NCBI RefSeq assembly: GCF_026571515.1 | Contig: NW_026864813.1 | Coordinates: 248,001 to 312,000, forward strand | DNA from: Ruditapes philippinarum | Lineage: Eukaryota | Direction of reading: 5' to 3' | Length of the DNA stretch: 64,000 nt | In this document: piece after piece, positions 1 through 64,000 of the stretch | Position numbering within the stretch: the stretch's first letter is position 1 | Layout of the letters: each line of letters starts with the position of its first letter | Translations under genes and position numbers: made by a program | Notes under the pieces: model-generated | The model's database searches: none | Told to the model about the DNA's origin: nothing | What the model saw: the letters and a program-made list of their open reading frames with translations, nothing else

Positions 1-1281
1 CCTTTACCACACAGGCCTTGTGATTTGCCTTTAACTCACAAGGCCTGTGATCAGCTTTTAACTCACAAGGCCTGTGATTAGCCTTTACCACACAGGCCTT
101 GTGATAAGCCTTTACCACACAGGCCTATGATTAGTCTTTACCACACAAGGCCTATGATCAGCCTTTACCCACACGGCCTGTGATCAGCCTTTACCACACA
201 GGGCCTGTGATCAGCCTTTTCCACACAGGCCTTGTGATTAGCCTTTAACTCACAAAACCTGTGATGAGCTTTAAACTCACAAGGCCTGTGATCAGCCTTT
301 ACCACACAGGGCCTATGATTAGCCTTTACCACACAGACCTTGTGATAAGTCTTTGCACACAGGCCTATGATTAGTCTTTACCACACAAGGCCTATGATCA
401 GCCTTTACCACACACGGCCTGTGATCAGCCTTTACCAAACAGTACCTGTGATCAGCCTTTACCACAAAGGCCTTGTGATTAGCCTTGAACTCACAAGGCC
501 TGTTATCAGCTTTTAACTCACAAGGCCTGTGATCAGCCTTTACCACAGGCTGTGATCAGCCTTTACCCACACAAGGCCAGTGATCAGCCTTTACCACACA
601 CAGCCTGTGATCAGCCTTTACCACACACGGCCTGTTATCAGCCTTTACCAAACAGTACCTGTGATCAGCCTTTACCACAAAGGCCTTGTGATTAGCCTTG
701 AACTCACAAGGCCTGTGATCAGCTTTTAACTCACACGGCCTGTGATCAGCCTTTACCAAACAGTACCTGTGATCAGCCTTTACCACAAAAGCCTTGTGAT
801 TAGCCTTTACCTTACAAGGCCTGTTATCAGCCTTTAACTGACAAGGCCTGTGATCAGCCTTCACCTTCCAAGGCCTGTTATCAGCCTTTACCTGACAAGG
901 CCTGTGATCAGCCTTTACCTTACAAGGCCTGTTATCAGCCTTTAACTGACGAGGCCTGTGATAAGCCTTTACCACAAAGGGCCTGTGATTAGCCTTTACC
1001 ACAAAGGGCCTGGGATTAGCCTTTAACACACAGGGCCTGTGATCAACCTTTATCCAAGAGGGAGAATGATCAGCCTTTACCACACAGGGCCTGTGATCAG
1101 CCTTTACCACACATGGCCTGTGATCAGCCTTTACCACACAGGACCTGTGATCAGCCTTTACCACACATTGCCTGTGATCAGCCTTTACCACATAGGCCTA
1201 AATGTGTTTAACCTTTACCCTTCAAGGTCTGTGATCAGCCTTTACTACACAGGGCCTGTGGTCAGCCTTTACCACACAAGG
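1..1281. repeat. 27-bp minisatellite array (consensus GCCTTTACCACACAGGGCCTGTGATCA), truncated by window edge, probably intronic in the Grx/TGR gene
   Basis: About 45 imperfect tandem copies; the minus strand translates as repeated VKADHRPCV nonamers, confirming the 27-nt period. Confidence 0.95.
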
Positions 1282-3499
1282 CCGGCAAACTCTGATTTTG
1301 ACTTACATGTTCATTTTTATCTGGAGCATTTCACAACTTGTCTGTATGATATTTATACAGTAAATTCTTGAAAATTTCCACTTGTCTGTACAGGCTGTGG
1401 GACAACCTGGGCAATTAGACAATCAATTTTACTGCCCCTGCCACCAGTATAGAGCCGGGCCAACCCACACATCCAAGCAACTCGAATCCCTTTAACTCGA
1501 AATTTAAAGTTGGACGGATCCATTACACAAATACAGCTGTTACGGTAAAAGTAAAGAAAAGCTTATATTTATAAGTACTGGAATATGAACAGATAATCTT
1601 ACATGTTTATATAACTATTTACAACAGTGATAGTAATGAGTACCTGGTAAATTGGTCTGGGTTATGATGGAATGATGGCCATGGCAGGATAACAAAGTAC
1701 CCAACTTTGCCTAAAGTAATATTCTATTTTACAGAAAGAATCTCTATAATCCAGTAGCATCACTTTCCTCTTGCAATTTTTAGTCAGCTTACCACGGCTC
1801 AGGCCAAATCCAGCTCTACTCAATTATATAATTCTTCGATTATAAACTAATTCCATTAAATTACTTTGTTCATATCCCTCAAAAATGAACTTATTTCATA
1901 TCTATTGAAAATACACTTATTCAATATACCTTGATTACAAAATGTGCTTAATCTATAACATTTCTTTGCAACAAGCTAATTTCATAACATCCCTTAATAG
2001 CAAGCTTAATCTATAGCATCATATTACTATAAATGCACAATAACCAAAAATGTAAAAAAAAAAATTTGACAGCTTGTTTAACATTCTGACATTTTGTATC
2101 CATTTGTTAACACTGATTCCTACATGCGTGTTGCTAATGACAATGCCTGAGATAGTATAATACTTCAATTAGTTCAATATCAGCGTGTGCATCAGTTAAT
2201 TCCCATCAATATCCCCCGCGAGAGATTTGTTTTTTACCATCAGACTGAAATCATTGACATTACAAAACAATAGGATTTCCTCTTTTTTTAGCTGTCATCG
2301 AAATTAGCAAGTCAGGTTGGTTATATTGATTGCAAAAGAACATCAAAAAAGTACTTATTTAAAACCTAATTAAAATAATACTTCTGAATGTTCTTTAATT
2401 AAAAGCTATGTACTAGGTTACATAACTATAGATAGGCAAATGCTGTTAATGGTACAAATTTAGCTGTAATTCTTTTTCTTTATCTTGTTCTTGAATTTTT
2501 TTATTTTTTTTTTTAGTTTCCTATAACTAATGTATTGTAACTTCAAAGTATGTAGTCAAAATCAACCATTTGAACATCAGTTGTTGATAAAAACTGACTG
2601 GATATTTTCGGTTTTTATTGCCTAATTCAAAGAAAGTAACACTTTCTAGTAATTATACAATCTGATTCTGTTCCTTGCCAAGCTGAGAAGATCTTAAATG
2701 GACAAATCTATCCTTTTCATATGGACTAAACCATTTATCATTTTTAGGGTAAAATTTAAAAAATATTTTCAGACTGAATAGCAAACAGTGCAGACCATGA
2801 TCAGATGACATGGATGTACTGACTGACCATTGTCTACACTGGTCACATGGGTATATTCTGTAACTCAGCAAGCATGCTAAACTGTTTTAACCGTAATTTT
2901 CTATTTTGCCTCAAAAAACTATTTCAGGTCATGTGATCTCTCTCACCACACTGGAATTTTTATCAGATCAACTTAGAATAGAGTACTGATATATTATAAT
3001 TAAATCAATAGCTTTCATCAAATAAAGTATCCGGAAATAACATTTTATTACTTTACAGATAATCTTTGGTTAAACACTGAAACAATTACTATATTGCCAA
3101 TATTTTACAATAATTGGTGAACCTCATGTCGTACTTATTCAAACTGGTCATAATTATTCTTAATTGTATGATACAGTCTACCAGATTCTTTATGACTAAC
3201 AAACGAAATATTCCCTGCTTCTATTGGTAGTTAAAATCATGCAGCAAGCTTACAGTTATAACAAGGTGTTTTTTATTTTGCAAGCAAAGAAATAATGATA
3301 ACATGTTAACAAATATGGTGAATCATCTTGAATATGACTTGTTTTCTTACAACATGTACAATAATTTCATCATTAGATGCACCTTTGATAATTATGATGA
3401 CTATACAAAATGTACAAATCTTTTCCCAATTACCTACCAGCACTCAATAAATTAAGGAAGGTCGGGTACGAGTTTCCAAATTAGTTTAAACATATTTAT

Positions 3500-3632
3500 T
3501 TTAGCTTGATTGCGAAACAAGTTCTTTCTTTCGAGTCCACTATCTCGAACTAACCAGTACAGGTGTCATAATTATGAAAATCACGGTCCTGACTCGAGTA
3601 TTGCTCAAATCCATGATCCCTGGGTTGAGTAA
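3500..3632 (-). mobile_element. Partial tRNA-derived SINE, same family as 14625-14802
   Basis: Shares gattgcgaaac...ttcgag...aaccagtac.ggtgtcata...gctcaaa..catgatccctgggttgag with the 14.7-kb copy. Confidence 0.6.
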
Positions 3633-5189
3633 AAGGAAAGCAGTAGGGGATGCACATTCAGGCAAGACCAGGCAACCATATTAAACCATCTACATTTATG
3701 AAACATTTTAGCTGGAAAACAACCCTAATTTTTAATTGGTTGGGAAGGGGAAACAAACATATTTTTATTTTTGGCCTAGGTGCTCCCAAACCCCTCCAGA
3801 AGCCTATACAATAATTTAGACCATTAGCTACACCCCTTATGCTTACAAAGTTAATTAATGACTATCCTACATAATCTTATCCAATAATTTTTCATATGAC
3901 AATTAACATTTTGAAGTAGATATGTTAATTAAATTTACACTTTATCAATTACATACCTAACTAGTCAATACAACATTCCATAAGTCAATTATTTCATACA
4001 AAGGAATTTAACAATAATAGTATTCTCCATGATTGTAATATTTCACAAGTCAGTTATTCTTTTTAAAATGCATATTATATTTTTATACTGTATGCTTGTT
4101 TAACATAATTATACAATACAGGAAGTTTTATTACTTTTATTTGTAAGGGAAAAAAGTTTGTTTAATTCAAAAATAAGCCTAACAATGAAATTAATTGACA
4201 GTTGTTTTTTTTACACTTTTTATTTCATTTGCTGTCATATTTTCGTAGTAAATTAAAATCAGAAAAAAAAACTGAAGTAGTAAATTAAAATCAGTTATTT
4301 ATTTATTTTAAAGGCAACTTCTTCCTAGTTTAAGCAAATAACATGTACAGTTACACCTGATTTGTCACAAGATATATGTTTTTTAAGGTTTGTTGGTATA
4401 AAGAGGTTATTGCTCCAACAGAGGGGCTGCTCTGCAGAGGTCATATTGAATTGATTTTCCCACTCAACTCAAAAACATATGAATTTAAATACTTTGTATT
4501 AATTCACTAGGTCATTTCTATGTCAAAATTTTATTTATAAAATACAGCTCTTCCTCTAATGACCAAAAATTACATATTAATAAATATTGAGAAAAGAATA
4601 GAATAGTTCCATTAATTCTGTGATGTGTAAATGAAATTCAAAATCAAATCTAACTTATAAAGAATACATTTGCATATTTTAATGGTTCATATCTTTACCT
4701 GATTTTACTTTGGCTATGGATTTCATTTCATAAATTGCACTACAAAAACTTGTATTTCAACATAAAAGGACAAGAGTTATTTGCATAATTTATACCAGGA
4801 TTTCACGAAAAATAAAAAACCAACATAAAGTAATAAATTGGTAATTCATCAAATCAATATCCTGGTTCGTAACAGCCTTATCATAAAAATTCATTTGTGG
4901 GGTTTCATCAATCAGAAAATACTGCAAACAAACCCATTTAATAACGTGATTTCACAACCTTGCAAAAAACACCTTTTCACACCTGCTTTACATAGGTGAA
5001 ACAAATGCATTATGTAAATTCAGTGGTCCAGAAATACAGGATTAGCAAAATGAGATGACATGATAACAAAATAATGTACATGTACATTATTTAAACTTTC
5101 TTCTTATGTTTATATTATAAACCAAGTTTTATTTTGTTGGGACATATAAATTTGGGAAAGATTAAAAGGAAATTATTACATCATCACTT

Positions 5190-5420
5190 TCAATCAATCA
5201 ATCAATCAATCAATCATCCCTACTTCTAATTGATCATCACCAATCACTTATTATCATCATCATCATTAATTCTCCTTAATCACAACTATCAATCAGTAAT
5301 CACAATGATCATCATCAATCACTATCATCATCAATCACATATCATCATCACTATTATTCATCATTTATCAATACAAAGCATTGTTCAACAGAATCACTAA
5401 CAACCATCATTAAATCTTTT
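5190..5420. repeat. (CAAT)n microsatellite followed by degenerate (ATC)n low-complexity tract
   Basis: caatcaatcaatcaatcaatcaatc followed by atcatc-rich sequence. Confidence 0.8.
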
Positions 5421-5739
5421 TTTTTAACAAGCAATCAATCTAAGAGGACAACAAACAGAGCATTATGAGCAGCAGCAAAAACAACAACAACAAAATCAAC
5501 AAAATGAGGATTTTCTACACCAAACAAAATATTACACATTACAATGTATTATCTACAGAAACCCTTCAAACTTTTTCATGAAAATCCAGGACTAACCTGC
5601 ACTGTCCACGAAGTGCAATTTTAAACTAAACACAAATTGTTAAATGGGGAGTCAGTAATTGTCATTATAATGTAATAATGAAAATATACATGTATATAGA
5701 GACGTTAACAAAATTCTATAATTTATAATTGACACTCAC

Positions 5740-8700
5740 CTAGATGTTTACCGTTGATGAAAACACTGGGAACAGTTCTCTGACCCGTCATCTCTGCGAG
5801 GGCATGCTGTAATGCTGTCCCATTACCTAATACAACATAAAACCAAATATCCTGAAGAATTTTTTAAGATTGACTTGCAAATTTTTTTATTTTTTTTAAG
5901 CATCTAATATCATAAATATTGGATATCAAAATCATTCTTAACTTACATATCTGTTAAATGTGTTCTTCCTTCATTAATAAGTGTCAGAAGGCCATTAACT
6001 GTCATGCTTCATATCTTTGATAATTTACATGGACTTGTCCATTTTTCAGTCAGGAGAAAAAACCTTCATCATCATTCTTGAAAATTTCAAATAACCAACT
6101 AAAAAACTAACAGTGCAGACCATGATGACTGATCTTGGTGTGCACTAGTTGCATTGGTAGAATCTCTGTAAGCACCAGCAAACTAAAGGATAAACATCGA
6201 CAAAATATACATTTTCTTTTTTTCTTTATTTAGTTGTACATCGCACAAACACAGTTTAGGTCATATGGCAACTTTAAAGCTTTACTGGTGGAGGAAGACC
6301 TCAGGTGACCTCGGCACAAACCGGCACCTGTGAAGAACCACTAATGTTCCATAAGCAAGCTGGATAGCAAATGTCAATTAATAGAAGCATAATCTCAAAG
6401 TAAATGTTACATAGCTGGCAGTCAAAAGAAACTACTGGATACTGAAAATTTTCAACTTTCATAATACCTTTAAGAGTGATGATATTTATTATAAATACCA
6501 GTATTATAATAAAATTGAATTAAACAAACAAATACATGTAAAGACTTACTTTCAGTGTCCAACTCCATGGCCTTGTAGTCCACCTTAATTGAAGAAAATA
6601 ATTCCTTCACCTGAAAAAGTTATGAAATATCTTATTAAGTTATATCAATTCCATGTCGAGAGTATTGGGCCCTCAGGATAATATACAATTATGACCTTTA
6701 TCATGATCTTAAAGACATTTACCAAGTTATAAGCAAACATATGTAGCGGTTAATGAGTTATAAAGTTGTACAAAAAGTTGCTCACAAAACCACTCTTATC
6801 TTGACACTGACACTGGGTTAGTAGGAATTCAGGCATCTTTGCCCTGAATTACAAGGGCCCAACATAAGGCCCTATTGCCAATTGAAAATCAAATTTCTTT
6901 GTAAAATACCAGTTTACAAACGCTACATGTATCTCTAAAATGGCTGTCCTTGAAATAAATGCCTAATACTGAAAAGTATGAACAATTTATGATAAGTTTT
7001 AATGATTTCAGTAGATGAATTTAAGTTTCGATATGGGAACTACAATGGACTCCAAAAATTTTAAGACATGTACATGGACCTCCTGACTGAAATTCCTAGG
7101 GAAAGCCATGTAATCCCAACAGCAGGAAGCAATCAAACTGCTTAAACTTCTTAGAAAATTGAACTGATTTGACATGTTTCTTGAAATATTTAGTGACAGG
7201 TTATAATAATATACACTTGCCCCAGGGGTAAAAACTAAGAAGTCATGACTGTGTAAGGTAGATCTTTTTTATCTGTTAAATTTTTCCAATATGCAACACA
7301 CTTTTCCCCAATTTTTGCCATGGGCCTTTTCTCTAAATAGCTTTAAAATGACATTGCTAGGATAGCCCTATTTTTCTTCAAAGAGTCAAGTTAATTGTAA
7401 CCTTTTTGTCAAATAGTCAAGCTTAAAATAGTATACATTTCTCCAAACAGTCGAGCTAAAAAAAAGGTTAAAAACAAGAGGGCCAAAATGGCCCTGAGGT
7501 CGCTCACCTGTATATAGGCCCCCGGAGCGGGGCCAGTTTAAACCCCAAGGCTTTTATTTTAACAAACTTGGAAGACACCCGTTAGAAGATGTTTCATGTT
7601 AAGTTTTTACTACACACATATGATGAAAAACAATGATCTTCCCCCCGGCAGGGCCAATTTTAACACAAGGGCTTTATTTTGAACAAACTTGGTAGACACC
7701 CATAAGAAGATGTTTCATGCTAAACATCTAAGCTCTAGCTCATTGGGTTTTTTCAAAGAAGATTTTGTAAGTTTTTACTATACACATTATAGTTAAAAAC
7801 AATGACACCCCTGGGGCGGGACAAGTTTTGACCCCAGGGCTTTTATTTGAACAAACTTTGTAGACACTCACTAGAAGATGTTTCATGCTGAATATCTAAA
7901 CTCTAGCTATTTGGGTTTTTTCAAAGAAGATTTTTAAGTTTTTGCTAATTACACATATAAAGAAAAATCTATGACCCCTGGGGCGGGGCCAATTTTGACC
8001 CCAGGGCTTTTATTTGAACAAATTTTGTAGACACTCACTAGAAGATGTTTCATGCTTAATATCTAAACTCTAGCTATTTGGGTTTTTTCAAAGAAGATTT
8101 TTAAGTTTTTGCTATACACATATAAGGAAAATCAATGACCCCTGGGGCAGGGCCAATTTTGACCCCAGGGCTTTTATTTGAACAAACTTTGTAGACACTC
8201 ACTAGAAGATGTTTCATGCTTAATATCTAAACTCTAGCTATTTGGTTTTTTTCAAAGAAGATTTTTTCAGTTTTTGCTATACACATTTAAGGAAAATCTA
8301 TGACCCCTGGGGCGGGGCCAATTTTGACCCCAGGGCTTTTATTTGAACAAATTTTGTAGACACTCACTAGAAGATGTTTCATGCTTAATATCTAAACTCT
8401 AGCTATTTGGGTTTTTTCAAAGAAGATTTTTAAGTTTTTGCTATACACATATAAGGAAAATCAATGACCCCTGGGGCGGGGCCAATTTTGACCCCGAGGC
8501 TTTTATTTGAACAAACTTTGTAGACACTCACTAGAAGATGTTTCATGCTTAATATCTAAACTCTAGCTATTTGGGTTTCTTCAAAGAAGATTTTTTCAGT
8601 TTTTGCTATATACACATATAAGGAAAATCAATGACCCCCTGGGGCGGGGCCAATTTTGACCCCAGGGCTTTTATTTGAACAAACTTGGTAGACACTCATT

Positions 8701-11700
8701 AGAAGATGTTTCATGCCAAATATCTTAGCTCTAGCTCTTTGGGTTCTTTAAAAGAAGATTTTTAAGTTTTTTCCATATGCATATAGGGAAAATCAATGAC
8801 CCCCTGGGGCGGGGCCAATTTTGACCCCAGGGCTTTTATTTGAACAAACTTGGTAGACACTCACTAGAAGATGTTTCATGCCAAATATCTAAGCTCTGTC
8901 TCTTACGGTTTTTTGAAAGAAGACATTTTTCTTTCGGTTGCCATGGCAACCAGAGTTCTGCATGGAATTAAATTCTTTGAACAATTTTTAAAGGTGACCA
9001 CCAAAGGAACATTCCTGTGAAGTTTGGATGAAATTGGTTTAGTGGTTTATGAGGAGATGTCATTTAAAGTAAAAGTTTACGGACGGACGGACGGCGGACG
9101 GAAGCCGGACGAAAAGCGATCACAAAAGCTCGCCCTGTCACTTTGTGACAGGTGAGCTAATAATTGAATAAACAAGCATATTACACTTTCTGCTATAATT
9201 ATATGAAAATAACAGTTACTTCAGACAAAGAAATATGCAGGAAAACTTCAAAACTGTTTTAAACACTGGTTACAAAAATAGAAACAGTTAAACAACCTTA
9301 GATATCATATCACATCAAGGTAAATTGATACTGCATTTTATCACATATAAGAGGACTTCTGGGAAAACACAAAGCTATGGAAACAAATGTATGGGGAAAA
9401 ATAGATTAACCAGACTGTGTCAACAATGATATTAAGCATATGATTTTAATAAAGTGCAAAATGAAAACATTATTTACTTCAATCAGTTTTATCATAGTTT
9501 TTACTATTGGAACTGTTGGACTAATACTATTGAAAACATGTCAATAGTATTAGTCTTATACATATATATGCACAGTGCGTTAACTGGAGTGCAGTGTTAG
9601 TTACTAGCACTCACTGTATGTCTAGAGCATGCCGGTTGATTGGCTCATTTTTTTTCTGGGGTTTACTTATTGTGACAACAGGAAAAGAGATAACGATAGA
9701 AAAGTCATATTCAGATGCTCTTACATTGGTTACTTTTTCTGGGTTTAAATATTTTGATGTCAGGGAACTGTTTTTATTTTTGCCTTCGATACAATGATTT
9801 CAAAACTCACAAAATAAGATAACTTATCATGTACATGTAGTAAGAAGATTTACTTTTGTCTGATTTATATTTAATTTTCCATATGTGTTGCGCTTGATAA
9901 TAAAATTGAAAAAAATTAAGCAATAATTAAAAGAATACATTTTCATGAACTATTTTCTGGGTGCATATCAACTTTTTGCTCGTTGTTTTCATAAGGATAT
10001 CAATGGTATTCTGATTAATCTGGTGGTAAAGACTTACCTGGATACAGAATGGACAGGTGGTTTTACTGAACACCATCACCTTGTTCTTGCTGGTCAGGTC
10101 ATTGATGACCGCTTTCAGATCTGGTGTTGGTGGCATCTTGCCCACTGTGTAAGAGACGGGTGAGCCTGCCCGCTTAATGGTGGATGTAAATAAATCTGAA
10201 AAACAAAAATCCCATTGTTGTAATTTAAGTTTTATGTATATATTTCATGATTGTACTGTGTTGTATTTATATCATGAGATGTCATTTACTCTTTATGCTA
10301 TAAATCAGGGGAAAAAAACTAAATACTGTTGTAACTTATTTCTTATAGGCCATCAAGTTAAGACAGTTTTCAAATACAAAATGTATATATGTAGTGTAAA
10401 CCCTAAATCAACATTCCTCCCCCTTATCATAAATATATTATTTACTTGCCCTTAAGTGTATCATGGGTATATAAACTTTCCTATTTTAGCAGTTAAATAC
10501 TAAAACGTAAATTCAAATTCTATGTTAATGAAAGAAAGAAGGCCTCAAAATTTAAAGTCTTGTCTTAAGTCCATTTGTTTTTTTTAAATAGGTAATATTT
10601 AGATAATTCCTGCCTATAACACTCTCGAGAGGGGTTGGCAGTACTCATAATTGGATGGATGGACGGACAGAAGTTCTAACAGGACAGTAATTATCAAGGC
10701 TACTCTATTGTTCTCTCTATTGTTCTTTTTCACGCCCGTTTAACTCACAACGAGTGAAAAATGTCCATCGGTAAAAATGTTGTGAGCAACTTCCGTTCCT
10801 CGTTGTGAGCACCCATCTATGACGTGTGACACGATAAACAAGGTAAGTTTTTCATAATTTTTGAAGATTACAGACATTTATGTAAAAATATCGGAATGCA
10901 GTTAGCTAGCGATGTGTTTTCCGAGTATGCACATGTAAAGATATTGCCTGTTGGTGGACAATTTGTTGGAAATACCGTGCGACGCAGTCACTCGGGGTAG
11001 CAGGAAAACTGGAGACAACTTCTCTTTGGACCTAATTTAACATTGAAAACGTTGATTCTGGTGACGTCAGAATCGATGTTTTCAATGTTAAATTAGGTAA
11101 CTGCATTCCGATATTTTTACAAATGTCTGTAATCTTCAAAAATTATGGAAAACTCACCTTGTTTATCGTGTCACACGTCATAGATGGGTGCTCACAACGA
11201 GGAACGGAAGTTGCTCACAACATTTTTACCGATGGACATTTTTCACTCGTTGTGAGTTAAACGGGCGTGTTTTTAGCCACACAAAAGAAAATAGCCACAT
11301 AAAAGCATTACAGAATGAATGACATCAAAGAGAAAGAACAGTAACCTATTGTCCCTCTAGCCACATTATTACTGTCTCGTGAGAGCGGACGGACGTGCCA
11401 CTTAAATGGACTAAGGGGCCATTTCTTTTGTTATTTTCTTTTGTTTAATAGAGGGCCATGGCCCCTTATTCTATTGTTACGGAATGAATTCTATTGTTCC
11501 TCTTTGTTCTGTATACAGTCAGATGGCCCCGTAACTTCTCTTAAATATCCCCCCCCCTCCAAATAAAAAGCAGCAAAAAAACAAAACACAAAATAAAACA
11601 AGAGGGCCATGATGGCCCTGAGGTCGCTCACCTGTATATAGGCCCCCCCCAACCCCCCCCCAAACGTTGCAGGGCCAATTTAACCAAAGGGCTTTTATTT

Positions 11701-14700
11701 GCACAAACTTGGTAGACACCCATAAGAAGATGTTTCATGCTAAACATCTAAGCTCTAGCTCATTGGGCTATTTAAAAGAAGATTTTTTTAAAGTTTTTAC
11801 TATACACATATAGTTAAAAACAATGACACCCCTGGGGCCGGGCTAGTTATGACCCCAGGGTTTTTATTTGAACAAACTTTGTAGACACTTACTAGAATAT
11901 GTTTCATGCTTAATATCTAAACTCTAGCTATTTGGGTTTTTTCAAAGAAGATTTTAAGTTTTTGCTATACACATATAAGGAAAATCAATGACCCCGGGGC
12001 AGGGCCAATTTTGACCCCATGTCTTTTATTTGAACAAACTTTGTAGACACTCACTAAAAGATGTTTCATGCTTAATATCTTAACTCTAGCTATTTGGGTT
12101 TTTTTTTCAAAAAAGATTTTTTAAGTTTTGCTATACACATATAAGGAAAATCAATGAACCCCGGGGCGGGGCCAATTTTGACCCCAGGGCTTTTATTTGA
12201 ACAAACTTGGTAGACACCTATTAGAACATGTTTGATGCTAAATATCTTAACCATAGCTCTTTGAGTTCTTTAAAAGAAGATTTTTTAAGTTTTTACTATA
12301 TGCAATTATAATAGGAAAATCAATGACCCCACGGGGCGGGGTCAATTTTGATCCCAGGGCTTTTATTTGAACAAACTTGGTAGACACTTATTAGAACATG
12401 TTTCATGCTAAATATCTTAGCTCTAACTCTTTTGGTTCTTTAAAAGAAGATTTTTTAAGTTTTTACTATATGCATATAGGGAAAATCAATGACCCCCTGG
12501 GGCGGGGCCAATTTTGACCCCAGGGCTTTTCTTTGAACAAACTTGGTAGACACCTATTAGAACATGTTTGATGCTCAATATCTTAGCCATAGCTCTTTGA
12601 GTTCTTTAAAAGAAGATTTTTAAGTTTTTACTATATGCATATAGGGAAAATCAATGACCCCCCGGGGCGGGGCCAATTTTGACCCCAGGGCTTTTATTTG
12701 AACAAACTTGGTAGACACTCACTAGAAGATGTTTCATGCCAAATATCTAAGCTCTAGCTCTTATGGTTTTTTAAAAGAAGATATTTAAAGTTTTTTCTTT
12801 CGGTTGCCATGGCAACCAGAGTTCTGCATGGAATTAAATTCTTTGAACAATTTTTAAAGGTGACCACCAAAGGAAAATTCCTGTGAAGTTTGGATGAAAT
12901 TGGCCTTGTGGTTTATGAGGAGATGTCATTTAAAGTAAAAGTTTACGGACGACGGACGGACGACGGACGGACGCCGGACGAAAAGCGATCACAAAAGCTC
13001 ACCCTGTCACTTTGTGACAGGTGAGCTAAAAAGAAAAAAAACAAACAATAAAGCATGTACCTGAAATCACTCTATTTTAAAGAGGGGCATTAGTTGAGAC
13101 AATACCTTAATAGTCTTGATATCTTGCTTTGTAATCCAAATTAATAATACACTTGACATCTTAATCAAACTAACCTATTGAATTATTTATTTATAAATGT
13201 CCTTAATTCAATAACTAAAGTTTAATTAAAGTAGTAGATAAAAATTCTTAAATTTTACTATTCAAGAGGCAGGTATAAATTTATTTCAGTGTTTTTGATT
13301 TTTACTTGTAATTTTGACTTATTGTATAGAATTCTTTAGAGCTTAATTAAAGAAGTTTAACTTACAAATATACATTCAACAGGGAACATAAATGAAACTT
13401 ATTAAAATAAATAATTTAAACCTAATTACCTGAATAAGTTCTAGTTCCTTTTTTAATTACAGTAATTAAACAATTTAAAACTCAATTGTAACTTCCTTAC
13501 AAGCAGCAGTGGAAGTGATCACTGAGTAATTTAGATCTTACATGTACATTGTCTAAACCAATGACACGGCAATTATTACATGCCACACATTTAACAGGAT
13601 CTCAGTTAAGCTGTATTGACACTAGTCTATTTTTAGCTACCATTAATGCAGTGAAAAAGGTATTACACCTCTAAATGTAGAACATGTTCCATATTTATGA
13701 TAAAATTTATAATCAAACCTACTTGCCCCCATAAGGCCAAAATTTGTTTGTTTCTTGTTTCCAGTTCATAGATAAGTTTCTATCATCACAACATACACAA
13801 ATGACAATCAAACCTACTTGCCCCCATAAGGCCAAAATTTGTTTGTTTCTTGTTTCCAGTTAAGTTTCTATCATCACAAAGTACACAATGAACACATAAA
13901 AATTAGAGTACTTTTTATCATATGAAGAGCTGGAAAAAACCCAAGCACAGATACTTTGACTTTAAAGTCATTAAATATATACAACATATGGTCAGAAGGA
14001 AAGAAATAACATGCAGAGGGCATTTATAAACATTAAACAGCATAATTTGATGCACAGAAAATGTATTCACAGATATCTTATATACATGTAATAATCAATA
14101 TAAATGTATTGATGTATCCAGAATATTTGTCATCCCATATTGAATCCTCAATATTTGCCATCCATTATTGATGTCTTCTATTTGTCATCCAATATTGATG
14201 AATTCTCAATATTTTTCAGCTTTACTGGTGCCGGAAAACCTCAGGTGCCACTTTCTGCATTATTTCAGGTACAAACGGGTAGAACCACCAAAGTTCTGTT
14301 AGCAAGATGGATACTTTCCTCAGAAAGAATCTATGACAAGGTGCAGCTTGAACATACAGCGGTGAAAGGTAGCGGGTTTGAAGTAAATTTTACTCACTTT
14401 TACAAGTTTCTAAAATATACAATATACTGTTTGGTGTCCGCTAAACAAAACTAGAAAGATCTCTCCAGCGCCTTTAATTTTGGGAAAGTAAAGTGACAGT
14501 ACTTACTGAACAGAAACAAAGCGGCATAAGAGGTCAATATCATTCAAAATGCGTTATCATAACACAAATGCATCTTTGATAAAACACCTTCACTGTTTAA
14601 TAAGAGGTTTGGTTAAACATATTCATTTAAGCCTGATTGCGAAACTTTTTGCAAGTTATATTTTATCACTTTCGAGGTCAGCTTCCTGGAATCAACCAGT

Positions 14701-17700
14701 ACTGGTGTCATATGAAGAGATATGGTTGTGCCCCGACTAGGGCTCAAACTCATGATCCCTGGGTTGAGAGGCAGACACCTTAACCACTAGGCCACCGTTC
14801 CCCTTCCCAGGTAAGGATCTAGCATGTTCAAGACCCCTAATCCATCTTCTGGATCTGCGCATAAATAAGAACAAACTTTCAAAATTTTAAACATTACCTC
14901 TAAATCAACAATTGAATAACAATTATTTTGCCAATCAATCTATCCATGCCAACATACATTTAAGCCCATCAATGTCATCATCATTTAATCCTCAAAAGTG
15001 TAATAAATAGCATAACATAAAAGTGAATTTTAAGTGATAGTACAACAACTCATTTCAGTTTATGTTATAAATACCATCCCAGACTAGTATAAAATTTTTC
15101 ATTTGATAAACTTTAGCATTCTTTAAGATGTCCCACATAGCTAGGGTAGAATTTGGTTATTATGTACATAATGAATAGGTCATACATGTACAAGTCAGAT
15201 TTCAGTACAAATTTCTACAAAATATCAAAGAATATCTATACTTTTCAATTGTAGACCAACAAAATATATATAAATCATATTTTGGATTTTCAAATTTTCA
15301 ATGTAACATTAAATGGGAGTGAATGTGATCTTTGATCTTGCAGCTGCTTGGTCTTCAAATTTCAAGTGATTCTACTATGTCATTCAAAATTTTGTGTCAA
15401 ACTGACATTATCAGTGTATATGTATGTGCCACTACTTGACACAAATTTGTCATGTATCAACTTCTTTGAGAACAATTTAAGGACCAAGACTGTTGAAATA
15501 GTAATGTTGACCTTGATATTTAACCTCATTACAGAGCACTTGTGAGTATAAGCTTATACAAATCTTGACATATTATGCAAAGGGCAACACAAAACTGTAA
15601 TATAAAAGTTAATATTTAGGTCACCATGACCTTGACCTTTGTCTGAATGACATAAAATTCTAAAGGAGTCATTAACTTGTTGTAAAAAACGTCTACACTA
15701 AGGGTTCTCTAGTAGTAGTTACTGGTCGGACAGCTTTTATCCCACACAATGCCACAGAAACCTTGACCTTTGAAAAACTGACCCCAAAATTAATACTGGT
15801 TGGACTGTGCACCTCTATTAGTCATGGCCAAACTCAACACTGAGTCTTCAGACTGTAGGCAAAAATGTTCTACATTTGGTCAGACAAGCTTTTTGTAGAA
15901 AACACACCAAACTTGGAACTTGACCTTTGACCCCAAAATCAAAAGGTGTCATCTACTAGTGATAACCAAACTTAACATAAAATCTCAAGACTAGTCCAAT
16001 TCATACCCTAGTTATTTGTCAGGCAAGGTGAGGCCTACGGACAGACTGACACTGAGCAAAGCAATATACCCCATTTCTTCAATAGACTTATTTCTTCTGA
16101 AGTTATTGATGAAGATTTTATACAAAGTGTCACCATGACGATAACCTTATGACGTAAATATCAGCAGGGAAGGACATTGTCCCTAACCAAGATTTATTCC
16201 TTTTGTTATAAATCTGATATAAATCAGAAAAGGATTATACATCAAATGTAACTATGACCTTGACCTTTGACCAAGCACCATACCATTATATGATCAGAGT
16301 TACCTTCTGATGCATCATGAAATGTTGCTAAAACTTCCTTACTTTCTTACTTTCTGTAGTTCTTGAAATTTAAGAACAAGATCATTCTGTTTTTTACTTA
16401 TTTTCGTCTAAAGTGCAAATTATTATATTTATCAATTATTGTAACATTGCTTATAGTAAGCATACTTATTGGTCTAATGTTGGCATCCACTTGACTGTCA
16501 ATTGATCCACATACATGTGAACTCTCCCACTTTTAGCGGGAGACTCCCACTTTCTGCAGCCGTATTTCAAAGATTTTTCTTAAAAAAAGGGGTATTTTCA
16601 CAAATTAAAGAAATCTCCCTACTTTTGATGTCAGAACTTCCTTCTTTGTTTATTGCAAATTCTAAAAACTCCCCTCTTTTTGAAGAAAAATCTCCCACTT
16701 GATCATCAAAAAAGTTCACATGTATGGATCCATAAACAAATTGTGTTTTAAATCTTGTTATTTCCGAAAACTACATTGATAAATTTTAACAACTTCATGT
16801 CAAGACAATATAAAGAATCAGGGTCAGTTCTGACCTAAACCTTACTTGGCCCACTAGTTAACTCAAACATAGCCTTTTACCAACAAAAAGTTACATGTAT
16901 CCTTTTACACTGATCAACAAGACATAATGATGGCCTGTGCACCAAAGTGAATGAGAAGACAAGGAAACCCTAACCTCCAGTGCCTTGTCTTCTCTAAGAG
17001 AAAAAGAAACTATCAATATGACAAGTTCAGATATACATATACCTTATTTCTTAGATGCAGAGAATATGAAGGAGTCTGATTTTAAAATTTAACAAGATAT
17101 GTTTGTAAAACATGTATGCCCCCTATCAGCAGCCAATTATTCATGTGATAAGGTAATTATGCATGACTTCTGACCCAGTGATCAAACAATTAATAAGGGT
17201 TATCAAGTATCTACTGGTCATGACCTTGACCTTTGACCCCTTGACCCAAAACTCAATAGGGGTCATCTGCTGGTCAAGACAAATCATCATACAAAGTTTG
17301 AAGTTCCTAGGCCTAAGCGTTTTTACTTAATTGATCAGAAACCGTTTTTACTTACAAGGTCAATGTGACCTTGACCTTTGACCCCTTGACCCCAAAATCA
17401 ATAGGGGTCATTTGCTGGTCATGACTAATCACCATGCCAAGTTTTGAAGTTCCTAGGCCTAAGGGTTCTTTTATTATTGATCCGAAACCGTTTTAACATA
17501 CAAGGTCAATGTGACCTTGACCTTTGACCCCAAAATCAATAGGGGTCATCTGCTGATCATGACCAATCACTATGCCAAGTTTGAAGTTCCTAGGCCGAAG
17601 TGTTCTTTAGTTATTGATCAGAAACCGTTTTTACTTACAAGGTCAATGTGACCTTGACCTTTGACCCCTTGATCCCAAAATCGAAAGGGGTAATCTGCTG

Positions 17701-19807
17701 GTCATGAAAAATCACCATACCAAGTTTGAAGTTCCTAGGCCTAAGCGTTCTTAAGTTATTGATCAGAAACCGTTTTTACTTACAAGGTTGATGTGACCTT
17801 GACCTTTGACCCCTTGACCCAAAACTCAATAGGGGTCATCTGCTGGTCACCAACAATCATCATACAAAGTTTGAAGTTCCTAGGCCTAAGCGTTTTTTAG
17901 TTAATTGATCGAAAACCGTTTTTACCTACAAGGTCAATGTTACATGACCTTTGACCCCTTGACCCTAAAAACAATAGGTCATCTGCTGGTCATGACCAAT
18001 CACCATACCAAGTTTGAAGTTCCTAGGCCTAAGGGTTCTTAAGTTATTGATCGGAAAGCATTTTTACCTACAAGGTCAATGTGACCTTTCCCTTTGACCC
18101 CTTAACCCCAAAATCAGTAGGGGTCATCTGCTGGTCATGACCAATCACCATACCAAGTTTGAAGTTCCTAGGCCTAAGGGTTCTTTAGTTATTGATCGGA
18201 AACTGCTTTTACCTAAGAGGTCAATGTGACATTGACCTTTGACCCCTTGACCCCAAAATCAATAGGGGTCATCTACTGATCATGACCAATCACCATACCA
18301 AGTTTGAAGTTCCTAGGCCTAAGGGTTCTTTAGTTATTGATCCGAAACTGTTTTTACCTAAGAGGTCAATGTGACCTTGACCTTTGACCCCTTGACCCCA
18401 AAATCAATAGGGGTCATCTACTGATCATGACCAATCACCATATCAAGTTTGTAGTCCCTAGGCCTAAGGGTTCTTTCGTTATTGATCGGAAACCGTTTTT
18501 ACCTACAAGGTCAATGTGACCTTGACCTTTGACCCCTTAACTCCAAAATCAATAGGGGTCATCTACTGATCATGACCAATCACCATATCAAGTTTGAAGT
18601 CCCTAGGCCTAAGGGTTCTTTCCTTATTGATCGGAAACCGTTTTTACCTACAAGGTCAATGTGACCTTGACCTTTGACCACTTAACCCCAAAATCAATAG
18701 GGGTCATCTGCTGGTCATAACCAATCACCATACCAAGTTTGAAGTTCCTAGGCCTAAGGGTTCTATTGTTATTGATCGGAAACCGTTTTTACCAAAGAGG
18801 TCAATGTGACCTTGACCTTTGACCCCTTGACCCCAAAATCGTTAGGGGTCATCTACTGATCATGACCAATCACCATACCAAGTTTGAAGTTCCAAGGCCT
18901 TAAGGTTCTTTACTTATTGATCGGAAACCGTTTTTGCTTACAAGGTCAATGTGACCTTGACCTTTGACCCCTTGACCCCAAAATCAATAGGGGTCATCTA
19001 CTGATCATGACAAATCACCATACCAAGTTTGAAGTTCCTAGGCCTTAAGGTTCTTTAGTTATTGATCGGAAACCGTTTTTGCTTACAAGGTCAATGTGAC
19101 CTTGACCTTTGACCCCTTGACCCCAAAATCAATAGGGGTCATCTACTTGTCATGACCAATCACCATACCAAGTTTGAAGTTCCTAGGCCTAAGGGTTCTT
19201 TAGTTATCACTCGGAAACCATTTGGTCTACGGACGGACCGACGGACCGACGGACCGACAAGTGCAAAGCAATATACCCCCTTTTTTTCAAAAATCAGAAA
19301 ATTTGGCAAAATGTGAGGACTTCCCATTTGCTTCATCTATATGTTAAATAAAAATACCATTTAAAATGCCTACTTTGTCATTAGATAACATTTCATTCAT
19401 ATGTATTACTGACTACTTAAACTATGTCCCAGTTATTGACATTATTATATAATACTGTATCTATTCTAGTCAGCCTGTGACAAATCCTATTAAAAAATTA
19501 AACACACAATTACTTACATTTGCTAACAGTTAAAGAAATTGTAACTTTCAGATATTAACCGAAAATACGACTTCTTCATATAAACTTAACAAACTTTAAC
19601 AAAACGCACTTTAAGAACGATTATTTATCTTCTATCCGAAACGCGGGACAAATTACGCACTGTTACACTAACCAGCTAACACGTGAACTGGGTGACAATT
19701 GGCAAAATAAAACTTTACCGATTACCTGTTAACTTTCCTTTATTTCTGTTAAACTGAAATGTTGTATTTCCAACTTTAAACACAAATTTCTTTATAAAAT
19801 TATTCAT
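5740..19807 (-). CDS. TXNRD3: 5' exons of a glutaredoxin-domain protein, most likely thioredoxin-glutathione reductase (TGR/TXNRD3-like); 3' part outside the window
   Basis: Exons 19807-19726 (candidate leader MNNFIKKFVFKVGNTTFQFNRNKGKLT), 10195-10038 (..MPPTPDLKAVINDLTSKNKVMVFSKTTCPFCIQ), 6610-6550 (VKELFSSIKVDYKAMELDTE), 5826-5740 ([30 protein letters not shown]). All junctions are GT-AG with matching phases 1,0,1. CPFC dithiol and TVP motifs define a Grx domain; the MPP start resembles fish and flatworm TGRs. A stand-alone Grx2 cannot be excluded because the reductase exons are not visible. Confidence 0.8.
6225..6365 (-). mobile_element. 3' part of SINE, same family as 62218-62445
   Basis: Reverse complement cacctgaggtcttcctccaccagtaaagc...gccatatgacctaaactgtgtt matches the 62.35-62.42 kb copy. 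Confidence 0.7.
7473..9160 (+). mobile_element. Non-autonomous Helentron/HINE-like element with internal ~165-bp tandem array (copy 1)
   Basis: 5' aacaagagggcc...ggccct plus subterminal gctcacctg; about 9 units each with ggggcggggccaattttgaccccaggg; (GGAC)n microsatellite; 3' hairpin agctcgccctgtcactttgtgacaggtgagct containing the inverted subTIR caggtgagc. This layout matches described bivalve pearl/HINE elements. Confidence 0.85.
10731..11269. mobile_element. MITE with ~170-bp near-perfect TIRs, CAC...GTG ends, possible TTTTT TSD (CMC/Transib-like)
   Basis: cacgcccgtttaactcacaacgagtgaaaaatg... at 10731 is the reverse complement of ...catttttcactcgttgtgagttaaacgggcgtg ending 11269; five T on each flank. 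Confidence 0.88.
11597..13030 (+). mobile_element. Non-autonomous Helentron/HINE-like element with ~165-bp tandem array (copy 2)
   Basis: Same termini, microsatellite and 3' hairpin as 7473-9160; about 7 units. Confidence 0.85.
13710..13890. repeat. Local ~97-bp tandem duplication
   Basis: aatcaaacctacttgcccccataaggccaaaatttgtttgtttcttgtttccagtt occurs at ~13711 and ~13807. Confidence 0.85.
14218..14385 (-). mobile_element. Degenerate SINE, same family as 62218-62445
   Basis: agctttactggtgccggaaaacctcaggtgcc...aggtacaaacggg matches the 6.3-kb and 62.3-kb copies. Confidence 0.6.
14625..14802 (-). mobile_element. tRNA-derived SINE
   Basis: Minus strand GGAACGGTGGCCTAGTGGTTAAGGTGTCTGCCTCTCAACCCAGGGATCATGAGTTTGAGCCC has a Pol III A box and a degenerate B box, followed by a non-tRNA body shared with 3.5 kb. 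Confidence 0.75.
15590..16082 (+). mobile_element. Old degenerate copy of the TGACCTTGACC-array HINE-like family
   Basis: Three decayed units with (tga)ccttgacctttg, then acggacagactgac and gcaaagcaatatacccc, as at 19230-19285. Confidence 0.7.
17091..19292 (+). mobile_element. Non-autonomous Helentron/HINE-like element with ~14 x ~145-bp tandem array
   Basis: 5' aacaagatatg...tatgccccc; units caaggtcaatgtgaccttgacctttgaccccttgaccccaaaatcaataggggtcatc...; (GGACCGAC)n microsatellite; end aaagcaatataccccc with the 3' hairpin apparently truncated. Confidence 0.85.
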
Positions 19808-20228
19808 GAAGTTTCAGTTTTTGACATTTTCAGCCGGTGTGTACTTAACACTTGATTTATATCAAGATATTTTTAGATTACAACTTTAATCGAGTAAATA
19901 TTGTACAAGGAAAAATGAATGAATGAAAAACAAAACAACGCTATTGCCCAAGGCCATTTCTAAAAGACTAGCAAACCCCTTTAAATTGGGGATGTTAACT
20001 AATTGGCGATGTACTGGTTTTTCATCTACATCTACATTATACTGCAGGGTTTTCTGTTGGTTACAGATTAAAATTTCATTCAAATGTCTGGATACTGTAT
20101 AAAAATAGGTTGTAACCTAAACTGTTGTGATTAAAAAAAAGAAGAAATTTATCGTATATCCGTAATAATTTCATAATTATTTAGTCGCTATCATACCAGG
20201 CTACTGTACGAATGCCAGGCAAACTCTT

Positions 20229-21270
20229 TTGCGTTTACTTGAGGATGGAACATACGATACGTATAGTACATCCCAGCTTGAGGACTGGAAGATGGCGTTC
20301 TTGAAAGACAGAAATGAGCATTTTGCAGCAACCCTAATGGGTCCGTCCAAGGCTTTTGACCGTCTACCGCATGATCTCACAGTCCACAACCTAGGGGCAT
20401 ATGGGGTGCCTGAAAATGTATGTGGTCCAGTTTCAAATTATCTATTTAACAGTAAACAAAAAGTTAAAATAGGAGAATCCATTCTTGGGCCCTTGATCTT
20501 CAACATCTTCATGACTGATATCTTTTACTTTATAGACTTTTTAACTCATTTGTTTTATATAAAGTAAACAATGTAAATTAGTTATAATGAGGTGATATTT
20601 CAGTAAATATTGATCTATAAGTCCACCCTTTACAGTTATGCATATATGACAATACTCTAGCCTTCTCCAACTCAAACTTAGACCTAATGAAATAAAACTT
20701 GGAAAATGAAAGCAAACTAGATTAATATTAACTGGTTCAACATGAATAAAATGCAACCTAACCCGCTCATGTTTCAACAATGTCAAATTAATAATGTAAT
20801 AATAAATTGTAAATATTGTGTGTAAAACTGCTTGGGGTAGACATATACTTTTTTTACTTAACTTTTATAAACAGATCACCAGAATGTGTATCAATTAAAT
20901 GTGCTTTTAAGAATAAACGGTTTAATTTGAATTCAGAATGTTTACTTCTTGTTTATAAATCTTTTATTAGATATAACTTTAACTGTTGTCCATTGAAAAA
21001 AGTAAATATGCTTACTCTACATTTTTAAATCTAGAATCAAAACGTGTTCAAATACAGTCACGAAAAATCACCACCATAATTATATAAGATCGTTAATGAT
21101 TTCCTAGTAGTTCAATTAAAAAAAATCCAATTACTCTTTTAGGTATCAAAGAAATGTAGATATACCGATGGTCAAAACAGTATCATACGGTAAGAATTCT
21201 TTTAGGTTTGAGAAACAGTATCCCATATTACACCGAAAGGTTGAAAATAACAAAGGTTTTAAAGAGACTT
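20229..21270 (+). mobile_element. Decayed LINE (CR1/L2-like) reverse-transcriptase fragment
   Basis: Motifs (L)SKAFDRLPHDL...LGAYG, ILGPLIFNIFMTD and VKLLGVDI...LVYKSFI are broken by deletions and stops. Confidence 0.8.
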
Positions 21271-21699
21271 ATCCAGGTAGTCGTAAATGGTGTACATTTA
21301 AAAATTACTGCTTACTATAAGAAACTGTCACATTATCAAATTGATTTAAAGAGGTCTCTCATCGAATTCAAGACCTCGTTTATTTTGGCAGCAACACCTT
21401 ATTTGCATATATTGGTCTTATTGGCCTTCCGTGCATCAAAATAGTAAACATCACAGAAATCAACTTGCATACATATTTAATATCATACAATGAATTTCCG
21501 ATTTAAAATTTGTAGGTCATTTTTGGTATATGATAATTAAGCTTTAAGGACATGAAGAGTGACATGTCCGGGGTCAGTAAACTCTCAGTGCCTGAAAAGG
21601 CGGATGGACCCATGTAGTCCCTCAATGAGCATAGAATATTCACATTCCATTCCTTCGTTAGTCCTCTTTAATTCAGTTACATTTAGAACTCTCATTTGA

Positions 21700-22330
21700 A
21701 AAAGCTGAAGTAAATTAATTTTTGATATTTTCGATTATATTGGAAAGGTCTTCAATTTATTTATTTCAGGCTTTGAATAATTGTAACGTTAGTATTAATA
21801 TATGAATTAGGGAGCTCTCCAATTATGTAAAGATCCAGTTATCAATTACATAACAATGTTATGCGCGCTGTAATTATTTTAAGATATCTAAGTGAAATCG
21901 AGACCTCTACGTTATTTGATAGTTCTTTCATTATTTAAAGAGCTCTTCAAATATACTTTTGTTTGTTTTGAAAGAAGACATGTTTACAATAGGCACAATT
22001 TCAATAAAAAATATTTAAATATTGATAAGAAAAACAATAGATCCGAATCAGTTATATATTCGTATTTCTGAAAAACACAATTTTAATAGAGTTCTAGTTG
22101 CTCCACTGAAGCATAAAAGCAGAGATGTAGATGTTATCTATGTCTCTGATAAAAGCCCATAAAACATGAAAGTTGAAATTCTGTTATAGCAGCAATTAGG
22201 GCACTTAAAATTGAAAACTATCCAAATATAATGCAGAAATTTATTCGGAATTAAAGTGAAAATTAACTTTTCGAGTGATTCGTAGCCTTATTTTCCCGTA
22301 AAACGTTTCAACTATTTTTTTTGTTTTAGG
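21700..22330 (+). repeat. Dispersed degenerate repeat, related copy at 31570-31990
   Basis: Shared blocks such as atagcagcaattagggcacttaaaattgaaaa and atagaacaacttaggcacttaaaattgaaaa. Confidence 0.5.
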
Positions 22331-22493
22331 TCATTTATTTTCATAATATAAATTGTTATTCTAATAAATTAGCAAAAAACACGCACACGTGTACGTTATC
22401 GGTCCAGACTTCATCAAATGGTGTATAAATCTCAAACAAATAAATTCTGATCCCTCCATGGCATTAAACCACAGTGGAGTGTCTTTGTTATAT

Positions 22494-22730
22494 GAGCCGC
22501 GCCATGACAAAACCAACATAATGGGTTTGCGACCAGCATGGATCCAGACCAGCCTGCGCATCCGCGCAGTCTGATCAGGATCAATGCTGTTCGCTTACAA
22601 ACCCTATAACAAGTAGAAAAAGTAGATAAGCGAACAACATGGATCCTGATCAGACTGCGCGGATGCGCAGGCTGGTCTGGATCCATGCTGGTCGCAAACC
22701 CATTATGCTGGTTCTGTCGTGACGCGGCTC
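22494..22730. mobile_element. Palindromic MITE, ~100-bp TIRs, GAG...CTC ends, ATAT TSD (Sola-like)
   Basis: atat-gagccgcgccatgacaaaaccaacataatgggtttgcgaccagc... and ...gctggtcgcaaacccattatgctggttctgtcgtgacgcggctc-atat. Confidence 0.88.
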
Positions 22731-23699
22731 ATATTTTGTTATTCTTGGCTTTAAATAAGTTGTGCTCATTCTATGCATTTAAAAAGTCTTTCCATGTAGC
22801 TATTTTGTAAGAATTAAATTGCAAAGCGCGGAAATTAAATATTCTAAAGCGAGTGACATGTACATATCGACTTTAAAGATAATAATTGCGGAACTAGATG
22901 TAGTAGATTTATTTAGTTTTAATTTAATAATTTTTGCTAGGGTATTAGTTTTGTTTATTAGTATTGTTGCCACAAGGCAATATATTAAGCTGAAAATATC
23001 GAACACAATTTTTGGAGAGCAGTTCAAGTTACTTAGGGATTAAATGCCAATACACCGATATGGTCAACAGGTCAGAGGTGCGAATTAATATAATTTTAGT
23101 GCTATACTTCTCAGAAAAAATACAAAAAGCCAATCTAATTTTACGAATATAATTTCTCCTTTCTACTAAAAAACGTATTAACATTGTATGACGTCAAGAC
23201 CATGTGGCAAATTCGCCCAGGAATTAAAATTCATCTCGTCTCATCCTTAACTCGCATCACGAAATATAGGAAATAAATTTCTTAATACCCTAGCTAGCTA
23301 TATATATACATGATATTGAAACAAAAATCTAAATGAAAATTAGCCCCATGAAAGCTTCGTTGTCTCTCCGAGTACAAGTATTACATATATTGCTCTTTTG
23401 CTGTCAGAAGCACTGTTTACTTATTTATTAACATACAAATTGCATAATTTGTACATTCATTATGTTGATTATACTTTTATATATTTGTCTTATTAGAGAT
23501 ATGGTGATATTTATCCCCGGTTCAGTTACTACAGATTCGACAAACACCCATGGCAATATCATACTATCCGAAACCTTTTTGAAGAATTCACTTTCATTTT
23601 TTACGGTCCCCTTTCTTTTTTTAATAAGTATAACGAACAAACTTGGAAATGATTTTCGTAGCACACAAGGCGACATTATGCTTTTCGATTCTTTCAAAA

Positions 23700-26600
23700 A
23701 TGCACACATTCATTCATTTTTTATGTTTAATGGTTTCGCCATTTTTACCAGGTAAGTGATATTATTATCATTATTATTATTGTTATTATTATCCTGAGGA
23801 AAACTTTATGAATATATTTTATTAATTTTATGAAAAATAGACACACGTAAAGATGCACCGAAGGCAATTAAAACGAATCAGTCACTTCCCACTAAAGTGT
23901 TTACTTGGATATATGTACGACGTATATATCGACGTTTTATATATATTTTAGCATACCTTATGCATTGGAAATAACTTAGGAAATAATCTCTCCCACCATG
24001 TCATCATGGAACATGAATGGAGCCTATTCAGAAATGAATAAATTTTTACTCCTACATAGAAAGGGCCTCAAAAGGAAGAGGGCGGGGGGGGGGGGGGGCA
24101 AAAAGCCGTCAAAACACATCTATCTATATGAGGTGAAAGGTTAAATGAAACAAACTTTTGATGGCATCTGTTTATAATGTAGTGTTTTCAGATTATCATG
24201 GTCCTCATAAATATAATGAGTAATTTATCGTACATGCTTTTTATCTTTTGAGCACTACACTGTGAGCTGCATGTATAAGAACTTATCGAAATGTCTGACC
24301 ATACTCAATATTTTTAGACCCACAATTCAAATACATGTAAAAATGAACATCCCCATGCTGCCATTGGCCATAACTTAGGATAAGTTTGTAATGTACATTG
24401 CATAGAGTAAGAATTTAATGATCTATTCTTTTTTTTTTCAGTTCAGATCAGTTGCTCCTCCTCGACAGGTGGATATTGGAAGGAATGTAACGGCGTGTTT
24501 TATTATTTTAGTGCTAAGAAATATAACTGGGATGACTCTTTGCAATTTTGCGGTCATTTAGCAGACGACACTCATGTAGCTGACCTTGGCAAACAGCCGG
24601 TAGATTTAGCAAAAAGTTGTAGCTTTGATTTAAAAGACAATAGGCAATACTGGATAGGTAAGATTTAAGGATCAAAGATTAAAGATCTGTTGAAAAGTCC
24701 AAGTATTTATTTTTAAATTTTTAAAACATTACATGCATAGAAAAAGTTTATATTTTTTCGATTTTATTCCATTTCTTTGAATTGTTATTATGTAAGTAAC
24801 CTTTAGTTATCTATATTGGTTTTAGATATAAAATGATCGAACGTTATTCTTATCTAGACATTCAAAAAGTGTAGACGTCGATCTAAAATTGATACTGTCA
24901 TCCTTTTTTCCGTTAGAATGCTGGTACGGGCAGGCACAGAGCGATTGTACAACATTAAAAAAGCAAAGGCAAAAATTAGAACGCCGTCTAACATCATGCA
25001 ATACCATCGCATATCCTATATGCGGAACAAGAAAAAGGCCTATCAAAGCACTGCCAACAGACAAAAAATCAACACCCGCACTAACATCGAAGAAACCTAC
25101 GCGCGCACAAATAACAAAAGGCTTAAAAACCACATCAACAACGCATGTTCAGGCAACAACATCTCGAAACACGGTGCAAGCAACAACAAAGGTAACACAT
25201 GTACCAACAACAAGAACGTTAACGCGTGCGCCATCAACAAGAAAATCTACACGGACACATACAACAAAACCGACCACACAGGCACCGATAACAAGAACGA
25301 AAAAGCATCTGCAAACAACAATAAACTTAACACAATTGTTTTCAATAAGAACAAAGAAGCAAACGAATACTCCAAAACCAAAAATGTCAAAGCATGTAGC
25401 AGCCAGTAAAAAGTCAATGTTTCCGCCTACAACAAAATTGTCAAAGAACGCGCCAACAGCAAAAACGTTAAGCAATGCGGCAACATTTAGAAATTCAAAA
25501 CATAAGCAAACAATGAATAAGTCAAAGTCTATGTCAGTAGCTCGAAATATAACGCATGCAACCAAAACGGTAGCGATCGTACCAATAACAAGACAGTCAT
25601 TGCACACACAGACAACAAAAACGCCAACAAAGGAACACACAGAAATAAAAACAACAGAGACACAAACAGCAAAACATACAACAGAGGCACAGACAGCAAA
25701 ACATACTTCATACTATCAGCAAGCCACGTGGAAGACAAAAAGGACAACAACGACAGTGCCGCCAACAACAGGAACAGGCATGGACAAGATTTAAATAATA
25801 AATATAATAATAAAGTTTAAAAAATGCGTTTTATATCTTTCATCTTTGCTCGTGAATTTACATTTACAAACTCTGTCGGGCTGTTTAAAATAGGTCACAT
25901 TTAAGACTTTAAAACCTGTCAGATATAAATGCGCTAGATAACAATATATATTCATATATAGATACTCTACTTTATCGAATTTACTCATTTTTTTTCAGAT
26001 TATTCTTGGGTTCGAATCAATACAAGTGAATATTTTGTCAACCATATATTGTACAATTACACTTTTGCCAGAGAGTATTGCATACGGACAAAGAATGCAT
26101 TTCTTATGACGTCACTAAGTCCTGTTCGCTACATTCAAATTCTGTCTCGACTTAATCTACGCGACGGGAAATACTGGATCAAAGGTTTGTGAGAATACTG
26201 ATTAAGGGGAGTAACCGTTGCAAGGAGTTTGTTATGAGGTTGTAAATTTTTACGCTATTGTAAAAAATAATAACGGGAGCAATGACATTAATTTCAATGA
26301 AAAAATGTTTTAATGACGTAAACCATTTAGAAAAATGCTAGAATATGTAAACAAATATCTGCAAGGGATTTGCGGCTATGATCGGAATATCTGTCCCTCG
26401 TTACCGCCAAAGTTGCGGGTACCCTCTAGACGGATAGTCCGATCCGAACTGCAAAATATGACAGATCTTCTTATTCTCGTTTAGCTCTTTTATCAATCTT
26501 ATTAAAATCAGCTCTAAATAAGGTTCCGCATTTAGATCTGACCGCGACCAAATACGAAATCATTTCTGGTGACATTGTACACAGCCAATCATCGGCGAGC

Positions 26601-28072
26601 TTTCATAATTTCTAATTTTAACCTCGGGAAAACCAATGCTGAGTAGGTGATTTTTATGATTTCTAGAACAAACATGGCAAGTTGGCAAAAACAGTTTTGC
26701 CTAAATTATCTCTATTTTTACAAGTTTATTTGTTAAGAATTACTTTAAATAATTTTATTAACAAAAATCAACAAGTTGTTTGACGTTCACGGATAATTGT
26801 ATTTTGATAGTTCTTCTAATGTCTATGTTAAAATCAATTTGATTGCATGGCTAATCGAGAAATCCGAATTATAAGTTATGGAGGCGAAACATATACGGTT
26901 GTCATCAGATCTACATAAAGAAATAAGTAGACATGAACTTTATTCAGATTTGTCTTTAAATGTGGTTTGACCAACATCTGCATTAATATTTTAAAAGAAC
27001 TATAATTACATCGAAAACATTACACATATTTTTCAGTGCTTTGCAAGTACATGACATATGTGTATATTTTTTCCATCCTTTTGCTGACCGGCTTGATCTT
27101 GATCTAATGAATATTTAATTTTCTGAAAAAAAGAGAAAGAACAATAACAGCATAAATAGAGCAACAAAAAGCAACAACAAAAAAACAACAACAACAACAA
27201 CAGCAACATGAACAATAACATGAAACAAAAAAAAAACCAAAAAACAAAACAAAAAACACAACAAAACGTTAATGCGCACTGCTGTTTCTATCAGGATACA
27301 ATATGTTTTTGCCAAATAACATTGTTTGGTTTGATGTTTGATATCTGGAAAAAAATTCCATATTCTGCTTCCCTTTCTTGATCTTGTTGATATTTACTGT
27401 GATTTTGTATCGTATGTTACTGTAAAGTAAGCAAAATGAAGAAATTTAAAAACTAATGATTACAATTCAAGCTATATTTTCGAGAAAGTGAAACAAATAC
27501 GTATATTTTCAAGTCATTTTATGCTTATTTTGAAAACACGGATAATATTACTGAACGATATAACCTGTATCAAGAGAATAAATATAAGTGATGTATCAGT
27601 TGTGATAAAATGAATAGTTATAATTTCAGCTCATGACAATGCTCTTTCTGCCCAAGGATGCCTCACATACGACAGCCTGAAACGGTCATTATCCCAAAGC
27701 AATTGTTCACGAGCGTTATATAGCGTATGCAGTAGGTCAGTGTTTGGTAACAACGACACCGATATACTAGAGAACGCTGTCTTTAAACAAATGTTAAAAG
27801 ATATGACCCTGGATAGAACGAACACAGCCGTTAGTAGACGACATCGGATGAGCATAAATAACGATCACCGTTGGTCTGTGAGAGCTACTGGGGTTATTGG
27901 CCTGCTAATTATTGGTGTTGTTATGGGTTTAATGGTACTGAGTGACTTGACAAAGCTAAGTGGTTGTCAGTGTTACAGGTTGTGTAAATGTTGTAAAAGA
28001 ATATCTCGTACGTCGAAAGATAAAAATTTAAAAATGTTGAACAAAAACCCGCAAACTTCAAGCCAATGCTGA
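23700..28072 (+). CDS. Gene A: type-I membrane protein, SP - C-type-lectin-like domain - Thr/Lys-rich mucin stalk - CTL-like domain - basic juxtamembrane motif - TM - Cys-rich tail (~585 aa)
   Basis: Exons 23700-23751 (MHTFIHFLCLMVSPFLP), 24442-24657 (WKECNGVFYYFSAKKYNWDDSLQFC...YWI), 24917-25777 (C..C..SCNTIAYPIC plus mucin), 25999-26184 (YNYTFAREYC...YWIK), 27630-28072 (CLTYDS..NCSRALYSVC; TM GVIGLLIIGVVMGLMVLSD). All introns phase 1; intron 3 needs a GC donor. Confidence 0.8.
27150..27270. repeat. (AAC)n / A-rich low-complexity tract in intron of gene A
   Basis: aacaacaacaacaacaacagcaac...aaaacaaaac. Confidence 0.75.
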
Positions 28073-29816
28073 AAATATGCAAACAGTATTTCTTAAAGAT
28101 TGTAGCATTAGAATATGAAGGTCATATTGACCGTCTGCATCGAAATCACCACAATATTTTTAAGACAAGATAAAAGTAATTTTGTTATGAAACAGACTAT
28201 TCTTCGCGGGTTCACATTTGTTGCGAGTACTTGTTTGTTCGATTTTATTCTTCCGCAATTACTGGAATGTCAGCTGTTCTCTCAGTTACTTGTACTAATT
28301 TGATACTTATTGTTTTCATCGCTCTGATCTGAATGAAATTCAATTCTGTAATTTATTAAGTTATTTCATAATTATGTGGAATAATTCATTACAAATATTT
28401 ATATTTAGTTTCATAATATTTTATTGTATACTTTGTACATGAAAAAATTTACACAATCTAACATCATACTACAATTTACATACAGAAGAGTTGGACCAAA
28501 ACTTATGGGAGCTTCCTTATGGGAGAATTCACAGAATAGTTTTGACAATTTTGTTTTTCCATTTTCTTAGTTTCTTTTCCCACATTAAACGTTCGACGCA
28601 CAAAACTGCAATCAAAAATACGAACAATAAATATCCTCTCCATTAACATGCACTGATCTTAAAAGCAATGCCACATTGCGACGAATACAGATCCTCAATC
28701 ATGAAGTTGGTTATAAAATAACAACCTCGTCACCAAGAAGATATTGCCTCTCAACTCGCATTATTTGGTGTTACTGCTACCACTTTTTTTACTAACTAAC
28801 CCTTCGTACTTGTCACTGTCGAATAACTCTTTTTATTGTGATGGAAATATGTTCTCCATTCATTGCATGGATAGTGTAAATATTATAGTCAGGTTTCATC
28901 ATTTCGGACACCCACTGCCCATATTTACCATTTTGTCACTGGCATTGGAATATGTCTTAGTTTGTGTCATAGGAAAATTCATATTGTCATCAATGATAAA
29001 ACGAGTGCAACGGCGAGTGTTTTGAAAAACGTTGACTTTATTATGACGTTGCATTAAATTGACATTCAGCGTGCGCCGGCGTATGATAGGTGGGTGTTTT
29101 AATTCTTCATTTACATGTATTTCTTGTTATTTGTTTTCTACGAAAACACACATATTTGATGAAGAAGAAGTAGAACTCTAACAGAGATGCATTATAAAAA
29201 ATATTTCCATGATTGGTAAAACATAATCATTGTCATTGCCAAAGTAATGTAGACTTTTTAAACATAGGCTCTAGAATAGCAATCTCGTCATCACCAGTCG
29301 TTAAGGCACATTATGCCTCAGGTTGACTTTATATCTCAGTTACTTTTGATATCCTATCATAGTTTCCAACAAGTTGCCATAGATTCACTTACGTATTTGC
29401 CAGTTAAACGAACCATACTTTGATCTGTTGTTCTTCGGCACATAACACAGTTATAGTTTTTCAGTATTTGTATGAAAGACAAAGTTGTTATATGACAAAA
29501 AATGTCGCATTAAGCACCACTTCTTTCAGATATTAAGCATCTAAGATGCTCTAAAAAAGAGAAAAACAGAACCCTTAAAGAACGCATAGAACGACGAAAC
29601 TGTAAGCTACCTACCATGCAATCATTATTAAAAATCATAGCAGATAAGGAAAATTGATTCATTTCTTTGTACACATCATTTGATTCCATATGTATATCAT
29701 CCTAATATTTATATAAATGGATATTTTAATGCATTCGATGTACGAAACACATTTTATACACTCTTTACAATTAATCAAAACTTTGACCCCAATGCTGCTA
29801 GATGTGAATGTTTTAC

Positions 29817-30200
29817 AAGCCTCGCCTTGACAAAACCAACATAATGCATTTCCGATCAGCAGAGATCCAGTTCAGCCTTCGCATCCGGTATCAGTTTCTC
29901 TACTTGTTATAGGGTTTGTAAGCGACAAAACCAACATAATGCGTTTGCGATCAGCAGAGATCCAGATCAGCCTGCGCATCCGGTATCAGTTTCTCTACTT
30001 GTTATATGGTTTGTAAGCGACAAAACCAACATAATGCGTTTGCGACCAGCCTGATCAGGATCCATGCTGTTCGCTTACAAATCCTATACCACGTAGAGAA
30101 ACTGATAGCGAACAGCATGAATCCTGATCAGACTGCGCAGGCTGATCTGGATCCGTGCTGATCGCAAACGCATTATGTTGGTTTTGTCATGGCGCAGCTC
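29817..30200. mobile_element. Second copy of the Sola-like MITE with internal ~95-bp triplication of the left arm
   Basis: gacaaaaccaacataatgc at ~29829, ~29924 and ~30019; right TIR ends gcagctc-atat, followed by (AC)n(AT)n. Confidence 0.8.
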
Positions 30201-30206
30201 ATATAT

Positions 30207-30240
<34 letters not shown>

Positions 30241-31569
30241 TTGTGTTTGTGTGTTCATACACTTATTGATAGACTGGCATCTGTCCTTACGAATAATATC
30301 AGTATTATTATACAAATGTTGACTTTTTGTATCACTAAGTGATAGAATTCCTTGTTAACTTTTTTGTATTGCTAAAAAATACTGTGTTACTTAATGATTT
30401 ATAAAGTATTGATATTGACCATTTGGCTAAATTAAATGCTTATTTGTTCGCATGGGCATACTGCCCGGATGTAATCTGAAATAAACTCATGAAACACATA
30501 AAAATATTGCGTAACCCTTTTATTTAGAAAGAGCTTTATCACTAGAATTCACCAAGATCAGCAGGCGCGAAAGTACAGTTTTACTTATATTACTTTGATT
30601 GATATATTTCTCCTGTTTAGTTCCTTGACATTGAGATAACTTATACAACGACCGTGTTATGGGTTGTACTCAAGTAAGTATGGATCATTCACATTAATTT
30701 TTTCCGCTAAATGAGAATCAAAATTGTTCGAATGGCACTATTATCTCTTTCATCTCAGGCATCAGTGGCTTATGCCGTAAATTTCCACACTCTATTGTCA
30801 TTTGTTGAGTACTAATGCGTTCTTTTCAGCGTGATTATATAATTCAACACTGTTGAAAACGATTGGAAAGAGAAAAGCTCATTATAAATGCTTATATATG
30901 AATTCTTTTTGTTTTTGATTCATTTATGCCAAACAATTTTTATATTTTTAAAATGTTATCGTATGTCCCAGCTTTAACTCACACCAACACTATTAATAAG
31001 CAACTCATTACAAGGTTATATATATTTTTGATGCCTGAAAGGTTTAAGGTTATAAGGACTGTAATGTCCAGACCAAAATTCAGCCTTCAGGTAGCAGGAG
31101 ATTCTACCAATGGAAGCCGTGCAAACCGAGATCAACTAGTCGTGTTGTCTGGCCATGATTTGCTCTGATCGCTCTTCAGTTTCTACATATTTTGAATTTT
31201 GCCTTAAATGTTTTGTTGTCCAGGTACAAGGTGGTTCCACAATTAAAGATATTTAGGGTTGTAATGATTAAAACATAAAATGTGTGGCGTTTAGTTAATT
31301 CGTAGTAAACGTTCTGGAAAAAGTTCAAGAAAAAACAACAAAAGAAAACATTATTACCAACATCAATTAAACCACATGATGATTCTTCAAAGAATAAGGA
31401 ATTCCATAGCCAAAGGTAAGTCATGGTTAACATTTTACGGGTGGTGTGTTTCCACATCTTCATAAAAACAAAATATGATATCAGGAAACAAATAATCAAC
31501 CAATTATTGTATTAATTGGGAACGTTTAATATATAATGTACTATTTAATTAAGTACCAGTATTTGCTAT

Positions 31570-31990
31570 TTTACATTTTTAAAATCGGAATGCCTTTGAT
31601 TTTCGAGAAATAAAAGGTATTATAAAGACAGAATGATACATAGAAAGTATTATGATACTTTGTCCACCATTATATAGGGTGCAGGATTTTGTAATATTAT
31701 CGTTTGATAATTCCATATTAATTGCAGACTCTAAAAAATATAAATAAATCAATACTTATATTGATAATATTCAAAATGATGAAACTTGTAACACGTTAAA
31801 AACAGTTCATCTGAGGCCCAGAAGCCTAAATACACTAAATTTTGAAAATCTTACATAGAACAACTTAGGCACTTAAAATTGAAAATAAGAAAAATATGTA
31901 AATATGTATTCAGACTATCACCGAAATCAATATCTAAAACGATTCTTAGTCTTGTCGAGTGAAATGTGTGTCATTTTCAAATCATTTTTA
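31570..31990 (+). repeat. Dispersed degenerate repeat related to 21700-22330
   Basis: Shared blocks as noted for the 21.7-kb copy. Confidence 0.45.
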
Positions 31991-32495
31991 TCTTTATCAG
32001 AAACGAATATTCTTGAAAACCTTATTGAGCGAACGATCTGAAATTTTACACATTAGTAATGAAACAAAGAAATTGAAATCAGAAAAAATGTGCATTTATT
32101 CTGACATGTTTTGTTCAAGTAATCCATGTGGTTCATTTTAAATCAGTAATCATAACAACGATATTAGCGATGATAAAATCTTTATTTCAAGAAGTAACTT
32201 AAAAAAGCAAAACAACAATTACAAACCCACCCACAAAGAAAAAGCCACACACAGAGAAAAACTCACTAAAGGCGTTTTAAAAAATGACTTCATCTGGCCA
32301 GAGTCTTCCTTAATATGTAATGTTCAACTAGGAGCATAAACGTATGGATGGACTGATATCTAAACTATCACATGGTATAGCAAGTCCTTATTAGAAAAAA
32401 CTTTATAAAATGCAATATTATAAGAAAATTGATAAACAATGTTTAGATCAACAAATGTCGATATCAAAGTTTTATTTGAAGTTATATTTGAATAA

Positions 32496-35400
32496 TTATC
32501 CTCCTGCGTTGCCATCTCTTACAGGACTGGACTTTCTTTGTTGTCTAAGGTGCTTCCACATAGATTGCACGTGCTCTTTTGTCATCTTGAATTGAACTGG
32601 TTCATACTTGTACGGTTTGAGGTGGACATCTGTCTCATCCAGTTCATTGTCTGTTATAATGTTTGCTGAAAGATAAAAACATATATGAAAGAAAATTTGT
32701 TTTATGTGAATGAAAATAAAATCTCGCTTAGAAAATGATAAGAAAATAATCGCAATATTAAATTATGTGTTATTCCTATCTTCCCCATCCTATCAACCCA
32801 ACCATAGCAGACATACACATTTAGAAAATTGCATACGTAATAAATTTAACCATGCACCACAGATAAATTTCCGGAATTTGAAAAGGATTCTATTTCTGTC
32901 ATATCAAATATTTGCATATACACATACAGATGTCTATTCATTTTTTACAATATTTTCTATGTTTAGGTTTAAGTATCTTATCACAAAAAGAGCAGAGAAA
33001 TATATAGCTATGGTGAATAAATTTGTGTTTTAATCGCAGAAGCTTATGATAATAAATAACATGCAAATGTGCACTTTCTTATCGGTAACGTTCATATTCT
33101 TTCGGGTAATGTATTCACTTTATTTCCATACCCGTGCCGCTTTAACGACTCCGTAAAAATGGTATTGCCTTTTCAATACTCGCTACAGCTGCTAAGTGAG
33201 GGTAGCAAATTTTACGAAATCATACGCAGTTATCTGAACAACAAAAAGAAGAGCGGGCAAAACATCTGCCATCATTTAAATTAAAACCAGGTTTCTTACC
33301 GCCTATCCAGAAAGAATTGGCTTTAGAAACGGGATTAGAAAATATCCTAAAGTAATTAACGAAACTGCTGGTTTGCTTGTACACGCTGCAATTGTAATTG
33401 ATGAAGTATTTCTTCTTGCCAACTTTAAGCCAGGCTGGTTCTCCTATTATGTAGAAAAGGTAATTTAATTATAACAGAATTATGATGTCCAATGATAAGA
33501 AATTAATATTTTGTTAACAACAAGAAGATTTCGGAATAAATAAAAAAGCAAGCATGTGTTTTTCAAATATTTCATTACATTTTATAAAAAAAGAAAAGAT
33601 TTGAACTGAAGAAATAAAAAGTGCAGAGCTTACCCGAAGTTTTAGATAGAGCAAGAGTGTTTACTTTTGCTTTAAAATTTATTAAAGGCTTTGTAGTGCT
33701 ACTTGATGAGGTATATGTTGGCTTTGTAGTGCTACTTGATGAGGTATATGTCTGTTTTGTAGTGCTACTTGATGACGTATATGTCGGCTTTGTAGTGCTA
33801 CTTGATAACGTATATGTTTGCTGTGTAGTGCTACTTGATGACGTATATGTTTGCTGTGTAGTGCTACTTGATGACGTATATGTTTGCTGCGCAGTGCTTC
33901 TTGGTGACGTATATGTTTGTTGTGTAGTGCTACTTGGTGACGTATATGTTTGCTGCGTAGTGCTTCTTGGTGACGTATATGTTTGTTGTATACTTGACTG
34001 TGTTTGAGTTGTCGTGCCCGGTTTATCACTCATGCAGAACATCATAAACTGAAACTGTGCACTTTTATTGGCTGCTATATGCACATAAGGTCCACTGTAT
34101 TGCATAACACTACCCTCCTCCTTACCCGACGGACACGACACACCTAAAAAAATTAAGGAACAAATTTGAGAATAAACTGCGTTTCAATTCACCAAGAAAA
34201 ATATTTTAAGACATGTACAACTTATTTCGAAAAAAATCCCACCCCACCCCCCAAAAAAATACAACAACATAGAATAACTCTTCTTTTTCGTTTGTATTTT
34301 TCTGGTCGGTCGTACATATACCTCATTCAAAACTTATTAATAGCAAAAGGATGGGTATCTTAGGCAGAAAGAAAAAGAACAAAAAACTAGTTTTAGTATT
34401 TAAAGAGAAATATTTAGTGCCACCCCTTCGGTAGAAAACGCAATTGAAAATCATAATAGTTTAAGAAATAACATCAACTTTGTTAGTATGGCATGGAGAA
34501 CCAAAATAAAATCCATTCAAAATCAGTTATCCCTAATATCAATTCAGCTTTGGAATGAATTATCAATAAATTTAAGAGGACCAGACACTTGAGCAAAGTT
34601 TAAAAGAAAACTGAAAGAAATGTTTAAATCTTCCGTCTTTTTTATAAACAGTGAGCGTTCACCAACAGTACACCACAGACGCCTTAGAAATAATTGCAGG
34701 AGTTTTAATTCCGACTTGTATAACAATCATATTGTTCAAACAAAACCAAGCTTTTGAATGTGGTGCTTTTAAATTAATAGAAGACACTGAACATTTTTTT
34801 TTATTTCATTGCCAAAACTATACCATCAAAAGATAGATCATTTTAGAAATACTAGAGAATTCTACCCTCTCGGGACAGAAAAGTTACTTTTTGGTGTAAA
34901 TACTTTAAATGTTTCTCAAAACATGTCCCTCATTTTATTAAAGAAATGAAAAGGTTTCGATAATTTAACATCATTTTGAATTTCTTTTTTACTTTGTTTT
35001 TATAATTCTATACAAATTGATATTACTATCGTCAATTGTTTTAAACAATAATAAGAATTTTTTCAGAACCCTCAAAAACAGAAAAAAAAACTTTTAAGGA
35101 AAATTGTTTGAGTAAAAATATTAAATTCTCTTTAATCCACAGAAAATTTAAAAAACTACAAATAGCTTTTTTAACAAAAAAATTTTCTTGTAAAAAAATT
35201 TTACATGGAAAGTTCCGGTTTTAAGTCTTGCGGGCCCCCTATAAGTATTTTTCCAGAAAAAACTGAACATTTTTTTTTGCATGTTTTTAGTAGAACATAA
35301 AATAAAACCCTGTAAACACTTTTAGAAAAAAAAAATTCAATTAAAATTGAACATATTTTGAAACTGTTGACTCAACATTAAATTGGAAATTTAACATTTA

Positions 35401-37098
35401 CTAAAAAAACGTTAAATTTTTAAGCGAAATTCTTACCAACCCAATTTTAACCATTTTTTAGGGTTAAAAAACCCCAAAAAAAACCCATTCCCCATTTTTT
35501 TTTTTATAAATGCCATCCCTTTTAATTTAATTTTGAAATTTTTTTTCAACATTTAATCTTTAAAGGATTAAAATGAAAATTTTTTTCTCGGTAAAAGAAA
35601 ATTCATTTTTTGTTTAAAAAAGAAGTTTTTAAAAATAAAAAACACACGCAACAGAGGGAAAGTATAAAAATTTCAGAAAATTATTAATTTACTTATTAAT
35701 AAGTTTTTTTTTCGTTTTTTTTTCTATTATTAATGTTTTAGTTCTCAGTATAAAATATAATATCATACTTTGCAAATGTCTCTTTTTTACATTGAAGTTT
35801 AGATAACATTACAGTCAGCTTTTTATGGGAGGGGTCAAAACCTTTTGAATATTAAAAAAATGATTGAATGAAAAGGAAATACCTGGACTGTTTAACCAAA
35901 ATTCGACTTTCATGCGTCCTGTTATTCCAAGCTCTTTGCCCAAAAGTCCCATATAAGTGTAGTTTCCGCCAGCAAATAACTGACCACGCATTTTGTTTTG
36001 GCATTGATATTTTGCATGACAATAGGTGTATTCAGTGCGAGATAACTTGTAATATAGCCCTTGTCCACCAACTCTAACCCAATCTGAAAAAAAGTAACCC
36101 AAGAGAAATACAAAACTAAAAAATCAAAATTTAAGAATTTAAGAAAAATTCATTACTTATTGATTAACAATGAACTGTTTGCATGAACCGAGTAATTTTA
36201 TTAAATCATATAATTATCATTAGCTGATGAATGGCTTGTTATATTGTTACACAGCGGATAGATCTGACCTAACGAATCTACCACTTATTTTTGCTTAGCC
36301 TGTAAATAAACATCAGCCAAAACTTCATGCATTTTATTTTATTAATAAGGAAATGCAGTATACGACTAACTCGTATATGAACAAATTTACTTAGTTCTCA
36401 ATCTAATCTTAATCTTCTTTAATGATATACAAATCACAGAAATTCAAACAAGTAGTTTATTATACATGTATATAATTACTATATTTTTGTAAAAAAACTA
36501 CACCCAACAACCAAATGAAGTTTCTTTTAAATTAAAACATCACACAAACAAGCCGATAAACCAGCAGGAATGTTAATAAAAACATATTTCAGTACATTAG
36601 AATAGTTTTTTTGTAATCTTTTCTCAAATTAGAGTTGTATAAAGAAGATTCCATCGATTTCAAACGGAAACAGAATATTAATATATCAAGAAGATATTAT
36701 TTTGTGAAGTAAAGTGCTAACCATGATTTAATGTGTGACTACTGTTCGATGTCTTGCAGAATGATTTTTCTTTTTCGCAGATAGGATTCATAAATGACGA
36801 GCATTGTTCATTTTGGTTAATGGCCACATTACTTCCATCGAATATAATTGTCCGGCACATAGGCATAGACGGATCTGTAATGTATATGGAATATGTAGTC
36901 ATTTTATTTAAATTTGAATTAACATGATAAATATAAATTCCGTCTAATATCATTTTAATCAATTTCAGAAGCCAGGTAATTTGGACGTGCACGTAGAAAT
37001 ATATTATTGCTGTTCTTCTGATAATGACACAGTTTGAAATGTATTAGTGATAGTGAGTTCTAGAAAAAAAAACTACAAAGATGATTATTATTATTATT

Positions 37099-37136
<38 letters not shown>

Positions 37137-38470
37137 AATAATGATGATAACAATAATAATAATATTACTGATGTAACATTAACAATGGTGATCTTAGTTT
37201 ATTGCGAGCATAAGCTGTTTTTGTTCCACATATACACCTATTTTCTATTGAAATAAGGCATAATACGCCTTGCTTGTATAAATCGATTAACTGAATGTGC
37301 TCTTTCTTATTACGTGCATTTTCGAGATTATGTATACATTAGTCAAATACAGTACGATGTAGCCTTTGGCCCTGTTTATATCAATATGTAGTTTCATTAG
37401 TACAATGACATTAAGTTATTAAATGTGAAAGATATTGCTCACATTCCATATTTATCCAGTATGGTGTATGATCTATCTTGGAAACGTGACATAGATTAAA
37501 CAACTGTGCAATGCCTTGTGACGTCATGGAACCTAAATCTACTGGTGCACTTCCAGACAAATTCCTACAATGCCCTATTAGGCTGTCATATGGCATTGTG
37601 ACTTTATCAAAATGGTAACACTTGTCCCTGCATGCATGCCAGCCCGAATTTTGCCCACATTCTGAAACACGAACAATTTTCAGTATGCATACTTGGAATA
37701 AAAATACCAAGAAAAACAACAAAACAACATAAAATTTTATGCAATATGGAAAATGGTTATTTACAAGTCATACTGACGTCAATTAAACGTCAAACGTATA
37801 TAATGTCAAATCGTTGATTACTCGCTAAATGCAGTTCCCTCCTCCGTTTTGAAATAGAAATAGAGTTACATAGTCTAAAACTGCAATGTTGAAAATAATG
37901 CTGGCGTAGTTTGATTGAGCTTGTTCACAGTAGTGGTAAATGAAAGCTACCGTTCACATCCCTAGCAACAGCGTAAACAGAATGCAACATCTAAATAAGA
38001 AATTGTGAATTTTTTCTTTTTTAAATATTCGTTATAAACATTTTCTCCGATGGTACATTTTGTATTTATCTTTGCAGGTCTAGCGAAAAATAGAAATATA
38101 TTAATTACATCTATTATATAAATATAATTTTATAATACTACTATATCATACAAAGAATATTGCCAAGATCTTGAAATTAAACAAGTAAAAAGTGAAGTGT
38201 GTATATTATATTCATCAAAATCACGATCTATCAGAACTTTCTAATCCACCCATACCATTGCAGTTATGTTAAAAGGCAGGTCATGACTCCATCATGCTTT
38301 ATGTTAAAACATTTTACAATACATTTTCCCTTTAAATGATAGTCGACAAAGACTTAAATAGAAATGATACAAAGCTTTAATTAATAACAAATAAAATCTT
38401 TAAAAATGAAATTACCACATGTCCTGATGAGGCCTGCAACAATTATGACTCCAAGTACTGTTGCAATCAT
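32496..38470 (-). CDS. Gene B: secreted multi-C-type-lectin-like protein with Ser/Thr repeat spacer and unique C-terminal tail (~483 aa)
   Basis: Exons 38470-38416 (MIATVLGVIIVAGLIRTC), 37661-37443 (WHACRDKCYHF..HC..PYWI), 36874-36722 (MCRTIIF..CSSFMNPICE), 36083-35883 (YTYCHAKYQC..FWL), 34143-33634 (C..GPYV..MFC plus repeats), 33443-33300 (WLKVGKKKYF..FWIG), 32665-32496 (TDNELDETDVHL..). All GT-AG, phase 1, total 1452 nt in frame; no TM segment. Confidence 0.82.
33688..33992 (-). repeat. Coding 33-bp tandem repeat (~9 x QQTYTSSSSTT) in gene B exon 5
   Basis: gtagtgctacttgatgacgtatatgtttgctgt unit repeated. Confidence 0.92.
34430..34970 (+). mobile_element. Decayed 3' end of a CR1-like LINE in intron of gene B
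   Basis: Translates in pieces to ..WNELSINLR..TLSKFKRKLK.. and ..ECG..EDTEHFFLFHCQNY (LINE ORF2 C-terminal zinc-finger region). Confidence 0.65.
37080..37166. repeat. Compound microsatellite (ATT)n(GAT)n(AAT)n
   Basis: Directly visible. Confidence 0.9.
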
Positions 38471-40765
38471 CCTAATGGTGTGTGTATCCTTGTCTTTGCA
38501 GTGTGCCATACAATTATTTGCTTGAAAATTTTAATATAAATTCGACAAGTATACAACGATACTATTGGCATATATATCCCTTAAATGTACTTGTAGCAAA
38601 TAAAAATTAATGATTAAGGATCGTATGAATTATTATTGCATGTAATACAACAGAACGCGGAAAAAAATAAATAAAAATAATAATTTACATTTTTATGAAT
38701 TTTAATTACATGTAATACTACAGAAAGTGGAATAAATAAAAATGATTTAATATTTTCCTAGTTTTAATAAAGTATATGTTTATGTAAAGTATATAATACA
38801 AATATAAGATGATCCTAAATTTTTATCCAAAATCCTATTTTTAATTTTTGATTCAATACAATGAGATACTTTTAGACTCTGCAGGAGAGAAGAAATGTAA
38901 TTCTTTTATATGATAGAAACGAGATCGAAACAAATCACGTGATCAATTATTTTAACTAAATGTCTAAGAAACCGTTATTGATATGTCTAAGTATTTCAAT
39001 ATCACCATGTAACGTATACCTCTGTAAGGAAGTTTCATAATCAAATTCGCGGCAATAGTTCTTAGTTTAATTATGTTAATGTCGAAAAGGCATTTGTTTT
39101 ATATTGACGATAGGATCGTGTCAAATATGTTGCACTTCCTTTCAGTATTTAAACTTATAATAAATTTGATATTTTTGCAAAATAAGGTGAACAGTTTTAT
39201 TTTATTTTTGGGACAGGAATAATTAATTCTCAGCAGGTGGCGGGTTGGGATGGGAGAAAAAAAGAACGAAAAAACGCAAACAAACGACATGGTTGGTCTT
39301 TTATAATAAAATCACATGACATTATGGCATCAGCTTAACAATATCAACGGACAATCGTGTATATGATTTGATTAAAGGTATTTTGCAATGTGCTGTTATA
39401 ATTTGACAAAAAATGTCGTTTACATTGCTCTCCCTTATTACGCCACAATTTCCGTTATTTTTTTGAAAGTCAATATTTTACAATTTGCAATTACGTTAGA
39501 GAATCTATTAGGTGTTCACTTAAATTAGTATTATATTTATCTTTTTATTTGTTTATTTTGGAACGCTCGTTGCCAGCTTCATTTTCATTATGGGTTAATC
39601 GTTTCGTGAATGTATTTAAGACAAAAACACTAATATTGTAAAATTATTTGTTTCTTCCTTGGGGTAACAAATGTTAGTTTAAGGCCCAATATGCCTCAGA
39701 AATGCTTTTTAATTTTTCAAAAGCCTTTTATTTTTATAGAATAAATTAGTATATCCAATAATTCATGATTTTCAATGCCCTTTTGCGTTCTAGATAAATT
39801 GCCATTTCCGCAGAGAGTCATCCCAAATAATTTTAAGAATTTTACATCTCCGTCTTTGTTAATAAGTACGGCGGCTTCTGCTTTGGTTTTCTAGGTACAC
39901 ATTTTTATACACGTATCTCACACATTAAACATTTTTTCAGCATTGTAAAGTTTCTGATAAAGTCACTTAATGTGCTTCGTCATCAGTTTATAAGGAAGAG
40001 TAGGAAAAACTTTACTTCGTAATAAATAAATATATTGCCTAGATCAATATTAATATTATTCGTGATATCATTCACGAAAAGCATTACAAGTAGAGCAAAA
40101 CTCGGATCATCTTGTTCTTGACAATAAGAATTTCATGTGTGCGGCCTGTAACCGGTCAAACGGTTTAACAATACATTGACTTTATAGTTTAAGCGAATAT
40201 GCATTGCGTTTAATTTAGCGAAGTCTGGCTTAAAATCCACTAAAGAAACAAAACAAATATATTCATGATAAATTGTTATTATGTACTCAAATTAAACACC
40301 ATTTATCAATATATATTTGTAAACATTGGTGTTGGTTATTACACAACATTTAAAACGGTTTCATATTTAAAATGCTTAAAGTGGTTAATTGAGATTTGTT
40401 AATAATTATTATGTTCAGGAAGAAAGAACTATAAACATGTGCTATAGGCAAATTTCTGAATAAGATAGAATGGTTGTTTGATATACTTATCTTTGGAACG
40501 TTCAAAACAAAACAAAAAATCTCCCGTTATCTTATTTCTTCTCATGATTTTACAATAAAGAAGTTAGCAGATGTTTTAAGCCAAATATGTTCCCATTGAA
40601 TGGCTTTGAGAAAGAATTGGGAAAATTGAAGATGCCTATAATTGTATTTACAAAGGATGTGTATTTATAAATGTTGAACATTAGTCACTTAAATTCATGG
40701 TACAGAAGAATATGGACGTGGTCGAATTTACTGGTAAGTTCGCCAAAAATTGTTCTTGCATTTAA

Positions 40766-42031
40766 AGCGGCATGCCTGCAGTTGAGATAACAGATTTCAG
40801 GAAAATCAACCTTGAGAAAATGTACTAAGATGTTAAGAAAATTAAACAGAATTAATTTTCATCTATTAATCTCCGTGTTATGTGCAACTACTTACTACAG
40901 TTTTCTGCAGTATTTACTGCCATATTTCTACTGCGCAGTAGGGGCTATTTTTGCATACTTTGACTTCTTTTGGATAATGTACGTGGATTGTTAGTGTTGT
41001 TTAATATGTGCAAATAATTCTATTTGTTCACTTCACAATTACATATTTTTAAATTTTCATGAAATTGTGCATGAATTTGCCAACAACTCTGCAGATTTTA
41101 TATTCCCCCTATCTGCAATGGAATGTTAAAATTGTATACTGAAATCTGGAAGACATACAAGACTTGCCACTTTTAGTTGTAGGGATGGCGGAGATAAAAT
41201 AAAAATTCTGTGTGTCAGGTAATGGAAAATCGAATTGTGATTTGTGAATTTCCTTTTATGTCCATACTATTTACCATCAATTATACTTGTGTTATTCCAC
41301 AAAAACCTTAGGTGTTTAATTGCAACTTTTGTTCAGTTAATATTTCAAATGAAGTTAAGCTTTTTGTTCGTACAAGCTTTGCGAAGTATGTAAAGTCCAC
41401 GAACTGACAAAATAAGTCTGAAAATTTCACTTCACTTCTTGTGTTATACATTCAATTTACAGCTTCAAACATATCTAAACTGTGATAATTTCATTATGTA
41501 AATTTAATTATATTTTCCGTATAAGTTAATCAAAGCATTTCCATTAAATCTTTTTTAAATGTAAATAAAAAGAATTAAAATAGGCTCCTTTAAAAATTAT
41601 AGTCACAATTCAAATTGCGGCAGCAAAAAAGTCTGAACCTTTTATTGTACATTGAGAGAGGTCTACTACATCACTTTTATTGAACCGTGTTTTTATAAAT
41701 TAAAATTAAAGCAGAATGCCTCAAGATTCATGCTGATTTTTATGAAAATTTCCAAAAATGTATTTAAAAGTAAAATATTTGGAAATGAACAAAGAAAGTA
41801 ATTTACACATTGCAAATGGCATTTAAATTCATGTAAATTAGCAAAAAAGGTCAGAATCCTGCGTTAGTAAAAGTACGTTAATAAATACTGCAAAAGTAAG
41901 TCGTTAATCGCACACAGCATTTTAATTATTCGGTGAATCTTGAATCCGTTTACTTTTCTTAAAATCTCAGTTATAATTTTTTCAAGTTTGATTTTATTGA
42001 AATATGTTGGCTCATCTGGAGGCATGCTGCT
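40766..42031. mobile_element. Non-autonomous TIR element with TTAA TSD and AG...CT ends (Kolobok-like), long degenerate TIRs
   Basis: ttaa-agcggcatgcctgcagttgagataacagatttcaggaaaatcaaccttgag matches the reverse complement of ttcaagtttgattttattgaaatatgttggctcatctggaggcatgctgct-ttaa. Confidence 0.75.
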
Positions 42032-42609
42032 TTAAAATCACAACCAATACATTTTGGGACACCCTCGTAAACTATAAATAAAAAACATGATACTTTAATT
42101 TTTATTAAACAAACGTAATACACATCTATGTTCAGATATTTAATGAAAATGGACTAAAACAATAAATAAATCTAGTGAAACATAAGCATTATTATAGCTT
42201 TATCATAGTTCATAGCTAGAAGCTCCTTTCAAGCGAAATATTTTACTAATTTAAAAACACAGCGAAAATAAATTAAACAGAGGGAGTTCACTTAATGTAT
42301 AGTTTAAATACAGAAAAAGCCCACCTCAACATAATGAAAATCTTGTGGAATTATTAGTCAATTTATAGAAACAACTAGGTTGACGTTTACATTTCCAAAC
42401 GTTTTAAAATGAAACGTACCCAAAGGAAAATATAAATTATCTTGACATGGTCTTGTCGTGAATTTGACCTTATACAAATAAAGTTGAATTAACCAAACGG
42501 TTATTTAAAAGACACGGAAACATATTAATAAGCAATAAAAAGCACACCAAACAACAAAGCTCAAAATTATCTATGCAAACGGTTGTTTATTATCCTTTGT
42601 TGACGTCAT

Positions 42610-45600
42610 TTACTGACTGGGATTCCTTTGCTGACGAAGGTGCCTCCACATAGATTGCACGTTCTCTTTTGTCAACTTGAATTGGACTGGCTCATTCTTG
42701 TACGGTATGAGGTGGACATCTGTCTCATCCAGTTCATTGTCTGTTACCATATAAGCTGAAAAATTGATACAAAATCACCGTGTATATCCAGTAAGTCACG
42801 AATGTGCAAATAACGCAGGAATTGTGCAAACGTAACGCAAAATTGTGCAGTTTTGTGGCCAAAAGGAGTACCACGAAAAAAATGAACCAATATTTGTTTT
42901 TTTTATTGAAAATCAAATTTAAAGAAATGAAAAGCGCATACAAATGTTGAGATATTATGTGTTAAACCTCATCTGAAATATTTCCATGAAAGTTGTTTTG
43001 TGAGAACGATGACAAATCTATTGGTGGCGACTTTATATAATTACTGATATTATCAAAACAGTAACGTACCTATTACACTATGGTTTTTGATATTCAGTGT
43101 ATCGGAGACTTTTGCTAAACTACTCTGGTGATATTACACTTAAATAAGCAGATACAATATAACTATGAACGGTTTAAAGAGGTAACGCCGAATTCGTAAA
43201 TGATTCAACGAAGCAACGCTGGTTACCTTATCAAAATTACCTGAATATTATTTTACGTACTTCGTTCTATTGTTATTCGACACCAGTATTTTGGCAAATG
43301 TCTATGGCTTTCCGATTACGAAGTAAATAAAATTTAAATTGCGTTAATGTATTGATTTATTTCGACGAAACACTGACAAGCAGTGAGAGTTAGTCAGCGA
43401 GTGACACACATTGAGTGTTAGTGAGAAAGAGGCATACAGTGAGTGCTAGTCAGTGAGTGATATCATACAGTAAGTGATATAATGTGAGTGATGTAAAGTG
43501 TTTTATATACAGTACGATATATAAATTATATTTCACAGATTTATTTTAGAAATAACTGATATAACTACTGAGAAAATGACAGTATGAAGCTTATTCAATT
43601 ACATAATATTTGCTACTATATCAAATTACAAAGTAATAATCATATAACTTATAATTGTAACTTCCACCGTTGATTAATATCACATAATATAAAGAAGATG
43701 ACGGCGAAGAACATAGTGATTTGGAAATGGCAAGGGAGAGTACTAAAATAAAGTTATTATGAGAACCTTTCTTAACCAATATTACAAGTGTAACATTTTG
43801 CTAAATTGTGTCTGTCCATGAAATCAAAACTTTAAATTATAATCTATTACAAGGGTATCATTTATACAAAATTATAAACCGCAGAATGTAAATAATCTAA
43901 TAAAATGGCATAACATAATTGGTAAAGTATTTGCAATTTTATAAGGAAACATTCACACTTAATTTAATAGTATACATTTCTTACCTCCAATCCAGAAAGG
44001 ATCTGCTTTTGATACGGGGTTGGACATTATTCTGAAGTAATTGATGGAGTTGTCTTGCTTGTTCAAAACTGAGGTTGTAATTGACGAAATACTTCTTCTT
44101 GCCAACTTTTAGCCACTTAGGTTCAGCTTTATCTTGAGTAAATATGTAGTAAGATAATAGATATTGCTATAAAAATTATAAAAAATGAAATAAACTAGAA
44201 AAAGCCATGTATTTGTATTCTTTAAGTGACATTATGCCCATCCAAGGGTATATAGTGAGTGAACAGGTGAATATCAAAATAAGTTACATTTTGCTCCTTT
44301 TAATTTAATAATTTACTTCCAATAAACAATAAATAATGCACAGATCCAAATAAATTTTAAGTAAATATCTATTAGAATTTACCCAAAACGTCAGTTTATA
44401 AAAAGAGTGGGACAGTCTTTTTATATTTTAGGCAGATTCATAATTTTATCCTGAACGTTTTCCAATATCAACTGTTGGTCACAAACACCATTTTAACAGT
44501 CAATCTGTTGAAATATAAAGTCAATTCAGCTGAATTTGACAACGAAAATATGACCATAATATCACTTTAACATTCAAATCTGAAAAAGTGGCAAAAAGGG
44601 CTTACCCGACATTTTCGAGAGAGCAAGCATTGCTGTTATTGCTTCCGGTTCTGGCTGCCATTGAGGTCCAAATTGCGATGATGAATGTGATTGCCATTGT
44701 GGTTTAGCTTGTTGTTGCTGTGTTGAATGCCATTGTGATTTTTGACTTGCTGTAGTAGAATCAGACAGTGTTTGTCGTTGTGGTGTAGATTCCAATGGTG
44801 AACTGCCATATGTTGTAAATGACAAGGGATGTTGACGTTGCGTTGTAGGTCGTAATGATGATATTTGTTGTGGTAAATGTGACCATGTTGAATGCCATTT
44901 CGCTGTAGATGGCGATGTCGTTAGTATTGTTGACGTTTTTCTTTCACACAGCATTTTGATACGTGCATTTGCTTTTCTCGCTTGTTCGACTTGAACATAC
45001 GGTCCTGTAAACACTGTGGTATTTCCTGATCCATTGTTTTGTGGGCATGTAATGCCTAGGTAAAAAATGAATAAAGATATAAAAAGTCATGAAGAAGCAG
45101 ATCATAGTTATAATATCAATCTATCTAAGGAATTATGGGCCTGAAATGTGGTAGATTTAGTAAATAGGGCTTTAAATGTACGATATTCATGTACATCTGC
45201 GTTGAAACATTTTTGTTTTAGCTCCATTTTGATCTCGGCCTTACAATATTTATATTTTTCATATCGATTATATACTTATCACTACAAGTTGTATGTGAGG
45301 TAACATGGACATCAACAAAGTAGGATACCTAGGCCGAGATCTTAACCATTTTACGAGTCCTAGTCCTCATGATATATTTAATTTTTAAATAATACTAGTA
45401 TATAACTAATCTGAATCAATATTCAAACATAGCACAAATTGGACAGTTTCTCAAAATAACTAAGTTGAATAAAACAGTACCAGTATTCACTTATCAAATT
45501 TTGGATGACGATACCGTAAGTGACTTAAATAGAATTCGAATATTCAAATATATTAGAATTTAGCAAACCAAATATTCAAGTAATGATTTTGTATTCATTC

Positions 45601-48600
45601 CAATCCCCAATTTAAAGCATTACCAGAATTTTTCAGCCAGATTTCGAGAGTCATCATTCCAGTCAATCCTAATTTCGATGCTAATATTGGCATATATAAA
45701 TTATCATTGGGTGTTACCATAGTACCATACCACGTTGTTTCACATAATTGTTTGGCTTCACAATACGTGTATCTATTCTCAGATACCAAATACGATGTAT
45801 CGTTTTTTCCTATATCTATCCATTCTGTGAATATAATATATACAAACAAATAAATATTGTCATCAATATTGACCTGAATCTGATTAATTGTCATTAATGT
45901 TTCATAATTCAAGTTACACAATGGGTGATTTGCATGCACAATAATAAAGTTTTCAATTTTCGCAAAATATAATGAAGAAAGAAAAAAAGATATATTTAAA
46001 CCATGTATACCATTATACCATACATTGAAAAATGGAAGATTTACTTCGCAATCCGATAATTTCCGGCAAAAGGTTATTCAATATTTCAATGTTTCCGGTC
46101 AATATTGCCAAACAAAATACATGTATAATAATTTAATAATCATTAATTACATTAAAGGAAAGTAAAAAAGGAAGAAAAAAAAAGAAATTAAACATTGTGT
46201 TCCATTCATTTTGCCAATATGATAAGATAGCATGTTAAATAGTATTTTAAAACCGTATTTCTTTATGATCAAATAATATCAAACAGTATTCAATGTAACA
46301 CCTACATTTATTGAAATAAAATCATATTTATTAAAGAAAATAAATGTACCATCAAATTTCAAGGTATTGTTTGCAGGCAGATGACACAACGATTTGTTCG
46401 TCTCACAGATGGGGTGCATTACAGAAGTGCATGACACATTTTCTTCTATGCTTACATTATGTTTGGAAAATGTAATCGTCCTACAGACACCGCTACCTGT
46501 AATGTGTAGAAATAATTGGTAAACAATACGTTAAATATAATTAAAGAAATAATAATATTAATAATTATTGTGATTGTATTAATAATAATAACGAAAATAA
46601 TAATAATGTACATATTTAAGCCCACAACCAATTTGCAAATTTTGCAACTGTCGACGTTATTCTTGACATGCCATTTCCTAGTACTTTATATGTTAAAATA
46701 TACTGAGGTTTCCGGCCGCTTACACATTTTCTCCTCTGAATAGCAAACGGTTCGAAACCGCGGCAGGTTGATTTCAAAATATTGTTCACATCAACGTATC
46801 AAAAATACAGAAAAATATCAATATTTCGCTTACCATACTGGCTTATCCAATATGGTGACTGTTCTAATTGCTCAAATAAGCAAGCAGACAACAACTCCTG
46901 AATTTGTTCCTTTTGCTTTGATCCAAAGTCCACTGGTTTACTTGCATGTCTCGAGAGACAGTGAGAGGGCAGGTCTTTGTAAGTTATCTGTGCTGGACTC
47001 ATAAGGTAGCATGTGTCAACACATAACTGCCATTGCCATGTTCCCCTATTTGTGTCTGCACCTATATTTAATTAATAATCTTATATCAGTTTTGTACGAA
47101 AAATTATAGCATGAGACAGACGTTAAAATGTGATACACATTAATGTATCACCTCTTGAATGGATGGATGAATTAATTAGAAATAGAATAAGTAATATGTC
47201 TTTGTAATTTTGTTTTGTTTAAATAAGCTATTGAAATACTAGTTTATGAAGATATAATAGAGGGATTCTAAACAAACATAAATAAAATTGAAAAGTATGA
47301 AATAACAGATCGTTTATCATTCTTTTGACGTAAAGACATAAAATGTGATATTCTTAAGAGCTATCGTTATTTCACACGACAATAAAGCTCGAAAACAAAG
47401 TGAAAAATGCGGAAAAGCACAAAAAGTGATACGAAATTGTGCGACTTTGCACATTTTTTTTGCTTTTAATTTGGCGTGACCAATCAATGGCAAAAGGCGT
47501 GGACGTCTAACTTCACGTCACCATCCCCCCACAAAAATCCCGTTATAACAACCCTTTTTCGTCCAATCGATGCTATAATGAATACAAAATGAGCAACAAC
47601 ATGCTGTTACAATGAAACTTGCAAAAGAATAATATCTTTTTGCCCCTGCCGCCTTATGATTGGCTCTCGGCCAGCTTTATCACTTCGTGTAACCTTTTTT
47701 TGTATTAATACGGACTCGATTGTTGAAGCTTAAAACTTAATGTAATAAATAGAGGATATTGAATGAGGGTAAGTTTAATACTGAATTTATTGAACGAGTT
47801 GATGCGAGGCTCTGGCGAACATTAGATTTTTTATTCGACGAGTTCAATAAATTCAGTTACTGTAATGAACCTACACGAATTTAATATTCTATTTATTACA
47901 TACCAAAAATAAGGACCGAAAAAAAGAGTCATTTTTACATTGACGCGCCTACTTATAGCGCTAAAATTTAGCGCGTCTTTACACTATGTTTGTATAACGC
48001 TAATGACATCACGTCAAAATATATATGCACGGCCGTGCAATACAGTTTTACAGAGTCACAATCTCGGCACAGGTATGTGATAAAAAATTATCATTTAGAT
48101 GTAGCAATGTCGAATCTATTAAGCGCCTTTCGGATCGTGTTTCCGCGCTTTAGCTACGCCTTATTACACTTTTGTATTGCCCTTCGTGGACTTTCTTTGT
48201 TGCGTTAAATATATTTGAGATATTAATATGAAATTCTTACACTGCTTAGAAGAATGAGCAACAAATAAACACAGAAAATTTCATGTGAGTAGCTTCTTAC
48301 ATTACAACAATATTTAATTTTACATAAACACATGTCGGCGACAGCGGCTTACTCCAAAAAGTTATTGACGTCAACATCATAATATTAACGTACAACTTGT
48401 GCTTCAACATTACGCAGTCAATGAATGTTACTGCTTCTCAAAGTAATGTCCATCACTAAATTTCGTATGCCACTTTAACATTAATGATCGTGAAATTCTC
48501 TTTTCTCTGTTTGTCTGCTGATTTTTATCAAATGTTTTTGTAGGTGTCATTCCCAAATTACAACAAAAATTTATGATCGTTTTATGATCGCGCGATTTTC

Positions 48601-49253
48601 TAATTACCGCGTGTCCGTCATTTTCCCGGTGTAAACAATAAAGGCGTCTGGCATTTCTAGCGATATCAACAAAAATAAACGGAAATGACGTCCATTATTT
48701 CAAAAAAATTACTTAAATAACATCATAGAAGAAACATGCGATGTTCAGCGGGTTTTCTACGTTAAATTATTATTTTTTTAGCAAGAAATATACGATGACT
48801 TACTGCGCTTTTCGACCGTGCGCCGGGTGCCGTGTATGTGCGTATTTAAAAGCAATATAAAATCACTATTTATTGACACATTAAACTGTTCTCAAAATGT
48901 GTTGATAGTATTTTATGATGTATGATGATGAAATTTCATTACAATACAAGTTGACAAGTTTAAGAGATATTTAAAAAGTCCACGAATTTTTGGATAACCC
49001 CTCGTAGGTTGATCCTACTTAATAATGATGACCAACACAGTTATAAATAGAGATGTTGAAGAGAAACACATGTTAAGACGAAGCGTATAATCAACCATTG
49101 AAATAAAAGAAGACCTTGTATAAATTCATTTTTCATTTTGCTTTTTTAAAAGAAAGTATTTCATTTCATAAGAAGGAAGAAAGATAAAATTAAAAACTTA
49201 CATTTTAGAAGAGAGCCTATTATGTAAATGTAGAACCATGTTGCTTGCATCAT
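42610..49253 (-). CDS. Gene C: tandem paralog of gene B (secreted multi-CTL-like protein), with an apparent +1 frameshift in exon 6
   Basis: Exons 49253-49202 (MMQATWFYIYIIGSLLK), 47061-46834, 46496-46350, 45824-45624 (201 nt, same length as B exon 4), 45055-44606, 44126-43985, 42755-42610. Same 7-exon phase-1 layout and motifs as B (PVDxGS, PYWI, CRTI, PICE, YTYC.AK, GPYV, LALSK.S, WLKVGKKKYF, FWIG, TDNELDETDVHL). Exon 6 is 142 nt, one base off frame. Confidence 0.78.
47750..48085 (+). repeat. Dispersed repeat (probable non-autonomous transposon), second copy at 56650-56945
   Basis: Both contain gtttaatactgaattta.tgaac..., cctacacgaat, gcgcctac, cacgtcaaaa...tatgcacggccgtgcaa and ggt.tgtgat. 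Confidence 0.75.
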
Positions 49254-50624
49254 TACTGTAAGACTTTGCAAAAACATTTGAACGTCGCCGAATCTCACTT
49301 AACCGTGCTGGTTAAGTTTTAGATTAGTATTACTATAGAATATATTGACAATTTGACATTTCTAAGGCCTATTAAGCCTTGAACAAACTTAATTCATTGA
49401 TATTTTACCAGGTCATATTTAACGACGTTAATTACTTTTAATTCATTTTAGTTTTAATACATGTAGATATGCATTTTGAAGTACCTTTCAATGTCAGACA
49501 TATGCCGACATATTGTTAGATTTCTCATTTCCGGGGCCAACGCCATGAAATGTTTCCATAAAATTATGAATGGCTATATTGTATTTACACATAATTCGTG
49601 TCAGATTAAGGGTGAAAGTTTAATTTGTTCAATACATCAATATCCACATAATATGGGCCAACTTCACAGATCTCTTATACTTGATCAGCCAAATTCATTT
49701 AAAAGATGAAAGTAAAAGCTTAAATCAGTGAAATAAATGATCTATACAATATCCCTTTGACAGTAGTTCCTATTGACAACTTTAACAATAAAAATTGAAC
49801 GAAAATAACAAAACATATTGAAATACGATTCAACCTTAAGTCTTTAGTCATGGCGCTAATTTTCTGTTTAAACATTTTTTCACTAGTGTTTAAAAGTGTT
49901 TTTTGATAATTAATCTAGTACATGTACTAAGATACAAAAAATGAGCCATCTTAGTATGAATATAGAAAAGAATTGAACACCTTTTAGAATGCCCAAAAGA
50001 ACGACATATGGTCGCAAAGTAGAACATTAAATTTGTCCTAAACGACAAAAAAATGGAAAACTAAATAAACAGAAAAGAAAATGTTTCAGAGTAATTCAAA
50101 GGTAGATGATTTCTGCAATTATGGTTGATTAAATGTTGAGAAAAAAATATATTTCAATTTGAAACGTATTCAAAGTTTTTACTAACGTTATTGCAAAGAA
50201 TGTAATATGATATTTTTAAAAACGAAAACCATTGCTTGATTTGTAGGTTAAATGTATACATTTATATATGTACACGTAACATAAATCTATTTCAAAAAAA
50301 TTCTTTCGCACATGCCAAATATAAATATTAATTATTTACAACTGTTACACTGTTACATGTACAACCAAAGTTAAGTTGGATTAATTGTCTTGCAAAATTC
50401 GTAAACATAACAAGCTATCTCTTGGTTAAAAACAACAATAATAACATCCCTTTCACTTATTAATCTGATTTTATACAAATATGCCGATATTCTGGCTGTT
50501 AACATCTTTATAGATCACAATAAATGTTGCTGTTTCTTTAACAAAAGAGAGTTGAAATATATATTTTATGTCTTAAAAAGTATTTAATTTCATGTTATTA
50601 TGCATCAATATCAGGACATTCGGG

Positions 50625-53600
50625 TTAATCTGTGACTGGGATTTCATTAACTGTTTCCTCAAATCTTGATTCTTTTGCTGTGTTTTCAAGTTTATCTGTT
50701 CCATTCGATCCACTTTCTCTCTTTATTACATCTTGACAGTCCTAAAATATATTGCATATTAAGAGTTTTCTCGTCAGGCGATGTTTAATTGTTTATCTTA
50801 ATATATGATAGAAAAAAATCACTAATTTAATTTCCTAACAAAGTAACACAACAAAACAAAAAGAAAACAAAAACACCCAAATGAATCAGAGAAAACCAAA
50901 AATGCAACAAACCCCCATTCCTGAAAGCAACAACAATAACAACGAGAGGAACGCTACTACTACTGCTACTGTTAATACTACCGCTGCCGCTTATGCTACT
51001 GATACCGCTACTAACGTTACTACCGTTACTACTACTTTAATAATGGCAAAGTATATATTTTTAAGTGACAATTGCAACTGTATAGGATACAAAGCACCAT
51101 GGAAGTATTTTTTAATAATAAATCAAAATGGTAATGTTTATCAGAATAATGTTAAATTGTTCTCATTATCGTATGTCTTTCTTCCCTACAAGTATGATAT
51201 TATTATACAAATAATCATTAATTATTCATTTTTTATGATTCCTTGAATTATTTAAAAGCGTGTGTTCAATCGTAATATTTTTTCTACGCAATTAAGTCAA
51301 TTCTTTGGGGCGAACTATGTTAATCATTGAGTAAGGCCAATCACACGCCATAACAAAAGCAATTACCTTATGACATTGGTCAGTTCTCCAACATTTTTGT
51401 TCCACAACAGTTGCTGATATGCTTATTACGATTCCTATCAATTGCAAAACGAAAACCAATAACATATCAGATACGTCAATCGGCTTAAAATTTCCAAATA
51501 TAATTCCACCTAAGTGTCCGGTTATGAAACTATCTTCTGATACTTTATCGCAAGTATTTGATGATCGCCACCACTTATCCATTATGGCAAAGAGCTTTCC
51601 AGTTTCCGTAAGATTTGTTATTGCTTCTGATATGTCAGAACAAAGTTGTTGTCCTTGATTGTCTCTACGACAAGCTAGACCGTAATCTATTTCAAACAAT
51701 TTTTCTTGTAAAAGCATTAGTTCACAATTTTGATTTATCACCTTTTGTCCCTCGTACCCTTCTACAACTGCTGCAAAGGGTTTATCAATGTCCATGACTC
51801 TTTCAACAGCTTCTTCAATGTTAGAATAATAGGTGTATCTTGAGCGAATATGTCTATTCATTAATATTTGCACGTTATCATTTAAGTTGAGTGGCATCTC
51901 ATACCAGCCACCGTATTGAACATCAGCCTGTTTTGACATTTGGTCAAATGTTTTAAACGGAATGACTGGTTTTTGTGTAGAAGAGAACAATATATACGCT
52001 GCCAATGAAGCTATATATGAGACAATAATTAGTAAAGAAAATGTCCAAAAAAATACCGATGAAATCCTGCGAGCAGTTGAAACAGGGTGTAAATCTCGAG
52101 TGTCTGCAAAATGTAGAAGCAGAAGATATTTCATTACTTGGCATTTTATGTTATAAACCTGGAACATGCCTCAGTCATGAGACTGTGACAGATCAAACTA
52201 CATTTATATGGAAAAAAAAGAAAAAAAAACAACAAAAAAAACCCCCACAAAAAACACACACACACATACACAAAATCCGATATCATAATAACATATCTTT
52301 ATAGAATAAACAGAATATATCGCATAAGGTAAAATATTGATTTGTGGGAAAGCCTTATAGAAAGAAGTACACACCTTTGAGAAGAAACAAAGACAAAGTG
52401 TAATGTAAACTTTGAAAAGCGCTCTGTCCATCTGGTTGACTGTGTCGGTCTATGATATATTGTACAGCAGCTGATATAAGCAAAGCCGCAATGATACACA
52501 TCCAAAGAGCTAGTGAGAAAGGCATAAAGAGCAAGCCAAAGCTTTGAGTTCCCTTTATATCTGGATGCCGCATCAATATTTGAGCCCCAGTTGTTGCGAA
52601 TGGACTTGAGAATGCCACGACACTAGATCTGATTTCTGATATCATTAGATCGGCGACCGCTAAATCAGCTGTCTGAAAACGATGTAAAAATACATGAAAC
52701 ATAACATATTTTTATAATTAATCAAAACATTTACAAAACGGATAAAAACGTTTGTATTAACACATCACTAATAAGTACGGTTTTCAAAAAATCCAAGATT
52801 GAAATTTAACTGTATATTTTCTTTTACAAGTTTTATAACCAAAAAAAAAAAAAAAGATATCGAAGTTGAAACTTAGAACAGCGAATGTAAAAATACATAA
52901 GGTAAAGAATTTTATCTTGTTAGCACACTTTATTCAATGGGCTCGAGGAATAAATATGACTCGCATAGAAAGTAAACATTTAATTCGAAATTTAAGCATG
53001 CGTTAATAAGGTACCACGGACAATTAAGAAATATATAAAAATGTACATTTGAGACTAAATCCCCAATCACGCCATTGACTTGAATGCCTTCAGCTGTATA
53101 TTTTATTCGTCCGTACTCTTTATTTGGACTGTTGTCAAAACTGAACGTGAAGTTCGCAATTTTTGTAATCTCTTCGAGTAAGTCGACTAAAATACCTTCA
53201 TATCCAGTTTTTGCCGCCATCATCCATGGATAATTCTGGAAAAAATCTTATTACAGTTAATCAAACACTCCTATGATATTACAGTAATGGCTTTTCTAAG
53301 TTTTGAAGACATTTTGTGGATTATGCATTAGAAACATCTTTTCAACTTTATACATAAAGAAAAAGTCGATTAATCACTTCATTAATATAATATAACATAT
53401 GCATATTTATTTCTTTAAAACTGATTATTTTGACAGATTAATCGAGTTATTTCTTTAGAATTTCAAGAAAAAATAGTAATCAAAGGATTTCTTTCGATGT
53501 CAGTTGTCAGTTAATATCTTCATACAACAGGTTATTATATCCTTAGTCTGCCGGCGGCAGCATATATTTCCCATGCGACAAGCGGATACCTAGATCAGCC

Positions 53601-54621
53601 GACACATCTGTGCCGTTTAATTTTAGTCTTTGTTTATCAGTAAGTACGAATTTCAAATAAATTTCCCCTCATATGATAAATAGTTTCATCCAGATTGAAA
53701 TAGGACAGGTCTATTTTAGATACTTTATCAAGATAAGAGTTAAAAGTTTCTAAACTTTATTTCCTCATCAAAAAAGAAAAGCAATCAAAATTAAATCCTT
53801 TAAAGTGAATTAGATGAAAACAATACAAATTGCCGCCAAAAACAATTTTTCTTCAAAATGTGTAAGGCCATGTTTGAACATGGAAAAATCTCGTTTTTGG
53901 TAATTCCAATATATCTCACTATTTTATGTTAACCCATTACTTTTCACGCTTTTTCATCCCCACCTTTCGGAAGACTCAAATGGTGTAAAATGCCTTATTT
54001 AGTACCCAAACACTTGTTTTCGTTTGAGAAATGTTGTTAAAAATGTCATAACTTCAAAATGATACATCAGGGGGTGCCAGGGAAGATTTTGGAATTGTGA
54101 GTGACTAAAATTGGCCTCAGCTCGATCAAAATGTAACGTGTAACCAACGCTTAAAAGCACTTTGAAATCAGTTTTGATGGAAAAAACCAACGCGAAATAG
54201 TGATTTTTGGCATTTTTGAGATGTTCCCTCGTTGACATGGTAATATGAAAGATTGAGCATGCTGTTACAAAGAATATCGTCCAGTTAACAATTGTGCCAA
54301 GTTTGATGAATATTGAAGCATCTTTTATGGTTTCATAGCAAATTGAACTTGTAACAAGAGGCTTTTCAATGAAAAAGCCATTTTTTCCACAAAATGCTCA
54401 TGCAGTAATGGGTTAATAAATAAAAGCAATAAAATAAGAAAACGAACAAAAAGAAAATGGAAAACCATCCCGTAATGAAATGATTCTAGTTGAACTTACC
54501 AATACTGTTGCTACTCTGTAAACAGGAAAATCTTCTCCTTTTGTTGTGTTCTTATTATTACCATCTGCGAACTGAGTTTGGAAAAGGACCTATTCAAGAA
54601 CAAAAATGCTTTGTATTCCAT
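50625..54621 (-). CDS. Divergent ionotropic glutamate receptor / IR-like subunit lacking an amino-terminal domain (~487 aa); first coding exon frame-disrupted
   Basis: Exons 54621-54500 (..YRVATVL), 53235-53047 (YEGILVDLLEEI..YG..NGVIGDL), 52672-52375 (ADLAVADLMISEIRSSVVAFSSPF; M1 PFSLALWMCI), 52103-51367 (M3 FWTFSLLIIVSYIASLAAY, S2, M4), 50741-50625. Phases 0,0,1,0 are consistent. Confidence 0.88.
50925..51042. repeat. Degenerate (AAC)/(CTA) trinucleotide tract in last intron of the IR-like gene
   Basis: caacaacaataacaac...ctactactactgctact. Confidence 0.7.
53933..54412. mobile_element. piggyBac-like MITE in intron of the IR-like gene
   Basis: TTAA-CCCATTACT ... AGTAATGGG-TTAA: TTAA TSD and CCC/GGG ends. 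Confidence 0.78.
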
Positions 54622-55775
54622 TGCAAAATCAAGCAAGACCAAATTTATGACTTGAAAAAATACGGAAATTTTATTTTGAAAAAAACAACAAAAACAATGA
54701 AAAATAATGAAAAATAGTAATTGAATCAACAATATATTTTTTTATAAGAAAGCCTGATGATTCGACAGTTTTATATGCTATTCTTGGATGTTGATTTTGT
54801 TTTCAAAATGGCGCATTTTGCCTGATTTTTACTTCTTTAGAAAGGGCAAACATTTGTTTTATAATGTTGTTTATATTAGATTAAGATCATGCAAATTGCC
54901 TTTTACTTGAAGAATAGAGCTGAATGTAAGCATTTTAGAAAAAAGCAAAGTTTAAACAAAGTTGCAGTTTGAAATCTTAATCACTATAAATGTACTACCT
55001 TCACTCAAATGAAGCATATTATGATATAGCTTTATAATCAATAAATAACGTTGTTGATAATTCTAACAGGACAGCAAAAATACAAAGCTTTGAAAAATAA
55101 AAATCTTAGCATATTTACGCTTAATCGGTCCGCTGAGTGATACATTTAGTCACAATGTAAACAAGTACAAAGTATTGAATGTTGAATAAATAAATAGGCG
55201 TGCTTTAAAAGTTGTGTTGTACTATCGTACTCGGGCTTTCTTTTTGTTAATATTAATAACAATAGAAGCGTTTTCCTCTTTGTTTTACTATCTAGTGCAA
55301 ACACTTTTTATATTGTCATGCAAAAATTCAAAAACTGATTCAGTGCAAATGAAGATTGATCTTTGTTGGATTACAAGTATATCTACATAAAACACGAATC
55401 TTTCAATATTTGTCGAAATATGAACATCCTGGTGGCTGATTTTACGTGAATCAGTTTAAATGAAACCCTCCCTTTAATAAAAAGACAATTAAAAGGTACA
55501 GGTGAGAAAAAATTCTGGCGGAAAAGGGATACTCCCTGGAGACAAAAGACAGCACAACTAAAGAGGTGGAAATCAGAGACTCATTTCGATTCTTCGTATC
55601 TGTGAATCATTCACACCCTCGTAACACCGGATAGCAGGAATCATTCCTCAACACAAATAGTATTATAATCAGTTATTCCGAATGACTAGAAAAAATAGCA
55701 ATAGTAAAAAGTCGGTGAAATGTACCTCAGCAGTAAAGCCAATAACTTAAGCTGATTCCAGTGATTTAAGTTAGG

Positions 55776-55786
55776 ACTTATATAGA
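55776..55786 (-). promoter_or_regulatory. Candidate TATA box for the IR-like gene, preceding a putative short 5'UTR exon (donor near 55725)
   Basis: Minus strand CTATATAAG about 55 nt upstream of a CTGAG|GTACAT donor-like site; weak because the background is AT-rich. Confidence 0.25.
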
Positions 55787-56649
55787 AGCAGTTATTTATT
55801 AATGATGGTACACAAATTCGGATTCATTAGTTAGATAAATACCTGTCATTATTATAAATACATACAATTGACAAATTACTGAAAACAAATCTAGTAGAAG
55901 GACATTAAAACCTAAAAAATGGACAAAAAAAATTGTAAAAAAAGTATCAAGTTAAATCAATTTTGATATGTATTTAATCAGTTTACACAGTGTCGTTGCT
56001 TGCCTATAAGCGTTGCTTTTATATTTATTTCAAATTAATGCTGAATGAAAAATTGAATTTATTGAATTTCGCAAAAACGATGTCTTGTTTATTCTATGTT
56101 ATGTTTTGACGAATAAATTTAAAGAAAAATGGGGACATTTTTTACGTTACGTCAGGCGTAAAGAGATGATTAAAAGGAGATTTTAACAACAAATCAAAAT
56201 GTTGGAATCTATTTTTTTAAAAAATGTTATCTCAATCCATTCTAAGTATCAAACTCGGAAGCTAATAAAAGACATAATGGGTAAAAATCTCACCAATAAA
56301 GAAAGTAAAATTCCAAATTTTTCACACATTTTTGTTCTTTTTATATCCTTGATGCTTTAATCCCACAAACGTTTGTATAAGTGAGAAGGAATTTTAAAGC
56401 ATTTGTTCTTTTAATGAATGTTAATCTATGATACAGACACAGATGGCGTTCTGGTCAATTACTTCGAATTTATTCTGATATTCCGGGCAGAATTTATAAT
56501 CAACTATGTAAAGAATTCCTTGAACTTAGGTCTGGCGAACTTGTTTTTTCACGGATCGACACTATTTCACCTTTGATCTCTAAGAAACAAGTGTGATACA
56601 TTTTACGTCTTCTTTCGTAGGAAAAAACAAAACAACAACAACAGAAATA

Positions 56650-56945
56650 GACGATTTTTTACGAGTGTACGTTTAATACTGAATTTACTGAACAAGTTAA
56701 ATTAAATACATTATGCAACCTACACGAATATATTATTCTATTTATCACAAACCATAAGTAAAGACTGTAAAATTGAGAAAAGATAATCATTTTAGAATTG
56801 AAGCGCCTACATTGTAAATCTAACATTTAGCGCTTCTTTACAATAGATTGATATACCGCAAATGATGTCACGTCAAAAAATATGCACGGCCGTGCAACAC
56901 CAAGTTTTACGGAGTAGCAAAAACGACACGGGTGTGTGATTAAAA
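56650..56945 (+). repeat. Dispersed repeat, copy of 47750-48085
   Basis: See 47750-48085. Confidence 0.75.
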
Positions 56946-57364
56946 AAATTCGTTCACTAATTTACTCTTGCACTGCCACAAATCAATCAAAATTAAAAGA
57001 AGTTTGCTGCAAATTGAACTTAGAATAACTCTACATATAACTTGAACAAGACCTGTGTTGTTTATAATAAAAATAACGATCGTTCTAAATTAAGTTTAAT
57101 AAAGATTTCCGTGTTCATAAACAATATCAATCCGTTTCACATATTATCCAAAGGCATTTACGTCCGTGATGCAGGGATGTATGCTGTTTTAAACGCGCTC
57201 TGCTCGTTATATTATTTTTTAATAAACCTCTTTACGTACACATCGTTGTTAAAGATTTTCGTGGTAAAAATGCATTTGTTTGCAACAATTTATTATGACA
57301 AAATGATCAACGAGATTCGGTTATATTGTTAGAAGAGTGCAAGTGTTAACTCTGACACTAGAAA

Positions 57365-58175
57365 AGAATACAATAGAATACAATAACATTTATTTCCAAT
57401 CAAGAGTCATGTTAAATGGCATATAAATCACAATAATAATGTGATCAGAGATCAAATAGATATGCTAGAGAAAATAAAACGTGATTCGCATTAAAGCAGT
57501 AACAATAAACTGAAATAGTAAGAAAATAATTGAAAAAATAAAATTTTGCTAACCAGATTTAACTATTAAACTTCATATTACATATAAAATGATACGTAGA
57601 TACCCAATAACTTATTGCTGTATCTCATCTTCAGTTTTCTCAAGTCGTTCCAAAAATGATAGATAAAGATTTTACATGTAGTTTAGCTCTACTGAAGAGA
57701 TGCAATCTCAAAATTTACTAACCATTATATATAGTTGGAGGTAATACTTCAAATTGAAGGAGAACTGCCCTGTACAGTACACACCTTTCACTTTCAACAT
57801 AACCTTTTCTAAAAGTTGAAAAGCTGGAGATCTTGTTAACCTTGTATAATACTAATACAACTGATAATGAAATCAAAATATAAAACAGATCTCCAAAAAA
57901 ATCACCTAACACAGCATCATTGCATGTTTTTTTGTTTATTTTTGTGAACCCTTAACATATGTTTTAGGAATTTTGTACGTAATTGTTCAAATGACCTTTC
58001 ACTAAAGCTTTGAAATAGACACACACCCTCTTTATTCACTTTACTGGTTGTTGTATTCAAAGTTCCCCATATTTCACTAGCATAAACTAGAACAGGTTTA
58101 ATAGTAGTATGGTCAAACAAATGCAATAAAGTAATAACATTAGTATTTAAATTACTTAAAGCTTTGCCTCTTTCA
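57365..58175 (-). mobile_element. Decayed 3' LINE fragment
   Basis: LHLFDHTTIKPVLVYASEIWG...KFLKHML..HK is typical of LINE ORF2 downstream of RT; AATAAA and a short (ATTGT/ATTCT) tail at ~57365-57395. Confidence 0.7.
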
Positions 58176-59072
58176 TTGTTTGTTAAGTTCACATTTCATA
58201 TCACATAGCTAGAGTGATATTATGCTCCCGCTTTCGCCGTCAAATTGAGTTGAGTCAATAATATTTTTCAAGAGATTGATTATTATAATGGTGATTGACC
58301 AATAGTTGATTATAAGAAATGTTTTGGATAACATTATAGCTATATATATTATAAAACGACTGTTCCACTAATTGAATATTCCGAAGATATCTACAGCAAT
58401 GTATGTGGGCTAATATGATAATTGGTTATTTTTGCATAGTAAAATATAAACTTGTTAATTTGATTTTTACCTGTTTACTCAACATTAACACTTTGATGGG
58501 CTTACTGTCACTTACTATGAATGTAAAAGAGAAAGAAATTTTTATTAAAGATATTTAATTCCAATTCTACAGCAATGTCCGTGGGTTACGTGGATTATTG
58601 AGAATTTTTGCATAGTAAAATATAACATTAAATAAAATATAACTTCATGATTGAATTGCAAACCTGACAAATATGCTGGCGACGCTTTGAATAGCCCAAA
58701 CACTTTTAGCTGATTATAACTTGCAAGTTCAAGTAACATTTTTACAAAAGTCATCATATATCGGATATTGAAAGACGGAAATGAATTATGTCTTACTTTG
58801 TTACAAGGCTGAATGAAAAATCCCGTAAAGCGGAAATAATCTATTTTTAATTTGTTTGCAACAGTTACTCATATTCATTTCAGTTTTTACTTTTCATTCT
58901 GAAACAAAAACACAGAAAAAGAGCATATAAAATGATATCAAATATCTTAATAGATCAATAAAATTGTTGAACATGGTACATGTATCTCTATCATCTGAAT
59001 ACAAGTGTTATAAACATGTGAAACAATATTTACAAAATAGAGTACATGCATTTTTTCTGATTTTTTGAGGTT

Positions 59073-62000
59073 TTAGGAGGATTTCCTAGTTTTAAGTTTC
59101 GATAGGTCTGCTAATACAATCAGCAAAACAATTGCACACAGAAAAAGTGCACTGAATACACCAATTGCTTTTGATGATTGACGCGTATCTTCGGCACTGC
59201 CTTTCTTTCTCCTATTTCTTGACGTTTTTTTCGAATCGACAGTCATATTTTGCAGTAATTCCATGAAAATTTTATCGTTTTCCAGATCGTATGTATTTGA
59301 TTTGTTACGTGAGGAACAAATACAGATACCATATTGTTTGTTTTCACATGGTATTGAAGATATTGTTTCATCATATGAATTGTAAGATAGACAATCCCTC
59401 TGTATGTTCTCATCAAGGTAACCATGATCTGTAAAAATAAGCATCACTATTATTCTCAATTAAACAAGTATTAAACAGTAATAAGGATACAACAATAATA
59501 ATAAAATTCGATTATGAAAAAAAAAACATACCAAAAACACCGGCCTTTAAACTAGTTATATTACTGAAATAACTATACTGACTTTTTAACAACCCGTTAA
59601 CAGGTAGTACCTGGAGAAATCCAACATGAACTCTACTTCATGGATAATCTTTTTGTTTTATTCCTGTCTATATTAAAGTAATTACGTTTATCTACCTTTA
59701 ACCCAAAACGAGCCGTTTCGCAAACTCCATGTACGCAAATTTTGAATGTATGACAAACTATTGTGGACAATCATTAATGATGCATTGAATCGGCTGTGAC
59801 AAATCCTATCAGATTCGGTGTAGTTATTCTTATCATACAAAATGACAAATTCATTGACCCCGCTGGTGATTCTTTCAATCGTTACATCTTCTGCAGAAAA
59901 TGATATCACATTTACTAAGAGCTATTGTTATTTAGCAATGGAGACTATAAATCTAAAAGTGGAGACTGTCTTATGATTTATGTGTTACTGTGAAGGATAG
60001 TCTAACTATCGAGGTATGGTTCTAAAAATTGGAATAATGACTGAATGGAAAATATACTACTTATATACATTGCACTTACTAAGGCAATAAAAAATAAGCC
60101 TTAACATGTTTATCGAGAAATTTGGATGTTAGTATGGGTGATATCAATTTGATATAAAAAAGACAACAAAGATCATTTGGCACAACGTCGTTCACAGAAT
60201 GCAGCACCAAAACAGACAGCTGCATTAGTCGATACATAGAAAACACTCAAAAATACGGAGGGTGCACAAGGGCAGAGAACAGAAGGGACGGACCTGCGAA
60301 TAACTGTTACAATTAACATATGTATAAGTGCAAAGTCAGTTGGATGTTCAATATGAATAGGGGCAACAAACAATAAACACCGAACAATCCCATGTAGTTG
60401 AAAATATAACAACATTGGTGACCTTTTACAGCAGAAACACGTAAGAAAACTATTAAGTCTAGCTTTCGGAGTTAATGTAAGATGCAGATGTTACAGGGGC
60501 GATACAAATAACGACAAAGATATGTTAAAAATAAGATTGAAGAATAAAATTTATACTAGCGATAGCATCCATGGTTAGCAGAAAACTTATTTTTCGGTAT
60601 AAAGACAGTTAAAGGGATATAATTTTTACTTAAGGTATATAAATGTTTCTATGAAGTTTACACATAATACAAATATACTCATTAAAATTTGGATAATACT
60701 CTGGGGAATAGAAGTCCAACTTCTGAAAATTCTATTTTTAATTTGGCAGAAATAAATATATATTTAAAGTCTAATTAAAGTCTCACAATAAAGAATATAA
60801 GACCGGGACATTTGTTTTACTATGCAGGATTATTTATGAATGGGGAACATAATGTTGCAATGATATTAAAATTTTATTTAGTAGTTTCGCACGGCTGTAT
60901 TTATTAATTCCAGTGACATATGGTTTTCATTTAAATTACATAATTATATTAACATAACTACTGGTTACCTTTCTTTTGTTCGACCGAATCCTTCTCGCAT
61001 ATACAATGAGTTTTCAGTGTGCAATTAAAAGTGAACGGTTGAAACCGCGCTCTTGAACACCCAGTCTCTGTTCTGGGGCATGCCATTAATAATCTGCACA
61101 TTGATGCGTCCGTTGGCGTATGTAAAGTTTCGCTGACATTCACCCAGTATGTCTTATTTCTGTCTAGCTTCTCTCCGAGCAGTTTTGCCGGATCATTTGA
61201 GACATTGTGTGCCACAAAAGAGCTGATGTTTACACAGTGCTGCGAGCATTCGGAATACCCCATTTGCGCTATGCTAATATTATACTCAACGGACGGAAAC
61301 GAAATCCATTCAGATGCTTCAAGAAGACAGAAAAGACAGAAAAAAGATAAAACATAATATCAATTACAGAAAAATATATTGAAATGTATACATGTATAGG
61401 CATACAGATTAATGTTACCAACACTGAAATAAATGTACACAAATAAAATCTTAGAAGTAACATGATACATTTGTACATTGTTTTCTTTATATTTTGGTGG
61501 TCTAGATAATACAACTGTATGATAGGCTGGCAGTATTAGTCCGATTATATCCCATATTTATAACATTTTTTTATATCCTAATGACACTTTGAATTGTTAA
61601 TCATTAAAAAAAAATATTTGCGCACACACACTTAATGTTTACAATTTCTTAGTAAATTAAATTCAAATGTTATTGCAAGTTGTACTTTGATGTAAATTAT
61701 TTCAAAAGTGAAAGTATATTTCAAAATCAATCTACATATCCAACATTAAATCAATGCACTGGTTTCATGTCCCATTTCTGATACTTACATTAATTTCCAC
61801 TTCTATCTCCACCTCCCATAACGCTCGGTCATGCAGACGGACTGATTGCATCAACCGTCGGATCTGTTATAACATTTACAAAAAAATAATACCTTTGTAT
61901 GTCGAGTTGGATGAGTCATTGGTGTTGTAATCACTTTCACAGATAGCATACCCTTTGGTCAAGCATGATGTATTATGAAATTCAAAGTGTCCTCCATTAC

Positions 62001-62865
62001 GTTTTACAACTTGACATTGTGCATTTTTTCTTTCTGTTTTTACTGCAATATTTTAGTTAATTCTATTATTAAATATAACTAATATAAATCATGCATTAAA
62101 TTCACATTCAGGTGGTGTTGTTTGTAAGGATACTGTTCATTGTTAAACTTGATCCAATAACATGTATAGTTAAATACATAACCAATCACTTACATATTTA
62201 TATAAAACTATCTTTCATGGCCAAGTGGTTAACGTCGTTTACTTCAAATCACTTACGTCACACCGCTTCAGGTTCGTATCCAGACGGGGACTTGCATGTG
62301 AGGAAGCTAGCAAGCAAGCTGCCGTTTGTGCCTAAAATGATGCTCGGAAGGGCACCTGAGGTCTTTCGAATTCTCCACCGGTAAAGTTTAAAAGTCGCCA
62401 TATGACCTATACTGTGTTCAGCCGCGTAAAACCTAACATAAATAGTTTTTATGCACTAACAGTATATGTTCGCTACAATGGTTTTGAAGTGTATCAGTAT
62501 GGACCGTTAAGAATCTTTACACATTCGTATCAATTTTATGTACATAAAACGCATTCATTTTTCCGTGTTTGTCCAACCGTATTTATCAATATTTAAATAT
62601 TATATGAAATAAGATTGAACTGTATTAATTTACTTACGGATCCAGTAATTTTGTTTATTTTGCAAGGACACATTCAATGACACATTTGGGCATGAACCAT
62701 CCAGATTTTCGATAAAATTTGATGGGGATTTACTAAAGTTAGCCACATTTCCAAGACGCTTATCACAATATTGGACGGAATCATTGTACGTCTGCATTGT
62801 TTTTCCAAAATGAAAAGACCTGTTCAAACACCTGTGCCAGTTGTCATCTATACAATTTAAGACAC
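59073..62865 (-). CDS. Gene E: type-I membrane protein with three C-type-lectin-like domains, basic juxtamembrane motif and TM; signal exon uncertain (candidate 63490-63457)
   Basis: Exons 62865-62638 (WHRCLNRSFHF..YNDSVQYC..YWI), 62042-61893 (QCQVV..TSCLTKGYAICE), 61316-60969 (whole domain, YSECSQHC..YWV..C..NCTLKTHCICE), 59890-59696 (NYTESDRIC..FWVK), 59428-59073 (CLSYNS..PCENKQYGIC; TM IGVFSALFLCAIVLLIVLAD). All GT-AG, phase 1. Confidence 0.82.
62218..62445 (+). mobile_element. tRNA-derived SINE in intron of gene E
   Basis: A box TGGCCAAGTGGTTAA, B box GGTTCGTATCC, body with gcacctgaggtct...gccatatgaccta shared with the 6.3-kb and 14.2-kb copies. Confidence 0.8.
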
Positions 62866-64000
62866 CTGCAGTGACACATAAAATGATCATTTAAGATATA
62901 TGCATATAAAAATAATAATACGAGTTACACTTTAAATTGCTATAATTCTATAATTATAGTGGCAATTAGTTTTCAATGACTATATTAATTTAAGGCAACA
63001 ACTTGGAATGTTTCATGTTACCCGTATATAACTCTAACGGCAGCAAGCAAACAAGTGACAGAAACATACTCAAAATTCAATTTTTCGTTTCTAAAATGTT
63101 TTATATGGAAAAAATGACTCAAATATTTGACAAAGTCGATTTTATTTTCCATTTAAGGAGGAATTATTACTTAAGTACCCTAATTCTTTGTTCAGTGCAG
63201 TCGCCTCTCTTTCTTATTCATCCGCTAAAACATTCCTAACATGTTCAATTAGATGTGGCAATGTGCGTTTAAATATTAAAGGATTTTATTCAAACATCGA
63301 ACATTATTTTTCAAACAGCCAACGACGATGACAGCTATGGTTCCTTTCTTCAATCGGCGGGGTTTACTGCAGATACTGGCACTGTATATCTTTCCTAATG
63401 ACACTATTGGTACTAAGTCTTGTTGCATCTTGGATAAAAAACATCACTTTTCTTACCAAGGCTTGTCGCCACGGCAAAATGTATAAGCACCTAACTTTTA
63501 ATTTCTAATGTCGTATTTAGCCTTTTAATCATAACAATGAAATTTAAGGTGTTTAAGCTTGTCAAATAATATCTCATCCACACAATACATTTCCCACTCT
63601 AACACAGGATTTTACATTGCAAATGCCAACAAATAACTGCTAAAAATGAAGTATTGCTAGATATATGTACAATATATTACTATTCGAAAATGGTTCATTT
63701 TGGTACTCGTTCTGTTATACCTCTGCATTATATAAATGCTGTTAAGAATTTTTTTCTTATTGTTTCTAGATGATAATAAATTATGGTATTTTATATTATC
63801 TCTTTAATTATACAAAAGGTAAAACATACGGAATCCTAAAATTTAGCGGTCAAACGTACTGCTAACAATAGCCTGTGTATCTCGATCCTAGTCGTAAGAT
63901 GCATTTAAATGATTCAGAAATTGTATTTGATAGTTTTGTTATTTCGCACTGGCTTCGACAATCAAATACAGGATCCTAATTTAAAAAATCAATAATGATT

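Follow-up and report, generated by a model that had tools for sequence, protein, structure and literature searches.

A nuclear receptor half-site cluster in the tandem core of a clam HINE element: a candidate protein-docking site in an intron of a probable TGR gene

Introduction

Non-autonomous Helentrons of the HINE type are already well known in bivalves, and the element described here adds a new HINE copy. In the available text of PMC7492417, such an element is defined by a 5' module (a subterminal inverted repeat or subTIR, an inverted repeat or IR, and a GTCY microsatellite), by central repeats, and by a 3' module made of a subTIR and a palindrome. The Cg_HINE elements of Crassostrea gigas combine these end modules with central tandem repeats of 140-180 bp, a T-rich site and a location in or near genes; the clusters CL6 and CL12 have monomers of 147 and 138 bp, and boxes of low variability are common to the clusters (PMC7492417). 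The clam element is like them, in a comparison made by description. It differs in its host, in the loss of its 5' subTIR and in its long array of 13.9 units, whereas the oyster arrays mostly hold fewer than five units, the longest reaching 29 (PMC7492417).

The clam element also resembles the Pearl elements (CvA, CvE, CvG), DTC84 of Donax trunculus and MgE, which are built of a flank, core repeats, an ACGG microsatellite and another flank, with AA ends (PMC3879986). Each Pearl-type core repeat contains a conserved segment that was supposed to bind a protein, with experimental evidence described as missing and no candidate named in the available text (PMC3879986). In DTC84, the conserved palindrome reads TTGTCCGGACAA, which is no RGGTCA cluster (PMC3879986). 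The word "receptor" does not occur in the accessible part of PMC3879986, and that of PMC7492417 contains no receptor-site reading of the Cg_HINE boxes. The motif is present in a PCR primer in the accessible text of PMC10743806, and the part of a meeting-abstract volume that is available draws no link between a receptor and the ITR (PMC2990333). We found no nuclear receptor reading of a HINE core box in the literature searched, the coverage of which leaves out most subscription journals.

Reading the conserved segment as a half-site cluster names candidate proteins for it, and the question becomes testable by one gel shift. If true, a major class of bivalve repeats would be tied to nuclear receptor biology, with a bearing on the targets of the ligand-independent mollusc oestrogen receptor (ER). 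In Drosophila, the DINE-1/ISX Helitron has spread MSL sites, for which both binding and function were shown. The clam element is similarly a non-autonomous rolling-circle element that disperses a motif resembling a transcription factor site, and its case consists of a motif match and of conservation. Judging from sequence, we regard as evenly balanced the case that it is a passenger transposon whose conserved core box may be a protein-docking site that serves the element, not the gene.

Results and Discussion

The window, that is, the whole 64-kb stretch of clam DNA that was analyzed, contains a non-autonomous Helentron (HINE, Pearl/DTC84 type) at 17091..19292 on the minus strand, recognized by its module order and by the intact ends of its relatives. 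From 19292 to 17091 on the minus strand, the modules are the inner IR (19271..19280), a GTCC/GTCG microsatellite (19232..19258) of the class found in Cg_HINE and DTC84 as far as the available texts describe them, the core tandem array (17221..19223, no strand assigned, period 145 bp, 13.9 copies), the 3' subTIR (17114..17123), which is complementary to the GGGGGCATAA end of other copies, the 3' terminal palindrome (17099..17113; 6-bp stem, 3-nt loop) and the CTTGTT end, which runs into A/T-rich DNA. The hairpin fold of the terminal palindrome has an energy of -2.8 kcal/mol (z -0.82), and 6 related loci have an equivalent module at their left ends. The opposite end is truncated: the 5' subTIR expected after 19292 is missing in this copy. 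It is seen in other copies of the family, as 12 contigs of run X7 read from behind 19292 into GGGGGCATAA, and in related loci, where a CATAA terminus was counted by eye at 32 of 38 right ends (two duplicates among them). With a 3' subTIR and palindrome, a GTCY microsatellite, central tandem repeats and a dispersed, high copy number, the array is indeed Helentron-borne, as a preliminary description of this DNA had proposed. No open reading frame of 70 or more amino acids was found in 17091-19292, nor any Rfam match in 14000-21000, and the window copy can presumably no longer move.

Ten perfect palindromes of inverted half-sites spaced by three nucleotides (IR3), AGGTCA-ATG-TGACCT, lie in the array (17357..19102, no strand assigned; pattern search and unit alignment). 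All ten exact AGGTCAATGTGACCT matches reported in the preliminary description were found where it had placed them, at 17357, 17503, 17640, 18073, 18363, 18508, 18653, 18798, 18943 and 19088. Outside the array, AGGTCACCATGACCT at 15618 is the eleventh IR3 match in the window. Over the whole window, the AGGTCAnnnTGACCT pattern occurs 11 times where shuffles average 0.01; this test is blind to kinship: the 13 full units are 84-97% identical in pairwise comparison, and the ten palindromes, being copies of one 145-bp unit, therefore count as one origin. The IR3 is perfect in 10 of the 13 full units and broken at 17785, 17931 and 18218, while the leading partial unit has GGTCA-TGACC without the spacer. 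The consensus unit holds six RGGTCA half-sites, arranged as IR3, DR0, DR1 and DR2 plus one more, and the half-site density is 73 in the 2.2 kb of the element versus 34 in the 57.8 kb outside four repeat stretches.

We take GGTCAnnnTGACC to be the consensus oestrogen response element (ERE), TnAAGGTCA to be the ERR/NR5A site, and DR1 to be a further receptor consensus motif; the element contains ten, eleven and thirteen exact matches to them, respectively, and GGTCA-n3-TGACC, the sequence criterion of an ERE, is found 10 times in the array. Compared with known receptor sites, the clam sites are sequence matches inside a repeat of very high copy number, with a spacer that is nearly always nTG. 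The proposal that the units carry the core of ERR/NR5A sites holds for the bottom strand, on which all eleven TnAAGGTCA occur; on the top strand it holds in part, AGAGGTCA replacing CAAGGTCA in 3 of the 13 units. The unit also contains AAAATCAATAGG and GTTATTGA, inverted relative to each other and conserved in the sister family described below; both are, we presume, similar to the Onecut/HNF6 site.

Older decayed relics of the same superfamily lie at 15500..16280 on the minus strand, identified by local unit matches of 71-84% and by an end match at 16037-16079. The preliminary description had an older copy keeping the palindrome with another spacer. One IR3 is indeed there, at 15618-15632, but only in 1 of about 6 recognisable cores, as counted by eye.

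Reads of runs X21, X1 and X7 were aligned to 19030-20200 at 85% likeness. In X21, the unit was covered to a depth of about 87,000 and most of its unique flank to 0-2.7; the figures were 1.3 million in X1 (flank 0-11) and 5.5 million in X7 (flank 10-33). As contig depths do not translate into copy numbers, they were read for their order of magnitude only: the unit is covered 10^4-10^5 times more deeply than its unique flank in the three runs, which bears out the proposed genome-wide dispersal and points to a family of some 10^4-10^5 similar units. In endocrine-disruption work, ERE scans of bivalve promoters will be swamped by the HINE repeat. X21 is labelled RNA-Seq, yet its loose ends and joints coincide with GATC sites, it contains GATC-GATC junctions and joints between opposite strands, and it looks like a proximity-ligation DNA library; because of these junctions and joints it was treated as DNA-like and not as evidence of expression. 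In X21, 119,701 of 12,895,792 reads fell on 19030-20200, and in the RNA run X23, 4,122 of 7,369,024 reads fell on the repeat, in both directions.

Such abundance would also suit a role at the level of the host, in which the repeat would provide receptor enhancers genome-wide, or a sink for the constitutive mollusc ER and ERR, and be kept by host selection. Besides copy number, this explanation could draw on the palindrome's sequence, which contains no CpG and thus cannot be blocked by CpG methylation, and on a small deficit of rare arm variants among the matches listed. That deficit is marginal among the same matches, however, and the left arm is absent in many host members of the family: 8,230 X21 reads diverge before 19095, ending AAGGCCCC, and a further 4,134 diverge before 19097. 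Moreover, the IR3 is mostly lost in the older relics, and motif matches in closed chromatin are mostly unbound. Mollusc ERs do bind EREs and are constitutive, according to the available text of PMC2529310, and we nevertheless hold maintenance by host selection to be distinctly unlikely.

Conservation of the half-sites was assessed in related repeats. A retrieval pattern that leaves out the IR3 and is adjacent to its arms returned at least 124 metagenome loci, mostly from two data sets, and 120 of the loci listed match the window unit at 66-89%. Among the matches listed, 353 units were cut, of which 327 reached an identity of 60% or more with the window unit; GGTCA-n3-TGACC occurs in 174 of these 327, with the spacer CTG in 153, and the full AGGTCA..TGACCT in only 12. 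The sister family was then taken as the 221 listed units, from 65 loci, lying within 80% of the main consensus, 106 units of other subfamilies being dropped. Its consensus is identical to that of the window at 110 of 145 positions (76%) among the matches listed, and keeps the GGTCA-n3-TGACC core as well as the direct half-sites. The half-site columns that the query had not fixed are identical at 16 of 16 positions versus 70 of 105 for the others (listed matches; Fisher p 0.006); this and the following p-values are optimistic, since the units have a common ancestry and two data sets supplied most of them.

Within the 221 listed units, variation amounts to 2-3% in the arms, 3.7% in the spacer and a mean of 8% (median 4.5%) in the rest. 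The arms differ from the rest (p 0.007, also in the 117 query-unmatched units), the spacer does not (p 0.33-0.40), and spacer and arms are not separable among these listed units. The half-sites of the sister family thus do not change at the general rate of the unit; change at that rate is what the preliminary description had named as counting against receptor function. Of the comparison of half-sites with spacer and flank that it proposed, the slower change of the half-sites relative to the rest of the unit was borne out in the sister family, but the spacer is likewise conserved. Its first position varies between families (A, C or T) with TG kept among the matches listed, and in the window it is invariant. 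Rare variants in the arms of the listed units show a marginal, threshold-dependent deficit, with observed versus expected counts of 28/38 (p 0.054), 39/55 (p 0.037) and 62/82 (p 0.19), and no arm column has variants above 5%, versus 21 of 80 other columns (p 0.046). The non-receptor boxes GTTATTGA.CGGAAAC and AAGTTTGAAG are also kept between families in the listed matches, about as well as the half-sites. Overall, change across families is slower in the half-site box than in the remainder of the unit, an observation of moderate strength.

Part of this conservation could arise with no protein reading the box at all. Slippage of TGACCT would then generate the direct repeats, the IR3 would be a single-strand hairpin or a recombination hotspot that serves unit turnover, a role proposed for the DTC84 palindrome, and the likeness to receptor sites would be incidental. 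We consider this a possible explanation, though a doubtful one. DR0/DR1 can indeed arise by slippage of a 6-7-mer, which counts against docking; the IR3 folds as an 8-bp stem in both strands, in minimum-energy and centroid folds alike; the spacer is conserved together with the arms; and the arm deficit in the listed matches is weak and depends on the threshold, as reported above. Also, the available text of PMC3879986 reports another conserved palindrome for DTC84 and places a microsatellite-like motif at the low-variability segment of CvA. Nevertheless, the entire unit has little folding advantage over its shuffles (z -1.6 to -1.8), and DR0/DR1, the most widely shared part, cannot form a hairpin. 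In the sister family, among the matches listed, the stem is shortened to 5 bp without compensation; the change at the first half-site position, from A to G, is compatible with RGGTCA but weakens the hairpin. Finally, an inverted spacing of 3 recurs with three different spacers in the listed matches, possibly from one origin, whereas spacings of 1, 2, 4 and 5 hardly occur in any set.

More distant families were reached with the 18-mer TGACCTTGACCTTTGACC (DR0+DR1), which matched at least 136 stretches in prokaryote assemblies. Judged by eye, 61 of the listed loci are AT-rich repeat contigs, probably eukaryotic in origin. A scrambled control 18-mer gave 117 stretches in prokaryote genomes, the 80 listed being all single, unlike the multi-match AT-rich contigs. 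The PIVJ/PIVK/PIVM, CBDDTI and FXLX records (a subset of L001-L135) are AT-rich tandem-repeat contigs bearing DR0/DR1 within prokaryote metagenome-assembled genomes (MAGs), where such contigs look like eukaryotic contamination; one 14-kb contig in these MAGs is a tandem array of about 896 bp. Among the matches listed, the 54 PIV loci contain 51 IR3 cores, 49 with the spacer TTG. In the 112 distinct contexts from distant families among the matches listed, the IR3 never stands upstream of DR0/DR1 (0/112), another direct half-site does so in 22, and GGTCA-nnn-TGA stands downstream in 31. The spread of DR0/DR1 is partly built in, because the query fixed it. A pattern for the element ends in prokaryote genomes gave 120 stretches that are apparently due to chance and were discarded, a spacer-length scan of genome contigs gave 2 bacterial matches and was uninformative, and viral contigs scanned with a relaxed triple half-site pattern gave 122 stretches, of which the 12 inspected were simple or coding repeats.

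The direct block is thus common to all families seen among the matches listed and the IR3 is present in some, so that promiscuous readers of RGGTCA would fit better than ER alone. An ER-specific reading was not supported. In the window, conservation is no lower in the spacer than in the arms (0/39 versus 6/156 mismatches to the unit consensus in the 13 full units, with 117/1,690 elsewhere), the IR3 is missing from all 112 listed distant contexts, and thousands of host reads lack the left arm.

The element in the window is a 5'-truncated member of a very high-copy HINE family of bivalves; its 145-bp core unit has been amplified in tandem, which explains why one ancestral TGACC(T) box (IR3-DR0-DR1-DR2) appears 13-14 times. 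For the docking-site reading, we hypothesize a constraint on the lineage of the element, in which source copies retaining the box would propagate better. Most plausibly, host nuclear receptors that recognize an RGGTCA half-site would dock on the box in its double-stranded form, the candidate readers being ERR/NR5A, COUP-TF/TR2-4 and HNF4/RXR, with ER where the IR3 is present. Docking might hold the element in an open or paired state, ready for amplification of the unit and for rolling-circle copying by the Helentron. The copy in the window would then be an immobile passenger of TGR intron 1, affecting the gene slightly at most.

The gene itself, which probably encodes a thioredoxin-glutathione reductase (TGR), lies on the minus strand, and its exons at 19807-19726, 10195-10038, 6610-6550 and 5826-5740 splice in frame. 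Exon 1 (coding part, 19726..19807) encodes a basic N-terminal extension, probably for mitochondrial targeting, and is in frame with exon 2; it matches the N-termini of two Grx-TrxR proteins, P0001 and P0002, at 54-56% over 26-27 amino acids (E 0.002-0.005). Exon 2 (10038..10195) has the MPP start and the CPFC motif, and, like exons 3 (6550..6610) and 4 (5740..5826), was placed by splice frame and homology. A search with exon 2 (proteins of at least 92 amino acids, 19 candidates) gave 5 matches out of 5 to Grx-TrxR fusions, 68-79% identical, one of them named Dreissena polymorpha thioredoxin reductase 1-like; from these matches, the host of the element is probably a heteroconch bivalve. No exons of the TrxR domain were found within the 64-kb window. 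Run X23 had 0 reads at 19310-20200, with 6% of the run read, which is silent either way on exon 1; its assignment therefore comes from homology. A candidate exon with a donor at 19518 was rejected as coding, with no in-frame ATG and no homology support, and may be an untranslated exon.

Since P0001 and P0002 align with all four exons, exon 1 included, the array is placed in intron 1, in agreement with the predicted position in the first intron of the Grx/TGR gene. Its proposed distance of about 250-450 bp to candidate first exons stands for the exon 1 donor, 434 bp from the end of the element; the nearer donor is the rejected one. Intron 1 measures 9,530 bp, of which 4,333 bp (about 45%) are HINE DNA of three families, namely the copy described here, the older relic and a family with a 165-bp core at 11597..13029 (minus strand; tandem repeat and similarity), another copy of which lies in intron 2 at 7473..9160 (minus strand, same evidence). 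The location is unremarkable, because the family is extremely abundant and some 45% of the intron is HINE-derived. Intron 1 also contains a foldback or MITE-like element (10731-11269) with 159-nt arms that are 96% complementary, and upstream of exon 1 lies a decayed reverse transcriptase fragment (20169-20567, plus strand; RVT_1 E 0.0006, below the curated cut-off).

The 434 bp to the exon 1 donor, the ten intact IR3 sites and the loss of the end needed for mobility might suggest that the insertion was exapted as an enhancer or silencer of TGR. We find this highly improbable: three HINE families fill the same intron, mutations have hit the arms of the array and spared the spacer, and the junction differs in another individual. 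In the latter, a 707-nt contig of X7 follows the flank from 19301 and then continues into 160 letters that are off the element (window 19293-19301, record 14); both an empty site and a deletion in the window haplotype that removed the tip of the element fit this difference.

A parallel outside Helentrons came from three densovirus-like records (L138-L143), in which the 18-mer TGACCTTGACCTTTGACC stands in both terminal repeats, just inside the hairpin (about nt 150-265). These records measure 5.9-6.0 kb, end in hairpins, contain GAC repeats and have a capsid ORF that includes a parvoviral PLA2 domain. Six more TGACC follow in the 85 nt after the 18-mer, giving a nine-site cluster with no IR3. 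The exact viral match alone proves nothing and is within chance, because the scrambled 18-mer gave more viral matches (24, versus 8 for the real one). The clustering of TGACC exceeds that of the controls (0-3 extra copies at 24 control loci). Densoviruses and Helentrons both replicate their DNA via HUH endonucleases. We treat the parallel as a lead only, from one lineage. A broader proposal would have the conserved box of Pearl/HINE elements as a receptor docking platform for rolling-circle copying, the cluster of the insect densovirus-like genomes as convergent or shared, and genome-wide ER/ERR/COUP sites that buffer or redirect mollusc ER; taken together, this is speculative and rather unlikely. 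As a by-product of such a platform, ER/ERR/COUP sites would number in the tens of thousands in bivalve genomes.

Elsewhere in the window, a 27-bp minisatellite occupies 1-1283 (47.7 copies), and a second palindromic MITE-like family is present at 22490-22734 and 29829-30188, one copy having a 95-bp internal tandem. Similar-looking genes at 24400-28100, 33500-37800, 44500-47100 and 59000-62900 combine Cys-rich lectin-like exons, Thr/Ser-rich stalks and a C-terminal hydrophobic stretch; two of their ORFs, searched against Pfam, gave no match. Ionotropic-receptor-like exons lie at 51292-53247 on the minus strand, with a Lig_chan match (E 8e-9) for 51292-52170.

Follow-up and report, generated by a model that had tools for sequence, protein, structure and literature searches.

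C-type lectins are hugely expanded in bivalves, according to the accounts given in PMC10140915 and PMC12842671. The canonical members, which include secreted mucosal lectins and mannose-receptor-like proteins with many C-type-lectin-like domains (CTLDs), often lie in tandem arrays, carry the long loop and the EPN, QPD and WND motifs, and match the Pfam Lectin_C model with E-values of 1e-39 to 1e-78 (e.g., P0079 and P0002). Other CTLDs are built differently. Those of NK-cell receptors, CD72 and the snaclecs of snake venom lack the EPN and WND calcium-site residues; NK receptors are type II proteins and venom CTLDs form heterodimers. The group XIV proteins (thrombomodulin, CD93, CLEC14A and endosialin/CD248) are described in PMC6852297 as type I proteins that carry their CTLD at the tip, followed by a Ser/Thr-rich mucin-like stalk, a single transmembrane (TM) segment and a short tail. 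Finally, the long loop is missing from the compact CTLDs, which comprise Link (Xlink), intimin/invasin-type and Bd2740-type domains.

Modules of about 105 residues make up four genes, A, B, C and E, in a 64,000-nucleotide stretch of the Ruditapes philippinarum genome (the window). These nine modules belong to the same superfamily as the canonical bivalve lectins, and their structure is present where the original prediction, made from the letters of the window, had placed four lectin-like genes. The cluster is larger than the four genes then proposed: A, B, C and E are real, and the family has eight genes in the genome, six of which form one 60-kb cluster extending beyond the window (Table 1). 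A module search of the genome gave 19 matches, confined to two contigs. A library of 1.84 billion proteins yielded relatives from no genera other than Ruditapes, Mercenaria and Mactra, all venerid or mactrid clams, in line with the lineage-restricted set of paralogues that had been proposed. Every one of these relatives is annotated as uncharacterised. The paralogues are very divergent, with 22-54% identity between genes of the cluster. The eight genes thus form a small family that had not been described before; its mucin-like products, some at the cell surface and some secreted by prediction, are made of stripped-down C-type-lectin-fold modules.

Table 1. Features of the lectin-fold family and of the iGluR-like gene. 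Positions refer to the window unless a contig is named; the three candidate signal-peptide exons are predicted from sequence.
Feature	Position	Strand	Details
Gene A, candidate signal-peptide exon	23700-23751	+	MHTFIHFLCLMVSPFLP; phase-1 donor cag/GTAAGT
Gene A, module 1 N-half	24442-24657	+	ends in QYWI plus G; phase 1
Gene A, module 1 C-half and Thr-rich mucin-like exon	24917-25794	+	stop at 25792-25794
Gene A, last module (type 3) N-half	25999-26184	+	54% identical to the P0134 module
Gene A, last module C-half	27630-28072	+	juxtamembrane helix, SRRHR site, TM GVIGLLIIGVVMGLMVLSD, Cys-rich tail, stop
Gene B, candidate signal-peptide exon	38416-38470	-	MIATVLGVIIVAGLIRTC
Gene B, module 1 N-half	37443-37661	-	
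Gene B, module 1 C-half	36722-36874	-	C-x16-C-x7-C; in XP_060568283.1
Gene B, module 2 N-half	35883-36083	-	junction confirmed by P0024
Gene B, module 2 C-half and mucin exon	33634-34143	-	phase-1 donor TCGG/GTAAGC; junctions confirmed by P0024
Gene B, degenerate third module	33300-33443	-	N-half only, helix Cys lost
Gene B, conserved C-terminal exon	32496-32665	-	ends in PYKYEPVQFKMTKEHVQSMWKHLRQQRKSSPVRDGNAGG, stop; no TM
Gene C, module 1 N-half	46834-47061	-	
Gene C, module 1 C-half	46350-46496	-	
Gene C, module 2 N-half	45624-45824	-	
Gene C, module 2 C-half and S/T/P/Q-rich exon	44606-45055	-	phase-1 donor TCAG/GTAAAC
Gene C, relic of third module	about 43977-44115	-	frameshifted relative to B (+1 and -3 indels)
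Gene C, conserved C-terminal exon	about 42610-42765	-	84% DNA identity to that of B
iGluR/IR-like gene, three coding exons recognised	51292-53247	-	Pfam and PDB matches
iGluR-like exon, S1	52933-53247	-	
iGluR-like exon, end of S1, M1, pore loop	52358-52711	-	
iGluR-like exon, M3, S2, M4, stop	51292-52170	-	
Gene E, candidate signal-peptide exon	63022-63067	-	MFLSLVCLLPLELYT
Gene E, module 1 N-half	62638-62865	-	
Gene E, module 1 C-half	61893-62042	-	
Gene E, middle module, the sole unsplit one	60969-61316	-	8 Cys, 6 N-glycosylation sequons
Gene E, last module N-half	59696-59890	-	
Gene E, last module C-half	59073-59428	-	juxtamembrane helix, RNRRKK site, TM IGVFSALFLCAIVLLIVLAD, stop
Gene F	C13300:314.2-318.4k		family member directly beyond the window end
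Gene G	C13300:327.0-332.1k		family member beyond the window end
Genes H and I	C10457		further family members

The modules share a characteristic exon structure. In eight of the nine in the window, an intron interrupts the module immediately behind the (Y/F)W(I/V/L) strand, as the original prediction held for most of them, and the exception is the middle module of gene E. All introns that border or split modules are in phase 1, with AG and GT at the expected places except at the donor of the gene A mucin exon. The (Y/F)W(I/V/L) strand is invariant, and the alpha1 Cys is kept in 15 of 15 N-halves. Modules 1 and 3 carry a C-x14-16-C-x7-C pattern, the disulphides of which are predicted, and module 2 has a different Cys pair in place of the usual inner C2-C3 pair. 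Symmetric phase-1 exons permit shuffling, and its traces are visible in genes I, A and E and in the B-type genes: gene I combines an F-like head with a B-like tail, A is without module 2, E is without the mucin stalk, and the B type is without the C-half of module 3 and the TM segment.

Could such a pattern of cysteines and aromatic residues have arisen by chance in unrelated or even non-coding sequence? Single window exons of A, B, C and E gave no Lectin_C match in Pfam at E<=1, as this explanation would have it. However, a profile built from the N-halves of the modules matched only CTLDs among its 60 best PDB entries, including CLEC2D, bitiscetin, botrocetin and CD72, the last of which was the best match (E 4.4e-5) and aligned from the domain start through the WIGL strand. 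A profile of the same kind gave 347 matches at E<=1e-3 among the 1.84 billion proteins. Those checked were either family proteins, which scored 40-70 bits per module, or canonical Lectin_C proteins, with 10-30 bits for each module. As judged from these profiles, the resemblance of the modules to CTLDs is far beyond chance. Additionally, the Mercenaria orthologue P0134 scores 24.5 bits with Pfam PF00059 (Lectin_C; cut-off 22.6), over model positions 3-55 only, and its module above the cut-off is 54% identical to the N-half of the last module of gene A. The Mercenaria orthologue P0006 falls under the cut-off, at 13.3 bits.

Structure prediction leads to the same fold. An AlphaFold2 model of modules 1 and 2 of the spliced P0006, to which the window exons align, was computed from an alignment of 28 family rows and reached a pLDDT of 72-95, with the elements beta0-beta1-alpha1-alpha2-beta2-beta3-beta4-beta5 following one another in CTLD order in both modules. 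Foldseek searches with this model returned at least 215 PDB matches at E<=1e-3; those listed all have the C-type-lectin fold, and the best are the tandem CTLDs of Endo180, the mannose receptor and DEC205 (E 4e-9). With VIA-align, module 2 gave Z-scores of 11-13, with 94-99 of its about 107 residues superposed at an rmsd of 2.2-2.6 A, and module 1 gave 11.2 against CD72, and feature matches in ESM-Atlas were Lectin_C clusters in 27 of 30 cases. The unsplit middle module of gene E, to which the P0109 ORF of a public contig is related, took no fold when modelled alone (pLDDT 34). The profile matches, the P0006 model, the RefSeq entry that covers gene B and the orthologues from two further genera of clams make a chance origin of the pattern exceedingly improbable. 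The original expectation that the modules fold as CTLDs is upheld by the predicted model, and on the combined evidence of sequence and model they are true C-type-lectin-fold domains.

These domains are not to be filed as C-type lectin carbohydrate-recognition domains (CRDs). A motif search found no EPN, QPD or WND in any module of the window, and the beta2-beta3 link is shortened to about 9-12 residues (9 in the P0006 model) compared with roughly 30-40 in canonical CTLDs; the original prediction had noted both the absent motifs and the shortened loop region. The long loop with EPN or QPD and the WND of beta4, the marks of calcium site 2, are therefore absent, and the classical calcium site would be unusable for sugar binding.

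The closest relatives by both sequence and structure are instead the NK-receptor, CD72 and snaclec CTLDs, with NKR-P1A, rhodocetin, flavocetin and CD72 as the best structure matches (Z 11-13). The two sides share the core fold, the WIGL-like strand and the lack of EPN/WND calcium-site residues, and modules 1 and 3 also have their C1-C4 and C2-C3 cysteines at matching positions. Nonetheless, identity is only 10-18%, the long loop is deleted in the clam proteins, and their modules stand in tandem on a type I mucin-like protein. By analogy with these relatives, the modules most likely bind protein or other ligands independently of calcium.

The loss of the long loop is also found in compact CTLDs, and the C-terminal domain of Bdellovibrio Bd2740 aligns over 95 of its 109 residues (VIA-align, Z 11.3). 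However, the cysteine pattern and WIGL strand of the family follow canonical animal CTLDs, unlike those of Link and bacterial compact CTLDs. Pfam PF00193 (Xlink) had no match on P0001, P0003, P0006, P0024 or P0134, Intimin_C had none on the family proteins tested, and Link modules were absent from the 50 structure matches listed by VIA-align.

In overall layout, the family resembles group XIV as portrayed in PMC6852297: both are type I, with a CTLD at the tip, a Ser/Thr-rich stalk, a TM segment and a short tail. The clam proteins differ in that their compact CTLDs number two or three, of which one lies next to the membrane, and in that an RxxR site occupies the juxtamembrane region; they have no sushi or EGF domains (no EGF family matched the full-length orthologues in Pfam). 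The sequence relationship to group XIV, as far as it was shown, is at the level of the CTLD superfamily.

The full form is intact in genes F and G, which encode modules 1 and 2, a mucin stalk, module 3, an RxxR site and a TM segment. Such a protein would begin with a signal peptide and present two tandem compact CTLDs at its tip, carried by a Ser/Thr-rich, presumably O-glycosylated stalk above the membrane-proximal module. A short amphipathic helix, the polybasic R-x-x-R site, a single predicted TM helix and a short tail would follow, and a furin-type convertase could probably shed the tethered forms at the polybasic site. In gene E, an extra unsplit module stands in place of the stalk. The last exon of E encodes the TM segment, as predicted, and a 424-nt contig of run X1 spans 59006-59430, with its end 2 nt away from the predicted acceptor. 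The first exon of E could not be placed at 63490, where it had been proposed, and the candidate in Table 1 takes its place.

Gene A is less straightforward. Its TM exon is present, which bears out part of the claim that A ends in a TM segment, and an ORF nearly identical to its module 1 N-half (P0050) comes from a public metagenome contig. At the site homologous to the F and G donor, however, the mucin exon reads cag/GCATGG (25778), with GC rather than GT, and cca/GTAAAA at 25406 is the sole alternative with GTA among candidate phase-1 donors. Because a canonical GT donor is lacking, the TM end of A depends on a non-canonical or cryptic one.

In genes B and C, the second half of module 3 has disappeared, together with the TM segment. 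The splice junctions derived for B are exactly those of RefSeq XP_060568283.1 (P0024), including two extra 3' exons, and the RefSeq model starts downstream of the candidate signal-peptide exon. The mucin exon of B holds a tandem repeat of a 33-nt (11-amino-acid) unit, with 9.2 copies at 33688-33989. The C-terminal exon of B is homologous to the juxtamembrane helix and RxxR site of the TM forms, and the conserved tail of B and C is also found in Mercenaria and Mactra proteins. The DNA of B and C is alignable only in the two 3'-most exons, and the introns and other exons are not. The third-module relic of C has shifted out of the frame seen in B, and splicing therefore probably skips it, or else it is dead. 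The absence of a TM segment from B and C was therefore called correctly, although the two 3' exons of each had been missed. Since both terminate approximately at the polybasic position, they would be genomically encoded soluble forms, and the locus encodes tethered as well as non-tethered products, as had been proposed.

On balance, we think it probable that the locus is a tandem, clam-restricted cluster for heavily glycosylated, mucin-like type I surface proteins and their secreted derivatives. Their role in mucosa and in recognition is conjecture. Lectin-fold proteins take part in gamete recognition in bivalves, for example Mytilus acrosomal lysins and oyster bindin, and the divergence and lineage restriction seen here would suit fast-evolving reproductive proteins, whether gamete-recognition or gonad-specific. 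Gene E reads were absent from three general RNA-seq runs of unspecified tissue origin, which fits the same explanation. The conserved tail and the stalk architecture are nevertheless atypical of known gamete proteins, and we regard a reproductive rather than a mucosal or immune function as unlikely. CTLD-fold proteins with acidic or Ser/Thr-rich regions are also present in mollusc shell matrices (see also PMC11772184). This precedent would suit shell-matrix or biomineralisation glycoproteins analogous to the perlucin type, but a TM anchor, a cytoplasmic tail that is short and a C-terminal helix that is basic are atypical of matrix proteins and leave that function improbable.

A minimal IR-like channel had been predicted between C and E on the same strand, and the gene is indeed there. 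Its matches exceed the Pfam cut-offs for Lig_chan-Glu_bd (35.0 and 34.0 bits; cut-off 30) and Lig_chan (35.9 bits; cut-off 30.8), and M1, the pore loop, M3, S2 and M4 follow in the same order as in variant IRs and iGluR relatives without an amino-terminal domain (ATD). It is very divergent, with E-values of about 1e-13 to kainate and AMPA receptors (2e-13 for M3-S2-M4 against the PDB). No ANF_receptor or other relevant match was found in ten ORFs over the 5 kb upstream. By its sequence, the receptor gene is genuine, though highly divergent and apparently ATD-less, and the lectin-fold cluster has grown around it or taken it in.

The receptor had also been likened to channels with Neto/SOL-1 auxiliary subunits, and the shared strand, the close spacing and the position between C and E could suggest that A and E are dedicated auxiliary or ligand-presenting subunits in a co-regulated chemosensory unit. 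The receptor stands alone in the 1.4-Gb genome: at E<=1e-5, its large exon matches nothing else but a fragment on C10457, which again is flanked by two family genes, so that the linkage predates that duplication. However, the C10457 copy is truncated, with no S1 start, S2 or M4, and contains stop codons, while the flanking lectin-like heads are open, which speaks against an obligatory pair. Moreover, only two of the eight family genes have a receptor gene next to them, and because Pfam found no CUB or LDLa domain in any window exon or full-length orthologue, the Neto/SOL-1 analogy has no basis in sequence. A dedicated subunit role is thus very unlikely, and the iGluR-like gene is most likely only a neighbour of the lectin-fold family.

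There is an even slimmer chance that the tethered CTLD mucins supply the missing extracellular "head" of the apparently ATD-less channel, either as an ATD replacement or as ligand-capturing co-receptors; if true, clams would have a chemosensory receptor complex of a new, modular type. Because members of the lectin-fold family mostly fall below the Pfam Lectin_C threshold, domain-based surveys would probably miss the family.

The four lectin-like genes (A, B, C, and E) and the ionotropic-receptor-like gene between C and E were all recovered, as originally placed, when the window was translated stop to stop on both strands and read codon by codon at exon borders. This segment (positions 248001-312000 of a 376,105-bp contig in a 1.4-Gb assembly) has no N and is AT-rich, with a GC content of 28-38% across most of its length. 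Gene A lies on the forward strand, and genes B, C, and E and the receptor lie on the reverse strand. Each lectin-like gene is assembled from modules, about 105 residues long, that follow the pattern W-x-x-C...(Y/F)-x-(F/L)-S...Y...C (helix 1)...(Y/F)W(I/V/L), then C-x14-16-C-x7-C. As had been noted from the sequence, most modules are split at the WI motif: eight of the nine in the window are interrupted right after the (Y/F)W(I/V/L) strand, and only the middle module of gene E occupies a single exon. Every intron that flanks or splits a module is in phase 1 with AG and GT present, the donor of the gene A mucin exon being considered separately below. None of the in-window modules carries an EPN, QPD, or WND tripeptide. 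Pairwise BLAST of the pieces indicated that module 1 is homologous among all four genes, and that A and E also share a homologous last module and homologous transmembrane (TM) exons (36% identity). The coordinates of the individual features are collected in the table.

Features of the compact C-type-lectin-like cluster, in window numbering unless a contig is named
Feature	Position	Strand	Remark
Gene A mucin-exon donor position	25778	+	
Gene A alternative phase-1 donor candidate	25406	+	
95-bp tandem repeat	29829-30050		between genes A and B; 2.3 copies, 95% matches
Gene B terminal exon	32496-32665	-	encodes ...PYKYEPVQFKMTKEHVQSMWKHLRQQRKSSPVRDGNAGG-stop
Gene B degenerate module 3 N-half	33300-33443	-	helix cysteine lost
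(GAT)23 microsatellite	37080-37148		in intron splitting gene B module 1
Gene C relic module-3 exon	43977-44115	-	
Receptor exons	52933-53247, 52358-52711, 51292-52170	-	Pfam Lig_chan-Glu_bd and Lig_chan above cut-off
Span covered by X1 contig	59006-59430		
Gene E middle module	60969-61316	-	
Read-attracting 30-nt stretch	62388-62418		
Gene F	C13300 (contig holding the window) 314.2-318.4k	+	just past window; module search and exon reading
Gene G	C13300 327.0-332.1k	-	just past window; module search and exon reading

Conventional domain searches reveal little about these modules. No Pfam lectin match was obtained for 15 single exons or open reading frames (ORFs), even at E<=1. Profiles made from the exons preceding the WI split (N-halves) were far more informative. 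A search of PDB sequences with a nine-exon N-half profile (A1) returned 151 matches at E<=10, and the best 60 of these 151 are all C-type lectin-like domains (CTLDs). CD72 is the best match (E 4.4e-5), followed by CLEC4F, CLEC2D, bitiscetin, PLA2R, botrocetin, langerin, NKR-P1B, CD94, DC-SIGN, lithostathine, and E-selectin, and all of the listed alignments span the region from the domain start to the WIGL strand. The profile of the exons that follow the split (C-halves) is too short and by itself gave no significant match in the PDB. Composite MAFFT alignments in which N- and C-half exons were hung on an unsplit or spliced module (A3, A7) were misaligned and were left out.

A 15-row N-half profile (A4) was also compared with 1.84 billion representative proteins, which yielded 347 matches at E<=1e-3. 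Local rescoring separated the best 150 of the 347 into two groups. About eleven are true family members, which score 40-70 bits per module and also match the C-half; the remainder reach just 10-30 bits per module, and two proteins of this second group are recognized by Pfam Lectin_C at 1e-78 (P0002) and 1e-39 (P0079). One family member, the Mercenaria orthologue P0134, exceeds the Lectin_C cut-off (24.5 vs. 22.6 bits), with a match confined to the N-terminal half of the model.

Structure prediction was carried out on a second Mercenaria mercenaria orthologue, the 555-residue spliced RefSeq protein of LOC123529654 (P0006). When this protein and four other database proteins were aligned with the exon translations of the window and neighboring genes as separate rows (A5), the translations landed exactly on the two module halves of P0006. 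AlphaFold2 modeled module 1 (residues 28-137) and module 2 (150-256) with pLDDT values of 72-95 and with elements in the order strand-strand-helix-helix-strand-strand-strand-strand; between beta2 (PYWINKR) and beta3 there are only nine residues. The check recommended by the original prediction, a comparison of such models with solved structures, came out in favor of a C-type-lectin fold for both modules. Foldseek returned at least 215 PDB matches at E<=1e-3, and among the matches listed all are proteins of this fold. The tandem CTLDs of Endo180/uPARAP, the mannose receptor, DEC205, and PLA2R rank first (both modules aligned, E 4e-9 to 1e-7), and single CTLDs come after them. VIA-align superimposed module 2 on NKR-P1A, rhodocetin, flavocetin, BDCA2, and mannose-receptor CRD-4 (Z 11-13, 2.2-2.6 A, 94-99 residues), and module 1 on CD72 (Z 11.2, 106 residues). 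Likewise, Lectin_C clusters appeared in 27 of 30 matches from a language-model feature search. On the evidence of the profiles and of the predicted structure of modules 1 and 2 of the Mercenaria orthologue, the modules are therefore compact CTLD-fold domains in which the long loop is gone together with the classical calcium and sugar site. Module 3 and the middle module of gene E are putative CTLDs, judged from their sequences; the latter, when folded alone by AlphaFold, gave an unusable model with a pLDDT of 34.

The four genes are part of a larger family, which is built differently from what had been described. A genome search with the N-half profile found 19 module matches, all of which lie on the contig holding the window or on a 30-kb contig (C10457). 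Just past the window end are genes F and G, which have modules 1 and 2, a long exon rich in Ser and Thr, the N-half of module 3, and one final exon in that order. This final exon completes module 3 with its C-half and goes on to encode a short helix (...P-x-FK-x-M-x-x-E-M...), a polybasic R-x-x-R site, and a TM segment followed by a short tail. All junctions in both genes are in phase 1, and we take their layout as the family archetype. Compared with this archetype, gene A is without module 2, whereas gene E is without the stalk and has its unique unsplit middle module, for which a separate genome search found no paralogue. Paralogues within the cluster are 22-54% identical in their N-halves, and the stalk of gene B contains 9.2 copies of a 33-nt repeat.

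Two more members, H and I, reside on C10457; H corresponds to G and I to F, at 88-95% identity. In gene I an F-like head is fused with a B-like tail, which provides direct evidence for exon-level recombination. The contig carries the arrangement a second time in partly decayed form (about 2037-2955 of L026, which is C10457:10001-20000, and L025/L026 generally), with the G-like gene H without module 3 and TM segment, a truncated iGluR-like pseudogene with stops, and gene I. A simple haplotig of the window was considered and ruled out, given that gene order and content differ.

It had been proposed that A and E end in a TM segment and that B and C do not. Genes A and E do close with a hydrophobic TM segment, in gene A depending on the mucin-exon donor, and the B and C exons originally described are indeed without one. 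However, B and C do not end there: in both, the mucin exon closes with a good phase-1 donor (TCGG|GTAAGC in B) and is followed by two further 3' exons, a relic of module 3 and a terminal exon. Exactly these two exons are present in the RefSeq model of gene B, XP_060568283.1 ([quoted passage not shown]), which is identical to the exon set derived here. In gene C the relic exon has +1 and -3 indels relative to B and I and is frameshifted; the frame would survive if it were skipped, every exon being phase-1 symmetric.

These 3' exons are also the only parts of the B and C regions that align by BLASTN, at 84% and 77% (terminal exon 84%), and the remaining introns and exons are too diverged. B and C are collinear, yet their modules are just 31-43% identical, and this divergence together with the unalignable introns rules out a recent tandem duplication. 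The B-type tail is also kept in Mercenaria P0006 and in a Mactra protein (P0064), and forms a helix in the predicted structure. By eye, it aligns with the part of the TM forms that holds the juxtamembrane helix and the polybasic site, which suggests that soluble B-type proteins stop roughly where a furin-type convertase could cut the tethered ones.

The structure of gene A is less certain. Where F and G carry their mucin-exon donor (ACAG|GT, CAAG|GT), gene A reads ACAG|GCATGG, and beyond it the frame meets a stop four codons on. This GC in place of GT, along with the nearby stop, leaves three readings. Gene A could contain a GC-AG intron, which is a rare type, or could be spliced from an upstream donor; the sole other phase-1 donor candidate with GTA is the one listed in the table. 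Alternatively, it could encode a secreted protein of module 1 plus mucin, with downstream exons orphaned by a mutation that killed the donor. Those downstream exons have open frames and are conserved, with 54% identity to the module of Mercenaria, and P0134 has module, mucin, module, and TM in one gene model. A single gene A is the favored reading of these sequences.

For gene E, three RNA-seq runs (1.1-1.8 billion letters read each) queried with positions 58400-64000 gave no reads from its exons. The sole read-attracting site in this span is a 30-nt stretch of the first intron, which drew many reads in all runs. These reads run on into unrelated sequence on both sides, and the stretch presumably represents part of an abundant repeat or of an RNA whose gene lies elsewhere. 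A 424-nt Logan contig from X1, a small run of uncertain type, matches at 96% identity and spans the final coding exon and 70 nt of 3' UTR. Its end lies 2 nt from the predicted acceptor, which hints at transcription of this exon.

Over M3-S2-M4, the receptor matches kainate and AMPA receptors with an E value of about 2e-13. Three exons, excluding the first, were recognized, and no amino-terminal-domain ORF was detectable within 5 kb upstream. Elsewhere in the 1.4-Gb genome, the only match to its large exon at E<=1e-5 is a C10457 fragment with two stop codons, and this isolation is unusual in a family that is normally multi-copy. The C10457 copy sits between H and I; of the S1/M1 exon it retains only a part, and of the last exon only the first 70 residues. 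Therefore, the receptor was duplicated along with its neighbors and then decayed there, which argues that its linkage to the lectin-like family reflects history and not a functional requirement. A word search with the receptor exon found two unannotated ORF fragments only. A 51%-identical ORF is present in another sequenced organism, and thus the receptor is not a private pseudogene.

Named relatives of the family occur in Mercenaria mercenaria (four loci on one 81.9-Mb chromosome, which carries LOC123529123/4, LOC123529654, and LOC123528926), in Mactra antiquata, and in R. philippinarum itself, and all are annotated as "uncharacterized" or "hypothetical." Other family matches are short ORFs that carry no annotation and come from public assemblies of reads and from metagenome contigs. 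ORFs on metagenome contigs of 1-5 kb (P0050, P0109, P0034, P0151), labeled "hypothetical protein" in environmental assemblies, are near-identical or closely related to exons of A, E, F/I, and the receptor; they are clam DNA in the samples, not microbial genes. A literature search by LOC identifiers found no mention of these genes, and the abstracts of bivalve C-type lectin reviews and surveys mention no family like this one. Such repertoires have been catalogued through domain searches (e.g., PMC10140915). These catalogues probably missed the family because most members fall under the Pfam threshold and are annotated only as uncharacterized proteins in Ruditapes, Mercenaria, and Mactra.

By analogy with CTLDs that are without a calcium site, such as those of NK receptors, CD72, and snaclecs, the modules may bind protein or other non-classical ligands independently of calcium. 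Based on its composition, the stalk would be densely O-glycosylated, and the R-x-x-R motif suggests that tethered forms could be shed there. The originally proposed role in mucosal recognition is possible, with support no better than that for a reproductive role.

The orphan receptor is a separate and modest curiosity beside the lectin-fold family. The modules show that an animal CTLD can do without its whole long loop yet retain the canonical core and cysteines. To our knowledge, CTLDs without this loop are otherwise found mainly in Link modules and bacterial domains. In addition, a single 60-kb cluster offers a clean natural case of exon-phase-compatible module gain, loss, and swap, including genomically encoded soluble versions that appear to end where the tethered ones bear a convertase-type site. 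Should these proteins prove to be recognition molecules at the surface or in the mucus of commercially important clams, studies of host-microbe interaction or particle sorting would gain new candidates.

Follow-up and report, generated by a model that had tools for sequence, protein, structure and literature searches.

The window analysed here, a 64,000-nt stretch of Ruditapes philippinarum DNA (contig NW_026864813.1, positions 248,001 to 312,000), carries two lectin-like genes, A on the plus strand and E on the minus strand, whose predicted products end in a shared block composed of a juxtamembrane part and a transmembrane (TM) segment, hereafter referred to as the module. Three exons of gene A are delimited by contig joints and hold an open frame: 24442..24657 (the N-terminal part of a first, divergent C-type-lectin-like domain), 24917..25777 (the end of that domain, followed by a basic, Thr/Lys-rich mucin-like stalk) and 25999..26184 (the N-half of a membrane-proximal lectin-like domain). 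The last coding exon (27630..28072, +), behind a phase-1 acceptor, supplies the C-half of the second lectin-like domain, the module with its TM, a tail and the stop codon. Exon joints of gene A were found in the contigs of 4/4 runs, which are guessed rather than recorded to be RNA, and the GT..AG joint 26184/27630 leading into the module exon was found in 3/4 of these presumed RNA runs. Read through the joints, the frame stays open and encodes, in order, a lectin-like domain, a basic Thr-rich stalk, a second lectin-like domain, the module, the TM and a Cys-rich tail. A script scan suggests a candidate signal-peptide exon at 23700..23752 (+; 17 codons plus a phase-1 G, with a consensus donor); it has no contig depth, and in the contigs 24442 is preceded by a G, which is what an upstream exon of phase 1 would leave there. 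At the start of the 41-residue tail lies a Cys-rich basic stretch (27965..27994, +) of the kind that would be expected for a palmitoylated cytosolic tail.

The stalk of gene A (24917-25777, +) is unusually rich in Lys and Arg for a mucin-like region, and it varies between runs, with many substitutions, a 27-nt deletion in run X4 and a 54-nt duplication in run X2. The intron that follows it (25778-25998, +) is of the GC..AG type and was bridged in 4/4 runs; a library protein identical to the module of A (P0046) begins only after this intron.

Gene E (59073..63067, -) was assembled as an inferred exon chain from ORF scans and BLASTP to A. Its exons comprise a candidate signal exon (63021-63067), lectin-like exons at about 62633-62866, 61879-62052, 60961-61359 and 59691-59890, and a last exon with the module (all -). 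No Pfam match was obtained for exon 24442..24657 alone or for other single lectin exons of A and E, and the lectin label of both genes is suggested by a W/C pattern, which for exon 24442..24657 we take to be lectin-like, together with the paralogs; the same exon matched the first lectin exon of E by BLASTP at an E-value of 0.002.

The module of gene A occupies 27761-27958 (+) within the ORF 27614-28072 and can be divided into an acidic/hydrophobic helix, an L-T-V-D-type segment, a basic helix, a D-x-R motif (27863-27871), the TM (about 27884-27943) and a terminal Asp (27944-27946). Its basic helix is atypical, with a one-residue insertion and without the R-K-L-x-S-A found elsewhere in the family. 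In gene E the module lies at 59094-59288 (-) within the ORF 59073-59459, with RNRR at 59208-59219, D-x-R at 59181-59189 and the terminal Asp at 59106-59108, and is followed by a tail of 10 residues; the library holds a protein (P0023) with 93% identity to E. A sequence-only reading of the window had noticed this shared block, with its TM-closing Asp, and had judged it better conserved than the lectin domains. Both peptides are present as they were read, the Asp is found in each, and the last-exon ORFs align with 36/103 identities (BLASTP E-value of 2e-16). Over the roughly 60-residue block, 24/65 positions are identical (37%), compared to 16/67 (24%) for the first lectin exon and 10/40 (25%) and 18/61 (30%) for the C-half and N-half of the last lectin domain, so that the ranking holds per lectin exon; one local stretch of 44 residues in the N-half (A exon 25999..26184 against E 59691-59921) reaches 41%. 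When the window was searched with a profile built from 24 copies of the same genome, only A and E were matched (80 bits for A, itself a member of the profile), the next match having an E-value of 0.55.

Outside the window the module is abundant. When the own genome was searched with three single sequences, 25, 60 and 62 matches were obtained at an E-value up to 1, all of them lower bounds. Their union comprises 73 places on 46 contigs, 48 of these places being found at least twice; some are haplotype duplicates, parts of split exons or weak matches that are unverified. The 24-copy profile matched 2,668 clusters of a protein library (clustered at 50% identity) at an E-value up to 0.001, and 1,053 at 1e-10. 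Thirty representatives were looked up and 26 could be named, all 26 of which are molluscs from four classes: bivalves, gastropods (Lottia, Bulinus and Pomacea), Octopus and the chiton Liolophura. As these are the top hits of a bivalve profile, the tally does not settle the range outside Mollusca. Matches in the ESM Atlas were unnamed clusters, most commonly from Mollusca, with no usable match among its named clusters, and word-indexed homologue searches proved too insensitive (11, 1 and 19 matches) to inform on range. A single query against viral contigs gave 77 pattern matches and no confirmed one. The statement in the sequence-only reading that similar ends occur in many mollusc proteins is borne out, and matches extend far beyond the paralogs A and E.

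None of the named families searched covers the module. Pfam matches of the A and E ORFs were all below gathering cut-offs; among 24 members the best Pfam E-value was 0.0029, with no family common to more than two members, and the best NCBIfam E-value was 0.006, the families hit being unrelated and each matched by one or two of the 24. PDB sequence searches gave no significant match to the module. Look-alikes with basic residues before a TM, namely a GPCR loop-TM6 segment (E-value of 0.31) and an archaeal pilin N-terminus (0.36 and 0.64), were rejected as not significant. No description of the module was found in the literature searched, with subscription journals, InterPro, PANTHER, CDD and SMART outside the scope of the search. 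The passages searched in two papers on bivalve C-type lectins (PMC10140915 and PMC12842671) mention TM domains and no conserved juxtamembrane motif. Portable juxtamembrane anchors are a known kind of element; the mollusc module appears to be unnamed and to fall in none of the tested families, as had been suspected. We conclude that, as far as sequence comparison can tell, it represents a real, large and apparently undescribed mollusc family.

Across the family the module follows the consensus helix-L-T-V-D-K-x-x-T-S-x3-R-K-L-x-S-A-x-D-x-R-x-S-S-x-x-I-G-x-x-G-TM-D. Family statistics were taken from the best 150 of the 2,668 matching clusters, a set ranked by a profile that already holds these residues, so conservation in it is overstated. 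In this set four positions are near-invariant (D35 in 149 members, and R37, G44 and D62 in all 150), and further conservation is seen at R28 (134), K29 (106), L30 (96), S32 (134), A33 (122), S39 (134) and G47 (124), as well as in the columns L16, T17, V/I18, D19, T/L23 and S24. No indel occurs across columns 16-62 in 146/150 members. Own-genome copies held out of the profile agree with this, D35, R37 and G44 being present in 9/9 and D62 in 6/6 of those whose exon reaches it (one further row, A itself, was dropped). Small residues occupy TM positions 40, 44 and 47 in 94%, 100% and 98% of members; in the TM helix these positions (S40, G44 and G47) lie on the same side as R37 and D62.

AlphaFold models of the module of E (95 rows) and of a canonical member (133 rows) reached a pLDDT of 83.6 and 84.3 and a pTM of 0.42 and 0.41, respectively. 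They agree in placing helices at columns of about 7-16, 24-30 and 38-70, with a loop at 31-37; R28-K29 lies inside the second helix, and a long helix runs from column 38 through the TM and past D62. The low pTM suggests that the module does not fold into a compact monomer, which would be in keeping with the need for a partner; a flexible, protease-accessible linker would fit this too. Foldseek gave no match against PDB, the best hit of a VIA fold search (Z of 4.7 at an rmsd of 10.8) involved long helices only, and a viral structure library returned nothing better than an E-value of 1.8. A coevolution analysis over 178 rows yielded no usable contacts, its output being dominated by the invariant columns and one subfamily.

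Several features support a type I topology. Full-length members begin with hydrophobic leaders, as judged by eye, and have a single C-terminal TM with a short tail (median of 21 residues after D62, quartiles 16-31). Glycosylation sequons account for 94/234 Asn residues on the N-side compared to 20/149 in the tail (P of 1e-8, not corrected for kinship), and Asn15 is followed by S/T17 in 40/46 cases. Membrane proteins usually follow the positive-inside rule, and the module runs opposite to it, with a net charge of +3.2 outside and +1.0 inside; because of the enrichment of sequons on the N-side, and despite the higher outside charge, the basic segment is probably lumenal. The tails also bear on the notion that the module directs GPI attachment, in which case the omega site would fall in S-A-x-D and the hydrophobic stretch would be removed. 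A C-terminal hydrophobic stretch is indeed preceded, at a distance of about 10 residues, by small residues (S, A and D). GPI signals, however, normally stop at that stretch, without a charged tail or invariant residues, whereas here charged tails continue for a median of 21 residues after the Asp, and in A for 41 residues with a Cys cluster. We consider this reading extremely unlikely.

The sequence-only reading had interpreted RRHR in A (27836-27847) and RNRR in E (59208-59219), each of which does match R-X-X-R, as a furin-like site, and the module as a portable sorting and shedding element resembling the furin site and TM propeptide of ZP proteins. The furin consensus is given as R-X-R/K/X-R and a relaxed convertase motif as (K/R)-Xn-(K/R) in PMC3545927. 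The site in E is indeed a strict R-X-R-R and that in A a minimal R-X-X-R. Across the family, [KR]-R occurs at columns 27-28 in 73/150 members and some dibasic pair in 128/148, and the relaxed motif would fit most members, so a relaxed convertase of that description could cut many of them, and single members such as E may be cut. Yet R-X-X-R within 14 residues before D35 was present in only 9/148 members, compared to 11.4±2.9 in shuffled windows, and the strict R-X-[KR]-R in 5/148 (two rows with indels dropped; counts over related members, not corrected for kinship). Own-genome copies carry R-X-X-R in 4/24 profile members and 3/9 held-out ones. Conservation peaks at R28 (3.6 bits) and K29 (3.1 bits) and not at the P2 and P4 positions before R28 (1.4 and 1.8 bits), and what is conserved is an Arg-Lys pair with a Leu behind it, the pair being placed inside a short helix by both AlphaFold models. 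A and E are two atypical members with regard to R-X-X-R.

Nor was a ZP domain seen, either among the Pfam hits of 60 scanned members (best five families per protein) or in the exons of A and E. The ZP propeptide, with its furin site, external hydrophobic patch, TM and tail (PMC4219815), resembles the module in having basic residues shortly outside a single C-terminal TM of a secretory-pathway protein. It differs in that the mollusc module occurs without a ZP domain or conserved furin motif, behind many unrelated ectodomains, and with the invariant D-x-R and TM-ending Asp. Furin cleavage as the family-defining function was rejected, as R-X-X-R is no commoner than after shuffling; the comparison to a ZP-like propeptide is likewise not supported, and we regard that whole model as very doubtful. 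The portability claimed for the module stands; the furin site as a feature of the family does not.

Processing by site-1 protease (SKI-1/S1P) or a similar enzyme was considered as another explanation, in which a cut after R-K-L-x would free the ectodomain and leave an S-A-x-D-x-R-TM stub. The S1P consensus, R-X-aliphatic-Z in PMC9113161, is matched in register at columns 28-31 in 80/150 members and so suits the family better than the furin motif; 17/24 own-genome copies have R-x-hydrophobic-x-S/C, and the S-A that follows R-K-L-x resembles the proBDNF site described in the same source. The remaining 70 members, A and E among them, do not fit the motif. The aliphatic position is basic in 36/150 and aromatic in 15/150. 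The candidate site would moreover sit within a predicted helix, and the invariant D35, R37, G44 and D62 are left unexplained by this reading, which we hold to be rather unlikely.

A further explanation would be a eukaryotic counterpart of the prokaryotic sorting signals GlyGly-CTERM, PEP-CTERM and LPXTG; these too are motif-TM-tail units, present many times in a genome on proteins that share homology in that region alone (PMC3237569). One intramembrane enzyme would recognise D-x-R-x-S-S-x-x-I-G-x-x-G-TM-D on dozens of proteins per genome and cleave or re-anchor them. The combination of a motif, a TM and a short tail at 73 places in the genome, on members alike only at their C-terminus, is reminiscent of such signals, and small residues cluster at the outer end of the TM. 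In contrast to those signals, the module is an animal element of about 60 residues, with two extra lumenal helices, a basic cluster before rather than after the TM, a tail of variable length (median again 21 residues) and no NCBIfam match, and the dedicated co-distributed enzyme is hypothetical. The likeness is one of analogy and not of homology, and the reading as a whole seems improbable.

What precedes the module varies widely. Among 60 of the best 150 members, chosen at about 200 residues or longer, 26 had a Pfam match at an E-value up to 0.001 and 34 had none; Lectin_C was found in 17, PAN in five, Sushi in four, F5/8-type domains in three, and Ig and PLAT in one each (with combinations in some members, and a few matches under the curated cut-off). 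The module is C-terminal, behind any of these six domain types or mucin-like regions, in agreement with the earlier view of it as a portable C-terminal element. A Ser/Thr-rich stalk is present in 30/46 library matches with long upstream sequence, and a CxC-type motif just upstream of the module in 69/101. A tree of 39 modules was poorly resolved (4/36 branches starred); for the lectin label and for the Sushi label alike, its starred branches require two or more changes, which is consistent with repeated exchange of ectodomains. Two module matches occur in 6/150 proteins, and two of these, when read, look like fused tandem gene models. A tail-to-tail pair of module-bearing last exons, about 1.2 kb apart, was also noticed elsewhere in the genome (L005, G000:C8137, about 787300-788900).

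By a heuristic, confirmed only for A, the last exon usually contains the complete module and follows a phase-1 acceptor. Some paralogs (L045, L050, L054 and L031) carry an intron at the invariant Gly44, inside the first helix or in the TM, so the module appears to have gained or lost introns in subfamilies.

We suggest that the module is an old, mollusc-wide membrane-anchor domain of type I surface proteins, and give about even credence to the proposal that it acts as a structural anchor and that a single membrane partner common to the family, or the module itself, recognises its D-x-R loop, the small-residue face of its TM and its terminal Asp. An ectodomain (lectin, Sushi, PAN, Ig, F5/8 or PLAT), often on a Ser/Thr stalk, would lead into an N-glycosylated lumenal helix; after it would come a short helix of basic character and then a loop of fixed length, S-A-x-D-x-R, that caps the single TM helix. 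Arg37, Ser40, Gly44 and Gly47 would line one face of this TM helix, together with the invariant Asp62 five turns further on, at the cytosolic interface, beyond which an amphipathic extension and a short variable tail would follow. Together, the TM face and the D-x-R loop would form the binding surface for the partner, which might be further copies of the module, forming an oligomer, or a subunit for trafficking or signalling that the proteins share. Such a partner would bring a wide range of recognition domains to the cell surface, and the basic residues would be part of the binding surface and not a required cut site; members without any basic pair do exist (P0073). The fixed spacing over four mollusc classes would seem to exceed the need of a linear protease site, although a processing enzyme might just as well recognise such a signal of invariant residues, and release of ectodomains by a protease other than furin is possible. 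The partner, the oligomer and the destination of the module proteins are all inferred.

Conserved units between the membrane and swappable ectodomains or mucin stalks have precedents. The SEA domains of membrane mucins and the GAIN/GPS domains of adhesion receptors are portable juxtamembrane modules as well, and are compact, folded and autoproteolytic. The mollusc module is shorter, is predicted to be helical and extended, includes the TM and has no Pfam match to either. In integrin beta (a membrane-proximal Asp), basigin (a Glu in the TM) and the FXYD proteins (the motif and a TM Gly), a conserved TM binds a partner; the invariant charged residue in or at the end of the TM and the small-residue face are shared with the module, whereas Pfam and PDB searches gave no sequence match to these proteins, leaving a working analogy.

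A more far-reaching version of the shared-partner proposal, which we entertain tentatively and as something less than probable, is a many-to-one sorting system, in which a single dedicated membrane factor (an enzyme, chaperone or signalling subunit) would recognise the tag on lectin, Sushi and mucin proteins, dozens of them in each genome, and display, cluster or release these proteins. If true, this would amount to a swappable repertoire of surface recognition on one anchor, kept since before the split of chitons and shelled molluscs and comparable to bacterial sortase tags, only in an animal. More generally, if one partner reads the module, it would control a whole class of mollusc surface lectin-like and mucin-like proteins, with a likely bearing on immunity, feeding and mucus biology. 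The four near-invariant residues (D35, R37, G44 and D62) make the mechanism open to direct testing. In any case the module gives one point of access to a very large number of "uncharacterized" mollusc surface proteins and merits a domain entry of its own.

Two further genes of the window, B (32499-37767, -) and C (42613-47071, -), resemble, exon by exon and by eye, the module-bearing copies L056 and L057 just beyond the window end. Both end in a short exon without a TM and are possibly paralogs that are secreted or in decay; apart from B and C themselves, this tail matched just two copies on contig C10457. A truncated module at their ends was rejected, with a best gapless score of -5.9 (rank 88 of 45,162 sequence windows) against a family minimum of 18.4, and no DNA-level likeness to module exons was found there. 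In a copy of gene C on contig C10457 (L061), an in-frame hydrophobic stretch behind the last-exon stop is faintly like the TM region of A; scored as a decayed module it reaches 4.8 bits, a value attained by 121/500 block shuffles. The corresponding stretch is frameshifted in gene C of the window.

Other features of the window include a tandem array of a 27-nt repeat at 165-1371, with several frames open and 9-residue units containing His, Cys and Pro, a glutaredoxin-like exon at 9930-10244 (-; E-value of 0.008, below the Pfam cut-off) and a reverse-transcriptase fragment at 20169-20564 (+; E-value of 0.0006, below the Pfam cut-off). Inside the lectin gene cluster itself lies an ionotropic glutamate receptor-like gene (51295-54397, -), with Lig_chan and Lig_chan-Glu_bd both above cut-off.
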